A DNA stretch of 64,000 nt from Catajapyx aquilonaris (taxonomy: Eukaryota), in assembly GCA_000934665.2 (NCBI GenBank), contig KZ538105.1, positions 1-64,000 of the forward strand. Direction: 5' to 3'. The notes under the pieces were generated by a model. The model had not been told where the DNA came from, did no database searches, and worked only from the letters and a program-made list of their open reading frames with translations. This document shows, piece by piece, positions 1-64,000 of the stretch. Within the stretch, counting starts at the first letter, position 1, and each line of letters opens with the position of its first letter. A program made the translations under genes and the position numbers.

Positions 1-1536
1 TGAAATGTGCTGCACCCGCGCCAAAGTGGTGTAGGTTGTAACTACCATATGGGTCGTAAAATTTTGGGGGGTTAAAGATATATCAATGGTGGAGTATCGC
101 CCTTTTTTAAAGTTCTTGCGTGTCCCGTTTGAGTGACAGGACAATATTTGTTTGGTGGAATTATCGGAGGACAACTATCGTTAGTATCGGCGATGGGAAC
201 GATGAATATGTATGAAGTGCAATGTTTGCTGACAATGGAATATAAGGGGAGGGTCTATAAGTTCATACAGTCAATAGCAAAAATGTTGGGACAGAAAACA
301 GTCAGTAGTTGTGAAAAAAAATAAGCGATGTTGCTGAATCTGCCACAATATAATTGTAAATAAGTAAACAAACAACGAAACAAACTATTGTCCTAAAAAC
401 CATTATCGGAAAAATCCAAAGCTAAAATCTGCCATCGAACCTGCGTACATGTTAGTGAAAACAGAAAATCCTGGCTTGCTGGCTTATTATGAATATTCAC
501 ACTAAATGCATATGAAAAGAATAATGTTACTAGTGATGTAAATAACTTAAAACCTACAAAATTGGCGGATATATCCTGCAAGTTGTCTAGGATCACTTCT
601 TAGGGCAGTTCAGCCCTTTAGTGTCCAACTTGAGCCTTAGTGGACAGTCCCAAACAAATGCAGGTTTTTGGACCTATCCCTTGCAACTTCGTATTTAATA
701 ATTCAGAAACCTATTAGGTAACGGCTAATCCTGAGTTCTGTTATCATTCCCTCTAATTAGATGATCTGCAGGTGCCGGTAGTCTAGAGTCCCAAGGGAAT
801 TCGGATTGACACTGATCTCCCTAGGGGCTCCTGCAAAGAGGATTAGAAGTACCGGATCATGTTGAGATGGAAAGCCACCCAAGAATAGAGGGACTGCCAG
901 CAGCCCGCAACGCCAACAACAGCCTGCAATTAGCCCCCTCTAATTCAGATCTGGAGGGCCAGGATGAGGCTATAATACATTGTGTGATATAAAGGTAAGC
1001 TTGGGCTGGCCTCCAGCGGGAAGTCTGGGAATCTACCTATAGCAATTAAAATTTAATAATATATTATACAGAAATAGGCTGATGTAATTCTCTTTTACTT
1101 AATTATTTAAAAATTAATTTTCTGCACTTTTGATGGAATCATGGGTCAAGCCCCACCCACGCCTGTGACGTCATTCCTCCTACGACTCCGGGAATTCCCC
1201 GGCTCGTGAATCATTTCCCTCTGGCCCCCCTCGCATAAAGCTACACCACCTTATGACAGGGCCCGAAACTGGCAAAACGGGCGTCCCCAATATTTCAGTG
1301 CTAACTTGCTGCTCCCCGAAAATACCGTCTTGAGGCCAGAATTCCAGCGGGACAGAACGGAATTCATCGAGTGTAGGCGCCGGGCGTCAGTTGGCAACCT
1401 TACTCGTACATTATGCCCCGGAGTTTGCCAGCCCAACCATAAATTGCAAAAACCTGGGGAGGGGGAGGTGGGGGGTAGCTTGTAAACCAACAGATGGCTC
1501 AACTTCTCCCCCTTTGCCCTCAGTCTCTGTCAGTGG

Positions 1537-1714
1537 ACGGGAAAAAAGCCGTACCTGCAATGAGGCTAACAGAAAACAGCCGTACCTGCAGCGAGGCTAA
1601 TGGAAATCAGGTAGCTGAGCGAGTCTAACGGAAATCAGGTGGCTGATCGAGTCTAACGGAAATCAGGTGGCTGAGCGAGGCTAACGGAAAACAGCCTTGC
1701 CTGCAGCGAGGCTA
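1537..1714. repeat. Minisatellite with two related unit types (~31 bp and ~28 bp), ~6 units
   Basis: Units AACAGAAAACAGCCGTACCTGCAGCGAGGCT and AACGGAAATCAGGTGGCTGAGCGAGTCT, in the order A-A-B-B-B-A. Confidence 0.9.
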
Positions 1715-2095
1715 TAGTTTGAGGCGCACGGTCGCAGAATTTTACCATGACGAGTACCCGACCAGTAGTGCACTGCATTGTTTATCACAAGGATGCCCTT
1801 TAATCCGGCTATTCCTTTGATCCTTCTCACACCAAGCACCCTCTCGTGGGCTGACCACCTTCTCGTGTTTTCATCGCAGGTACAGAGAGGCTGGAGGACC
1901 CCAGGACGGCGCTTCAGACCTGGAGTTGAATACATTCCGTCTCTTGTATACCGAGGGAAGGGACCTTTGAAGTTGGAAGTGGCCAGGTAGATCAGCCTAA
2001 ATGAGGGTGGGGTCATCTGGGTCCTAATCAAGCTGGGGAATCTGCCTGAGGAGTTGGGTGGTATACTGTGTCTAGACATTCTTGGCTGAGGTTGG

Positions 2096-2185
2096 GAGGA
2101 TTTTGTGGTGATGGAGAAGGATTCAACTAATAGCTATAGCGTTATAGCTATTGGTTGAATCCTTCTCCATCAACACCAGATCCTC
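2096..2185. repeat. Near-perfect 43-bp-arm inverted repeat (hairpin)
   Basis: 2109-2138 pairs with 2143-2172 with one T-G. The stem extends to 2096/2185 with 2 mismatches and one more T-G. The loop is 4 nt. Confidence 0.9.
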
Positions 2186-4339
2186 ACTGTAGCTATCCAT
2201 TATTAACAATGACATAACAATACATTAATTATTGAAAATTAAGGGCCAATATTGAAATGAATTATTAACAGTTGATGTTACGCCACAACTAATCATCTTT
2301 GTAACTGGATGGTTATTATTGTTTCTATGGTTGGTTAGTGCAGTACAGATTCTAGCTAATGTATTGGCACTAGACATCCAGCAATATGTAAATAACTGCT
2401 GCGGAAAAATATTCATAGCCAGGAATAGCACTCTGATAGTCCCAACAGATTTCTGAGAGGAAATGTACGCAACATTAACCGACTGCCCTACATTCTGATT
2501 GCACACTGCAATTACATAAATGCCTTTGCTAGCTGCAAACAATGATAATAGCATAATGAACGCACTGGTGTAATCAATGACTTCTGGGAAACGTGCACAT
2601 TAATTTTTCAACCATTGCACACATTGGTCAGCATTTACTTGCTAAGAAGCGTTTGTCTTATTGACAAACTGTTTGCATATAACAATGTGATACTGTTAAT
2701 TCATATCTTGGGTGGGCCCTTATCCTTGGTGACCTCTGAGCTCTTGTTTACAAACACACACTTTCCTTTCTAGCCTTGAGAAAATAATTAGTGCACCATC
2801 AGGTCATTGCCTCTATTACTGGTTTTATGTGTATATCTTGCCAACACCACAAGACTAGGGAGAGGTCGTCAATTGTTTTCCTAGATAACCTCACGCTGGC
2901 CCTGAATGTGGTCACTTCGGATGTTGACCGCCTGCTGACTGTGGTCGACACTTCAATCCCGTTTGTTCCTGCCTCAGACCGTGAAGCACCAATTCTGTTT
3001 AAACTGTAGTTGCTGACCGTTACATATTGACAATGTACGAATTTACTGCCGTACATACACAGTATGAAGTGTAGCAATACTGCATGGCACAACAAATAAA
3101 TGACTGAACATTATGGGCTTGAATACATGAGACTGAGCAACTGGACATATACCATGTATATTTTCCGAGTGTCAAACTTTCAGAGGGATTTCAGACTTTT
3201 TAACTGCAACATGTACTGGTAGTTTCAGATAGGCCCGCGTTATGCTAATCACCATAATTATATACCCTGTGAGCGTTCTCTCCTCCCCCCCCCCCTACGC
3301 GCACAAAAGTTGAATCTACAGACACCAATTCCCAGGACAAATTTTTCAAACTTTTCATACCAATATTGAATTTAAACAATTTTAAAAACCGGGACTGACC
3401 CATTAACCTGCTTAAAAGTTAAACTACAAACTAGTTTTAATTGATTCTAAAAAATTTGATGCACCTTGGCTCCAATTTAATTAGGCAATTGTAATGAAAT
3501 AAAAAAGGATTATCCCCAAGTATACCTGTTAATCCTGAAATATTCTCTCGGTTCATGAAGGCCTACAGGGTGGTACGCTGCACAATAATTCATGAAAAGA
3601 TTGCAAATCCCCAGCTTAAGTCGCAACAATTATTTTTCTAGGCCCGCTCCTAAAAATGACACTGCAACAATTCCCATGCTGAAGAGAGTCCAGCCGTACA
3701 ATGCGATTAGCGGCCGATTAGTCCAAGTTGTTTGTGCTGACAAGCGTCGGCCATGCATATTCACCATGGGCAGTTTCCCCCTCCCAAGGCTCGAGGGCGT
3801 CGAAGAGACAGTGGTGAGCGCCATATCAGAGGGCCCAGTGGTAACCTGCAGGCCCATAAAAGCCAGATGTGGCTTCTGCTGGCCTAATGACGTCGTCTCC
3901 AGTTTCATTTTGTGTTCCACTAGGCGTCAACAGAGGCTAACCCTGAATGCGGTTCTCTTTGTCGCAGCTCCTGGAAAACCCCCAGCCGAGCTTTTCAACC
4001 AAACACAACGAACAGTCGGGGGAACGCAGGTCTCTGGAACCATGAGGGGAAAGGGGGGCCACAAAGATTTAAAAAATCCTATCTACTGTTGCCCCCCACC
4101 CCCCTCATTGCCATCTGCCCATCCAGTAAGACCGGATTTTCTATATATCATTCTGTCGTCATTTTAAAGCATCAATATTTATTAAAATATCCATTTACAT
4201 TATTCACAGCAGCCTACTGATTATTTTATTTTATTCACATTTAATTTATCAATATTGGGTTTTAAAATTTTATTGGCATGTTCTGTATTTTACCAATATT
4301 TGTATTTTATATTATCAATATTGATTCATTAAGAAATAT

Positions 4340-4876
4340 TATATTTATTCAATTAACATCAACATGATTTATCTAATATTAATATTTTATTCAATTAACA
4401 CCAACATGATTTATCTAATATTAATATTTTATTAACTATTAATTGGTATTAATATTTTATTAACTATTAATTGGTATTAATATTTTATTAACTATTAATT
4501 GGTATTAATATTTTATTAACTATTAATGGGTATTAATATTTTATTAACTATTAATTGGTATTAATATTTTATTCTATCAATCGATATTAATATTTTATTC
4601 AATTAATTTAATTTGATATAATTGACATTTTATTCAATTAATTTAATTTGATATAATTGACATTTTATTGAATTAATTTAATATATATAATTGGCATTTT
4701 ATTAAATTAATTTAATATATATAATTGGCATTTTATTAAATTAATTTAATATATATAATTGGCATTTTATTCAAATAATTTAATTTCATATAATTGGCAT
4801 TTTATTCAAATAATTTAATTTTATATAATTGACATTTATTCAATTAATTTAATTTGACATCATTGACATTTTATTT
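4340..4876. repeat. AT-rich compound minisatellite
   Basis: Tandem TATTAATATTTTATTAACTATTAATTGG units, followed by ATATAATTGGCATTTTATTAAATTAATTTAAT-type units. Confidence 0.9.
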
Positions 4877-7022
4877 GAAATATGTGTTTAAAATATATTC
4901 AGAATGTAGCCTACTGTCTTTTAAAAATATGGTCCGGCCGGAAGGTGTCACTAGTAGGAGCCCTTTCAAATTTTCCTAATGAGGACCCCCATTGCTCGGA
5001 CCAACCCAGTAGTGTGCAGTAGTCACCCTGGCATGCTACACGCCACTTGAAGTCTCCACCCCGGATCGCATGATAATTCTTCATATTGTAGCGGAATTGG
5101 AGTCCTAAGGACCCAGTTCCTCACTCGCGTCCAACTTCTTGATTGCTGGGGAGCACCAAGAGAGGGGGGGTGCTCTCGTGTCAAATGACTCCAGGCCTAG
5201 GCGGCGATTATGATTAATCCCAGCTTCAAATTAAGCACGTATTAAATCTTACGGGAGGGTTTTTGATCCCCCAAGCACCAGGCCTCCAACTTTTGCTTTA
5301 AAAGGCAAACACGAGACTTTAGGGGACCGTTTCTTTTCTCGCCCGTATAAGAATAATCAATGCCAAGCTCTCTCTTCCCACCCCTGGGCCAGGGCCTTTT
5401 TCCCCCTTCTTGAAGTATAAAAAAAACGAGCTGGAAGAAGTTCATCTCGGTGTTCTTGCGCGTGCTGTAAACCGACTTGATTAAAGTCGACTGAATGTCT
5501 GTGATTTCTAATCTTTATGAGGCCTCTTTCATGTTATCCGACGGGGATATAACGCAAGTTTCAGGCTATATGGGGAATATGAGTAGGGGTAGGGGAAAAG
5601 GTCGACAACTGACCTCTACTTATACGTATAGTTCTATAGTGACTTGTGAGAGGATCGTATAGGCCTTGGTATAGGCTGTGATGGAGTTTAGCTTTATACA
5701 GTTAAATGGGATTAAAGTTAGCATGATTTTTTGATTTGGTAGAGTATATTCATTCCTCAATTGTTTGTGTGCAAAATGTATGCTTGTACATATTAGTTAA
5801 TAACAATTTGTTATATAGTTTATATCATTACATCATAGTTTAGATGGGTTCTCTCCCTCGGGGCTTCTTCCCGCAGTCAAAACCTATTATTACATCATAC
5901 GGTTACTTATGATATGAATTACAATATTTAATTTTTATATTAACTTATAAGTAGCTAATTAGTGTATACTAGGGTCCAGTTGGCAAAATTTGGCAAAATG
6001 GCGAAAGTGGAGAGTGGAAGGGAGAGAGACCCGCACCGCGACATCCGACGGTGATGCGCAGAAGCGAGTCGGCCCCCACCCAGCCGGTAACGCCACCCAG
6101 ACCGTAACGGCAAAAATAGGAATTCTGTGGTCGGCCATTTTTATGCATTTGCTCCTTCTTTTGAGCTTTACAAAGTTTCTCGGCACTGTTTCCAAAAAGA
6201 CAAAAGTGGTTTGCAAATATAGAAAACGCGAGCTAAATTTTGACACCACTCCCAATACTGTAGGCCGTACACAGCGGGAGGAGTTGTCTTCACAGTAGAT
6301 AGATTAGTGAAAATAAGGAGCATACTCTACCGCAATGTTAGGCTTAGTTTATCCCAAGTAACGCAATAGATCATCAACGCATTTCAGAGCCTCCATTAGG
6401 CCAATAGATATATCCAGCCAACAATAAATTATCCGTTAAAAGAGGAAGCGTGCGTGGAGATGAAAAGCATAAAGCAAGGCCATCCTTTTCAGAATATGCA
6501 TGTCGGCCATTATGATAGAAGCGATTTTTGTATCCATCGGCTGAAAAAAACAATTTTCGAATCAAACGNGGGGGTTCTCCTTTTCAGAGAGAGAAAAGCT
6601 TGCAAGGTCCCCCTTTGATCAGTCGAATTACATACAAAAGACTTTGGTGGGACGGGAAGGAAGGAGGGACCCAAGACCAGCCCTAGTCCTCACGCGATTC
6701 CTAAAAACCAGGGGCTGCCCTCTGCATGCTGGGAAATAAGGCCTTCAAGCCTCTTGCAAAAATTGGTGGGGGGTTAACAATTTTAATAGAACCGACTATA
6801 GCATGACATGTGACTATTCTGGGAGGAACAAGCAAGGGTAGCCTGAGTTGCCTATTTCGCAGCTAAAGTAGAGCATGTCTTGTAGTGCTTGACAATACTG
6901 CAATAATGGCGTGATGGATTGCTGAAAAGTGGCATGAAATACCAGTGTTGTTGGTTGGATAGTTCACACGGAGTTGGTCGTGATGGAAATACTTTTGTCG
7001 TTGTCTTCTAATGTTGGGACAG

Positions 7023-7750
7023 GGAGCATATACTACATAAGAGGCGCAAACTTCTGTCGGCGCCTTTGATGTTCGCGTCTCTCTGTTTGGGGCCGTTGCC
7101 AAGGCTGGCGGCCATATTGAAGTGTGGGGAACGCCAATGAGGTACAGTGCTGGACATATTAGCCGTCGCTGAATGTTTTTTTCCGGCGGCTGCGGCGGCG
7201 GCGTTACCTGGCAACCCTGTCCGGCGGGCCAATTCAAACATCAGCTCATGGAGAGCGCTTCCATGGTTGCCACTGTTTACAAATCGAGTGAGTGACGCGG
7301 ACGACCCAGCGACGGGTCTCTTCTGCCTGCTTACACAGTATCTGCAGTGATATGCAGGAAAAGAACGGGAAAATTATGATGTTAGAAGCAATAAGTCATT
7401 TTGGGGTCACTCACTCGATTTGTAAACAGTGGCAACAATGGAAGCGCTCTCCATGGGCTGATGTTTGAATTGGCCCGCGGACAGGGTTGCCAGGTAACGC
7501 CGACGCCGCCTCCGCCGGAAAAAAAACATTCAGCGACGGCTATTATGTCCAGCACTGTATAAATAGGGCGTTTTTGGCGGCCATGGCAACTACACGGCAA
7601 GAACACGCGCGAATCAAAGATGGCGGACCATATTTTTGCCTGTACCCTATTTATACCTCGTTGGTGTTCCCCACACTTCAAGATGGCCGCCAGCCTTGGC
7701 AACGCCCCCAAACAGAGAGACGCAGAAATCGAATGTATGTAGTATGCTCC
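7023..7750. mobile_element. Fold-back/MITE-like element (host of a nested Tc1-type MITE)
   Basis: Arms GGAGCATA(TA)CTACATA...GCCAAGGCTGGCGGCCATATTGAAGTGTGGGGAAC and GTTCCCCACACTTCAAGATGGCCGCCAGCCTTGGC...TATGTAGTATGCTCC are inverted copies. Confidence 0.8.
7145..7557. mobile_element. Tc1/mariner-type MITE, ~150-bp TIRs, TA TSD
   Basis: TA|CAGTGCTGGACAT...ATGTCCAGCACTG|TA, with arms 7145-7296 and 7406-7557. Confidence 0.9.
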
Positions 7751-8590
7751 TTGGTTGGGACACGGCTTATGTGGTAATACTATTATTTAAAATAAATGGG
7801 AAGCGCCACTGTTCTAAACCCTATTTTTACACCACACCAGGTTGTGTTATACATGTAGTAAATATTTACAACTCACTCCCCAGCTTTCACACAATGGCTG
7901 ACATTTCCACACCTATTTTTGTCCACTCTTGCACTGTTTCTAAATTTTTAAACAATGAGAACCAGAATAAAGGCTTGGCAACCACCCAATTTTTCTACGC
8001 ATTAAATAGTGTACTTTCTCAGCTTAAAATTCGTGATTGGAGCAGAGACATCTGACGTTTATTCAGCCAACTTTAGCACCATCTTGATCAAAAATGGCTG
8101 CGGACTCTGTAATTCTTGAAGTCGAGCCATATGGTCCAGAGTATATTGAATAATACAGGATTTTCCTCCCCCTTTAAAATCCCAGGGCCATAATCCAACC
8201 AGCCGGTGTTTCCAGTGTGACAGTCCTCTTGAAAGCCGCGGCAAGATATGATCCAAGTTTATTATCCTGCAAAGCTGTACTCCCCTCCTAACAAAGTACA
8301 CGGGGGAGAACGTTTTATTCGAAATTACAGATCATAACCTGGTTTGCTGTACTTTTAAAAGGGTGCCGAGAGAGGCTCGGAGATTAGTTTATGCTCCATC
8401 TAGGAAAAGGTGCTTAAGTAAGTGGGGAAGTTACGAGGCGGAGGGAAGAGTGGTTTTTTTTTTGGGGGGGGGGGGGCAATTTTTGGTAATATTGGACTAA
8501 TGTGGGAAAAGCCTAGACCATGTGGGTAATAAAAAAAGAACCAAAAGCAATAAATAAGTGCTACGAAAATAATAAAAAGTTAAAGATAGA

Positions 8591-8770
8591 ATATCAGTTA
8601 TCAAAAAGTGACTTACAAATCTGGAACACCCTGTATATTTTATTATTATTTTCAATTACTGAAAAACTAATCTATGGAACACCCTGCATGTTTTATTATT
8701 ATTTTCAATTACTGAAAAAACTAATTTGGAACACCCTGTATATTTTATTATTTTCAATTACTGAAAAAAA
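8591..8770. repeat. Tandem array (~52-53 bp x3) of a MITE terminus plus flank
   Basis: TGGAACACCCTG at 8622, 8675 and 8727. The first unit extends into the TIR sequence of the adjacent MITE. Confidence 0.85.
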
Positions 8771-8778
8771 TATATATA

Positions 8779-9004
8779 CAGGGGGTGTTCCAGATTCGTG
8801 GGTCACTTTTTGATAACTGATGTCGCCCGATAGCAGTTATTTTTTGTATGTTGTGCCCCTAACCATGTGCTACATTCTATAGCACGAATATAGCAGTATA
8901 GTTTGGGGCACATGGTTACCTAAGGGCACAACAAGTTACAAAAAATAACTGCTATCGGGCGATATCAGTTATCAAAAAGTGACCCACGAATCTGGAACAC
9001 CCTG
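8779..9004. mobile_element. Tc1/mariner-type MITE (CAGGGTG termini), TA TSD
   Basis: TA|CAGGGGGTGTTCCAGATTCGTGGGTCACTTTTTGATAACTGA...TCAGTTATCAAAAAGTGACCCACGAATCTGGAACACCCTG|TA, almost entirely palindromic. Confidence 0.9.
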
Positions 9005-12000
9005 TATAGCATTAAAATACTAATAATTAAATACATGGAATGTCAATGTGTATATATCAATAATGCAAATGATAATAAACACACACAAGTTATAAACGCC
9101 AATAAAATCAATTATGCAAATTAATAATAATGTTAATCATAATGTCTTGGGCTTAGCACACAAGAGGTGGGTATGAATATGAGTATACATTGCATATACC
9201 CTACCAGCAACTACAAGCATATGGGTATGGTATGTAGAGTGGGGCAGGGTATTTTGCGAAAATGGGAATGGCTGAAAATGCGAGGCGGTGAAACACACAT
9301 TCCGGGCTCGCAGATTGGGCCTAACAAGGGCCCGGTTAAATCTGCGAAATGTGCATCCGAGACCGTAAGAGGCAAAGGCTGGAGCGGGCATTTGTCTTCT
9401 GGCTGACATATTGCAAGCCCCGATGGGTCCAGGGGGAGTCAAAAATAAATGCTGATTGCCCGCAAGGACTGGGAGGGGAAATTTGCACACATCAGGACCA
9501 CTGGCAGCATAATCGCTCCCTGCTTGTTTCTAGTCAGGTTATCATTAGCTTAGTTAGCTGAAGGGGGGGTTTAGGAAATCCTCCATTTTGGTGCGACACT
9601 CGCCATTTTGGATCTGCATGTTGGTCATACCCCGTGAAATTCAGCATTATACTCACTTTAATTCATTATTTTTTTTCTTCAAAAAATGGTTCACTAGTAC
9701 GGATTGAGCCATATAGTGTCGCCTGGTTAATTAGCCTGAATAAGCATGTTAAAACAATCGCGCGTGTATATATTGACCAGATTTTACAATCCCTACAAAA
9801 CACGTGGCTACAATAAAAGAACCCTCTGGAAATTCTCAGAAAAGTGCTAAAAAAAACCCCTATCAAAGAACCAATTAGCTCAAATATTTTCCGCCAATTA
9901 TTAATGACTAATTCATGCAAACTGCACTTCCAGCTATACAACCGGGAGTGCAAAGTGCATACCCGTTAGGCCTACTTATAATCATTTAGTATTCTCAAAA
10001 CGGCCATATATTGACCCACAAGATAGAGTTAATTGCGACGCAATCCCGCAATCGTCATAACCCTAGCTGCCATTGCAAATAAAACTTTTTTTTTTTTCAA
10101 AAAAATAAAAGGCCCTTTTTGATGCGGTTTCCGGAATACGCGGGGACTTCAATAAGAATTCAAAATGATATAAACTAAAATAAACCACTTTCATACACTG
10201 TACACACCTTTTTGAGCCATAGTTGACCAAAACTGAGAGCATATGTGAAATACATCAAACGTTCATTAACACAGGGCATTACCCACTGCATTATGAGGCC
10301 TGGTACCCATAAATAATTTGTCCAGAACAGTACACGCCTGGAAATTCCTAACCAGACTCTCTAGGAAATAATAGCTCGGTCCTCGGGGCCAAAAGCTGGA
10401 CTATTCGCAAGTTAATTGCAGAAACCATAATAGCTGAGGTTTAGCGCCTGCAGAAATATCACTAGGTTTTCGCACAAAATTTGCTCAAAATTTCTCACAC
10501 AAAAAAAATTGCCCGGAAATCGAGGATAAGTTCCAAAATAATTATCTCCACGTGTGAATCGGGCTGGAATAAACCGCTTAAGTCTCTTTAATTACCGAAT
10601 TACACGACAGCCGTGGAATTTTTTTTTTATGAAGCTCAAAAAATATATATCCCTTTCATGCAACCAATTAGTTCCTTTCCTTTCGACACGCCTCATTCTA
10701 CATCCTACAGAAGTAAAGGTCGGCCAGGAAGTGGGGAAGGAACATAAAGAGATACCATCCTCCAGGTCCTTCATCCCCCTTTCCCGCCAATTTTTTTTTG
10801 TCCACTTTAGAGTGACATATTGAATAGAACCAACCCTCCTTCTCTGCTATATAATAATAGCCCTGTCATTTTTACTATAATCCGACCTGATATGTAATAT
10901 GACAGCAAAATATGATGGAAATATTATCTGCTCTCACTATTCGCATTTTAGGGAGGCCATATTGGGGGGGTAAGGGAAGTTGAGGGGGGTTCTTAACAAT
11001 GGCGTCCTATGTGCCTCTCAGCTCTCACAGAGCAACAAAGGGGGACCAGATCCAACCCAAATTGAATTCTTTTTTCTACGTTTCGAGTAGGTGGAAAAAA
11101 AACTTGAAGGGTAGAGGAAATGGATTGGGAGAGCTTCTGGGACAAATTTTTTGGGGGGTTTTAGGGACTGCCATAAATGGTCATAAGATCTGGTTGCAAT
11201 AATCCAGCAAATGCTAGAGTTAAGCAATACTTAGATTAAATTTATGTACTAATGTGCCGCTGACTACAAATCTGCGCTTAGAATAGCTTTTGAGATATAT
11301 CGTTTTAAAGTTTGGAACGGTTGACTAGGGGTCATTCCCATGGGCCGAAATGTTTCTAGACCATCTCGGATTTTGGTGAATAAAATGGCAGCTGTACAGA
11401 CCTATGCCATATCAAGTTTCAGCCATATTGGGCAATATGGTGGTGAGAAAAAAAATCGCGTAATTTTCGAAATAGCTGAAAATGATGCATTTTCTGGACA
11501 ATATTTTTCCGTTAGCGACCGCAAATTCCAGAATAAGTACTAAGCGTGAGAAATTATTTTAATCCCTATGCAATCATGGTTTGTAACATCCCATCACTAA
11601 AAATATTGCTGAATATGTATCTAGCCATATTTTTCACAACAATTATTTAGCTGCACAGCCACATTATGCTTCAAATAACAAAAGTTTTATCTCGCAACTC
11701 TGCACTACACTAATGCAAATGATGACTGTATAGTAACCTCTCAAAAGTCCACTTGCGCATAATAATGATTGCTGTATAATAACTGCACTTGAAATAATTA
11801 TAGTGCAACCCTGCATATGCTCACGTACCGTGGTTGAAACACTGCAGTGACCTTTCATATTGCAGACGGTTCTGTAACCAGACACGTACAGTTAGCTACA
11901 TTTTCTATAGACAAATTCTATCAATTTTCTGTGCTATCTATGTACTGTGTCCACCTCTATGTACCATCCTCTACATCCATCCAACGGCTTTCGCAGCCGC

Positions 12001-14431
12001 CGCAAAAGCCATGGAGGCAAACGCAATCCCTCGCATTTAGCCCACTGCGTTTCCGTTTCCAAATGTTGACATTTTGCACGTTAAAAGCGCAATATTTCCA
12101 GCCTGGCGTGGATACCTCGTCAGGCGGAAAGATAAACACGGGCTCCTCGTTTACTCTCACGGAACAATCACAGACGCAGATGATATACCGAAAGCGACAA
12201 CATGAAGCGTCCCCTGGATTACAAGCGCGTCACTGAGCGGGACTCAAACATTGGAGCTGGGGAAGGACCCCTAGGGCCTGTTGACAAGAAGGGGTTTATT
12301 AACACTGATCCGGGTGCGGGATAATCCGGGATCAATGGGGGGTTGAAAGATCTGCGCGGTGGATATGCGCAGATATGCGCGTGGGGTCTGCGCATCTGAA
12401 GTGGCCGCTAATGGAAAAAGATAAGGGAAAAGATTAACAGGTAGTAAATATGTTAAAGGTGGTGACGTTAATTTCCTAGACGTGATCCGTCCGCAAAATG
12501 GCCGCCGTGGCGATTATTCTGTATATATTATGGGCGGAATTAATTGGCGTTAATCTGCTGGCCTTAATGCGGTAAAGTGAGAATTTGCAAAAAAAAAAAC
12601 GTATGTTGGTGATGGTACTTTTTGCACATTTTCATTTTATGTTCTGACTCCTTTTACCAGTTACTTTTGAATAGTACGCCATAAAATGCAAACCGTGCCA
12701 GATAAATCAAGTTCATAGATTCGGCTGTAATTGACGAGTTGTGTTTTATATTTTTAAAAGTTACTTTTAAAGCTGAAAGTTGTTTCAGGTAAATTTTTTT
12801 TGGGGCCAACATGCTGTTCACATACGTATTCTTTTGTTTTAAAAAATATATAGTGAAGTTGAAGTCCAATTATCGGAAAATTTTTAACGAGTTCTTTGTT
12901 GAATACGGCATATAAAGCCTAAGTACAAAGACCCAGATAGGCATAGGCNNNNNNNNNNNNNNNNNNNNNCCCCCCCCGTTTGTTTTTGTTGCGCTTGAAA
13001 AAGTACACCCACAGGCCATAGATACTGTACATGTGTACATGATGAGGCTGTTTTTTTGTGCTCGGCTTATGAAAACAGCCAGATTTTTTTAGAGCATTAG
13101 AGATGAGATTTTATTATAATATAACTAACCATATTTAGTAATACACCCAATATGTCCTTGGAGAGGTCATATTAAAAACTTAAAGCTAAAACAGGATATA
13201 ATAAATGTTTAATTCAACACATTGTGCACCATGTTCGTTGTAAATTAATAATTAGTTGATAAAGGCGCGTAGTTGTGCATTTACAGACATAGCTGAAGGG
13301 CAAGCTGTTTTGCATAAAAGTTTTAACTAGGTTACATGAAGAACAAAAGTCTAACTTGAGCCCCCTGTAGGCCTGCAATGTTGCAAAGTAATTCCGCATT
13401 TATAAACCAACCATTTTCTTCCCATCAAAACATAAACTAACCTTTTATAACTATTATCCAACACTTTGAATAGATTTTAAAATATTAAAAACTTACAATA
13501 ACCTAGTTACATTGAACAAATGTTATTGGTTGGCTGAACCATATTAGTTCAACTTTTAAAAAATATTATTCTAAATCTATTCGGTTTGCAAATGGTGCGC
13601 TATAATCGGATTGCATTCCTGAGTTAGTTCCCACGCCGATTACTGCATAATTAAGTAATTTTCTGCACTTCTGCAACAGCACTTAATGACCCGGTTTTCT
13701 GGACAGAATATTGCTTGTTCACGCGAGCCTTTTTCTGAGTTATTGCTCCTATTAAATGTTCGTGCTTGCAGTCCACCATAAGGCTTCTGCTGCTGCTACT
13801 GAAGGAATATAAGGGAGGAGGAGGAGAATGGGGAGGAGGGTAGCAAATTGGCCGAATAAAGTATGATGGCTCAGTTATGCTGTCGATTCGGGCCAAGGTT
13901 TCGCCCGATTTTTAATGCACTTGGATCAAAAATGGATGGGACTATCAAGAATCCGTCTGGTTGGAAGGATGCAAATTTTTTGGGAGAAAAATATTGCAGA
14001 TTTGGAAATGGCACGATATGCAGATGGTAGGAAGATTTCGGTGAAAAGTGTGCTGAATAAATTTGTATGTACAGTTCTTATGGTCAGTTGTGTCCATCAA
14101 AGTGTTAGGCTCATTTTTAAGTATGCAGACACAACCTAAAAATGCTGTTTTAACAATTAGGAAATAATGTGTAAAAATAATGTATTTAATTTCTATGGAT
14201 TGCCAAATGTGCAATAGTTAGTTGATGCAACATAACTTATGACTATTTTTCAGGAATTTTTCGGATGAATCAGGACGTACCGGTAGCTGATATTTCCTAT
14301 ACAACAACAACAACAACGACAATCAGAAAGGTGCTTTCGCCTTTTTTTTTTGGTGTTTTTCTGACTGATATAAACGATATTTTTTTTAAAAAATACTTTT
14401 TTGATATATCACATAGCAGAGAAATATCATA

Positions 14432-14433
<2 letters not shown>

Positions 14434-14500
<67 letters not shown>

Positions 14501-14514
14501 TATTATTATTATTA
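14434..14514. repeat. (TTA)n microsatellite
   Basis: ~27 TTA units with one interruption. Confidence 0.97.
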
Positions 14515-16240
14515 CCCATTGGTAGCCATTAACAGGCTTTTATCATCATGTATGGTACATTCCATATGCTCGTACAAAAATAAAATGACTAAATATTAAT
14601 TAAAGTTCATATTTTAATTATACACTAAATATACGTTACTTTAGTATAAATTTGGTACTGATGGATAAATTTGCTATTAAAACGTTAATACCATTAGGGC
14701 ATCATCGATATGCAAATCCTGGCCACGTTAAACACCGTCTTAAAAATGGCAATTGCCTTCATTGCTCTTCAATTACACCTCTTAATTAATCCCCATCCCA
14801 AACTTTGTAACCATCGCTCAGATGACCAAATTAAGCCTAACCTTTTGACCCATCTGGAAAGCACTATAACTCAGTTGCACCAGGTGCAATCGCACATAAA
14901 ACCGCAGCAGGTGTGCAGGAAACGTGCAAAAAAAATCCCCAAAATCTTCAAGTTGCATCAGCGTCTTCCTCACACCTTCCTTTAACTGCCCTAGCAACCT
15001 CCTCCGATTGCTTCGAAAGAATGAAATCTAGTTTCGCACTTGGCAATGCAGTGGCATCCAAAGGGAAGGGTCCCCCCCCCTCCTCCTCCTCCTCCTCTAA
15101 TCTATCGGTGGAAAATGGCGCAATTGCAGGGCTGATTGGGACGTGATCACACTGCGAAAATTCTTTTTATGTGACCATAAATGTTTACGACTCGAAGAAG
15201 GTGTGGGGGTAAGAAGCGCACAGATGCTACGACTTAGACTTTAGACCAGGGGTAATTAGACACCTTTAAAAAATTCCAACTGCCATAAATATCGGAAAGG
15301 TATCGCTGAAGACACTCCGATCAATTTCTTTCATCTGGCAATAAAAGATAAGACATTCTTAATTTATCCGCTACAAATTACGCAAATATTTCACGCCCCA
15401 CACAATTACCAAAAGTCTATAAAAAATAGATCGGGGCCAATGGGTTTCATTTGCACGATTTTTGGGGGCTAATTAGGGAAAATGTTAATTATAAGTGTAA
15501 GTTTGGGAGGGCTTGGTTTTTGCGGAGTCAGGACCCCAGATAGGACCGGTCCATAAATTTTAGGGAGGGGGGTAAAGCAAGAAGAGGGATTTTAAAGAGT
15601 TAAAGTATAAAGAACAACAGAGAAGGGCGGGGTATAAATTTGGCGCCCCCCAGTAATTTGGCCCAAAAATGGACGTACCTCTAGGGACAGAAGCCAATGT
15701 CAATCATGGAGTTTAGTAGGCCTTGGCCGCATTTCCTAAAGCTCTATTCTATAATAGAGCAGTCAGAACCAAACCGCTTCTAATAATAATACGACCTAAT
15801 TCCTGGAAAGCATTTCGGTCCTCATTATGGCAGATGACAGGTGTGTTAATTTAACAATGCCCACCAGCAGTCATGATTTTAGCAAATAATAATTTGGTAG
15901 AAACAGTTCAGGTCAATATTTAGTCAAATATTTAAGATCTAATCGACCGAAAAACTTACGCGGAATTTCGGAGCCTGATTGTTATCCAAAACTACTGGAT
16001 ACTAGATTTTCCTTCAGTACATTGTTGAGTGCGATTGTTTCCTCAAAATATTGCTGAACTCGTTGGTTCAGTAAAAAAAACGTAAGTGCTGACTTTTATA
16101 AGGAAATGTCGTGATGATGATGAGAAAGTGCAAAAACCACTCGAAATAATTTAGAAAGTGACGCACTAGCACCGCCCACTACACGTGTATACGCACTTCT
16201 AGGAATCTGCTCATATATCCCCCCCACCTTTCTCCATATA

Positions 16241-16536
16241 CAGGGTGTTAATCCTAAGCGTGTCACCAGAAAAGGTGGTGGTAGAGGGCGTATGTGTGAG
16301 CATTTTTGCATGAGGAACTAGGGGTCGGAAACGCACCCTCACCGAGTTACACCCCTTTCAAGTGCGGCAACTAGGGGTCGGGAAACGCACCCTCACCGAG
16401 TCACTCCGCCGCGTGCACACTGCCTGCCGCACTAGAAAGGGGCGTAACTCGGTGAGGGTGCGTTTCCGACCCCTAGTTCCTTATGCAAAAATGCTCACAC
16501 CTACGCCCTCTACCACCACTTTTTCTGGTGACCCTC
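16241..16536. mobile_element. Tc1/mariner-type MITE with long TIRs; right end partly deleted; internal duplication
   Basis: TA|CAGGGTGTT...GTCACCAGAAAAGGTGGTGGTAGAGGGCGTA is inverted at TACGCCCTCTACCACCACTTTTCTGGTGACCCTC|TA. AACTAGGGGTCGGAAACGCACCCTCACCGAGT is duplicated internally. Confidence 0.85.
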
Positions 16537-17376
16537 TATAAAATATCCAATGTTCTTCTCCTTCAACCCAAAGAGTCTTTTAATGCGGAACTGACTCTAA
16601 GAATAATTTATTGTCAACCTGAATCAATGAGACCATTCTTTCTTGGCACTTCCAAGAGACGAAGAAAATCCGGAGCATCTTCATTATTCTATCGCTAGAT
16701 GGCGGTAGGATCAGTCTCCATTAGATAATAATTATCCCCCCATAGTTACACGTCGACTTACTTCATTAATTTCTTTCGCACCTTTCCCACCCTTCATTCT
16801 GTTGAAGCTGTAATTTAGGTGTCCTATAGAAGATTCCAAAGGCGTGAGATTCTCAGCAACAAAAAAAGGTTGCACGCTCAACGTGATTTCGAGCCCAATC
16901 CCATTGTAATAAACACCCCTAGCCATCGACAGCCGTAATTGGTAAGGCCGACACACTCATCATAACAGTTGGAAATCTCTGCTTGAAGTCAGCATTGTTG
17001 AGTGTCGCAGTCAGCTTCTCTTATCCTGGAGGCGATTCCATCCATAGCTTTGGGTCTGGCACGATGAAGGAGTGTAAAGAATGAGGCTTAATTAACACTC
17101 GGCAGGACCCAATCCTGGGCCAAATGACAGACTCACGCCGCGTTCTCGATCAAGTGGACAGGGAGGGATGAGATACTATGGTAACGGTGCTGCTGAAGGA
17201 GAAAGAAGAAGAAGCTTCTGACTCGAAACTGACTGTAAAAGACTGTCGAATAGTGTGTGGCCAATAATGATTAAAAGAAAAATAGATTGTGAATGATTGT
17301 GATTAGAAAAGAAGTGACTGGGAGTGAATGATCTGACTGTCAGTCACAGAATAGGGTGATAGAATAGTGAGAGTGC

Positions 17377-17909
17377 GCCTTCCTTCGGAGGGGAAGTAAA
17401 GCTGTCGGTCTCATGTGCTTGTGAGGGCTGTGTGATATCCGAAATTACATATCGACTTTCGATACTTAAAAATATTGCATCGAAGTCGATATATCAAAAA
17501 TCGAAAAACCGACATCGAAAACCGACATCGAAGAACATCGAAAACCGAATCGAACCGACATCGAAAAACATCGAAAACCGACATCGAACCGACATCGAAA
17601 AATATCGAATACCGACATCGAACCGACATCGAAAAATATCGAATACCGACATCGAACCGACATCGAAAAATAGCGATATTCGATACATCGAACATGCTAA
17701 GCGTCGGATATCGCAGCATCGATATTAGGAAAATATCGTATTGACAGTCGATATATCGAAATATCGCACAGCCCTACTTGTGATATTGCGCGAGTGCACG
17801 TTAAAGATCCCCAGAGTGGCCAAATTTCCAGGAGGAGGACCACCCCCTGGCAGGCGTCGGTGTTGAGCCTAGCGGTAGAAATTAGGCCGACTTTAAGCGC
17901 CACTGATAA
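17377..17909 (+). mobile_element. SINE copy (central domain plus 3' tail), interrupted by an hAT-like MITE
   Basis: 17787-17909 closely matches 62708-62830. CCTTCGGAGGGGAAGTAAAGC...GTGCACGTTAAAGATCCC resembles, from memory, Meta-domain or tick Ruka-type SINEs. Confidence 0.65.
17424..17776. mobile_element. hAT-like MITE with internal CpG-rich (ACCGACATCGAA) array
   Basis: TIRs AGGGCTGTGTGATAT / ATATCGCACAGCCCTA; CTTGTGA is repeated on both flanks as an imperfect TSD. Confidence 0.8.
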
Positions 17910-19219
17910 AGTGACTGAAATGATCTGACTGTCAGTCACAGATCTGTCAGTCACAGAAAGTGACTTGAATATGGACCAATGAATTCCAGGCACTTTGCTT
18001 TCAATTGTTCAGTACAACCTTACAAAGAAAACTGTCCTCGCAAGTGTTTCCACCCACCAAAAAAGTGTCGCCAACTGTCGCATTTAATTCTAAAAGTTGC
18101 CAAAAGTTGCGTCAGCTGTTCTTTTCTCTGCAAAAAAAAACTCCAAACAAAAACTGTTCAGGATTTTTGTTTCACCTACAGAATTTGCGCCTAGTTTTTT
18201 TAGTGTTTTTGGTGGACCCCAAGTGGAGTGGAATTCCAACGAGTGATGAATGACCCCAAGCAACCATCTTCCCCCATTACCTGAGCCCATACTGACGGAA
18301 AAAGCTCCTCTGCCAATTTGCACTGATGGACCTCCATGGCAGCTAAAGTCACGATTTTTCGCTTTTGGTCATTTAATTGAGCTGCCTCGTTTGGCAAATG
18401 GATCTTGCTAAAGGTGAAGAAAAAAAAATATTTCTCCTCCACTTTTCTGACAAATGGACAACCCCAGGATGGGTTGGTGGATGTGATGGGGGGAATATCG
18501 CAACATCTTCCAAACCCCCACCTACAAAGTGGAGCGGACGCTAATATCTGTCATGTCAAGTTGTCTGCAAAAAGCACCTAACCGCTTCTGTCATTTGTTT
18601 CGAGATTCATTCCTAGCGGACCCCAACTCTAAACAAACGACTGGCGCCGTTCATTTGTCATTCTTGAAGGCTGAATAAAAGGAAAAGGGGGGGTTCTACG
18701 TGTATGCAGCTTTTGTCCCCCCGGTGTTCATAGTAATGGAATTGCAATAGGTTCCTCTCCTTTCCAACCCCCCTGGCTTGACAGTTGGACATTATATTGT
18801 CCCCCCCCTTGCATGCTTGTGGGAATTCGCTGATTAATTGGATGGGTCTTTGCTTGGATTAGCTAAGGCGTGGACAGGCGTAAAATTTGGGGATTGTTTA
18901 GGAAACATTGTATCCAGGGCCAATTGCTTGGATTAACTTATTACTGGGAGATGGCTTTCACTCGACACGTGGCTGTGACAATAATTAGGCGCTTCGATGC
19001 AGATGTCGCTGGGTTTAGTGTAGGCCTGATTGGATGAGAGATGGCCAATAGCTGGAGAAGGGCGGGGCATCAGGAGGGTATCCGGGTTGGCAGGTGTAAA
19101 CAGGCGTGACGGTTGGAAATACATCCGTTTTCATACAATAGGACGTAATTATAATTTTTTGCAGTTTTTTATGGTGCCTTGGTCCGGAAAATGGCTCTCA
19201 GAAATGTTATTTAATAAGT

Positions 19220-19860
19220 GAATGAAATAAATAAAATAAAATAAATAAATAAATAAAAATGTAACAAAAATAAATGAAATTATGAATTTAAATAATGAAA
19301 ATGTAACAAAAATAAATGAAATTATGAATTTAAATAATGAAAATGTAACAAAAATAAATGAAATAATATTACGAATTTAAATAAATGAAAAATAAATAAA
19401 TGAAAAATAAATACACGAAAATGTAACAAAATAAATGAAATTATGAATTTAAATAATGAAAATGTAACAAAAATAAATGAAATTATGAATTTAAATAATG
19501 AAAATGTAACAAAAATAAATGAAATAATATTACGAATTTAAATAAATGAAAAATAAATAAATGAAAAATAAATACATGAAAATGTAACAAAAATAAATGA
19601 AATGATATTATGAATGTAAATAAATGAAAAACAAATACATGAAAAATAAATACATGAAAATGTAACAAAACTAAATGAAATTGTGACTTTAAATAAATGA
19701 AAAATAAATACATGAAAATGTAACAAAAATGAAATTACGAATTTAAATAAATGGAGAATAAGTAAATGAAAATGTAACAAAAATAAATAAAATTGCGAAA
19801 TGAAATAAATGGAAAGTAAATATAAAAAATGAAAAATAAATTATTTAAATAAATAAATAA
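19220..19860. repeat. A-rich minisatellite
   Basis: Repeated GAAAATGTAACAAAAATAAATGAAATTATGAATTTAAATAAT and variants. Confidence 0.92.
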
Positions 19861-21224
19861 AACAACCCCCCCTAAAAGGGTCTAAGGTCCTGTCACGGGG
19901 TAACTTAAATATGAAAAATAAAATAAAATGCATAAAACAAATACAGAAAATACGGTACGCAAAATACTAAATTATTTTTAAATAATGAAACAAAACAATA
20001 AAACACATTTAAATAAATCAAATCAAGCAGAACTAAATAAATGATAGGTGACAAAAGAAATTAAAATATAAAAATAAAGTTAATTTATTATAATTTTCAA
20101 TACAGTTGATTGTTTCATATTTTCACACATAACATTAACATTCAGTGTCTTATTCCGCATTTAACTGTATTATTTTTAAAATAATTAAGCATACCATCCC
20201 GCAAAACGTAATACTGTGCAACTCTTGGCGTATCACGCAAACAATTTAGCAGTTTTGCCAACCGAGCTTTTTAAGCTGCTTTAAAAATTATTAAGACGTT
20301 TCCTCCGGTCTGTCCCGCGCTCGCATGACTAGATAGCTAGATAAATAGAGTCATAATTAGGACAAAAGAGCCGGTTTAGACATTTTCACCACCGAGGAGA
20401 AAGCAGCGCTAAAAAGGGCTGGCTGGAAAAACAGATTCAAACAAATGGAGCCCCAACTGCACGAGTCATTAATAATCATTAGAAATTGCCTTTTCCGTGC
20501 CGGCTCGCATTCAAGTTACTTCTACTTCAATTTAAACGCCAATTGGCTCCGTTCTGAACCCGGGCCCAGAGTAAAAAAACAGGGCCCAACAGTTTATTCC
20601 GCTTTACTCCCCGAAAAAACTGAAAAACCTCAAAAATGTGTGCCTGCACCCAGCGGATCATACGCAGTCAATTTGATGTCATTTCCTCTCTTGTCGCCTG
20701 TAATTCAACAGGCTGGAATGTTTTTACACCAGTCCCACCAATTACACCGAATGAAAAGTTTGGCCCTACCCATCCGGCTGTGGGAAAGGGGGAAAAAAAG
20801 CGTTCAATTTGTGCCATTGTTTTGACCATTTTTTAAAGCGGGATGTTCCCCCCTCTCTTCCTGTCTTGTTGTCAACCAGACCCAAGAGTGAGACATGGCC
20901 GATTTCAAGCCTGTTGTCACGTGTAATTCGGCCATTAGGAAGCCATTCAGTCCGGCTATATATACACCCTAGGTGGGAACAGCTTCATTTTCAGGAATGA
21001 TTGGAATAGTGTTGACAATCCGTCGAACATTTTTTGGGAGGAAAATTTGTAACGAATTTTAGGTCAAACATGTGGAATTCATAAATTTTATGCAGACTTA
21101 ATGAAAAAAAATTTATTAAAAATTCGTGACAAATGTGGATAATTTATGACATCATGGAATTAAGTGGATTAATGGATGATTCGTCAAGTATTTATTGAGA
21201 GGATTCATCAATATTTATGAAATA

Positions 21225-21405
21225 TTATGAATAATTTGTGAAAAATAATATTTATAGATAATTTATGAACAATTTGTGAAAAATAATATTTATCGATATG
21301 TTATGAACAATTTGTGAAAAATAATATTTATAAATAATTTATGAACAATTTGTGAAAAATAATATTTATAGATAATTTCTGAACAATTTATAGACAATTT
21401 ATGAA
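21225..21405. repeat. 38-bp minisatellite (~4.5 copies)
   Basis: TTATGAACAATTTGTGAAAAATAATATTTATAGATAAT starting at 21225, 21263, 21301 and 21339. Confidence 0.92.
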
Positions 21406-23878
21406 GAATCTTAGGTCATTGCTGATGTATAGGGGAATTAATTATATTATTGGAAAATTCACGAAGAATTTATTGAATATTCATAATGGGTACGATTTTT
21501 TTTGACAAAACAGTCAGTCATATGAGAGAATTAATTGTTATTATAAAAATTTATTACAATTTTTGAGTATGTATTTATTTGGTTCTACAAATGATTTGAT
21601 AGAAGGTTTATGTGACCATAAATCCAGATTTTTGAAAATGGGCACACCATTTATAAGTTGTTTACCCCAGTCCTGGTCTCTCTCAAAAAAATGTGACTTC
21701 CAGGCTCGTTAGATAAGGCAAGAAATGACCTATCAGAACCAGAAGAGCTCCAAAAATATTAGAGCACTGCAAGTAAAAAAAAAAAAGTTAGGGGTCCAAA
21801 TAAATTCAATCCTTCCCCAGGTGTCTTCAGGTAAGAAGAGGAATATATACACTATACACATGTACCACACACACAAAAAAAATGAAAAGAAAAACCTCCT
21901 TGGAAGGTCACGCAATCTTAGAGGGCGGAGGACTTGGGCAAGGACGCCCCTCGCCTTTTCACACATTAACGTCGAAACATGCCGCGGTATCCTTTGATGT
22001 ACGTCACGTGACCAAGGCCACATGATAAATCTCACCCCGTAAGGCAAGTTTGCTTGATGCGCCTCCCTCATCTTGCCTTTTCTGGGACTGGCAAAATGAG
22101 GCAACGTTGCCATATTCACAAAAGAATTCGTCAACAATTAGGTAATATGGACCTGGCTAAGCAAGTTTGAGAAATGCTACAAATATTAGCTATTTTTATA
22201 AAAATTGAATATCTCATTATAAAGGTAATATAATAAAAATAGACCCTGTTATCAGCGGTTATCAGTATATCATCAGAGTATATTAATTTTTATACCTGTT
22301 CTTACCACAACATGGAATACATTTTATTTAATTAATGAATTAAATTATTTTATGTAATTGCTCCAGCGAATTCACCCTCGCATGACGCAACCCGAATACC
22401 AAATATGATATCTATAAAAATTTTAAAATAATTTTTGCTCTTTTGGCGGTTTGTTCAAATGACCGTTAAGATCCGTTCCGAATTGGCGGGAAACGCTTCC
22501 CTTAGCTTTTGAATATTCGTGTCTGTGACCAGGACTTTGAGGAGCAGCCGTAGCCAATAATATTGTGAAGCTCTTGAGGTCAGAGTTGCAGGTCCGTGCG
22601 ACTCGGAGAAAAGTGTGAAATTTGACGTGAGTTATCGCCAGGAGACCTCTTTTTCTTCAGGCCTGGGCAAGTCTCTCTAAAGCTCTTGAACTTTATCGTG
22701 GACTTGTCGACCTTGATGGCTGGGGCACCTTTTTCCGTGGAGACATGAGAAATCATTATGTGCGTATCCGAATCATACAACAACAACAAGAAACAACGAA
22801 TGGTATGGGCGTTACTTGGATGGCGTACAGTTTGAGTGGCATGTGCCACTTGCTGGTAATTAAATTTCACGTACAGGTACAGGTGAGGTGTGCAGAACTG
22901 GTGTGATTTGGAACGGGTGGTTGGCCAATAGCGGTACGTGCATGAAACATTTATGGTGTGCGCAGTGTGAACATGAAAATTGAGTTAATATTAGTTAATT
23001 TAAAAAAATATATATACAATTCCTCATAACACGAAAAAGACCATCATAAAAGTTCCACTCCTGACAATAAAACAGCACCAGGAACCCCCCTCTACTACCG
23101 GTACCTGGAAAATATTCTTACCAACAAAACCAGTTCTTTCTTAACCCATTTCCAGCCTGGAATATTTTGTGTGGCAACAAAGGATATAAAAGCCTTAAAA
23201 AGTTTGAGGGATAGAGCTTAGTTTGCCTGAAATCCAGAAAGTGGGGTGCCTTTTTATGTACCCTCTTCCCAACTGAATGAATCATTAGCGTCCTATTGTT
23301 CCAAGAAGACAAAGACTCAGCCAGCAGGTGAAGAAAGCCAGTTCTAGACTCGTTAAAAAAGGAAAAACCGTTAATTCCCCGCCATATTTAGAACACCCTA
23401 GCGCCTCTGACGGTGATGTTTGAACAAGATGGCCGCTCAATCAAACCCACTCAAATTCTAGAGATTTGTTACACGGACCTGATCCCTGAGTTCCCTCCAC
23501 TCTTTTGTGAAGTGACACCACGGGCAAAGCCGAACATTGCAAGTCCATTTCCTTCTGTGGGATTCGAGGGACCGTTTTCCGCATGGAGGACCCGGGACCG
23601 GCAGTGGTCACAAGGGTACTCCAAACCTAATGGATTTCAAGTGGCGACCCCTTTTCTGATAAAGAAGGCAGGTGTCCTGATTCAGAGGCTTCAACACCCT
23701 GCATTGTTGGAAAATGTCGCACACTAGCAGAAAATGTCGCACAGTCCGTACACTGTAGTTCATGTACCGACTTGTAGGTGGTACCAGATATTTTGTGATC
23801 AACAATTGTAGGCAGCCAATCGTTCAAATGTACCGACTTGAAAATGGTACATCAAGATGTACTGACTTGGAGGTGGTA

Positions 23879-24040
23879 CAGTACTGGCCAATAATCGAGG
23901 CAACGACTAGCGACATTTTCCCGAAGCGGCTGAAGAAGGAATCTTGCTCGCCCGGATTGGAGCATGCTTATCATCGATTCCTTCTTCTGCCGCTTCGGGA
24001 AAATGTCACTAGTCGTTGCCTCGATTATTGGCCAGTACTG
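23879..24040. mobile_element. Tc1/mariner-type MITE (162 bp), TA TSD, nested
   Basis: TA|CAGTACTGGCCAATAATCGAGGCAACGACTAG...CTAGTCGTTGCCTCGATTATTGGCCAGTACTG|TA, with ~65-bp near-perfect arms. Confidence 0.92.
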
Positions 24041-24125
24041 TACCACATATTTTGCGATCAACAAATGCCGTCTACAAGTACTGACTTGACGGTACTTGAC
24101 AGTACTTGATGGTACTTGACGGTGC

Positions 24126-24273
24126 GCATATTGGGAAACCCCCAAGTGGTTCCCGCAACCAGCCCTAACCTAATCTAACCTTCCTTGCGGATACAGCCCT
24201 ATTTTCAGCGGATACAATACCTATGAGAGTAGGTGGGCCAGTTGCGGGTACCACCTGGGGTTTGCCTATATGC
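24126..24273. repeat. Central inverted repeat enclosing CCTAACCTAATCTAACC
   Basis: GCATATTGGGAAACCCCAAGTGGTTCCCGCAAC / GTTGCGGGTACCACCTGGGGTTTGCCTATATGC. Confidence 0.75.
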
Positions 24274-27200
24274 TGACTGTGCATGAACCGGTACATCTTG
24301 ATATACCATTTTTAAGTCGGTGCATCTAAACGATTGGCTGTATATAAGCCAGTAGACTACTGTAGACGGTATTTGTTGATCACAAAAATATTTCGTACCA
24401 CCTCCAAGTCGGTACATGAATCAGTACATGAACTATAGTGTACTTGACCAAATTTCGACCCCAGCAATGGTCCAAATTTCGAACAATACAGTATTTGTTG
24501 ATCACAAAATATTTCCTATAGGAAATATTTTGTTCATGTACTGACTCATATACAGACTTGGAGGTGGTATACCACCTCCCAAGTCTGTATAATGAGTCAG
24601 TACATGAACTACAGTGTACTGGACCAAATCTCGTTACACCACTGGCCCATGAATTAGGAGCGAAATCCATGTCATCTCCAACAGCGTGATCTTGTTAAGT
24701 AAACCCCCTCCGTTTGTGTCGGCAATGATATAACATTCAGTCCTTTTGGCCAACATGTGTCAACGTTTCTGACGCAAATGCATTACGAGCGTGGCGACGT
24801 TGAAACCTTGAAATGGAAGCGATCTGGGGGGTCCGGCAGAAGGGCGTACATAAATTACGTAAGGCCTTAGGGAAGTCATGTACACTGAGAAACACTTTTT
24901 TATATATATAAATGTGTTCCATGGAGAAACCCAACCTTCTTTTGATATTTATACCCGAAAATGCTGCCTGTGGGACCCCTGCAATATGCTTCTCATCGCA
25001 TCAACGTTATTGCGACGGCCCTTTTACATATTGTATACGTCCATCTCCTCGCTTCATCTGTTTACATGGTGGGCCCGCAGGTGTACAAAAGTCATTACAG
25101 AAGTGGGATTCAGGTTGGGCCGAAACGCCTTTCGCCGGGATGTATTTTGGATAAGAGTACACTTCAATCAGGTACGGATGGGCAGTATTTATGAGGGACA
25201 AGTAGCGCACTCTAGGTAAGTGAAATAAATTTTTTCTGGACCATTTCGCCCAATAGTAACATCAGACAAAGTACCAAAAGTACCACCTCCATGTTGGTAC
25301 ATGAATCAGTACATGAATTACAGTCCACCTACATAATACTTCTTAGTCATATTTTTCGGCCAAACGTGTTTCGTCCGATTGTTGGTAGGTCCACTGCCTT
25401 ACCTTTTGATTTTCCTTTATTTATTGCAGTACGGGAACAAAATTTTCCACCAGAGCCCTCCAGCGGGGTCCCGTCTACTCATCTGCATATTTCATGCTCA
25501 ATGCAGAGGTGAATAGGTTTATAATGGAAATCAAGGAGGGGAGGGCCAATTTCACCGGAGGGAGGGGTCCTTAAGTGCACCTTATACACCTTGTCGCTGG
25601 GTGAAGAGCGTAAAACGTTTCTATCATATATTAATATACACACCGGGTAATTACGCAGGCCCAATCCTGGATGAGTAATGAGGGTTGGGACTAAATTGAG
25701 CCTTGTAACGAGAGGAATCTGGTTATAATTCAGGTGACAAAAATTTCAGCTAAAAATTTCGTCCAAACATTTTATATGCCCCAATCTTGATGTTTCAGAT
25801 TGTAATATTAATTAAGTTAAAAGCGATCGAATTTTTAGTGCCAATTATTAGTTTATACGCGTAATAATGCACGTTTATTTCAATGTTCACGACGCACTTC
25901 GGAACATTATTTACAAGAACTGATAATTTTAATTTTTAAACATACGGATCAAGTTAAATGGCTAACTGCTTAAGCCAAAATATTGCACAGATTTCCTTCG
26001 CCTAAGTTACACACCTGAAAACATTTCCAACACACTGTTATTAGCCTATTTCATAGCATGCTACAAGCGTCTATTATAGCACACTAGTCTGTGCCAGTAC
26101 CTAGTGATTTAGCTATGAATAAGCTATGATATAATAGCACACTGCAGGCGCAGGTCACGTACCAGCTCTAATTTCGTTGAACCCAAGTTTCGCAGCCAGA
26201 AAAAAGCTTCCTTTTCCCCTCAATAACAAGCCATAGACTAATACTATCAAGTTCCCCCTCCTCGTTCTCTTGTCATCTCTTCTTTTCCTTCCCTTCTTGG
26301 CAGTTTACATCCTTTACTTCCGGAGGGCCCATCAGGCCCACCAACCATTTCCTCCCATCAGAGTCAATTCGGAGGCTGCCATCAAAGACTTCTTTTCTCT
26401 CTATACCTACATACTATGCTTTGAAAGACACTTGTTGACTACAAATACCTTTTAGAGCGGTTGGCCAAGCAGGTAAGGAAACACGTCTGCATCTGTACCG
26501 AATCAGGCTGGTTGGCAATCGAACATGTAGCATCGGAAACGTACGGAGAAGTAACTCGATTTAGGAACGAACAGCCATGGTACTTCCGAAGTTTCTTTCT
26601 TTCCCNNNNNNNNCCCCCCCCACAGTAATGGTATTACTGAACCAGACGGAAGTTCGCCCCATCATATCTCATTATTACATTACAGTGCTCAGCAGGGTAC
26701 GGAAACGCACGCTACACGTGCACAAACATGGCCGTCACCAACCGTCAAATTCAACGGTAAATTTTCCCCAATAATGGCCGCCCAGAAATCCATAAGTAAA
26801 TAATAGATATGCACCCTCCAAGTCTATTGATGCGAATCCTTTTGAAATAGGAAGAAAGAGGGCGGCCTTCTTTGCCTCACTAGCTTCCTATATATATTTT
26901 TTTGCGCTATCTTCAAGAAAGGGGTTATCGAAAATTTATTTCCGCTCCCTTCCAACAATGAAGATCATGTATGACGGACAAAGCATGACAGCAGACAAAC
27001 AAGGGATGAAAAAGGGATTTTATTGATGGCGGTCCAAAACAGATTGGTGGAGAAATGCCCACTGCGGTGCCATTTGACAAATTGCATCAACCCCACCTGG
27101 ACGTCCTGTATACGTATAACAACTGATCGAACTGATGGCCGATACAATAATTTTTATACTCAACGCAGGTGCCCATTGCCGGCACCTTCTGTGTGCACAA

Positions 27201-27705
27201 TTGCCCTGAAGCACCGACAAACACACGGAAGGAAACCAGCTGGTCAGACGTGTTATTACACCGGTACGGTAGCCTCTGCTTGCACCACCAGTGACAACCC
27301 ACCTTATTGCCTCACACAAACGCCCCACAATTTTTTGACTGATAGGCGTGGATATCGGCCTCATTATTTGGTCGTAACACCCGCTGATATGTGTCTATAA
27401 AAATGGATTCACGGCCCTTTAATGTACTTGAAGTGGCGTACTTCACGTCATGATTTACCGCAATGTGAATTGCTAATAAAAATGGCGATCAATCCAACGT
27501 ATATCATGTAATATTGTTGCAACCATGCATGAAACCGTCCACATGGCTTACTGCCTGCTGACCATGATGATCGGCCATGGAAGCATACTGGGGGGTCCAA
27601 AACTCGTTACTTACACGCCGCTATTATGGCTTTTTAAAAAAACGAAAATTTCCAGTTTCTATACAGCACCTGTACTTCAATCACTCCAGCTGTAAAATTC
27701 GCTTA

Positions 27706-27922
27706 AAATTTCTATTGGTTTCTGTACACTGTTATAGTGGAAGTACAGTAACTAATAAAAATTTTATGTCATTTGATTTGCCTGTACAATTCGTGTACAT
27801 TTGTAATCTTTTGGTTTCTGTACTTCCATAATAATAATTATTATAATAATCAACAATTATTGTGGAAGTACAGAGACCAATAAAAATTAATATAAGTGAA
27901 TTGTACAGGCAAATCAAATGAT
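27706..27922. repeat. AT-rich adjacent inverted repeats (degenerate MITE)
   Basis: TCATTTGATTTGCCTGTACAATTC (27769) / GAATTGTACAGGCAAATCAAATGA (to 27922), plus GGTTTCTGTAC / GGAAGTACAG modules. Confidence 0.8.
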
Positions 27923-28589
27923 ATTATCTGTCCAATCGCCTAAATAGCAGCGATTTCCCAATAACCGCTACCTACACACGCGATTTGATCTCGACCGTCA
28001 CGTGGTACGATTGGGACCGACCCAAATCGGCCATACTGACCAACAGCTGACCGGAATCGTTCGTCTGATCGATTGATTTGCAATGATGGCGTCTCTTACC
28101 TGGGACATACCTGTGCGGCCTAAAGGAAGGCGGCGTCTTGCTGGCCCCTACAAAGGCGGCGCTTGACGGTCACAGCCCTTTGCTTCGGTTGGCTCCTCCT
28201 CTACCTGCATGCATGGGGTGTCCCCCCCCCCCCCTCCAATCTACTCTATACGCACGCATACCCATACCCATACCCCCTTTAGTTTCTTCCACGCAACTCT
28301 ATTCCCCAGCCCCTTCATGATGGGTGGCCTTTCGCCATAGGCGACCCCCATCCTTTTCCATGCAGCCGGATATTTTAGAAACATCCCTTCTTCTTGTTTT
28401 AAAATCCCAAGCCGTCACTTCTTGGGTGTTAATTCCCTCCTATTACATGATTGTCGCTTCGACCGCCCTTTGTTGCTCCATGCCCGGTTTTTTGGGGGTA
28501 GAAAAGCTGCTGGCCAGGTTCGATCATGGTGGTGCTGACCAGCTGCCGGATTGTGGCTGAGAAACTGACCGCGACAGTTCGCCAAAGTA

Positions 28590-29045
28590 CAGGGTGTTAC
28601 GCCTAAAGTAGCTGACTAAATTTTTTGGCACTAAGCTGATTATTTTTAAGCAGTTTAAAATGGAATTTTAGCCATTTATCTAACCTTTGAATCATTTCTA
28701 TAGGCCACTGCCGCTTCCTTCCGTCCATATCCTTGGCCCCATCCAATGGTGGTACTCCACCGCCCTAATGGAGCGCCGATTCTCCCAATGGGGTATAAAA
28801 ACAAAACAAACAAAAACAAACAAACAAACGTTTGAATCATTTCCTGCTATTATTTTCCGCAAATATTTTAGTTATCGAAGCTGTTATTTTTTGTAGCTTG
28901 TTGTGCCCATAAATAACCAGGTCACCTATTATATAGAAACTGCTATGTTCGGCTACCTGGCAGTAATGTCACTAGCTACATAAAATAACCACTTAAGTCG
29001 ATATCAGTGATAACTAAAAGCTACCTAGGAACTTGAAACACCCTG
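28590..29045. mobile_element. Degenerate CAGGGTG-type MITE; right part related to the 8779-9004 MITE
   Basis: TA|CAGGGTGTT ... AACACCCTG|TA. GTTATTTTTTGTAGCTTGTTGTGCCC and GATATCAGT resemble the 8.8-kb element. Confidence 0.6.
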
Positions 29046-29559
29046 TATAATGAAACAAATGAATAAATTGCAAAATACTGCCAATCAAGGCAAAGTATAG
29101 TGTTAATGATTACTTACAGTAAGCGATGATGACGCTCGGTTTCATCTAGGTTCTGCGAAACTAGGTCCTTTGATATAGGACACTTGCAAAATTAGCATGC
29201 AATTTGCTCATCTTGCATCTGTCACGTCTCAGCCGTCGTCGCGGTGACGGTGATGGCAGAGATTTCGCAACGAGACCTCGTTTGGTAGAGTGTTATACCG
29301 AGAGCCTCCATCGCACATAATGACAGCCAACCCTAGGGATATTAGCTGTTTAAAATAATTCATAGCTCAGGATTCGTCAGTTTATCAGAAGTGTCGCAAG
29401 GGCCAGAGCTCTGAGAGAGCTAGAGTCACCTTTATCTGATTCTCCTGCCCGGGTTACTCACGACGAGATGAAATGTAGCTCGTCCCAGCAGGGAAGCCAA
29501 CGTCCCTTTACATGCCACAGGAACCAGGCCTGAGCCCGGAATCTCACGACACCGATAGT

Positions 29560-29800
29560 CTGACGTCACTAGTTCAATGAGCTGATTTGCGAAAGTGGAA
29601 GGCAAAATGGCTGACCCTACCGGATGTCATGGCAGGAGATGACACCAGATGGCAGGGACCACTTCCGGCTCAAGATGGCCGACCACTAATAGTTGGGAAC
29701 TTCGCAAAACATATGGTTACCAACAAATGACCAACTATTGAATGGAAATGGCCGGAAATGCGGGTGGCAATTGACTTTAAGCTAGGGTTTGACGTCAAAC
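29560..29800. promoter_or_regulatory. Promoter-like motif cluster (CRE, ETS, YY1, CTCF-like)
   Basis: TGACGTCA x2, ACTTCCGG, CCGGATGT, CCGGAAAT, CAAGATGGCCG, AAAATGGCTG, CACCAGATGGCAG. Confidence 0.4.
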
Positions 29801-29820
29801 CAGCAATTGACTTTAAGCTA

Positions 29821-30313
29821 CACAGAGAAAAATGGATGGGGATACCCAGTCGAATGACTAGGATGGTTAGTCCATTACCTACCCTCCTGAGTCAGATGAC
29901 TAGTGCGCGAGTCGAGAGACTAGTGCCGCTGGTCAGCTGACGAGTCTCGAGAACTAGTCAGGCCAGGCTAGTGCTTGCCAGGCTAGTGGGCTGACTAGTC
30001 AAGGCTAGTTTTCCAGTTCAGTCACTTGACTAGGGAAACCCAGGGTCCCCTACATGGTTGCCTCCCCCACCCTAACCAGGGTATTGTCTTCACATAGTCC
30101 TTACGGGCGGCCATATTGGAGCTAGATTGCATGCTGCAGGATAGGGAATTGGGAAGCGATTCTTTTTTGTTTTTTCAACTGTTTTTTTTCATATGGTTTT
30201 TTCCTATCTGATTTAGCTCCAATATGGCGGAGAGACAATACCCTGTCTAGGTGGGGGAGGCACTCATGAAGGTGACCCTGGGGAAACCTAGTCATTTGAC
30301 TCGGAAATTTTTC
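29821..30313. mobile_element. CAC-terminal MITE-like insertion at a TA within a 36-bp tandem repeat
   Basis: The unit GCAATTGACTTTAAGCTAGGGTTTGACGTCAAACCA is split at TA. The insert starts CACAGAGAAAAAT and ends ATTTTTC. It has an internal IR (~30010-30127 / 30210-30307) and GACTAG-rich repeats. Confidence 0.65.
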
Positions 30314-31205
30314 TAGGGTTTGACGTCAAACCAGCAATTGACTTTAAGAAAGATGGCTGCCAACCATAACGAATAGAACCATCACTCACTTCTCATTAAC
30401 AATTAATACGCACACGCAATTCACACGTTTTACGCGTGTCAATATACCTCTCCACACACTAAAAGATCATATTCATACCAAAGATAGACACGCCAAGTGC
30501 GGGTGAGGGAATTAATTAAGACTTACCCCCACCTTTATGCGTACCGGGGGTAACTTTCCCCTTCTCCTCAGATGCAAGTTGCCCATATCTTATAAATAGT
30601 GGAGCCATGGGAAGATTAGATAGCCTCGCGTGAGCTGCCGGCCCAATCCGCATGCAGTACATATTTTAGAATTAAACCGGGGCGCAAGTGAATAATAGAT
30701 GACACTAGGACGGGGCCGCTTCTATTCACAGGACCAAGAGTGAAATACCCGGAGCAAACTTGGCCATGGTAAAAAAATATACAACTTGCAAGGCCGACAA
30801 GTCCGATATCAAAAAAGCACGCTTGATTACATGGGTGGTGTCACATAAACCCGGGGCCTGGGACTGTCATCATGTTTCCTGTAACAAATACCCGTTTTTG
30901 CGTTGTTGTTAGGGGTCCATGCAGTGAGGTTTTTTAGGGGGGGGGGGGAGGGTAGATTGGTGGGACATATAGCGGACGCATCTATGCGGCAGAGTTCAAA
31001 GCACAAAGGCCATGACCATGCGTAAGGAGCGTTGATTTTTTTGTCAGCGACCGCGGCTAACATCACTCCAATTATCTCTCGCCTGGTGATATTACCCCCA
31101 TGGTGCGCAATACCTGTGGGGCATACCGTAATAAAAACAGTGTTGAGGATAAAGAATGATTGAAGCTGATGGTGCTGAAGAGTCAGACAATCAGTGAGGA
31201 ACGAG

Positions 31206-31385
31206 GAGTGGCTCACTAGCTCAGAGGGTGGAGTGACTCAGAGTGCGGAGTGGCTCACTAGCTCAGAGGGTGGAGTGACTCAGAGTGCGGAGTGGCTCAC
31301 TAGCTCAGAGGGTGGAGTGACTCAGAGTGCGGAGTGGCTCACTAGCTCAGAGGGTGGAGTGACTCAGAGTGCGGAGTGGCTCAGA
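31206..31385. repeat. 42-bp perfect minisatellite (~4.3 copies)
   Basis: GAGTGGCTCACTAGCTCAGAGGGTGGAGTGACTCAGAGTGCG in tandem. Confidence 0.95.
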
Positions 31386-34300
31386 GTGGGCTCCGAATGA
31401 GGCGAGTGTGAGCAATGAGCTCATAGTGAGGAGTGAAAGAATGACAGTGAGCAGACAATCACCCTCATGACTTTCTGAACGTTCTGAACAATAGACATGA
31501 GCAGTCCTGTTCGAAGATCTCCATCCATTGTGAACCAGGCATCATTACGAGCCGTCAGAATCTTGGTAAACGTTGATAAACTACCTCAGCTTCAGAGGAA
31601 CAGGCCTGATAATGCGACCCTTTTCGTTTTAACTACATCCTGATGGCAACCGTAGAAAATACCGTCGCCTTAATTCGCGTTTCTGCATGACCGCTGGCCA
31701 GAATAATTATTCGGCGATTGGGTCTCCTCGGGTGTGCATAACGATTTGAGAGCCAAAGCCATAGTCTGCAGCAGCTTGGAGAGATTCCAAATAAGGCCTC
31801 ACTCACTCAACTTCCCAGCATCAAATCGATAAGACTTTAAGGGGTACATCTGGCCCTCAGGTTTTCGGGATGCCTGAAAAAGACTACCCCCTCGAAGACT
31901 GCTTGTCGCCTCAAATCATTCTGTTCAAGCCCCCACGTCTTTATTTGCATCTAATCATTCTGTTTCCCCTCCCCTAGACTCGCCTTCTAATAGGACTTAT
32001 TAAGGCCGGCGATTACACGGCAGATTTGATTCCTCTAGGTTTAGGAGCGCCGGCTTTTACTGCCGAAATTACCCCACCGGATTGGATTACCCGCAGCCGT
32101 TTTACCGTCTGCGACTGACAGATACAGCCTCGGGTTGGCTAAGACTTGGACTCCCGCCTCAGGACTCATTGGCGGATTTTCATCCAGTCTAGGGCTATGT
32201 ATCTACGAGAAACTCTACCAGACATTGATTGCTGATACGTGGATTTGGCGCCTGGTTCCTTAGATTGAAGCCGGTTCCTCTATTTACGACTACGACTTTT
32301 TTTTTTCGGGGGGGAGGACTTGGGCGACAGTACAGCGGGACCCAAACCCAGGGTGTTCATTATAGCAGACTCCCTATCTGGATGTCATCTTGTCAGAGAG
32401 AGGTGGGGTGACCATATAAGAGGAAGGTGAGGAGTTGGAGAGATGCGGAGATGGTGTTCTCTCCCAGGTTGAACACGAGTCGGCTTGTCTTTGCAGCTTC
32501 CACCTATGTTGGCCTACATCAAGTGTTTTCACCAATAGGATGCGATGTAATGTGAAAAAATCATTTTTGAAAAAACATCGCAGCTTACATAGTGCACACT
32601 ACATACTCACAATAGTATTATTAGAATGTATAGTGTGCAGGAAATTTAAAATTTAAAATGGTAAAAGTGTTAAAATCATTAGATATAAAAATCATCACAA
32701 TTATTTCATACGTCGTGTTATCATTCACGTACCTTGTATTGCAATATTCATTCATAATCTAGGCTATAAAATTATTTCGATTCATTTTAGTACCACGAAA
32801 TTATAATTTATTCATGTTGGTATTCGCCATTTTAAATACAGTATTAGTATTCGTCATTTGAATATTTTTATTCGCCATTTCGATATTCTGTATTCACCAC
32901 TTGAATATTTTTATTCGACAGTTTGAATATTTTTATTTGACATTTTGAATATTTTAATTCGCAATCCTGATTTGCATACTTTTGGTAAAACACATTTACA
33001 GTGTAGCCACTAGCCAGTATTGAGTATAGGATCGACCTAAAACTCAGTCCTGTTTTATCCCACCTTATAACGCAAAAAAAACAGCAGTAAAATTTTAATT
33101 TCAACCCAAATTTGGGCAATTTACGTGCAACCCACTATTGCGCCAATTAAACTATGATTTGTTTATGGTCCGGGTCTTCCGGGCAGTAGCAATTACTGGC
33201 CCAGAATTTAACTCAATTTACCCTAAATTATTTACTATGTAACTCTACAATAGCCCGCGAAAAAGAGAACTAATCACTTTATTATGAGTAGCAAAACACA
33301 CCTTCGCAATTTAACCCCCCCCCCCCTTTCCCAGTTTTGGAAAGTGCGAAAATCCGCCTCCATTCAAAACCGACGTGTGCAACAAGTCGAGTCATTAATC
33401 TAAAACTCCCCCCCCTTAGTATATTTGACCTTAGTTAATGAGGCATTAAGAAAGTTCTAGAAAGTTAATTTCAAGTGACGAAAAGAATTGATTCTTTTTC
33501 TCAGAACAATTATTTCAACCTGAAAGTGATGGAAGACATTTTAGAGTTTGAAAAATTATATCAAAAGTTAAACTGATTTTTGAGTCCAAAATGGGGACGG
33601 TCATTACGCTAGCACATAGTTGGCGAACAAGTCATAAACATTAGTCACGCCTATTTTTTTGGTTTTTACCCCCCCCCCCCCCCNGGGGGGGGGTTTCAAG
33701 TTTTGAGAAAAGCGCTCAAAGCTCGCTTAGTACCAAAATTCCTTGCGTATATGACAAAGGCGGAATAATTTGTCGGGTCATAGGCCCATGGGAAATTTCT
33801 ATGGCAAGCAATGATGGGCAAATCATGAGAAGACCTTTAAGGTAACCTTTTCTTTCTCATTCCCCAATCTTTTGTTCACTGGTCCAGATGGGTCCATGCA
33901 TGAGGAACACAGTAGGGGCGCTGACCAAATTTTTTTTGAGGGGCCTTCAAATTCTGCCTCTAGTGTTCGGATCCGGTCAGGTGAAAAATCTCGCGGTATG
34001 AGGTTTACCTCCTATCCTCTTCATCCATACACCTTTTTTTGTGGTATTATCCAGACACTCATCTCGGACCAGATTTTTATTGAGAGCAGGGGTCCTCTTC
34101 TCCTTTTTTCGGGTAAATGTAACCCCCTCGCCATATGGTGGCAGATGTGCTTCAGATCTAGCCATGAGTGAAAATAGGAGAGGACAGACCCTACTCGAAT
34201 TTTACATGTTAATTTTTGATCAAAACACCCGGTAGAAGCTTTAGGTACAAAGGAGCATCTCTACGTGTAGTCCCTAATCCGCTAAAAATTTTATTTCATT

Positions 34301-34624
34301 TTTTTTATTTAAAAAATCCTAATATAAGGAGAGTGTTACTCCTAATGGAGGAACTTATTAATTTTTATTGTATTATATAAATTTTTATATTATTTCTAAT
34401 CATCAGGAACGCACCTCTACATTTTAAAAGAAACAATGAGTGATAGTGTTTTCTTGATTATGTATTAATAACTAAACAAGTAAAAAAAATAATATCTAGA
34501 GAGATAGCTAGATACATACGTATATAGCTAACACGGAAAAATAAATAAATAAATAAATAAATAAGTGTGCACACAGATAAATACATAAATAAATATGCAG
34601 ACAGATAAATACACAAATAAATTA

Positions 34625-35160
34625 TAAGCGAGTTTGCTAAAGAACTAAATAAATACACTAACAAACTAATAAATAAATAAATACACTAACGAACTAACAA
34701 ATAAATACACTAAAGAACTAACAAATAAATACACTAACGAACTAACAAATAAATGCACTAAAGAACGAACAAATAAATGCACTAAAGAACTAAAAATACA
34801 CTAACGAACTAACAAATAAATGCACTAAAGAACTAACAAATAAATGCACTAAAGAACTAAAAATACACTAACGAACTAACAAATAAATGCACTAAAGAAC
34901 TAACAAATAAATGCACTAAAGAACTAACAAATAAATGCACTAAAGAACTAACAAATAAATACACTGAAGAACTAACAAATAAATGCACTAAAGAACTAAC
35001 AAATAAATACACTAAAGAACTAACAAATAAATGCACTAAAGAACTAACAAATAAATACACTAAAGAAATAACAAATAAATACACTAAACAGTAAATAAAT
35101 AAATGCACAAATAAACAAACAAACAAACAAACAAACAAACAAACAAACAAACAAATAAAT
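34625..35160. repeat. 24-bp minisatellite ending in (AAAC)n
   Basis: ACTAACAAATAAAT(G/A)CACTAAAGA, roughly 20 copies. Confidence 0.95.
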
Positions 35161-38100
35161 AAAGAAGACAGTGTTCGTGTGAACTCAGGTTAACATCCAG
35201 TGAAGTAATCCTAGGTCATTAACTGGAAAAACCAACCAGATTTTGCAACAAGGCGCAAATATTTACTTGTCACAAACTCCCTGGCGAAATTTGCCCTTAC
35301 AAATCGGCCTTGTCTTTGAAGGCCTGGCGTTAATTTAACCCCCGGCCCGCCATTTTAATTTAATCCCAAGCAATCAGGCCACGTGCCTGGCAATAACGTC
35401 ACAACCCTAGCGGGTAAACAATGACCCCCCTGAACCCAGTTCAAAAATAAAACTTTTCTTTAACCCCCTCTCTCTTCTCTCTCGTTCTCCAAGAAAATTT
35501 TCGCCGTTTCCCATCGGGACAATGGCAGTCCCAACAATTCCCTTTCCCCATTGCAAACCACATTTGCCTGGAAAGCCATCCCAGAGGAAGCTCGTAAAGC
35601 TGCTTCCATCCATCTCAGTCGCGCACTTGTGCAATCACTTGTGACGTTTTCCTTGGATTAAAATCCCTTTTACCACCCCAAAAGCAACACCTTCTTTTAA
35701 ACGAAAAAAAGGAAACGGAACAATTCTGGAACAATTAAACCAAATAAAAAAGGGAAGTAAGAGTCGCAGTTACTTTTGTTGGCAGTTCTCATGGTAACTG
35801 AAGATTGCGGTTCGAATTTACAACGGACTTGTGATACCAACTGGAAATCAAGCTATAACTTTTATCTGAGCACAAAAACAAGGTTTTGAAAGTATTTAAA
35901 AAAAAATTCAGGGGAGGGGGGGGGGGAGTCAGCAGGTTCCACAGGTCTAACGTCTTTCATCAAAATTCTTCTTCTTGCTTCAAAGAACTCGTGGCATCGT
36001 CGCGTGTGTTTTTGTTGCTTGAGGGGGAGGGGGGGGGGGTGGTTAGAAAAATAAGATTTGCTACTTGCGGAATTAGGATTCATGAAATATTGCGGACAAG
36101 TTGTCGCCACGTGGAACATAAAAAATATACCAATAGTAAGGTGGGTGGGAGATGAAAAAAGAAACAATGGGGGTCATGGGAAGGTGCCATTTCCGCAAAC
36201 ATGAGATATGCATTTTTTGAGGATTGTAATTGGCGGGGGGAAATATGATAAGACGTATTATGCAAATTGGTCGGAATAGTGCGTGTAAGTGTTCATTTCT
36301 TGCCACGGTGTGTTAGGAGTTGAAAGGAACCGACTCGAGCCAGGCCGCACCTTCTTATAAAATTGATTTTAAAATTAACCGGAAATTATACAGTATTGAT
36401 GATGGTGGGCTAATTTGGCAACAATGCACCAAAGAGGGGCGTTATCTGTTCGATCCCATAATTTAATATCAATAATCGGCATATGGTGTATATAGATAGC
36501 CTACTGATAATCATAAGTTAAAATTTATCAAAATAATTGTCGCATTAATTTACATTTTAATTGTTATTAGTTGTCGCATGATTTTAAACTTTTAATGCAC
36601 CATTGTTGTCATTTATATGAGGTCACCAGCTATGACGACTTTGGTGCCATCTGTCCAAGCAATTGATATACGTATATGTAAATCCAATATGGCGGCGATC
36701 GTTATAGGTGTTGGTGCGTTGTAAGGTGAAAACAAAGTTTAAACATGAACCCATGCCGGTATTGTGTTCACAAGAGAATAGCTTGCGCCACCATTGCTGA
36801 TGTAGTCAAACACGCCTTGTTTGCGTGCACGTTCCTTGCACACAAGTTTGGATTGTTTCCATGCAAATGTAATCCTTGCTTCAGATGAGTTTGTCAAGTC
36901 AACAATGATAACAAAAAGTGATATGCACTCTTTAATTTATTAGCTTAATAAAAGGACTCTTGATTTATTTCAAGGCTATATGGTTCAATGACAGTTAGGT
37001 TTAATTTTACGGAGATGTACACAGCCTGGTACTCCATTTACCTCAACAATATCAGTGATAAGTTCCGGGGAGTCCATTATATTCCTTTAGGAAGCCCTCC
37101 TGTTATTGTATGGCTTTTCTCTCCTTGGCTTTTGGTTCCCCCCGAAACTTCCTTTCCCGCATACCAATCGGCCTTTGGCTGGGAGGGAAAACCCGAGGGG
37201 CAACATTCATAATTGGAGTAATTCCCAATTCCATTACCTCTCTTTGTTAGTTTATCTCCCATCGCCTGGCTCCTGCCGTACACTTTCAATGCTGCGGCCT
37301 ATTTCAGTCGGCGGAGAAAGCATGATATATAACGACAGGGGCCATTCTTCATTGTCCCCTACTCTCAAGGCACATGCTTTGGATTGGAGAACATCTCTCC
37401 AAAATGCCACCGGACTCCCAGAGTTGGCGCTAACAAAGAAGTTTGTCGTCACTAGCATAATTCAAAGGGATCAGCAACGAAAACCTTTCGGTCCAAATTT
37501 TTAAAAATATTAATTGTGTAAATTTGCATTGTCTTCAACAAGGAGGTGGTATCATGGACTATCAGTCATCTGGCCAAGTGTTATTGCCAAGGAGGCGCGT
37601 ACAAGCAGTGGGAGTGTTCCTGCAGCTCTTGATGGTCAGCTGTGACTAATCGGTCATGATATTTGTCAAAGAGAAGAACCGTCTCTCCATCCAATCCATG
37701 ATGAGATAGATTGGAATTTGGTGTCACACGTGCACAGTTTGCTGAACCCTCCAAATATTTACATTACAATAATTCTGCTCTTTAGGGGGGTGACCCTAAC
37801 AATAGTCGCATGCTAGCTGTTTCACTGCGATGCAAATGTTATCACCCTATTGAAAGAGAGGCTCTCACAATATTTCCATACCGCGGTGGGTCCATGGGAA
37901 ATAAAACGCAAACAAAGACGCGACTCATCTTTGGGTCGTGGTTATTCTGCCACACGCGCACACCTGAGGGCCCTACCCTACACCACAAGAAGTGGGCTTT
38001 CCGAGGACAAACTTGGTCCCGATCGTGACTCGGCATAAGAGTTCATCCTGACAGACTGTTGAAACACAGAACAATCAATCCGTCTTGATTTTTCTTCAAT

Positions 38101-38600
38101 CGCCAAAGAATTGCTGCCAAGTTATCATCCGAATGCGCGTACCACCAGGTTGTCCAGACCAAAAAGTCGACACATTTCGACCACAACAATGGCATAACAC
38201 AATTTCCTAATTTGTGGCCTTTAGAGCCGAGCTGACCTCACGAGCTTGTTGGGCAAGCAGATGGCCAGAGAAGATCCCTAGAAAGTTTCCACTCGAGACA
38301 CCTCCCTATTCAAGAATGGACAATTGTTGTCATTCAAAACCCCCGTCCCATGTCATTCAGCCGCAACAAGGCGTTAGCTGCGAGATAGATGGTGAAGAAG
38401 ATGGGAGGGCACATGCAGAAAGGGGGCCGCCAGGCGCTTATTAGGCGAACTTGTCAAGTCACCCCCTCTAATTAGACGAGAAGAATACCGTCCCATTATT
38501 GCGCCACGATGACTACCAGAGGTACGTACTGGTTAAAACCATGCTCAATTTTTTTATATAATTTTCATGCAATTTTTGATATTTTTTATCGTGGGCGCAC

Positions 38601-38750
38601 GGCGTCGCCGCTCGTCCCGTCGCGTCGCTGCTCGTCCCGTCGCGTCGCTGCTCGTCCCGTCGCGTCGCCGCTCGTCCCATCGCTTCGCCGTTCGTCCCGT
38701 TGCGTCGCTGCTCGTCCCGTCGCGTCGCCGCTCGTCCCGTCGCGTCGCCC
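38601..38750. repeat. 20-bp CpG-rich minisatellite (7.5 copies)
   Basis: CGCGTCGC(C/T)GCTCGTCCCGT in tandem. Confidence 0.95.
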
Positions 38751-41490
38751 GTACCGCCATCTATCAACTACTAGAACCTCGCATCCGGATCAATTACAAG
38801 CTGAGGGTGTGTCCTCCTACATGTGCTGAGCCTCCTGCTGGGCTATCAGATCTGACAATCGGTGGCCATTGGGACGATTCCGGTTGACGTGGGTGGGTGA
38901 CCTGGGACGGACAGGCCTCGGGTACCATCCCTTGCAAGCTCAGAATACAGAATGGACCTCGGGAGGGTGAATAGGGGAAGGACCGGATTAGCTGACGATC
39001 AAAGAGGGATGTTTGCAATTCAATGTGCTGGACACGTCCATATAGGAACACGGGATTTGATTTTGCTGAAGGGGGGGGGGGGNGGGGGGGGACCTTCTCC
39101 GTCTTTCCCTTCATCCAAAAAAAAACTGATTTTTCTTCCTGAAAATCACGGTAGGTTAGAGCTACAGTGTATGCCAAAAATAATCGGCTCATTGCAACGG
39201 ATTTGCGCGTCGGATCAAGTCTAGGCGCGTTCAGTCCTGCTGACACCCAAGAAGTTGAAATCAGAGTTATTATCAGTATTAGAATGGAGCCGAGTTCCCC
39301 AGCAGCCGATACGTGTTTCCACTTCCGATTAGCAGTTAGGAAGGAACCGTTCGTGATCATTTTGGCGTCTGTCCGGAATTTCCTATAACGGACGCAGGGG
39401 TGCCAATATGGCTGCAGCTATTTTCATGGCGGCGTAAATTATGTACAAAAAGGTCCGGTCTTATCGAGAGTGTTTTAAGAGACAGGCCGCAGTGGTATCA
39501 CGAAATGGTCCGCACAAAACTCTAAACTTTATTACCGACTATTAAAACACCTGACGAATTTGACAAAGGTATAAATAACGGCGACCAGTTCTCTAGCCGA
39601 AACCCCCCCATCTGCAGAGCTATCCCTCAAGTGTTGTTAGCCTATAACCAGATGGGGGTTGCCAAGGCAATAAACACTTAGGCCCCTATCCAGCCCGCCT
39701 AAATATACGATTGCTTTCAAGCCAAGGTCGACATACATAGGGTTCAACCCAAGTGCATTCACAGAATTTAGGCTGAACAGATGTCTATTGATTTATAGTT
39801 TTGGTGTATAACACCACTATCGACCAGAAAATACCCTGCGCAGATCCTACTACGCATCCGCCATTTTTAATCCTGCGCAGATTCGTTCTCCCATACCTGT
39901 TCTGCGCACCCGCCATTTTTGGGCCAGTACATAGTACAGCAGAAAAGAAACCGCGATTCCCTGCTCAGCATCCCAATCCTGGTGCCTTGTGACCTCCGTC
40001 CACTGCAGGCCTTTGCCACACGGAATACCAATGACGGTAATCTGATTGTGCCTGGGTGGGGGAGGGAGGAATAATGGGAGGGGTTATGGGTAGGGATAGC
40101 TGATGGCACCACGGGTTTCCACATGGGGCAAAGGTGTGCAAGCAAAAGGAGGACATTGATTCGGTATGAAAATCCGCGCTCGGGATAATTTCATCAGACC
40201 AGGGGACACTGTTTGCTTGCAGGGTCAGCAAAAATGTTGGAAGGTGTTCGTCACATGGGGGAGTAAGTGACACATGGCGAGTTCTGGACAACTCAATTGG
40301 CTACAGGATTATTTTCGCCACAATGGTGCCTGCTCATTCTACGTGACAAGATTGCCATCTGTCCAAATGCTATGGACACTAACTTCAAATGGAACAAACT
40401 GATTTTTGGGTGACATTGGCTCACTGTTTTATTACTTGTAAAGTGTTAAAATTTGATTATACTATATACTTGTGATATTAATTAATATAGTAATAAATTT
40501 CAATCATACGAATAAGGTTCTTAATATCGAATTAATTTTTATACAACTACCACACGATGTGAATTTTTGCTCAAAAAGAATGAGCGACATTCTAACTCAA
40601 AACTAATTAAATTGAACAAAAACTCAAAATAATTTAACCAGATGTTTTCAGATCTCTTCACTACCTATTGTTCCTCACTCACTTGACAACAATACTGGGT
40701 ATGAAACACACTGTCTAATGAACCCCACAAACTACCGGTACATTTTAATTACCACGCCATCCCAATGAGCCAATCACCAATAACCACTCACACCTTTCCC
40801 TCTCCAAAAAAAAAAACTTTTCAAAGGCATTCTGATCACTAGGCAGCCCAAACCGCTACCAAATCCGGCCAAATTACCACAATGTTGTTTACTGGAAACA
40901 ACACATGATAACTCAATTATTATCAGGCTACACCTTTAAAAAAAAAAAACCTGTGTGAGGTCAGCAAAAAAAAATTCAGCAAGTGCCAAGGACCCCCCCA
41001 CATTGAGGCATTAATTCTTGCAAGAAAACAAGTAGCTGCTAAAAAGTGAAAAAGTGGGTAAGTAGCCTGGTCACGGCCGCCATATTTTTTTTTCGAATAA
41101 AAAGAAAACGGGTGCTATCAAGACGGTGCATTCGTTTGCATACATTAAGCAACGATTATTGATAAGAACGGGTGTAAGAGCTAATGGAAGTTCCGGATAG
41201 CCGTACATTTCAACTCATAGTCCGCTAGAGGGGGGGTCGGGACTTGCAAGCAAATTGCTCCAGACTGCCCCCACGGTCGGTCCAAAGGCCCACCTGCAGT
41301 TCAGGCCTCCGACCGCCTTTGAACTTGGTGGGTGGTTTCAACCTTCGGGCGCCTTCCGATTCCCACCACACTCTGCCCACCCACAAACCCACCCACCGGT
41401 CTTGATAGAGCCTGAAATCCAGCTTCAGAGGATGTTCTAAATGTCAAAGGACTAAAAAACGATAATGTGGACCACAAAACTGACAGTGCG

Positions 41491-41650
41491 GACGAAAAAA
41501 CGACAAACGAACGAAATATCGTTTTTTGTCGTTTATTGGGTATTTTCATGTCGTTTAGACGATTAGAACGGACAATGTGGACAAACGAACGAAATGTCGT
41601 TTGTTTGTCGTTTTTTCGTCGTTTTTACGCCATTTTCTCGTCGTTTTTAC
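41491..41650. repeat. ACGA/TCGT-rich inverted repeat
   Basis: GACGAAAAAACGACAAACGAACGA / TCGTTTGTTTGTCGTTTTTTCGTC. Confidence 0.7.
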
Positions 41651-44600
41651 GCCGGTTTCTCATCGCTATCGTCCTGAATCATTGACGCCTCATTTTGACT
41701 GGACTGTACCTATTTTTTGCGTTCGTGTAAGCCTTTCCCTGATGAGGCCACCATGCTAGTCGGTGCAGAACCCTCATTGGAACCTTCTCGCCTCTCGACA
41801 ACCTCAGAGGCGCCTCATCTCCTCCCTCCACGCGAAGGAAAACCAACCCAATCGCACCTCCAAGCATGGATCTGGGAGGGGGTACTGGGCCCCCAAAAAA
41901 TCAAGCTTCACGTTTGATCCCCGCGCGTGATAAAGGCCTCAACTCGGTTTGTAATATGAGGGCTTGCATGAAACGGAAACTTATCAAAGCCCACGGATAC
42001 CCTGGGGCACCCTCCAAGAGTTGGTGGGGGGAAGCGTCCGAAGAAGACCCTGCAGCCTCATCACAAGGGGGTAGTCCGAGATGCCAGATATGTCAAGGGG
42101 TTGCACATCAGTAGCAAAAGCAGCAATGTGCAGTTCCTATTAATTAATAACGCCATCCCTGCCGAAACGGATTATACCGTTAAGATGTGTTCACTAAGGT
42201 ACGATTCGGACACGGCCAGGACCGGTTGGCCTCGAAGAAGTTAATGAAATTGTCATAAGTGGGAATACTCCCCTTGGCGATAGAAACACCCTGGTCTTGA
42301 CCCGGACCACACACACCTTTTAGTTATCTAGTTTTACCAAACTGACGTCCTTAGTTAGTAAATTGGTATCTCATGAAGTTATGGATAAGCAAGCTTCAAA
42401 GAGACTGTTCCGAGTTGATATGAGGACGTTATGACACTGTCCACGATTGGATGACCACTACTGGACTTTTATCAACCCTCTACACGTGGGGATGTCCCTA
42501 GAGATCGAATCGAGCCAGGGAGGTTTTCCATCTGAGGAACCCGACACACTGTTGCCAACCTGATCTATAGATTGCGTTCTTAACTTTGGGGGATACTAGG
42601 CAACATTGCAGATTCAGCAGCCCCTGGCGCTTCTTTCCAATCCAAAGTCCTTCCTGATGAGAGGATCCTTCAATCCCTAAGACCTTTTCCTCCCTTCCTT
42701 CTTCTTCCTTCTTCTTCTTCTTCCTCTGGGTCGCAAACACCCCTCCAAGGCAGCGACTTGAAGAATCGTACACGGATGCTCCGAGGGGCAATCAGGCAGA
42801 CAGGCGGAGCGTGAAGAGGCCATCCAATGCCCACTTGGCTGTGAACCGGAGGAAGCTGGGGGAAGTAGCCTAGTATACCGGAAGATGAACCACGCCGAGA
42901 CACCTCGCAGATAGACACACTTGGGATCAAAGTTGGGTCGAGATCAAAACATTGGATCAGGTTTTATCATGGGATCATCTCATTACCGCCATTTTGAATC
43001 CGAATTACTAAATTTACACCAAATTGTCATATTATGTGTTATATTATGTGGTGTTACTACAAAATATTTATGACATTATTGCTCGAGTGGCATACATGTT
43101 GTACCTACTGTCGGTTACTGGGTAATTTGCATAAAAATTCTGTTGCCAAAACAAGCACTCATTTTTGATGGAATTGGCATAAAATTCAGCTCAGCATGAA
43201 ATTGCATTGCTGTGTACGCTTTCAAAATAAATAAATAACTACTACGGTGTGCCAGGCAGGTTTCCCTCAAAAATATGAAAAATTCCCACTCTGCATCTAG
43301 CGCAAAATTAATGCGGGCAAAACAAAATAATAACTCAATTCAATCCTACAGTACCCAAGTTATTCAGTTAAATAATAATGCCTACACGTACAGTCATTTG
43401 TTTCCAACCAATGTAAATTTTTCGCTCTAAAAAGACCAAATTGCAAAACAACAAATACGTTATCGCCTAATCACCGCTCGGTCCTAGTCGCCCCAAAAAG
43501 TTTGTAATGAGCGAAATTGATAAACAACATACAGACCTCGTTCATTCCCCATGCAAAACATACGGATGCGACACAAACAACATCAAACATCATCCAAACT
43601 GCCTTTGTAGTTTGCACATCCAAGAGTTTTTTTTAAAAAAAAAATAGAGCGGCGTCAATCACTCGTAGCCAATCAACACATCCGATTTGACCGCAAAATC
43701 GTCCGGTCGGTGAGAGTTACACCTCGCAAAGTCATCCGAGACCGTGACAGAGACGGGTTCGGTCGCGATGAGACAACGCGGTGGTCCGGAAAATTGAGTC
43801 AACGCGTTTCCATCTGTCAAAGACACCACTAGAAAAGAAGCTCACTCTCTAAGCTCTCGTTCTTTGCAGAGATTGCCAACAGATGGCGGTTAGGAATGGA
43901 AATGGAGTCAGTCGGTCAGTGGCGGATGGGAAATTTTATTATAGGCTACAGTACGTAAATAAGTAGAAGAAAAATTACACTGTTCTACAAAATTTCATGT
44001 TTTTCTATTTTTTGAAGATGTGAATAATGATTGCTATTGATGTACAGTACTTTCTGCGCTGAATCCGAATGTCTGATCAGAAGGTTTCTGTCAGGCCGGT
44101 TAGTGGAAGTGATAAAAAGCCAATGGACATATACATCAAAAGAAAGAGACACACCAGGAACATGCGCGTATGGAATTGGTTTTCCTCTGAAACGTAAAAA
44201 TAAATTTGTATAGCATTTCATTGGTCACTTGCTCAGTCACATGCCCAAGAATTGTGACCTCAACAATTAGTGATGTATTTGCGTTACATCAGTCATATTT
44301 AGTGACACTAGTTGTGACTGATATAAGGTTCAGTATGTCAAGTTTGAGGTCTGGGTCATGAATGGTTCGTGAGAAAATAATAGATATGTTTTGCAGATAT
44401 ACCGTTAATTTAACCCGAGAGAATGTTTCCTTGTCGAAGAGTGTTATTATTTTGTGGCTAGCTCGATTACACAGCCTCACGGTAGATGGCAGTGGACCGA
44501 AAATGTAGATGTACGAAACGGTTCAAGGAAACACCCGCCTGAAAGAGGTCGCGTACATAAATGGCGAATGAGACCAGCAACTTATGCGTGACTTCCCGGG

Positions 44601-45161
44601 CCTAGCATGCACACTACTTTGTCCTTTGCCTGTTATACAATGGTTTCTATCGTTCTAGGGGGCTTCCAAATGGGCTCCATATTATCCCTGTTCAAAAGGC
44701 GATAAGGGGGAAACCGACCAAGTTTATGGCGCCATATAAGTGCCATTACCGTATTCCCACATCTCTATCTTCCTAACTAGTCTAGAACTTGGGAATTCGA
44801 TATTCAAAGAGGTAAAAAGAGGCGGTAAACGTTATAAACCGCCCTTGTATTAGGCAGTTAAAGATTTCTATTGTAAATGGGGGAGAGAGGGGACATCAGA
44901 AGGGTGGGGAGGAGGAGGGAACAACCCCTGCTATTCAGACCATATGGTCACGCGTATTACAAGACGTTGCGTGTAGTTACAGATAAAGTGCCGTGTGCAC
45001 TGTCTAGCCCAATGCTGGTGGATTTGTAGCCCAAATTATTTATTACCCAGGAGGGGAGGAGTAGCCGCAACATACGTACATCACGCCTAACATGCATGTA
45101 CATACCTGCAATAAACCAGTCCAACAGATAGAGCTGTCCAGTAAGTGGGCTCTTCACTGTA

Positions 45162-45177
45162 CAGCGCCATCTGCCGG
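45162..45177 (-). promoter_or_regulatory. CTCF-like motif
   Basis: Minus strand CCGGCAGATGGCGCTG. Confidence 0.5.
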
Positions 45178-46691
45178 AGGCGTCAGTGAACTAGTAGTTC
45201 AAGCATGCATCCACTAGTCTACCTGCCTGAATGGTGACATCAGCTCTCACATCACGCTACCAAAAAAGAAGAAGATCAGCAGCATCACCATTCCCAGAAG
45301 GAACTTTCTCCGGCCGTCACAACACATTAGGGCGGTAAGTAGACAAGCCTTTTCTGTCCTTCTTCGCCTTGGATTGGACGGCCACTTTTATGCGTTCCAG
45401 CTTGTCCGTTCGGATGACTTAAAGTGGGCAGGTAATGGCAGGAATAATAAAAGAGATAAGCAAGGTGTGCGGCATATATCCAGCATCCTTAACCCGGAAG
45501 AAGAGCCATTGATTGGAAGTTAGAAAAAAAAGAGGCGGGACAGAAACGTTTGTCTCTCTGAGCTTTCATTAAATTGACGTCCACTATCTCCTTCCAACTT
45601 CTAATGAAAGTGGTCCTTTTCGATAAAACATCGAGAGTGAAAATCAATGTCTTTACCTCCCAGCCCAAAAAATGTCTAGAAGCTTTAATTAGACTTAAGT
45701 TCGATCCTATGGATCAAGACTGTAATCAACCAGTGTCTGACATCAAGACGGACAATAGAGAGCCTAGAGTGCAAAGTTTTCTTCTAAGGGATCGTCCTGG
45801 ACGAATGTTGATGAGGGGGTAAGCCCGTAGGAAAGCAACACGGAGGCCCAGGCTTAGAATGTACACCTCAACCCTTCTAAGCCTTGGCGCTTTCACAAAT
45901 TCACTTCGTCTGAAGCCAAGATCCGAAGAGGAGATGGTGGACGCAGTTTCGTCGAGCTCTGATGGAGTTTTCGTGTACAAAAGTCGCCTCGAAATTTATC
46001 CTCTTGTCCGATACCTATCGGCTTGCTTCTAGGCTTGCATCTCGAAAGCACAATGGGTCTGCTAGTGCCTCGAGGTGCTACATAGTTACAATAATATTTT
46101 CGTTTTCCCAAAAATTTTGTGGAGGGCTTGAGTGTCTGGAGGTGGAGCACAAGAATTTTTGGGATGCTAGGTCAGGCACTCAAGTAGAAAAGGTCAATAA
46201 AGAAAGTTTCAAAGTGTTGTGTCTTTTAGAGTGATCTATTGTCATAACATTATAGTCTGCATTGTTGCTTCTGGCTTTACGGTTGGCGGCAATCTGTACT
46301 TTTAATGTTGATAAAAAGGATTAGCGGCTAATACCAGACCGAATCGGGTCTATCCAAGCTATGAATTGCAATGAATTTTAGATTGGGAATGGCCCATCGA
46401 ACCCATTTTTGCAGCCCTGACCTACTTTGCAGGCTTTAAAAAAGGATGTGTCCACACAACCTAATACACAACTAAAATATTTGATACCACTAAAATGTAG
46501 CTGATTAAAATAAGCAGCTTAGTGCATGTTTTAAACTGCTGACAATTCAATTAACTCACCCTGTATGTAAACCTAGATTTTCTCAAAATATAAGAATCAC
46601 ACATTAAGCTAAACTGCATTTAACCTTTAACAATCAATAATTATGCAAACATTTTTCAACCTTATTCGCTCGAAATAATTCCCTTCTTATA

Positions 46692-46865
46692 CAGGGTGTC
46701 TCAACTTTTTTGTCCGAACAATTATCTAGCAGTGACTTGCAACCAGTGCTGCTTCCCTGGCTTTATCAGTTGAGGGATGTGCCAGGAATGTTAGGGGCAT
46801 ATTCTGGCTACATAGCTAGAAGGTTTTTCCGATAACTGTTCGGACAAAAAAGTTGAGACACCCTG
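46692..46865. mobile_element. Tc1/mariner-type MITE (174 bp), TA TSD
   Basis: TA|CAGGGTGTCTCAACTTTTTTGTCCGAACAATTATC...GATAACTGTTCGGACAAAAAGTTGAGACACCCTG|TA. Confidence 0.9.
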
Positions 46866-48899
46866 TATATAAGGGCAGAAAATAATTTTATTGCTAATAC
46901 TTCGCAATTTTTCAGAAATTTATTCAGCCATTTTATATTTTGCGAAACCTGAATATAAATTTTCAAAAATTTGACTATGCTACATGTGCGCTTTAACTCG
47001 GCCGTGGGCTTGCTTTAAAACAATACTAGTGCTGACACGCTCTTTTTTTTTAAAAAAATTAAAGTCCTCCAAACATAAAAATCGAGCAGGCAAATCTCAT
47101 TACCCTCATCCGCATATGCAAATTCCCTTCTCTTTTTAATATATTGATATATTCTAATTTCTAGCCCTTTCCACACTTGGAAAGGTCTTGATTCAATTGA
47201 TGTTTGAACAGTACCGACAACTATTCAAACTATTGGATGTGCGCACATGCTAAAAACGTCCAGTCCACTTCCTCAATTACCTATCCAATAGTTATTTGAG
47301 AGTTTCTATTGGAAACTTTGGCGCAAACGGCTCAGTTAGGTTGAATTGGTTTATTTTATTTTTGTTCTAGCCTCCTTTTTTTCGGCCCTTCTTACAGTTG
47401 GAAAAGTACACTAAGAGGCGTCGACGATGCCCCGGAGATTGGATAAGCTTGGAAAGAAGCCTTCCGCCAATTCAGTCCTCACTGTAAAGCTCCAAGATGG
47501 CGGAGGGAATTTCTGCGAATTGCATTCAGGATTGCCAATGACCCCTCAGGTTAAAGCCAGGGGGTCATTGGTATGGGGCTGGGCCAAGCATATGGAATCG
47601 AGCTGGCTTTTTCTCTCTCTCTCTTCTTGCTGAGAACCGCCAGATTAGGTCCTGAAAATAACGCAGAGGATTTCCTGGGGAGGCCACAGATATGCCAAGT
47701 CACGTAACTGGATGGGTGCTTTTTGTTTGAGGACTGATTGAAATTAATTAGACTAGTTGGATTAAAAATGGCGGACATAAAATGGCACTGGTCACTTTTA
47801 GCCTCAGATGTGTATAAATATGATCAAAATTTTCAGACTATTTCGCAGGCCAGATGGTTTGATTCAATATTGACGTCAACGGTTGAGCAACACGAGCAAA
47901 CAACTTTCACCGTTCTATTGTGTCAAAATCGCTCGTCTCTTCAAAGATTACATTCTATTTACGAACCTTTTTTCCCCCCATCCCACAACATGACTTTCCA
48001 CATGTCCTGTCAGCTCTTCGCCTTAATCTCTCATCTTCTGCCACCCTTCGTGAGAAACATGGAAATCAATTCTCCTCAACAATCCGCACCTGCTCAAAAT
48101 CGTGGCATCAATCAACTTGGTCAAAAAAATGAATAATCGTGGATAAAGGAAAAACGTCCTCAAAAAGTGGGAGGAGTTAGAAAACGTCACGACCTATCGC
48201 GCCAAACGGTCAAATTATCGAAAAATCGATTTTAGATACATCGGTTGTTCGATATATCCACAGGAGCCCTCTTTGGAAAAATTTTGCTTTGCAGTCATGG
48301 TAGGTTGTATGTACATGTTGTAAACTGTAAATGCATGTTGTTGTTTTTTTTGCCCCGTGGTGGGCATATGGCCAACGGCCGGTTGTGTGCACACATCATT
48401 ACCATATCTGATGTTATTATGCCAAATAAGGGAGCCGGGCCTTGCCAAGGCACAAAGGTGCGCCCTTTTGAAAGGAAGCTCAAACGTGCCAAACTTGTGG
48501 CAATAACTGTCAAAAGATATCATATGAGGGGCTCTTTTGTTTGGGTGCTTTAGGAGGCGGGTGCTGCTGGTAGCGGAGGTCATGTTCTATTAACACGATT
48601 TTATAGACACAAAAGGGGGCTACCGGATTGGTATAGTAGGCAGCATATCAGCAAAACTTGTACGCAATAATGTTACGACAATATTATGAAAAATTAACTA
48701 TGATTCGTGAACATAATAGTTCATTATACGTGCAGAGAAGCCTGCCCCGTAATATGTTTTAAGCAGTGAAAGTTATGGCAATAATGAACTTTAACCTATG
48801 ATTGCCCCGAATAACAATGTATAGGCTACAATACTAAATAGAACTTAAAAATAATTTGAAGACATTATTTATAGAAATTCAGAAATTCAACCATCTGCA

Positions 48900-49300
48900 T
48901 AAAAGTATTTATCTAAATGCATAAAAATATTTCCTATAGGTGCATAGGGTTTGGGAATATTTTTATACATTTATATTCTAAATTAGCGTTCTTAAATTTT
49001 GGGACAGGTAAACAAATATATTCACGTGCCTGCATCAATTTCATTTGCATGACCCAAAATGACGTATAAAATTATTTGCCCATATGTATATAAAAATATT
49101 GATCTAAATTATTTTAGATTAATACTAAATACTAAATTTTAGATAAATGCTTTCATACAGTATATACATATGGGCAAATTATTTTATACATCATTTTGGG
49201 ATAGGTAAATAAAATTGATGCAAATATATGAATATATTTATTTACCTGCCCCAATATGCACCTTAGTAAATATTTTTATTCATTTAGATTTAGACGAATA
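48900..49300. mobile_element. Old AT-rich fold-back element
   Basis: CCCAAAATGACGTATAAAATTATTTGCCCATATGTATATA / TATATACATATGGGCAAATTATTTTATACATCATTTTGGG, with degenerate outer arms. Confidence 0.7.
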
Positions 49301-51004
49301 CTTTTATACATTTCAGGGCAGGTTTTGCCCCAAAATTCGTTCACCTTAGCGCATATTTGTATGCATTTAAAGCTGTATGCACTTTTTGCAATCAAATCTC
49401 TGTCATTTCCTCACTCAATTTCCGTCAACACTCGAAAAAAACCATTAAAAGTCCCGTTCTCCTCCTTTAGCACCACCAACCCCGTGGGAAGAAACACCCC
49501 CACATAAAACAAAACCGTCTCCGAACATATTTCACACCCATCCTTCTCTCCCCAGGTGTCATGGATATATAACTCCCCCCTTTACAAAACGCATAACATC
49601 ACTTGGCTCCAAATGACCATGCACTGTGGCTCACGGCTAGTTAACCGTGGTCCGTTCGTTATACCCCGAGAACGGGACCGTGTACCTGGGGCTGGCACAC
49701 AAGACCATGACAAGGGTGATTGAAGAGTCTGCCTGTCATTGAGGACGACTAATGAGATGGGCTTAGCGGAGGTTCACGGCTTGTTCGGTAATCTCTTCAG
49801 TGGGGAAGGCGGGACACAGAGAAGAGAGGAGCTCATAAAAACTTCATCAGGCTCAGACCAGCATTTAGGTCCGCATGGGATCGAATTACACCTCTTTTTG
49901 TCGTCTTTTTGCGTGTGTCGGATTGTATGGACCGCTAAGGACTGAAGCCGTGACGCCATGACAGTCAGCGATCCGAATGCGGCTGCGCGTGCACCCAAAT
50001 GCGCCTGAACTATTCAGTAATGTACACAATATTTAATGACTACATATATTCCAAATTTTAAACATTTTCAGTAAGCTACTCTGTGGCAGACCTACTAATA
50101 TGGCGGCCAATTTTGGCTTCAAATTTCTCAACAGTTGGAGTGGGCGGAGCAAGGGTCACGTGCCCCCGCCGATCACCCCTTTTGACCCCGTCCAAATGGG
50201 AGGCTAGTGCCAGGGATCGAAGCCAGCAAGAGCCTTGTGCGAAATGGGCTCCTAAATCACTTATCCGGTGGGTGGACCACCGCTCTCCTTCTCCTTTTCT
50301 TTTTCTTGTGTGTGTGTGTTCTTCTTGTGCGCCTTGGGGATGACCTCTGAGGAGTAGCCCCAGCATCCGTGATGGGGGCTATCTGCACCATCACCGCCGA
50401 CATCTGCTCTTAGCCCGGCCACTTCTGACCCTTTCTCTTCCCCCCTATTACTTCCCATGCCCCTTGATTTATACACCGGAGCGCCTCTTATAGAATGTTG
50501 GGAGACGGTGCGGATGCCACATAATTCCTCCAAAGAAAAGAGCCCGGCTCAAGAAGAATGGCCTCTACTAACTCCTCACTCCTGCTATATCCTTCCTTAT
50601 ATCTCTCCAGGAGGATATCGCCATTCTCCTTTTTTCCGGGTTGCCTCCAAGTTGCTCCCAAAATCGGTATAATTGCGAGTATAGGGTGCTTCTGGATTGT
50701 TCCGACTTGGAGACGAGACAGTGTTGTCTCGTCTCCAAATCGGAACAATTATTGTGAGCATTCAGACCTGTCCTATCTAGGAGAGTAGCGTCATATAATG
50801 ACGCCAGCACGTCCGAATGTTTATATTTTTAAAAATGTAGAATTATATGTTAAGTATTCATTATAAAAACATTTAACTAGGCATGTCCTTAAATTATAAT
50901 TTTTATGAAAATTATTTTGACATTTTCAATATTTATATACACATAGCGTTGGACATGCTTCCATTTTTGAACCAACATAATTGCACTTTAAAAATTACTT
51001 TTGT

Positions 51005-51275
51005 ATAAAAATATTTCCAAGCAAGAATATAAAAATATTCAAATGTAAAAATATTAAAATATTTCCAGCCAAGAATATAAAAATATTCAAATGTAAAAAT
51101 ATTAAAATATTTCCAGCCAAGAATATAAAAATATTTCCAGCCAAGAATATAAAAATATTCAAATGTAAAAATATTAAAATATTTCCAGCCAAGAATATAA
51201 AAATATTTCCAGCCAAGAATATAAAAATATTCAAATGTAAAAATATTAATATATTTTCATGTAAAAATATTAATA
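51005..51275. repeat. 24-bp minisatellite with two interspersed variants
   Basis: AAAATATTTCCAGCCAAGAATATA and AAAATATTCAAATGTAAAAATATT. Confidence 0.93.
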
Positions 51276-52564
51276 TTGCTTCCGTCATAGATAGGATTTT
51301 CATTTTAAAATATTTATTTACGCCATAATAAAGTTGGTGAATTTTCAGAATGGTGTACTCACGTACTGGTTGAGATCTTCGGGTACCCACGACCCTGCAT
51401 AGAAAAAGCTCGCCTATTAAGAACGCTAACCGAATATCAAACAAGTTATTACCTCATAACTGTACCTTTCGATTAGAAACCGCCCCGTCAACCAACCGGA
51501 GCCTCGACTCCTTCCTATTTAAATAAAGCGGAACGTCACTAAAGCGATGTACCCGGGCGAGATTAATTTGCGTCTACTATCGTCATTATCAGTGATTAGC
51601 GTCCATCAAAGCCCTGGTCCGAATCCCCAGCAAAAATCCCACACATGTACACACGCCTGGAAGCAAAGCGCGTCAATAATCCGGTGTGTGTATGTGTGTG
51701 CCTCATGTGTGTGTGTACCGTTTTTTTACCTTCTCTAGCAACCCGCCTGTCCAACGTGCTAATCAAATGAGGGTGTAATTAAGTTGAAATCTAGCTATCC
51801 CGCTGCATGCCAATTATCCTGCTACTCACGGCTGTTATTTTCTCTACCCCTCTATACCTCGCCCCCTCATGGCCTAAGTACAAATTTTGAAAAGTTGGGC
51901 CTCCCACCTTAGGGGGTTTAAACCCCATCACTTATTTCGCATTCGGTTTTATTATGTCATTATGAGTAACATCATCATAGTAAGTGCGCCCGCTAGCTAC
52001 GCCACACGACGGAAGGTCAACCATTTATAATCCGCTGATTAAGAAATTATTATTTTTTATTTATAAAAATTATCTGCCTGGTGGTACACTCCTTTAAAAA
52101 AAATGGCTTTAACTACATTCCAGTACGACACCTACGTGGTGTGTGGGCCCCCAGGCACCTCCAGGATGGACTGATAGTAATTGCCTAAATAATACACTAC
52201 ACTTGACGGATTTCTCACGTTGCGGTGTTTTTGGCGATAATAATGCATGGTGGGTACCAAAAATGGGACGGGGGGGATTGAAATGTGACGCATGGCCTGG
52301 GGAGCCGATTGATAGGCTGAGATTACCATGCATGGGTGTTATCGCGCACCGATGTGGCATCGCCGGATTGACATCGGTTCCACATACCCAAACAAAGGAT
52401 TTTCAAGCTGACCAATCAGAAGCCTCCACGTTATCTGTGAAGACGCCATTGTTATCAGGCTGATACCGGACAAGATTTCGTTACACGTATCTGATAGTTG
52501 GGCAGAGAAACACAGAGTTATAATAATTTATTATTGAGGAATATATAATTGATACTTTAAAAAA

Positions 52565-52880
52565 GTATAGTAAATATTGAAAAATATATGCAGTAAAATA
52601 TTGAGAAATAAATGTAACTTAGTAAATATTGAAAAGTAAATGTTACTTAGTAAATATTGAAAAATAAATGCAGTAAAATAGTGAAAAATAAATGTACCAG
52701 TAAATAATAGAAAAATAAATAAACAGTAAATATTGAATAAATAAATAAACAGTAAATATTGAATAAATAAATAAATTGAATAATATAAAAATTATATAAA
52801 TAAAACGAAATAAGATAAAATAAAACCGAAACAAAAATAAAAGCGATCACTAAAAATAAAATAAATACTAAAAATTACAT
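52565..52880. repeat. A-rich degenerate tandem repeat
   Basis: Recurrent AGTAAATATTGAA(A/T)AAATAAAT. Confidence 0.8.
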
Positions 52881-55124
52881 TTAAAACTAATAATTGCGTA
52901 ATTATGCTCTGTATACGTATAACTAATAAGTAGTTATGTAACTTACATGTCTTGTGATACATTTTGGCGCCGTGCCATGACCAATCACATATCGGCTTTA
53001 GTAAGATGACCTTCGGTTTAAATCGAGTCCAGGCCGGACAATGCAACAGTGCCTCGTGCAGAATGGTCCAACTCTTATCGACCTGGCCAAACTCTGGAAC
53101 CAGCAAACCTCTTCATTGGCATGCAGCAAATGCCGCAGCATAATGAAGATCATTTTAATTTCTAATCGGACCACGCAGAATGAGTGAGACTGCGAAGGAC
53201 GGACCTATACGTCAACCCCCTCTAGTTTTTCCCCCCACGCAAAAATCAATGACCGCATGTATAAAGTTCATATGTAGCAGACAGTACGAGAGGGGGGGGG
53301 GAGGCCANGCCAGGGGGCTTCCATACAAAAAATTCTTCCATGCATTCGGTTCATTTTCCTGGAAGAGAACCCTCCGGAATCGAGTTAGGTTTTAGTTCCA
53401 AAACAGATTTGATTAGGCCCCGGAGTGAGTAATGCGGAACACGAGCCCACACGCGTACCAACCCGGATCATAATTGAAATGGAAATGGGGACAAGAAGGC
53501 CTCTTTTGTGTCCACCCCTCCAAGGCACAACAATGGTCACTCTTAGCCAGCCGGACGGGTATCCATTCCATTAGGGACGTTCATACCCTAACAAGTCCAA
53601 TATGTTTTGCTTAGTTGCCGAAGAGCGGCCATTTCCTCCCCTTGCCCCCTCTTTCTTCGCCAATCATGGCCGATAACTCACTCAGCTGTCTCCAGCTTGC
53701 TAAAGGGAAGCTTGATCATCGGAGCGTGCACACATTGTTGCGAGGGAAGCCCTCTTCGTCTTCATTTACCTACTCAAATTCTGATTTACTTGCAGTCCCC
53801 AGGCGTCGAGTTATAATGCTGACTTAGATTCCATCCGGCAGACTCTGCTAGATATAGGAATATTGCTAAGTTTCTCAATACGTGCTTTGAAAGTAATATC
53901 TAGGAAGGTATGCGATATTGGTATCTGTCGAGAATGTCCGATGTACGCTCACAATGCTGGACCTTGACACTTTTAGCCTGGAGACACAACAATATGGGGA
54001 TAAATTCGAGCCATCAGCTATGTTTTTGACAACTTGTGATGGGGGGTATTGTGATGGCGGTCACATTACCCCCCCCCCCCCCCACAATTAAAAAAAAATG
54101 CTGATCGTGCTAAATATAGTATTTTGTTTTGAAAACAAAAATTTTAAAGTAATAACTAGGAAAACGCTCGCTCTTTTCTAGGCCTACGGCCCGGGGTACC
54201 GGTACCTATTCGGCGCACCATATCGCCGGGGAATGGACAGTTTCCCCGGCAACCCAACAGGAGTTGTTTACACCCCTTGCGCATGAGTAGAACGCGGGCC
54301 AATGGGGAGGTGGCGGTAACAATATGCGGCGGGGCAATGAGAGGGCTCGGCCAACTCCCGCAAGGATTTTAATATTATATAGATGAGTAAGTAGCCAATA
54401 ATGAATCAAGTGACCTACCAGTGGATAGCTATAAACCAATTGAGGCTCAATAGCAACTGAGTGTTATCCGGGTGGCTAAAGCCCTGTCATCAACAATACG
54501 AAATTTAGAGGGTCGGTAACGAAAGCTGTTGCGGCTTGTAAAATTCAGATCACCTAAAACCGCACGTGAATTGTCATGAGTTTCCAGCCAAACCGCAACA
54601 TGCACGCCCTCTCTCTGGTGTGTTTTGACAGAAATGGGCTGTAAAAATGGATGAAAAACAGTCAGGTTCTGGTAAATATTTTGTCACTTATTAAAATAAA
54701 ACATTAGGCCAAAACGCTTCAACTAGTTTTCCCCTCCCCTCCCCCCATTTTTTTTTATTTCGCCCAATCGAAATTGCAGCTGCCGAATATCAGTCGTGTC
54801 AACAAACTGTATGACTGCATTTTCGGTCGCTGTTTGATCCGATTGTTTGTTTGGTTTATTTGTTTACTCAATTTCTGCCCCGGTGCCCTGTTTTGTGTTA
54901 CTTTCATCCCGGAATCAATCACCTCGCCCTGTTGACTTTTATTGCTCAATTACATGAGAACCTACGTTGTTTGTACTGCACGCGTAGAGATATACGCAAT
55001 TGGAAAGTGTCTGTACACTCTAAACAAGGTATATGTATTCTTACACACTGACGTATGTAAAATTGATAGGCCAAGTTGAGGTTTAAATATGAAGATTTGT
55101 GATGATTTATGATTAATTTTGTGA

Positions 55125-55280
55125 ATTGTCGAATATTTCATGAAGATTGTGCGAAGGATATTGTGGAGTGTGGACAATTTCATGAAGATTGTGTGAAGGA
55201 TATTGTGGAGTGTCGACAATTTCATGAATATTGTGTGAAGGATATTGTGGAGTGTCGAAGATTTCATGAAGATTGTGAAT
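55125..55280. repeat. 42-bp minisatellite (~3.5 copies)
   Basis: AATTTCATGAAGATTGTGTGAAGGATATTGTGGAGTGTCGAC. Confidence 0.9.
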
Positions 55281-55938
55281 GATTTTTTGAGGATATAAGT
55301 GGTGTTAAGATTTAACTAATAAACGAATGTAAGTATAACTCTGAATGATTTGTGTGTAAAATATTTGTGTGAATTTTGCTCCAAAGTATGTAAAGCCACC
55401 CACACCCAATTGCTTCCTCTAGTATGAATATTGTTGACAACCTGTCTGATTTTTTTTAAAATCCAGAATTGATTGTCGATGGTGGTAGGAAGGGGGTCTG
55501 TAATCACTGCTTCCTTTTTGGCCTGAAGAACGCCAGTCTTTTCACTCCGGCCACAAAAGGTGTGCTCTTGTTCGGACTGAAAACGCACGGGGGTTTCGAA
55601 TCAATAGTTTCCGCCACAAAACCCGCACGCTCTTCCTCCTCCTCCTCCACCCCCTACTCTCCCCGCTTCCCACCCGGAAAACTCCACAACACAATACCCT
55701 GGCTGTAAGCAAGAGCTGCACTGAAGGAGAGGAAATGGAAGAAAAGAGGTGTAATACAGCCTCAACAATGAGGAGTTGGGGGAACCAATCCGGTGTGTGC
55801 TAAGTGCGATACCTGATGCATAATGGAGAAGTTAACAATGGAAATTGCAACAATGACAGTAATTAAAGTCCATACTAAAATAGGACAGCCAATCAGGGTG
55901 AGGATCATTTTAAGTCAGATCATTGCTGTGATCAGACC

Positions 55939-56559
55939 CGAGGGGGTACTCACTCGACTGTAAAGTGTACACCGGCGTACCAAGGAATACCAAAGAGTAC
56001 CAAAGAGTACCAAAGGACGAAGGTACTAAATACTAAGGACTAAGGTACCAAAGGACTAAGGTACTAAGGAGTACCAAAGAGTACCACTGCAGGTGTACAC
56101 CGGAGTACCAAGGAGTACCTGGGAATACCAAGGAGTACCTGGAAATACCAAGGAGTACCAAAGAGTACCAAAGGACTAAGGTACTAAGAAGTACCAAAGA
56201 GTACCAAAGGACTAAGGTACTAAGAAGTACCAAGGAACTAAGGAGTAAGGACTAAGGTACCAAAGGACTAAGGAGTAAGGACTAAGGTACTAAGAAGTAC
56301 CAAGGAACTAAGGAGTAAGGACTAAGGTACCAAAGGACTAAGGAGTAAGGACTAAGGTACCAAAGGACTAAGGAGTAAGGACTAAGGTACCAAAGGACTA
56401 AGGAGTAAGGACTGAGGTACCAAAGGACTAAGGAGTAAGGACTAAGGTACCAAAGGACTAAGGCGTAAGGACTAAGGTACCAAAGGACTAAGGTACTAAG
56501 AAGTACCAAAGAGTACCACTGCAGGTGTACACCAGAGTACTGAAGTGAGTACCCCCTTG
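55939..56559 (+). mobile_element. Non-autonomous TIR transposon (hAT or P superfamily), 8-bp TSD, with expanded internal minisatellite
   Basis: ATCAGACC|CGAGGGGGTACTCACT...AGTGAGTACCCCCTTG|ATCAGACC; the interior is GGTACCAAAGGACTAAGGAGTAAGGACTAA repeats. Confidence 0.92.
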
Positions 56560-57834
56560 ATCAGACCAATCCCTTCAAACAATTTTTTTTCCTTTTCCAA
56601 CATGGCGGCTGGAACTGTATGGCCCATTTGACTCCCCTTATCAAATAAGCCCTGTGACTTAATGCAACCTCGCGAGCGCTAAATCGCAGCCTCTCCCCAC
56701 CTTGGCCCAAGTTGAGCCAGTTCTGGAGTAGGAACCAGACTCTGGAGGATGTCGAAGGAAAGTGGGGGCAGGGGGGTTCCTCTTGCTCCACCAGGGTAAC
56801 ACAATTAGCTGCAGGAGGCGAAATCTGCTGCCGAGGGCTTGCCGATTTCGTCTCATTTCATTTTCACAAGCTCATCTCTCCCGTGAAACTTTTGTTATTG
56901 TAGAACTCCCCCAGACTTTCCACTGGATCAATATGGAGGACAGACTGTTGGCTTGTTGGAGAAGATGAGGGAACAGGAGGAAAGGAGGAAAGAGAAAGGT
57001 TAAAACCAACTGTGGATGATGGATGTCTTTGCAGGTGATGTACTGTCTGGAAAGTCCAAAACATGCTCTGTTTTCAAGGGAGAAACTGAAACTGTCAATG
57101 TGTTCTGAAGGCCTGAGGTGAAGATGATGATTGGAGCAGACGGTATCGAAATGGTGCAAAAACATGTGGCAACTTGCTGGGAAAGGTGAGGGGGTTTTGA
57201 CAGCAGTTGAGAAGTTTAGAACAATCGTTTGGAAGTTTTTTTTAAGTAATTTGTGGTTCAACATCCGAACAATTTTGCTAACATTTGCAATTAATAAACC
57301 GCGTCCACATTAAACTCATCAGTTTATCGCATGAAGGCTCAGCCCCATCGTGCTTAAATATTATTATCTTTGACAAAAATTGGTTAGTCTTACGATTCAA
57401 CAGTTTAACAAACGACCACAGTACAATATGGCATCTCTAATTGTGATAAGCCAACATCTTTTGTTGAGATGGTTGATTCCAGGTTATTAATTATCTATTC
57501 TGTATTTACCAACGTTTGTGCAACCGGCCTTAAATCGACATATCTCAGAGGTATAATCTCAAAAAAGTTATTGTATGCTGTCATGAAATCAGAAAAAATC
57601 GTAATAACTATTAATTTGGCGGCAATATCAAACAAAACTCCCCCTCCACACTAGTCTAATAATTCCAAAAAAGAACGCCCAGGGAGGTGACTCGCCTTTT
57701 GAAAAAAAAAGAACGCACGTGCGACCCTAGCTGACAAAGGAAACCAAACAGAGGAATTTCTAATAACATAAGGTGCATATATCCCTCAACGTTGCCAAAT
57801 TTGGATTTTTAAATATATATTTGGCGATTGTTGT

Positions 57835-57918
57835 GCCAACGGTCAGCCAACGGTCATTTGGGCCAACGGTCGTTTGAGTCAACGGTTATTTCCTCCAACG
57901 GTCGGGCGTCCCAACGGA
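57835..57918. repeat. Short degenerate (C)CAACGG array
   Basis: CAACGG occurs six times within ~85 bp. Confidence 0.7.
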
Positions 57919-58690
57919 AAAATCCATCTCCGATATGAAATTAGACGCTAAATTCAATTTTTCCCAAGTTCAGAGTTACATTAGTCGTATGTCACCGCAC
58001 CCTAGCTCCTCCTGTTGCTAATGTATAGCCAGAAGGGGATTAGGTCTAATTTAGGATGGGTTTCGATCCAGCCAAAAGAGAGGGGGGCAACATACACACA
58101 ACAAGAGGGGAGAAGCTCTTCGTGTTCTGGAGGGGAATATTGTGCACTTTGGCGTCACACTTTCTGGTCATGATTTATCCAAATGTTTAATGAGTCTTGT
58201 GGTGGGTTGCTGGGGTAGATAAGAAAAGGGGGTCTGGATCGATAGGGTCGTTCGAACCGGAATTTCTTTCACGTACCATCTTGGGACATGTCTCCAAACA
58301 TTCGGTATGTCGCTCCAGCACCCCTCCAGAAGACGTGATCACATTTTTGCAGACGTAGTGCTGACTTTTCAAGAATTCTGGGACAAAAAAAAGAAGAAAT
58401 GTCTTTCGAGTAAAGGCCAGTATTTAAGCCGTTTAAAGTGGCGGATCAAGAGAAGTGCATGGAAAGTGGGGCAAGGGCAGGGCAAAATCTGGTAAAAGGA
58501 AAAGTGCTGGAAGCTTTTGGTTCAAGGGCGGCCCTGGAATTTCGACGGCCAAGGGCTGCGGGCGCTTTCATATGGGCAGCAGCGCTGGAGCACCGGAATA
58601 ATCGGGGAACAGTTGGGACTTTTCTTGCTATCAGACCTTAATGAAACGCGGTCCTGTTATTAAGGCCTGATGTCGCATACAAAAGGGGGG

Positions 58691-58790
58691 GAGGCCATAT
58701 TGAATGACGTCACTCACTGATGATGGTATCGATATTTTCAGTTTAAAAATTATTACACATCGTCGAGCTTGACGTCATCCAATATGGCCT
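58691..58790. repeat. 100-bp inverted-repeat element (MITE-like)
   Basis: GAGGCCATATTGAATGACGTCA / TGACGTCATCCAATATGGCCTC, 21 of 22 positions paired. Confidence 0.75.
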
Positions 58791-59586
58791 CAATTTTCGT
58801 GCTAAGACTGTATGAACCATAGTTAAATTATGTAGTGCAAGCCTGAATAACATTGCGAAATTATCGACAGTTGCGTCACCTGGGGGCGTTTAGGTTGGTT
58901 ATGAAGGTAAGTACAGTAATATTTGTAGAGAACTGTGTGCTATTGGCTCAGGCCTATCTGACGAAATGCGTATTATAAGCAAATATTATTTTCACTGCTA
59001 TGGGTGGGCGTATGGCCACATAAAATTAAACATACGGTAGTATGATTAATATTTACATATTTTGAAAGGTAATTACAGGTACGTGTGATTACATATAGAA
59101 GTAGTGTCATTGAACTAATATTTATGAGCTGAAGTGATCTGAACAGCATGCCCGAGTGTATTCCCATCCCTTGACGTAAGGAACAAAACAGCAATTGAGG
59201 CTGCGTACCTTAATTTTTTACTATAGTCTATTTTAAAATACGAACTGACGACATTTAATATAATACAATTAATTATAAAGCACAATAGAAAACCAAACAC
59301 AGCAATTTTCATCCTAAACATACAGTATTTTAAATGCATCATCAGTGTACGCTACCAGCCAAGCCAACTTTAAACTTTTTAAAAACACAACCAAGCTTGA
59401 AAATTTATCGTCAACCACGTATTCAGTTTAACATTTGAAAAGATTGATGCCGAACTTGCCCCATCGTTTACCACCCTAATGAATTAACCGCACCGATAAA
59501 TACGCAAAATATGCCTAATCACATAAGACCCCTTCATGTCCCATAAATCTGGCCCAATTCCCACCAGTTTAGTCGAAACCCCCCCC

Positions 59587-59803
59587 NNNNNNNNNNNNNN
59601 NNNNNNNNNNNNNNNNNNNNNNNNNNNNNNNNNNNNNNNNNNNNNNNNNNNNNNNNNNNNNNNNNNNNNNNNNNNNNNNNNNNNNNNNNNNNNNNNNNNN
59701 NNNNNNNNNNNNNNNNNNNNNNNNNNNNNNNNNNNNNNNNNNNNNNNNNNNNNNNNNNNNNNNNNNNNNNNNNNNNNNNNNNNNNNNNNNNNNNNNNNNN
59801 NNN
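59587..59803. other. Assembly gap (217 N) flanked by poly-C
   Basis: Run of N. Confidence 0.99.
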
Positions 59804-59929
59804 CCCCCCCCCCAAAAAAAAACCCACCTAACAATGCACCCAACTGATTTTTGAATAATGTACCAGAAGAGTCAACTATTTAACTAATTGTATTTTGTGA
59901 TGTATCTAGCTAAATAGAAATATGCACTA

Positions 59930-60160
59930 GTGTGGAAAAATGCACTAGCCTGAATAATATGCATCTAGCTGAATATAAAAATGCATTAGCAGAATAAAAT
60001 GCATGTAGCTGAATATAAAAACGCATTAGCTGAATAAAATGCATCTAGCTGAATATAAACATGCATTAGCTGAATGAAATGCATCTAGCTGAATGTAAAC
60101 ATGCAGTAGCTGAATGAAATGCATCTAGCTGAATATTAAAATGCACCTAGCTGAATAAAA
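59930..60160. repeat. ~19-21-bp dimeric minisatellite
   Basis: GCATCTAGCTGAATATAAA(A/C)ATGCATTAGCTGAAT(A/G)AAAT repeated. Confidence 0.9.
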
Positions 60161-61144
60161 AAACACACTAAATTGAATAAATGTTTCTAACAATTTGGAG
60201 CCTATTTGCATCCCATTATTTATTATGACGTATCCAAAAGGGGGTAAGTTGTCCTCATGAAATGACATCGGGTCAATTTTGGCAAGGGTGTTAACTGGGC
60301 AATAGAATTTGGGTGAAGGTGAATGAATCATGACGGTGGGGTTAATTTATCCAGTCTGATATTGGGGGCGGGGTGGGGAGGGAAGGTTTACCGTCATAAT
60401 TTTATGAACTCTTAATTAGGCATTTCATATTATGTTTACCCTGCGGCCGTGGAAGCTAAATTCACCAGTCCTGTGGACTATAAGAATTTGTAATCACCAC
60501 AAATTACGTGGCGCAAGAACGCTTTTTTTTTGGAAGGGGGGGCAACGGGGGTAGGGGGGGGGGACTATCCCGATGGGTTGCCTCTGGGTGTTTGTGCAAT
60601 CCGGCCGCAAGGACATTTTATGCAAGCCTGGAAATCAAATTGTAATTTGGTTTTCCAGCCGACTGGGGATATTCGGATGTTAAAAAAAAAGAGAGGTGGT
60701 CCTACGCACTGGTCCCAAACCATCAAAATATAACCGGTCGTAAAAGGGGAAGGGATGGTTTCAAACTATTATGAGGGACCAAAAATGACTGAAACACCAG
60801 GAAAAAAAATACGGACGATCTGTATTGTTACAAAAAGATATGTTGGAATGATCAAAATGGTGGGAATATATTTATTGCGCGGATATTTTGATAGTAATCG
60901 GTGTGATTTTACGCTCAGAATACCTTGAAATTGGACTGTGCACATGAGTAGGTTTAATTATTACGTTTGAGTGATCAGTGGTTGCAACAATTGAGTGTGA
61001 ATTTATCAACTTCTGAGTGGTGAGTAAGCTTCACTCATTATAGCCCAAAAATTTAATCAACCGGATGCAGATTTTCTTTCGGAATTGACAAAATTAGACA
61101 TATATTTTAAAACGAGGCAAATTTTTGTGAATTAATATTGAAAC

Positions 61145-61248
61145 CAAGGGGTTACACACTCGACTGTAAAGTGTACACCGGAGTACCACTGGTAGTACCA
61201 AAAAGTACAACTGCAGGCGTACCGAGTACTGAAGTGGTTAACCCTTTG
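61145..61248 (+). mobile_element. Short (104 bp) copy of the 55939-56559 family
   Basis: ATTGAAAC|CAAGGGGTTACACACTCGACTGTAAAGTGTACACCGG...AGTGGTTAACCCTTTG|GTTGAAAC, TSD matches 7/8. Confidence 0.88.
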
Positions 61249-62572
61249 GTTGAAACAATAGTCACAATTTTATTTCAAATTCTGTGCACTATTTGCATAA
61301 TAAATATTTGCATAAAAAGTACTAAAATGTCACTTTTTAAATAAAATATTGATGAAAATGAGCCATCAATTCATCAAAATTTATTACGTCCAAATAATCG
61401 ACATTTTGACCATTTCCAGAACCAATGACTGTTTCTCACACCCCCAACATTTCCCAGCACCCTCAACCACACCGGACATGACTTTTTTCCCTCCCTAACT
61501 CCAAAGGGGCGTGATTCGTTGAAAACCTTAACGATCTCTTAACCCTCCCCCTTCCCGAAAATTAAAATCTCGACCACCCCTCCCCTATAAGTCCGGAAAG
61601 TCATGCCGAGACGTGTCTAAAGTTCCTATGAGAAACCTCACCCCACACCAACCCACAGGAATGAAACAAAAATTCTCCCCCAAAAAAATATTCCCACGAA
61701 GAATTTCGACACATTTTTTGGGTTACAAAAAAATGAAATATCTTATGTATATGTAACAATGGCTGCCCACTTCATTGTCTAAAAGTCGGACTTATCTCAC
61801 GTCCGCTGACAGTTCTGGGGAACAAAAGGCTGCTCAACAATTAGGCCCCGGACACCCTCCCTCTGGTGGCCGCAAGAGACTCATCAGCAAACGTATACCC
61901 CGCCATTGGCCATGAAGAACACAATGAAAATTAAATGAGATAATCTCTCAGCTGCTTCTACCCCCATCATCTTTTTATCACTTCGACATACCATATTATT
62001 TCTTAACATTACAGCTTATTATTTTCTCAGCTCCCAGCTGTGCCTCTAGACCATTTCCGCTAATTATTTCAACGCCTTTGGTGCAAAGAATAGAGCGCCT
62101 GCTGCTTCATTATAGGTTGGCATCCCTGCGATTGAGCGATTTCAATAAAAGCCACAAACTCACGGTTCAAATAGCTTAAAGAAAGAAAAAAAATAGCGGT
62201 TAGCTGCTTGCGGCCAGCAACTTCTTTTTCCATGAATTAAGTGCAGCTTCACGCCTCATTTGTTCCAAGCTGACCGTGTCTACTTGACGAGAGTCGTTAC
62301 CACGGCCACAAATGCTGGACCCCCAGCCCCCTCTTTTCATTTTCCAACATTGCTCTGGTGTAATGGAACGATACGCAATTACAGGCCTCGTACCGGGAAT
62401 CTCGTTACTGTATGTCACTGAGACTGGGTCGGTAGTAGTTTCAGTCAGTTTCTCTAAGGCTAGGTTTTGGTCGTGGTCCAAAGGCTAGGAGCCGCCTACT
62501 TATTAGGCAGCCTCGCTCCAGGCTGCTTCACGACTAGCTACAAATTCAAGCCTCCCCCTAGGTCCACCCAGT

Positions 62573-62588
62573 CAGCGCCATCTAGTGG
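62573..62588 (-). promoter_or_regulatory. CTCF consensus motif
   Basis: Minus strand CCACTAGATGGCGCTG. Confidence 0.6.
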
Positions 62589-62630
62589 GGACGTCACATG
62601 TAATTCGTTTAAAAATCATACCACTTTTTG

Positions 62631-62864
62631 CAAGGGGTACTCCGGTGTACATCTGCAGTGGTACTCCTTACCAGGTACTCCTTAGGTACTCCAATGTACA
62701 CTTTACATGCGCGAGTGCACGTTAAAGATCCCCAGAGTGGCCAAATTTCCAGGAGGAGGAACACCCCCTGGCGTCGCGTCGGTATTGAGCCTTGAGGCAG
62801 AATAAGGCCTACGTTAAGCCCCACTGATAAGTGTACACTTTACAGTCGAGTGGCTAACCTCTTG
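62631..62864 (-). mobile_element. Inverted copy of the 55939-56559 family carrying a SINE insertion
   Basis: ACTTTTTG|CAAGGGGTACTCCGGTGTACA...TTTACAGTCGAGTGGCTAACCTCTTG|CCTTTTTG, TSD matches 7/8. Confidence 0.88.
62708..62831 (+). mobile_element. 5'-truncated SINE with 13-bp TSD
   Basis: TGTACACTTTACA at 62695-62707 and 62832-62844; the insert is homologous to 17787-17909. Confidence 0.85.
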
Positions 62865-63044
62865 CCTTTTTGTCATTTATCATCCTGTTGGCATTCTGAA
62901 CTATCCACCAGTCTCGCCAGCACCATCTAGTGATGGTAGAGAGGCTCTTGAGAGAGAGTCGCCAACGGCTGACGTCACGGTCGACTCCAATTTGCTGGAG
63001 TAGTACAAGCCTTCTGACTCCAGCCAATCGGAGTCGACCGTGTC

Positions 63045-63864
63045 GTCAGAGCCGGCCACTATTTCCAAGATGGCCGCCTCCATAGGACTGTAGTTTATGT
63101 CCTACTGTTGAAGTCAGAATTGGCGACTCTCTCCCTCGAACCACTCTAAGTGGTGGATGTCACATTTAATTCATTTAAAAAAATATGTACCAGCAGATTT
63201 TATCCTTAACTGATGCAACGTCAGAGACGGCCACTTTCCAAGATGGCGGCCTCCATAGGACCATAGTTACCAGGCAATCAGAGACGACCGTGACGTCAGC
63301 ATTGGCTACTCTCTCCTTCGAGGCGCTCCAATTCATTTAAAAAAATGTACTAACAGGTTTAATCCTTAACTGATGCAACGTCAGAGACTGTCACTATTTC
63401 CAAGATGGCGGCCTCCATAGGACCATAGTTACTCCAGCCAATCAGAAATGACCGTGACGTCAGAATTGGCGACTCTCTCCTTCGAGGCGCTCCAATTCAT
63501 TTAAAAAATGTACTAACAGGTTTAATCCTTAACTGATGCAACGTCGGAGACGGTCACTATTTCCAAGATGGCGGCCTCCATAGGACCATAGTTACCAGCC
63601 AATCAGAGACGACCGTGACGTCAGAATTGGCGACTCTCTCCTTCGAGGCGCTCCAATTCATTTAAAAAATGTACTAGCAGATTTAATCCTTAACTGATGC
63701 AACGTCAGAGACGGTCACTATTTCCAAGATGGCGGCCTCCATAGGACCATAGTTACCAGCCAATCAGAGACGACCGTGACGTCAGAATTGGCGACTCTCT
63801 CCTTCGAGGCGCTCCAATTCATTTAAAAAATGTACTAGCAGATTTAATCCTTCACTGATGCAAC
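63045..63864. repeat. ~161-bp satellite (~5 copies)
   Basis: TTTCCAAGATGGCGGCCTCCATAGGAC at 63560 and 63721 (161 apart), and at ~63062, ~63235 and ~63396. Confidence 0.95.
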
Positions 63865-64000
63865 CTTCCCACACGTTTGGTGTCAAAATGGCCTACATCC
63901 TAACTTATTGCTTCTTAAGCGTCCTTTTCCTCCATTTCACAAGTTTGCTCCGATCCAGCTTGAAGCCCAACCCAAGATTTATTTCCTTCCAAGTCTTCCG

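What the first reader, a model, noticed from the sequence alone, without database searches (positions are those of the whole stretch)
1..64000. Quasi-periodic ~1.3-2.3 kb architecture: G-rich ramp, AT valley, C-rich ramp
Seen: AT-rich valleys recur across the whole window. Approximate centres are 0.45, 1.1, 2.4, 4.5, 5.85, 8.8, 10, 11.5, 13.1, 14.4, 19.7, 21.3, 23.0, 25.9, 27.8, 32.9, 34.7, 36.6, 40.5, 43.3, 46.7, 49.0, 51.0, 52.7, 55.2, 57.4, 59.3 and 61.1 kb. On the + strand most are preceded by G/T-rich DNA and followed by C/A-rich DNA. Examples: G 13800-14130 / C 14750-15100; G 25500-25740 / C 26200-26450; G 40050-40270 / C 40660-40880; G 48480-48640 / C 49400-49600; G 60240-61030 / C 61420-61700. 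The units share no alignable sequence, so this is compositional dyad symmetry and not a repeat family. Exceptions exist, e.g. 3280 and 9160-9500. Inference: a strand-asymmetric process radiates from each GC-balanced island. Candidates are divergent transcription, fixed replication or repair polarity, or regularly spaced chromatin barriers loosely analogous to vertebrate nucleosome-inhibiting barriers but much wider. This is my best candidate for an undescribed system.
Basis: partly seen in the sequence, partly recalled or inferred. Interest (0 to 1): 0.75.

Follow-up and report, generated by a model that had tools for sequence, protein, structure and literature searches.

The report
GC-skew flip at AT-rich valleys
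In this non-coding, mostly single-copy DNA, the top strand switches from G-rich to C-rich across each deep AT-rich dip; the pattern is real but not regularly spaced, and it looks like the footprint of a DNA process centred on those dips.

Summary
The core observation holds; the headline "quasi-periodic architecture" does not. Deep AT-rich valleys are flanked by about 400 bp of G>C DNA on the left and C>G DNA on the right. Of 29 objectively called valleys, 12 are G|C and 1 is C|G (mean left-minus-right skew +0.18, p=2e-4; 0 of 646 shifted controls reach it). The link between GC content and the skew switch is negative in 8 of 8 blocks. It survives tandem-repeat masking, circular shifts and block-flip controls (z about -3 to -4). 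GC% and skew are coherent in quadrature (-96 degrees) in the 1.3-2.3 kb band.

No significant spectral peak or regular spacing was found (P 0.06-0.13). The T/A half of the claim is weak. The two flanks behave independently. The flanks are not inverted repeats, not a repeat family, single-copy where tested, and non-coding.

Near valleys, C falls and G rises at constant GC. G4 and GGN motifs lie 350-700 bp 5' of valleys on either strand.

My best guess (about 0.3) is a mutational footprint of recurrent breaks and resection at AT-rich sites. Rivals are an origin-like G4 grammar, transcription, and ancient repeats. I rate it a new variant of known kinds, of moderate interest; it needs genome-wide replication.

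The parts
13800..14130 (.). G-rich ramp, left arm of the 14.5 kb unit; contains a (GGA)n / GGN cluster
   Evidence: GC skew +0.43, GC 0.41; sequence read
14131..14749 (.). AT valley, holding a (TTA)27 microsatellite at 14434-14514
   Evidence: GC 0.26, skew -0.03; TRF
14750..15100 (.). C-rich ramp, right arm; ends in (CCT)n and a C9 run
   Evidence: GC skew -0.37
25500..26450 (.). Unit around the 25.9 kb valley: G ramp 25500-25740, valley 25741-26199, C ramp 26200-26450
   Evidence: skews +0.27 / -0.15 / -0.47, valley GC 0.35
32300..33700 (.). Unit around the 32.8 kb valley. A plus-strand G4-like motif lies at 32308-32353, the valley holds 22/43-bp tandem repeats at 32842-32962, and minus-strand G4 motifs lie at 33315-33332 and 33669-33683
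   Evidence: valley 32791: left +0.14, right -0.26; G4 list; TRF
35900..36650 (+). One-sided case: a G-rich flank with two G11 runs / G4 motifs (35911-35926, 36023-36039) 5' of the 36.5 kb valley
   Evidence: left skew +0.33, right +0.04
40050..40880 (.). Unit around the 40.5 kb valley: G ramp 40050-40270 (G4 at 40076-40095), valley 40271-40659, C ramp 40660-40880
   Evidence: skews +0.43 / -0.09 / -0.54, valley GC 0.32
48480..49600 (.). Unit around the 49.1 kb valley: G ramp 48480-48640, valley 48641-49399 (holds a MITE-like inverted repeat at 48996-49257), C ramp 49400-49600
   Evidence: skews +0.32 / -0.04 / -0.58, valley GC 0.28; IR; single-copy depth about 35 in X1
58000..59830 (.). Unit around the 59.2 kb valley. 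The C-rich arm runs into an assembly gap at 59587-59803 that is flanked by C runs
   Evidence: valley 59194: left +0.20, right -0.43; single-copy contig 56518-59585
59900..60160 (.). Counter-example: an AT-rich 40-bp minisatellite valley with the opposite (C|G) polarity
   Evidence: d = -0.74 and -0.62; TRF 59936-60160
60240..61700 (.). Strongest unit: G ramp 60240-61030 (G4 motifs at 60364-60382 and 60536-60563), valley 61031-61419, C ramp 61420-61700
   Evidence: skews +0.31 / -0.07 / -0.50; d=+0.6. Single-copy apart from a short repeat near 61145-61230

Best explanation
WHAT IT IS (shown; my confidence about 0.85). The window is non-coding, mostly single-copy, eukaryote-type DNA. It carries a strand-symmetric compositional polarity. 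On whichever strand is read 5'->3' towards a deep AT-rich valley (GC <0.34, about 300 bp wide, often holding an AT-rich tandem repeat), the preceding 100-500 bp have G>C by about 9-10%. On the plus strand this reads as G-ramp, valley, C-ramp. Each flank follows the rule independently (about 64% of flanks), so full G|C units arise in about 40% of valleys. The shape has a characteristic size of about 1.2-2 kb but does not form a periodic lattice. The skew is diffuse: C is replaced by G at unchanged GC and A/T content.

HOW IT MOST LIKELY WORKS (inferred; confidence about 0.3). The AT-rich valleys are intrinsically nucleosome-poor, fragile sites that are broken again and again in the germ line, as meiotic or other double-strand breaks. 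5'->3' resection exposes the 3'-ended strand on each side: the plus strand on the left and the minus strand on the right. Damage to exposed cytosines, followed by error-prone fill-in, removes C from that strand, largely as C>G. Over evolutionary time this leaves G>C on the left and C>G on the right, within one resection length. The same breakage and end-joining would seed the tandem repeats seen in the valleys.
For: SHOWN.
- Polarity and controls.
- Flanks independent: skewL against skewR gives r=-0.11. 18 of 29 left flanks and 19 of 29 right flanks follow the rule, which predicts 11.9 G|C; 12 were observed.
- Extent: the skew is seen at 100-500 bp and is gone beyond about 600 bp.
- Base change: at -450 to -250 bp, C is 0.19-0.20 and G 0.23-0.24. 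The baseline is C 0.22, G 0.21. A, T and GC are unchanged.
- Count excess in 58 oriented flanks: G-C = +923 but T-A = +307. Transitions alone (C>T, A>G) would give equal excesses, so the ratio points to a C>G-type exchange.
- Dinucleotide asymmetries follow from the mononucleotide skew, and G runs are barely more clustered than C runs. The skew is therefore diffuse, not motif-driven.
- 11 of 26 deep valleys hold tandem arrays, against 9.7% array cover of the window.
- Not coding, not a repeat.

FROM PAPERS (passages read).
- At human hotspots the single-stranded DNA lies left of the break on the forward strand and right of it on the reverse strand. The flanks show strand-asymmetric C>N and A>N mutations with off-centre C>G, A>G and C>A peaks, and structural variants in hotspots often break in tandem repeats (PMC7615360).
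Against: - No break, recombination, chromatin or polymorphism data exist for this organism, so every mechanistic step is inference.
- Stable hotspots in species without PRDM9 are usually expected to gain GC through biased gene conversion (recalled, not checked here), yet these centres are AT-rich. GC shoulders at -650/-550 bp are slight (0.45-0.46 against 0.42-0.44).
- The skew extends only about 500 bp. That is shorter than the 1-2 kb per side given for human resection (PMC7615360).
- The predicted loss of A on the exposed strand (T>A) appears only weakly (p=0.10).
- One site per about 2 kb is dense.
- A deep valley at 60.0 kb has strong opposite polarity, and 4 of 32 unmasked deep valleys are C|G.
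- All of this comes from one 64-kb window; it may not hold genome-wide.
Confidence: 0.3

Rival explanations
1. Origin-like sequence grammar. G-rich or G4-prone DNA (OGRE / GGN clusters) sits a few hundred bp 5' of an AT-rich, nucleosome-poor initiation site on each strand. It is kept by selection or by origin-linked mutation, and it marks many potential replication start sites.
For: - Strict G4 motifs: 8 of the 8 that lie within 700 bp of a valley have the valley 3' of them on the G strand, at 350-690 bp. With the loose definition it is 11 of 12.
- GGN clusters within 1 kb of a valley: 82 have the valley 3' and 41 have it 5'.
- Published topology: plus-strand G4 upstream and minus-strand G4 downstream of a centre of low nucleosome occupancy in T. 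brucei (PMC13179062, abstract and passages).
- A G-rich stretch upstream of the initiation site, coupled to a region of lower G and C content, in human and mouse (PMC7506530, passages).
- GGN clusters within 1 kb of nucleosome-depleted regions in six eukaryotes (10.1101/2024.01.04.574144, abstract only).
Against: - The skew is diffuse rather than motif-driven. It comes as much from loss of C as from gain of G, at constant GC.
- GGG counts exceed the first-order expectation by only about 9% (my arithmetic).
- The G4 orientation may simply follow from the skew, so it is not independent evidence.
- In T. brucei the A/T polarity is poly(dA) upstream; here T is, if anything, slightly in excess upstream.
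- Leading/lagging mutational skew at an origin has the opposite sign (C|G), by established knowledge of skew jumps at origins (recalled).
- One site per about 2 kb is denser than mapped origins (recalled).
- No replication data exist for this organism.
Confidence: 0.2
2. Transcription-coupled skew. Short non-coding units are transcribed convergently into the AT valleys (equivalently, divergently from the GC-richer DNA between them). This makes the non-template strand G-rich. It is the reader's first candidate.
For: - The sign fits if the non-template strand gains G over C, as in mammalian introns (recalled knowledge).
- C|G polarity is seen at GC peaks and at shallow minima.
Against: - Transcription-coupled asymmetry in mammals gives T>A of similar size to G>C (recalled). 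Here the T-A excess is a third of the G-C excess.
- Poly(A) signals show no orientation at the valleys: AATAAA 22 against TTTATT 22 in the last 200 bp.
- The skew is tied more tightly to valleys than to GC peaks.
- There are no CpG-island-like peaks; CpG o/e is 0.73-0.80 in all classes with GC >=0.30.
- No exons or ORFs were found.
Confidence: 0.12
3. Relics of ancient polar elements, now too diverged to align. Candidates are retroposon-like bodies abutting AT-rich tails, as Alus abut human nucleosome barriers, or old inverted duplications. Only composition survives.
For: - In human, Alus lie sense at the 5' edge and antisense at the 3' edge of AT-rich barriers, with their bodies outside (PMC4966569, passage). 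This shows that such a dyad can arise from insertions.
- The window does hold MITE-like repeats, several of them in valleys.
- Copies under 80% identity would escape.
Against: - The skewed ramps in 47.5-62.9 kb sit at single-copy depth, even at >=80% likeness.
- Sensitive BLAST among 58 flanks gives only 3 hits, all from one MITE pair.
- Left arms against the reverse complement of right arms share no more k-mers within a unit than between units: 7.7 against 7.2 8-mers. Alignments exceed every shuffle at only 2 of 13 centres: a MITE, and marginally (31 against 30) the (GGA)n arms at 14.45 kb.
- There is no A-rich tail polarity in or next to the valleys.
- Inverted duplication predicts G|C and C|G equally often, not 12 to 1.
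Confidence: 0.13
4. Local idiosyncrasy. The pattern is real in these 64 kb but is not a property of the genome. It would be a regional quirk helped by analyst choices of window sizes and thresholds.
For: - Only one window is available.
- The effect is modest (r squared about 0.08; 64% of flanks).
- The count of G|C valleys alone is only P=0.046 against shifts.
- Taken over all 56 minima there is no bias.
Against: - 8 of 8 blocks are negative.
- The result holds across five parameter sets, masking, and three kinds of null.
Confidence: 0.15

Closest known systems
Eukaryotic replication-origin topology (OGRE/G4 or GGN cluster upstream of the initiation site; stranded SNS-seq model in T. brucei)
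   Same: - G-rich or G4-prone DNA on the plus strand upstream, and on the minus strand downstream, of a low-GC centre, at a few hundred bp.
- The literature orients origins by this same asymmetry (PMC7506530, PMC6499314, PMC13179062).
   Different: - No initiation data exist here.
- The skew is diffuse (C replaced by G), not motif-clustered.
- The A/T polarity differs from T. brucei.
- The sites are much denser, about one per 2 kb.
Strand-asymmetric mutagenesis around meiotic double-strand-break hotspots (PMC7615360)
   Same: - The dyad geometry: the forward strand is exposed on the left and the reverse strand on the right.
- Loss of C on the exposed strand, with C>G prominent.
- The effect is confined to the resection range.
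- Tandem repeats lie at the centres.
   Different: - In human this is a de novo mutation signal at transient PRDM9 hotspots, not a fixed compositional skew.
- The range there is 1-2 kb per side, against about 0.5 kb here.
- The centres here are AT-rich valleys, not motif-defined.
- Nothing here shows that breaks occur.
Nucleosome-inhibiting energy barriers (NIEBs) of vertebrates (PMC4966569)
   Same: - AT-rich barriers flanked by GC-richer DNA.
- About one per 1.7 kb and about 152 bp wide in human (my arithmetic from the paper's totals), against about one per 2.1 kb and about 300 bp here.
   Different: - In the passages I read, NIEBs are described by GC content and poly(A)/poly(T) edges; those passages mention no G-versus-C strand polarity.
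- No nucleosome energy model was run here.
- A/T-run polarity at the edges is absent here.
Skew jumps at replication origins / transcription-coupled skew (human N-domains, mammalian introns; recalled knowledge)
   Same: A sign change of strand composition at a defined point, produced by a strand-asymmetric process.
   Different: - The scale is kb here, not 100 kb to Mb.
- The sign at valleys is that of a terminus, not an origin.
- The TA skew is much weaker than the GC skew.

Membership tests
   Band power for GC is 0.235 against AR(1) 0.179 +/- 0.047 (P=0.12); GC skew P=0.07; TA skew P=0.09. The autocorrelation bump is only 0.07-0.12 at 1.7-2.1 kb.
CV is 0.58 against 0.70-0.74 +/- 0.12 in block shuffles, P=0.06-0.13.
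   Coherence is 0.26 against 0.05 in the null (P=0.017), with phase -96 degrees in the 1.3-2.3 kb band. The cross-correlation is antisymmetric: -0.22 at -300 bp and +0.21 at +200 bp. This shows a characteristic unit shape, not a lattice.
Inverted-repeat element (MITE, foldback, palindrome) | Left arm complementary to right arm | tested here: not met
   Local alignment exceeds all shuffles at 2 of 13 centres: the MITE at 49.1 kb and, marginally, (GGA)n at 14.45 kb. Shared 8-mers are 7.7 within a unit against 7.2 between units.
Dispersed repeat / retroposon with AT-rich tail | Multiple copies in the genome or window | tested here: not met
   Ramps sit at single-copy depth at >=80% likeness across 47.5-62.9 kb (only 15.4 of 64 kb was laid). 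Among 58 flanks there are 3 BLAST hits, all from one MITE pair.
Dispersed repeat / retroposon with AT-rich tail | A-rich tail 3' of the body on the sense strand | tested here: not met
   TA skew in the valley core is about 0. A and T runs show no polarity, Fisher p 0.36-1.0. AATAAA and TTTATT are equal.
Replication-origin topology (OGRE/G4/GGN upstream of a low-GC initiation site) | G4 or G-rich DNA on the plus strand upstream and on the minus strand downstream of the centre, within a few hundred bp | tested here: met
   G4: 8 of 8 (strict) and 11 of 12 (loose) have the valley 3', at 350-690 bp. GGN clusters: 82 against 41.
Replication-origin topology (OGRE/G4/GGN upstream of a low-GC initiation site) | G clustered into repeated motifs beyond what composition gives | tested here: inconclusive
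   GGG is 473 against about 432 expected from GG and G counts; CCC is 248 against about 249 (my arithmetic). The skew arises as C loss plus G gain at constant GC.
Replication-origin topology (OGRE/G4/GGN upstream of a low-GC initiation site) | Nascent-strand initiation, or ORC/MCM binding, at the site | not testable with these tools
   No replication data are available; the organism is coded and only DNA runs were found.
Break hotspot with resection-linked asymmetric mutagenesis | C (and A) depleted on the forward strand to the left and on the reverse strand to the right | tested here: inconclusive
   The C part is met: the G-C excess is +923 in 58 oriented flanks, and C falls from 0.22 to 0.19. 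The A part is weak: T-A +307, with a valley-level p of 0.10.
Break hotspot with resection-linked asymmetric mutagenesis | Breaks or recombination mapped at the centre | not testable with these tools
   No break, LD or pedigree data are available.
Transcription-coupled skew (convergent or divergent units) | G>C together with T>A of similar size on the non-template strand, and oriented poly(A) signals at unit ends | tested here: not met
   The T-A excess is one third of the G-C excess. AATAAA 22 against TTTATT 22 in the 200 bp before valley centres.
Nucleosome-inhibiting barriers (NIEB-like) | AT-rich barrier of nucleosome-linker scale, flanked by GC-richer DNA, about one per 1-2 kb | tested here: met
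   Valley GC is 0.30-0.35 over about 300 bp against 0.43-0.46 in the flanks. Mean spacing is 2.1 kb. No nucleosome energy model was run.
Protein-coding genes / exons | ORFs with known domains, or 3-base periodicity | tested here: not met
   0 of 174 stop-to-stop ORFs >=75 aa reach a Pfam gathering score; two are weak sub-threshold hits. The period-3 signal equals that of shuffles except in tandem repeats.

The most novel reading that the evidence does not exclude
The genome carries a dense set (about one per 2 kb) of hard-wired, AT-rich, nucleosome-poor sites. A DNA transaction starts at them again and again in the germ line: either double-strand breakage with resection or replication initiation. 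Each site has imprinted, or is specified by, a C-to-G strand asymmetry reaching about 500 bp to either side. If so, the positions and polarity of break or initiation sites could be read directly from the sequence of a non-model animal.
Probability: 0.2. Interest if true: 0.75.

Novelty: new variant of a known kind. Interest (0 to 1): 0.5.

Why it matters
If the polarity holds genome-wide, it gives a purely sequence-based marker of where a strand-asymmetric DNA process is anchored in a non-model eukaryote. It would mark this at kilobase resolution and in DNA that is neither genic nor repetitive.

That would make two debated questions directly testable:
- whether metazoan-type origin signatures (G-rich upstream, AT-rich centre) are functional grammar or mutational scars;
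- whether stable break sites leave the long-term compositional skew that the human de novo mutation data predict.

It also shows that a reverse-complement-invariant statistic (skew switch against local GC) can pick up such sites without any annotation.

If it does not hold genome-wide, this is a local curiosity.

Tried and rejected
- **Whole genome:** none is held for this window, so no genome-wide or cross-species replication was possible.
- **Earlier findings of this scan:** four look-ups returned nothing.
- **Rfam at gathering and tRNA scan:** no hits.
- **RNA evidence:** no RNA holder was listed for 36.6-46.0 kb. Only four DNA runs of one sample, plus one unrelated run of the same species label, were found, so nothing can be said about expression.
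- **Read-through six-frame Pfam scan:** I replaced it with the full ORF list and a period-3 test. Exons under 75 aa with no periodicity signal could still be missed.
- **Inverted-repeat origin of the arms:** rejected.
- **Repeat-family or retroposon-tail origin:** not supported.
- **Tandem repeats as the cause:** rejected. Masking 6,223 bases leaves or strengthens the signal.
- **G-run artefact:** removing G/C runs >=3 lowers the flank skew from 0.087 to 0.050 but does not abolish it.
- **CpG-island-like promoters at GC peaks:** not seen.
- **Pure cytosine-deamination (transition-only) model:** disfavoured by the 3:1 ratio of G-C excess to T-A excess.
- **Assembly artefact at poly-G:** considered because the N gaps sit at G/C runs. 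However, the skew is diffuse over 500 bp, and independent contigs of four runs span the ramps.

Full report
**What the window is.**
- The window is 64 kb at 41% GC, with 250 N and CpG o/e 0.79.
- Only two ORFs of 150 aa or more exist.
- None of the 174 stop-to-stop ORFs >=75 aa reaches a Pfam gathering score. The only entries are two sub-threshold hits, E 0.0036 and 0.0024, the second inside a minisatellite.
- Three-base periodicity equals that of shuffled sequence outside tandem repeats: median 0.82 against 0.82, and 95th percentile 2.25 against 2.05.
- Rfam and tRNA scans are empty.
- The window holds MITE-like inverted repeats (30 pairs) and many AT-rich mini- and microsatellites (65 TRF rows).
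- No genome is held. Sequencing-run look-up found four DNA runs of one sample with a coded organism name, and no RNA holder.
- I laid their contigs on 47.5-62.9 kb at >=80% likeness. The G-rich and C-rich ramps there sit at the single-copy level (about 22-45 in X1). High-copy sequence is confined to short segments: bins at 54.2-54.7, 55.7-56.8, 60.9-61.4 and 62.4-62.9 kb have depths of 1,300-14,600.
- So this is non-coding, largely unique, eukaryote-type DNA.

- 25 of the 28 named valley centres have GC <=0.37 within +/-150 bp; three are 0.39-0.44.
- All five example pairs hold. Left GC skew is +0.27 to +0.43, right is -0.37 to -0.58, and the stretch between has GC 0.26-0.35.
- Left-minus-right skew at the 28 centres is positive at 21, zero at one and negative at six.
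- Both named exceptions are real: 3200-3400 has skew -0.35 and 9160-9500 has +0.23.
- In these examples the left arms are not T-rich (TA skew -0.10 to +0.05). Four of the five right arms are A-rich.

**Objective tests of the polarity.**
- Over all 56 minima there is no bias: 28 are positive and the mean is 0.008.
- The bias appears with valley depth.
  - After masking 6,223 bases of tandem repeats and N, the 29 minima with GC <0.34 give 12 G|C and 1 C|G. Mean left-minus-right skew is +0.176 (t-test p=2e-4; Wilcoxon p=2e-4). It is reached by 0 of 646 circular shifts. The G|C count alone is P=0.046.
  - Unmasked, 32 minima <0.34 give 13 G|C and 4 C|G (p=0.004).
  - Shallow minima at GC 0.36-0.40 show the reverse, 2 against 7. 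That is what is expected where the C ramp of one unit meets the G ramp of the next.
- Window-wide, the correlation between the skew switch and local GC is -0.27 to -0.30, with z -3.1 to -4.3 against circular shifts. The widest of five parameter sets gives z -2.5.
- The correlation is negative in 8 of 8 independent 8-kb blocks.
- It exceeds a null in which 200-300-bp blocks are reverse-complemented in place: z -3.5, 0 of 400.
- At the lowest-GC tenth of positions, G-left/C-right occurs at 41% and the reverse at 5%.
- The valley-centred metaplot shows skew of about +0.10 from -450 to -100 bp and -0.08 to -0.13 from 0 to +500 bp. It returns to zero beyond about 600 bp.
- Around GC peaks the mirror pattern exists but is weaker and untidy.

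**Periodicity.**
- Power in the 1.3-2.3 kb band is not significantly above AR(1) noise: P=0.12 for GC, 0.07 for GC skew and 0.09 for TA skew. The autocorrelation bump near 1.7-2.1 kb is 0.07-0.12.
- Objective valley spacing averages 2.1 kb with CV 0.58, against 0.70-0.74 in block-shuffled controls (P=0.06-0.13).
GC% and GC skew are coherent in the 1.3-2.3 kb band (0.26 against 0.05, P=0.017) with a phase of -96 degrees. The cross-correlation is cleanly antisymmetric.
- I read this as a characteristic unit shape about 1.2-2 kb long, not a lattice.

**What the units are not.**
- The arms are not decayed inverted repeats.
  - Alignment of the left arm to the reverse complement of the right arm beats every shuffle at only 2 of 13 centres. 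These are a MITE at 49.1 kb and, marginally, the (GGA)n arms at 14.45 kb.
  - Within-unit k-mer sharing equals between-unit sharing.
- The flanks are not a repeat family.
  - Self-BLAST finds mainly tandem arrays.
  - Sensitive BLAST among 58 oriented flanks gives three hits, all from one MITE pair.
- They are not retroposon bodies with A-rich tails. TA skew in the valley core is about zero, A and T runs show no polarity, and AATAAA equals TTTATT.
- Tandem repeats do not cause the signal. They do mark the valleys, though: 11 of 26 deep valleys hold arrays, against 9.7% cover of the window.

**Anatomy of the skew.** I read all 58 flanks 5'->3' towards their valley.
- G is 5,779 against C 4,856, and T is 7,975 against A 7,668.
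- 18 of 29 left flanks and 19 of 29 right flanks obey the rule, and left and right skews are uncorrelated (r=-0.11). Independence predicts 11.9 G|C valleys; 12 are seen.
- So the polarity is a property of each valley edge, not of a coordinated dyad.
- By position, at -450 to -250 bp C falls to 0.19-0.20 and G rises to 0.23-0.24. The baseline is C 0.22, G 0.21. A, T and total GC stay put.
- CCC triplets halve (84 against about 177) while GGG barely changes.
- Dinucleotide asymmetries are those expected from the mononucleotide skew, and G runs are hardly more clustered than C runs (my arithmetic).
- The skew is therefore diffuse and behaves like a C-to-G exchange. Transitions alone would have produced equal G-C and T-A excesses, not 923 against 307.
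- As a consequence or a cause, G-quadruplex motifs are strongly oriented. All 8 strict motifs lying within 700 bp of a valley have the valley 3' of them at 350-690 bp, as do 11 of 12 loose ones.
- GGN clusters within 1 kb of a valley are oriented 82 to 41, and G runs >=4 lie 54 left to 21 right.

**Mechanism.** The statistic is unchanged by reverse complementation. Randomly ordered, randomly oriented patches cannot favour G|C over C|G, so a strand-asymmetric process anchored at the valleys is required. Three known processes have the right sign.

1. *Double-strand breaks with 5'->3' resection.*
   - Passages of PMC7615360 state that the single-stranded DNA lies left of the break on the forward strand and right of it on the reverse strand.
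   - They also state that the flanks carry strand-asymmetric C>N and A>N mutations, with off-centre C>G, A>G and C>A peaks, and that small structural variants there often break in tandem repeats.
   - PMC5880243 (passages) shows that AT-rich, nucleosome-depleted DNA forms SPO11 hotspots in Arabidopsis.
   - This model explains the sign, the dominance of G/C skew over A/T skew, the limited reach and the tandem repeats.
   - It does not explain the AT-rich centres if biased gene conversion acts, and it does not explain the short range.
2. *Origin-type topology.*
   - PMC13179062 (abstract and passages) places plus-strand G4s upstream and minus-strand G4s downstream of a centre of low nucleosome occupancy.
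   - PMC7506530 (passages) describes a G-rich stretch upstream of the initiation site, coupled to a region of lower G and C content.
   - The abstract of 10.1101/2024.01.04.574144 places GGN clusters within 1 kb of nucleosome-depleted regions in six eukaryotes.
   - PMC6499314 (passages) argues that the skew at Arabidopsis origins is not purely leading/lagging mutation.
   - The geometry matches. The diffuse, C-loss nature of the skew and the site density argue against a motif grammar.
3. *Convergent transcription.* The weak TA skew and the unoriented poly(A) signals speak against it.

I put the break/resection footprint first at about 0.3, and the origin-like grammar at 0.2. Ancient repeats get 0.13, transcription 0.12, and a merely local quirk 0.15.

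**Comparison with the known, and verdict.**
- The AT valleys themselves resemble vertebrate nucleosome-inhibiting barriers. Human has 1,581,256 barriers covering 241 Mb of 2.68 Gb (PMC4966569), which is one per 1.7 kb and about 152 bp each by my arithmetic. Here the figures are one per 2.1 kb and about 300 bp, so they are not 'much wider'.
- What is added here is a G-versus-C strand polarity at the barrier edges in unique non-coding DNA.
- I found no statement of that polarity for such barriers in the passages I read, or in searches. Those searches cover open-access text only and are not proof of absence.
- I file this as a new variant of known kinds.
- The single most useful step is to repeat the metaplot genome-wide.

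Noticed in passing
window-wide; e.g. 8454-8476, 28222-28234, 30937-30948, 33669-33693, 35916-35926, 36029-36039, 39071-39091, 54069-54083, 59579-59813, 60536-60563: G/C homopolymers are about four times over-represented: 161 runs >=5 against about 39 expected from base frequencies. Thirteen runs are >=10, and several take the form T(n)G(n) or C(n)A(n). Six of the seven N stretches (all but the single N at 6569) adjoin or lie near a G or C run of 5 or more, so run lengths there are probably under-called by the assembly.
   Followed up: partly
54183-54696, 55725-56752, 60865-61378 (core near 61145-61230), 62407-62900: These are short, very high-copy segments. Summed contig depth is 1,300-14,600, against about 30 for single-copy DNA in run X1. 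They break every run's contigs. Family and type were not determined.
   Followed up: no
63168-63864: A 161-bp tandem repeat with 4.3 copies and 94% matches. Its unit carries strings that, from memory, resemble promoter boxes (an AAGATGGCGGC-like box and a CCAATCAG-like box). Similar strings occur at 36690 and at 58690-58790 inside a small palindrome. The resemblance is recalled, not tested.
   Followed up: no
16257-16537; 48996-49257; 8783-9002; 23873-24046; 7065-7733: MITE-like inverted repeats with arms of 71-113 nt at 85-97% complementarity. There is a nested set of four arm pairs at 7.07-7.73 kb. Several sit inside AT valleys (8.6, 27.8, 46.7 and 49.1 kb).
   Followed up: partly
31205-31383: A perfect (100% matches) 42-bp tandem repeat with 4.3 copies. 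It is GC-rich, unlike the AT-rich arrays in the valleys, and presumably very young.
   Followed up: no
38602-38749: A GC-rich 20-bp tandem repeat (7.4 copies, 90% matches) inside the most GC-rich kilobase of the window (GC 0.53).
   Followed up: no
59900-60160: An AT-rich 40-bp minisatellite valley lying between two strong G|C units. It has the strongest opposite (C|G) polarity in the window, d -0.62 to -0.74. It may be a young array inserted at a unit boundary.
   Followed up: partly
whole window, plus strand: A exceeds T overall (19,392 against 17,851), and AATAAA outnumbers TTTATT 146 to 79. Most of this probably comes from A-rich minisatellites on the plus strand (19.2-19.9, 34.5-35.2 and 52.6-52.9 kb), but I did not test that.
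   Followed up: no
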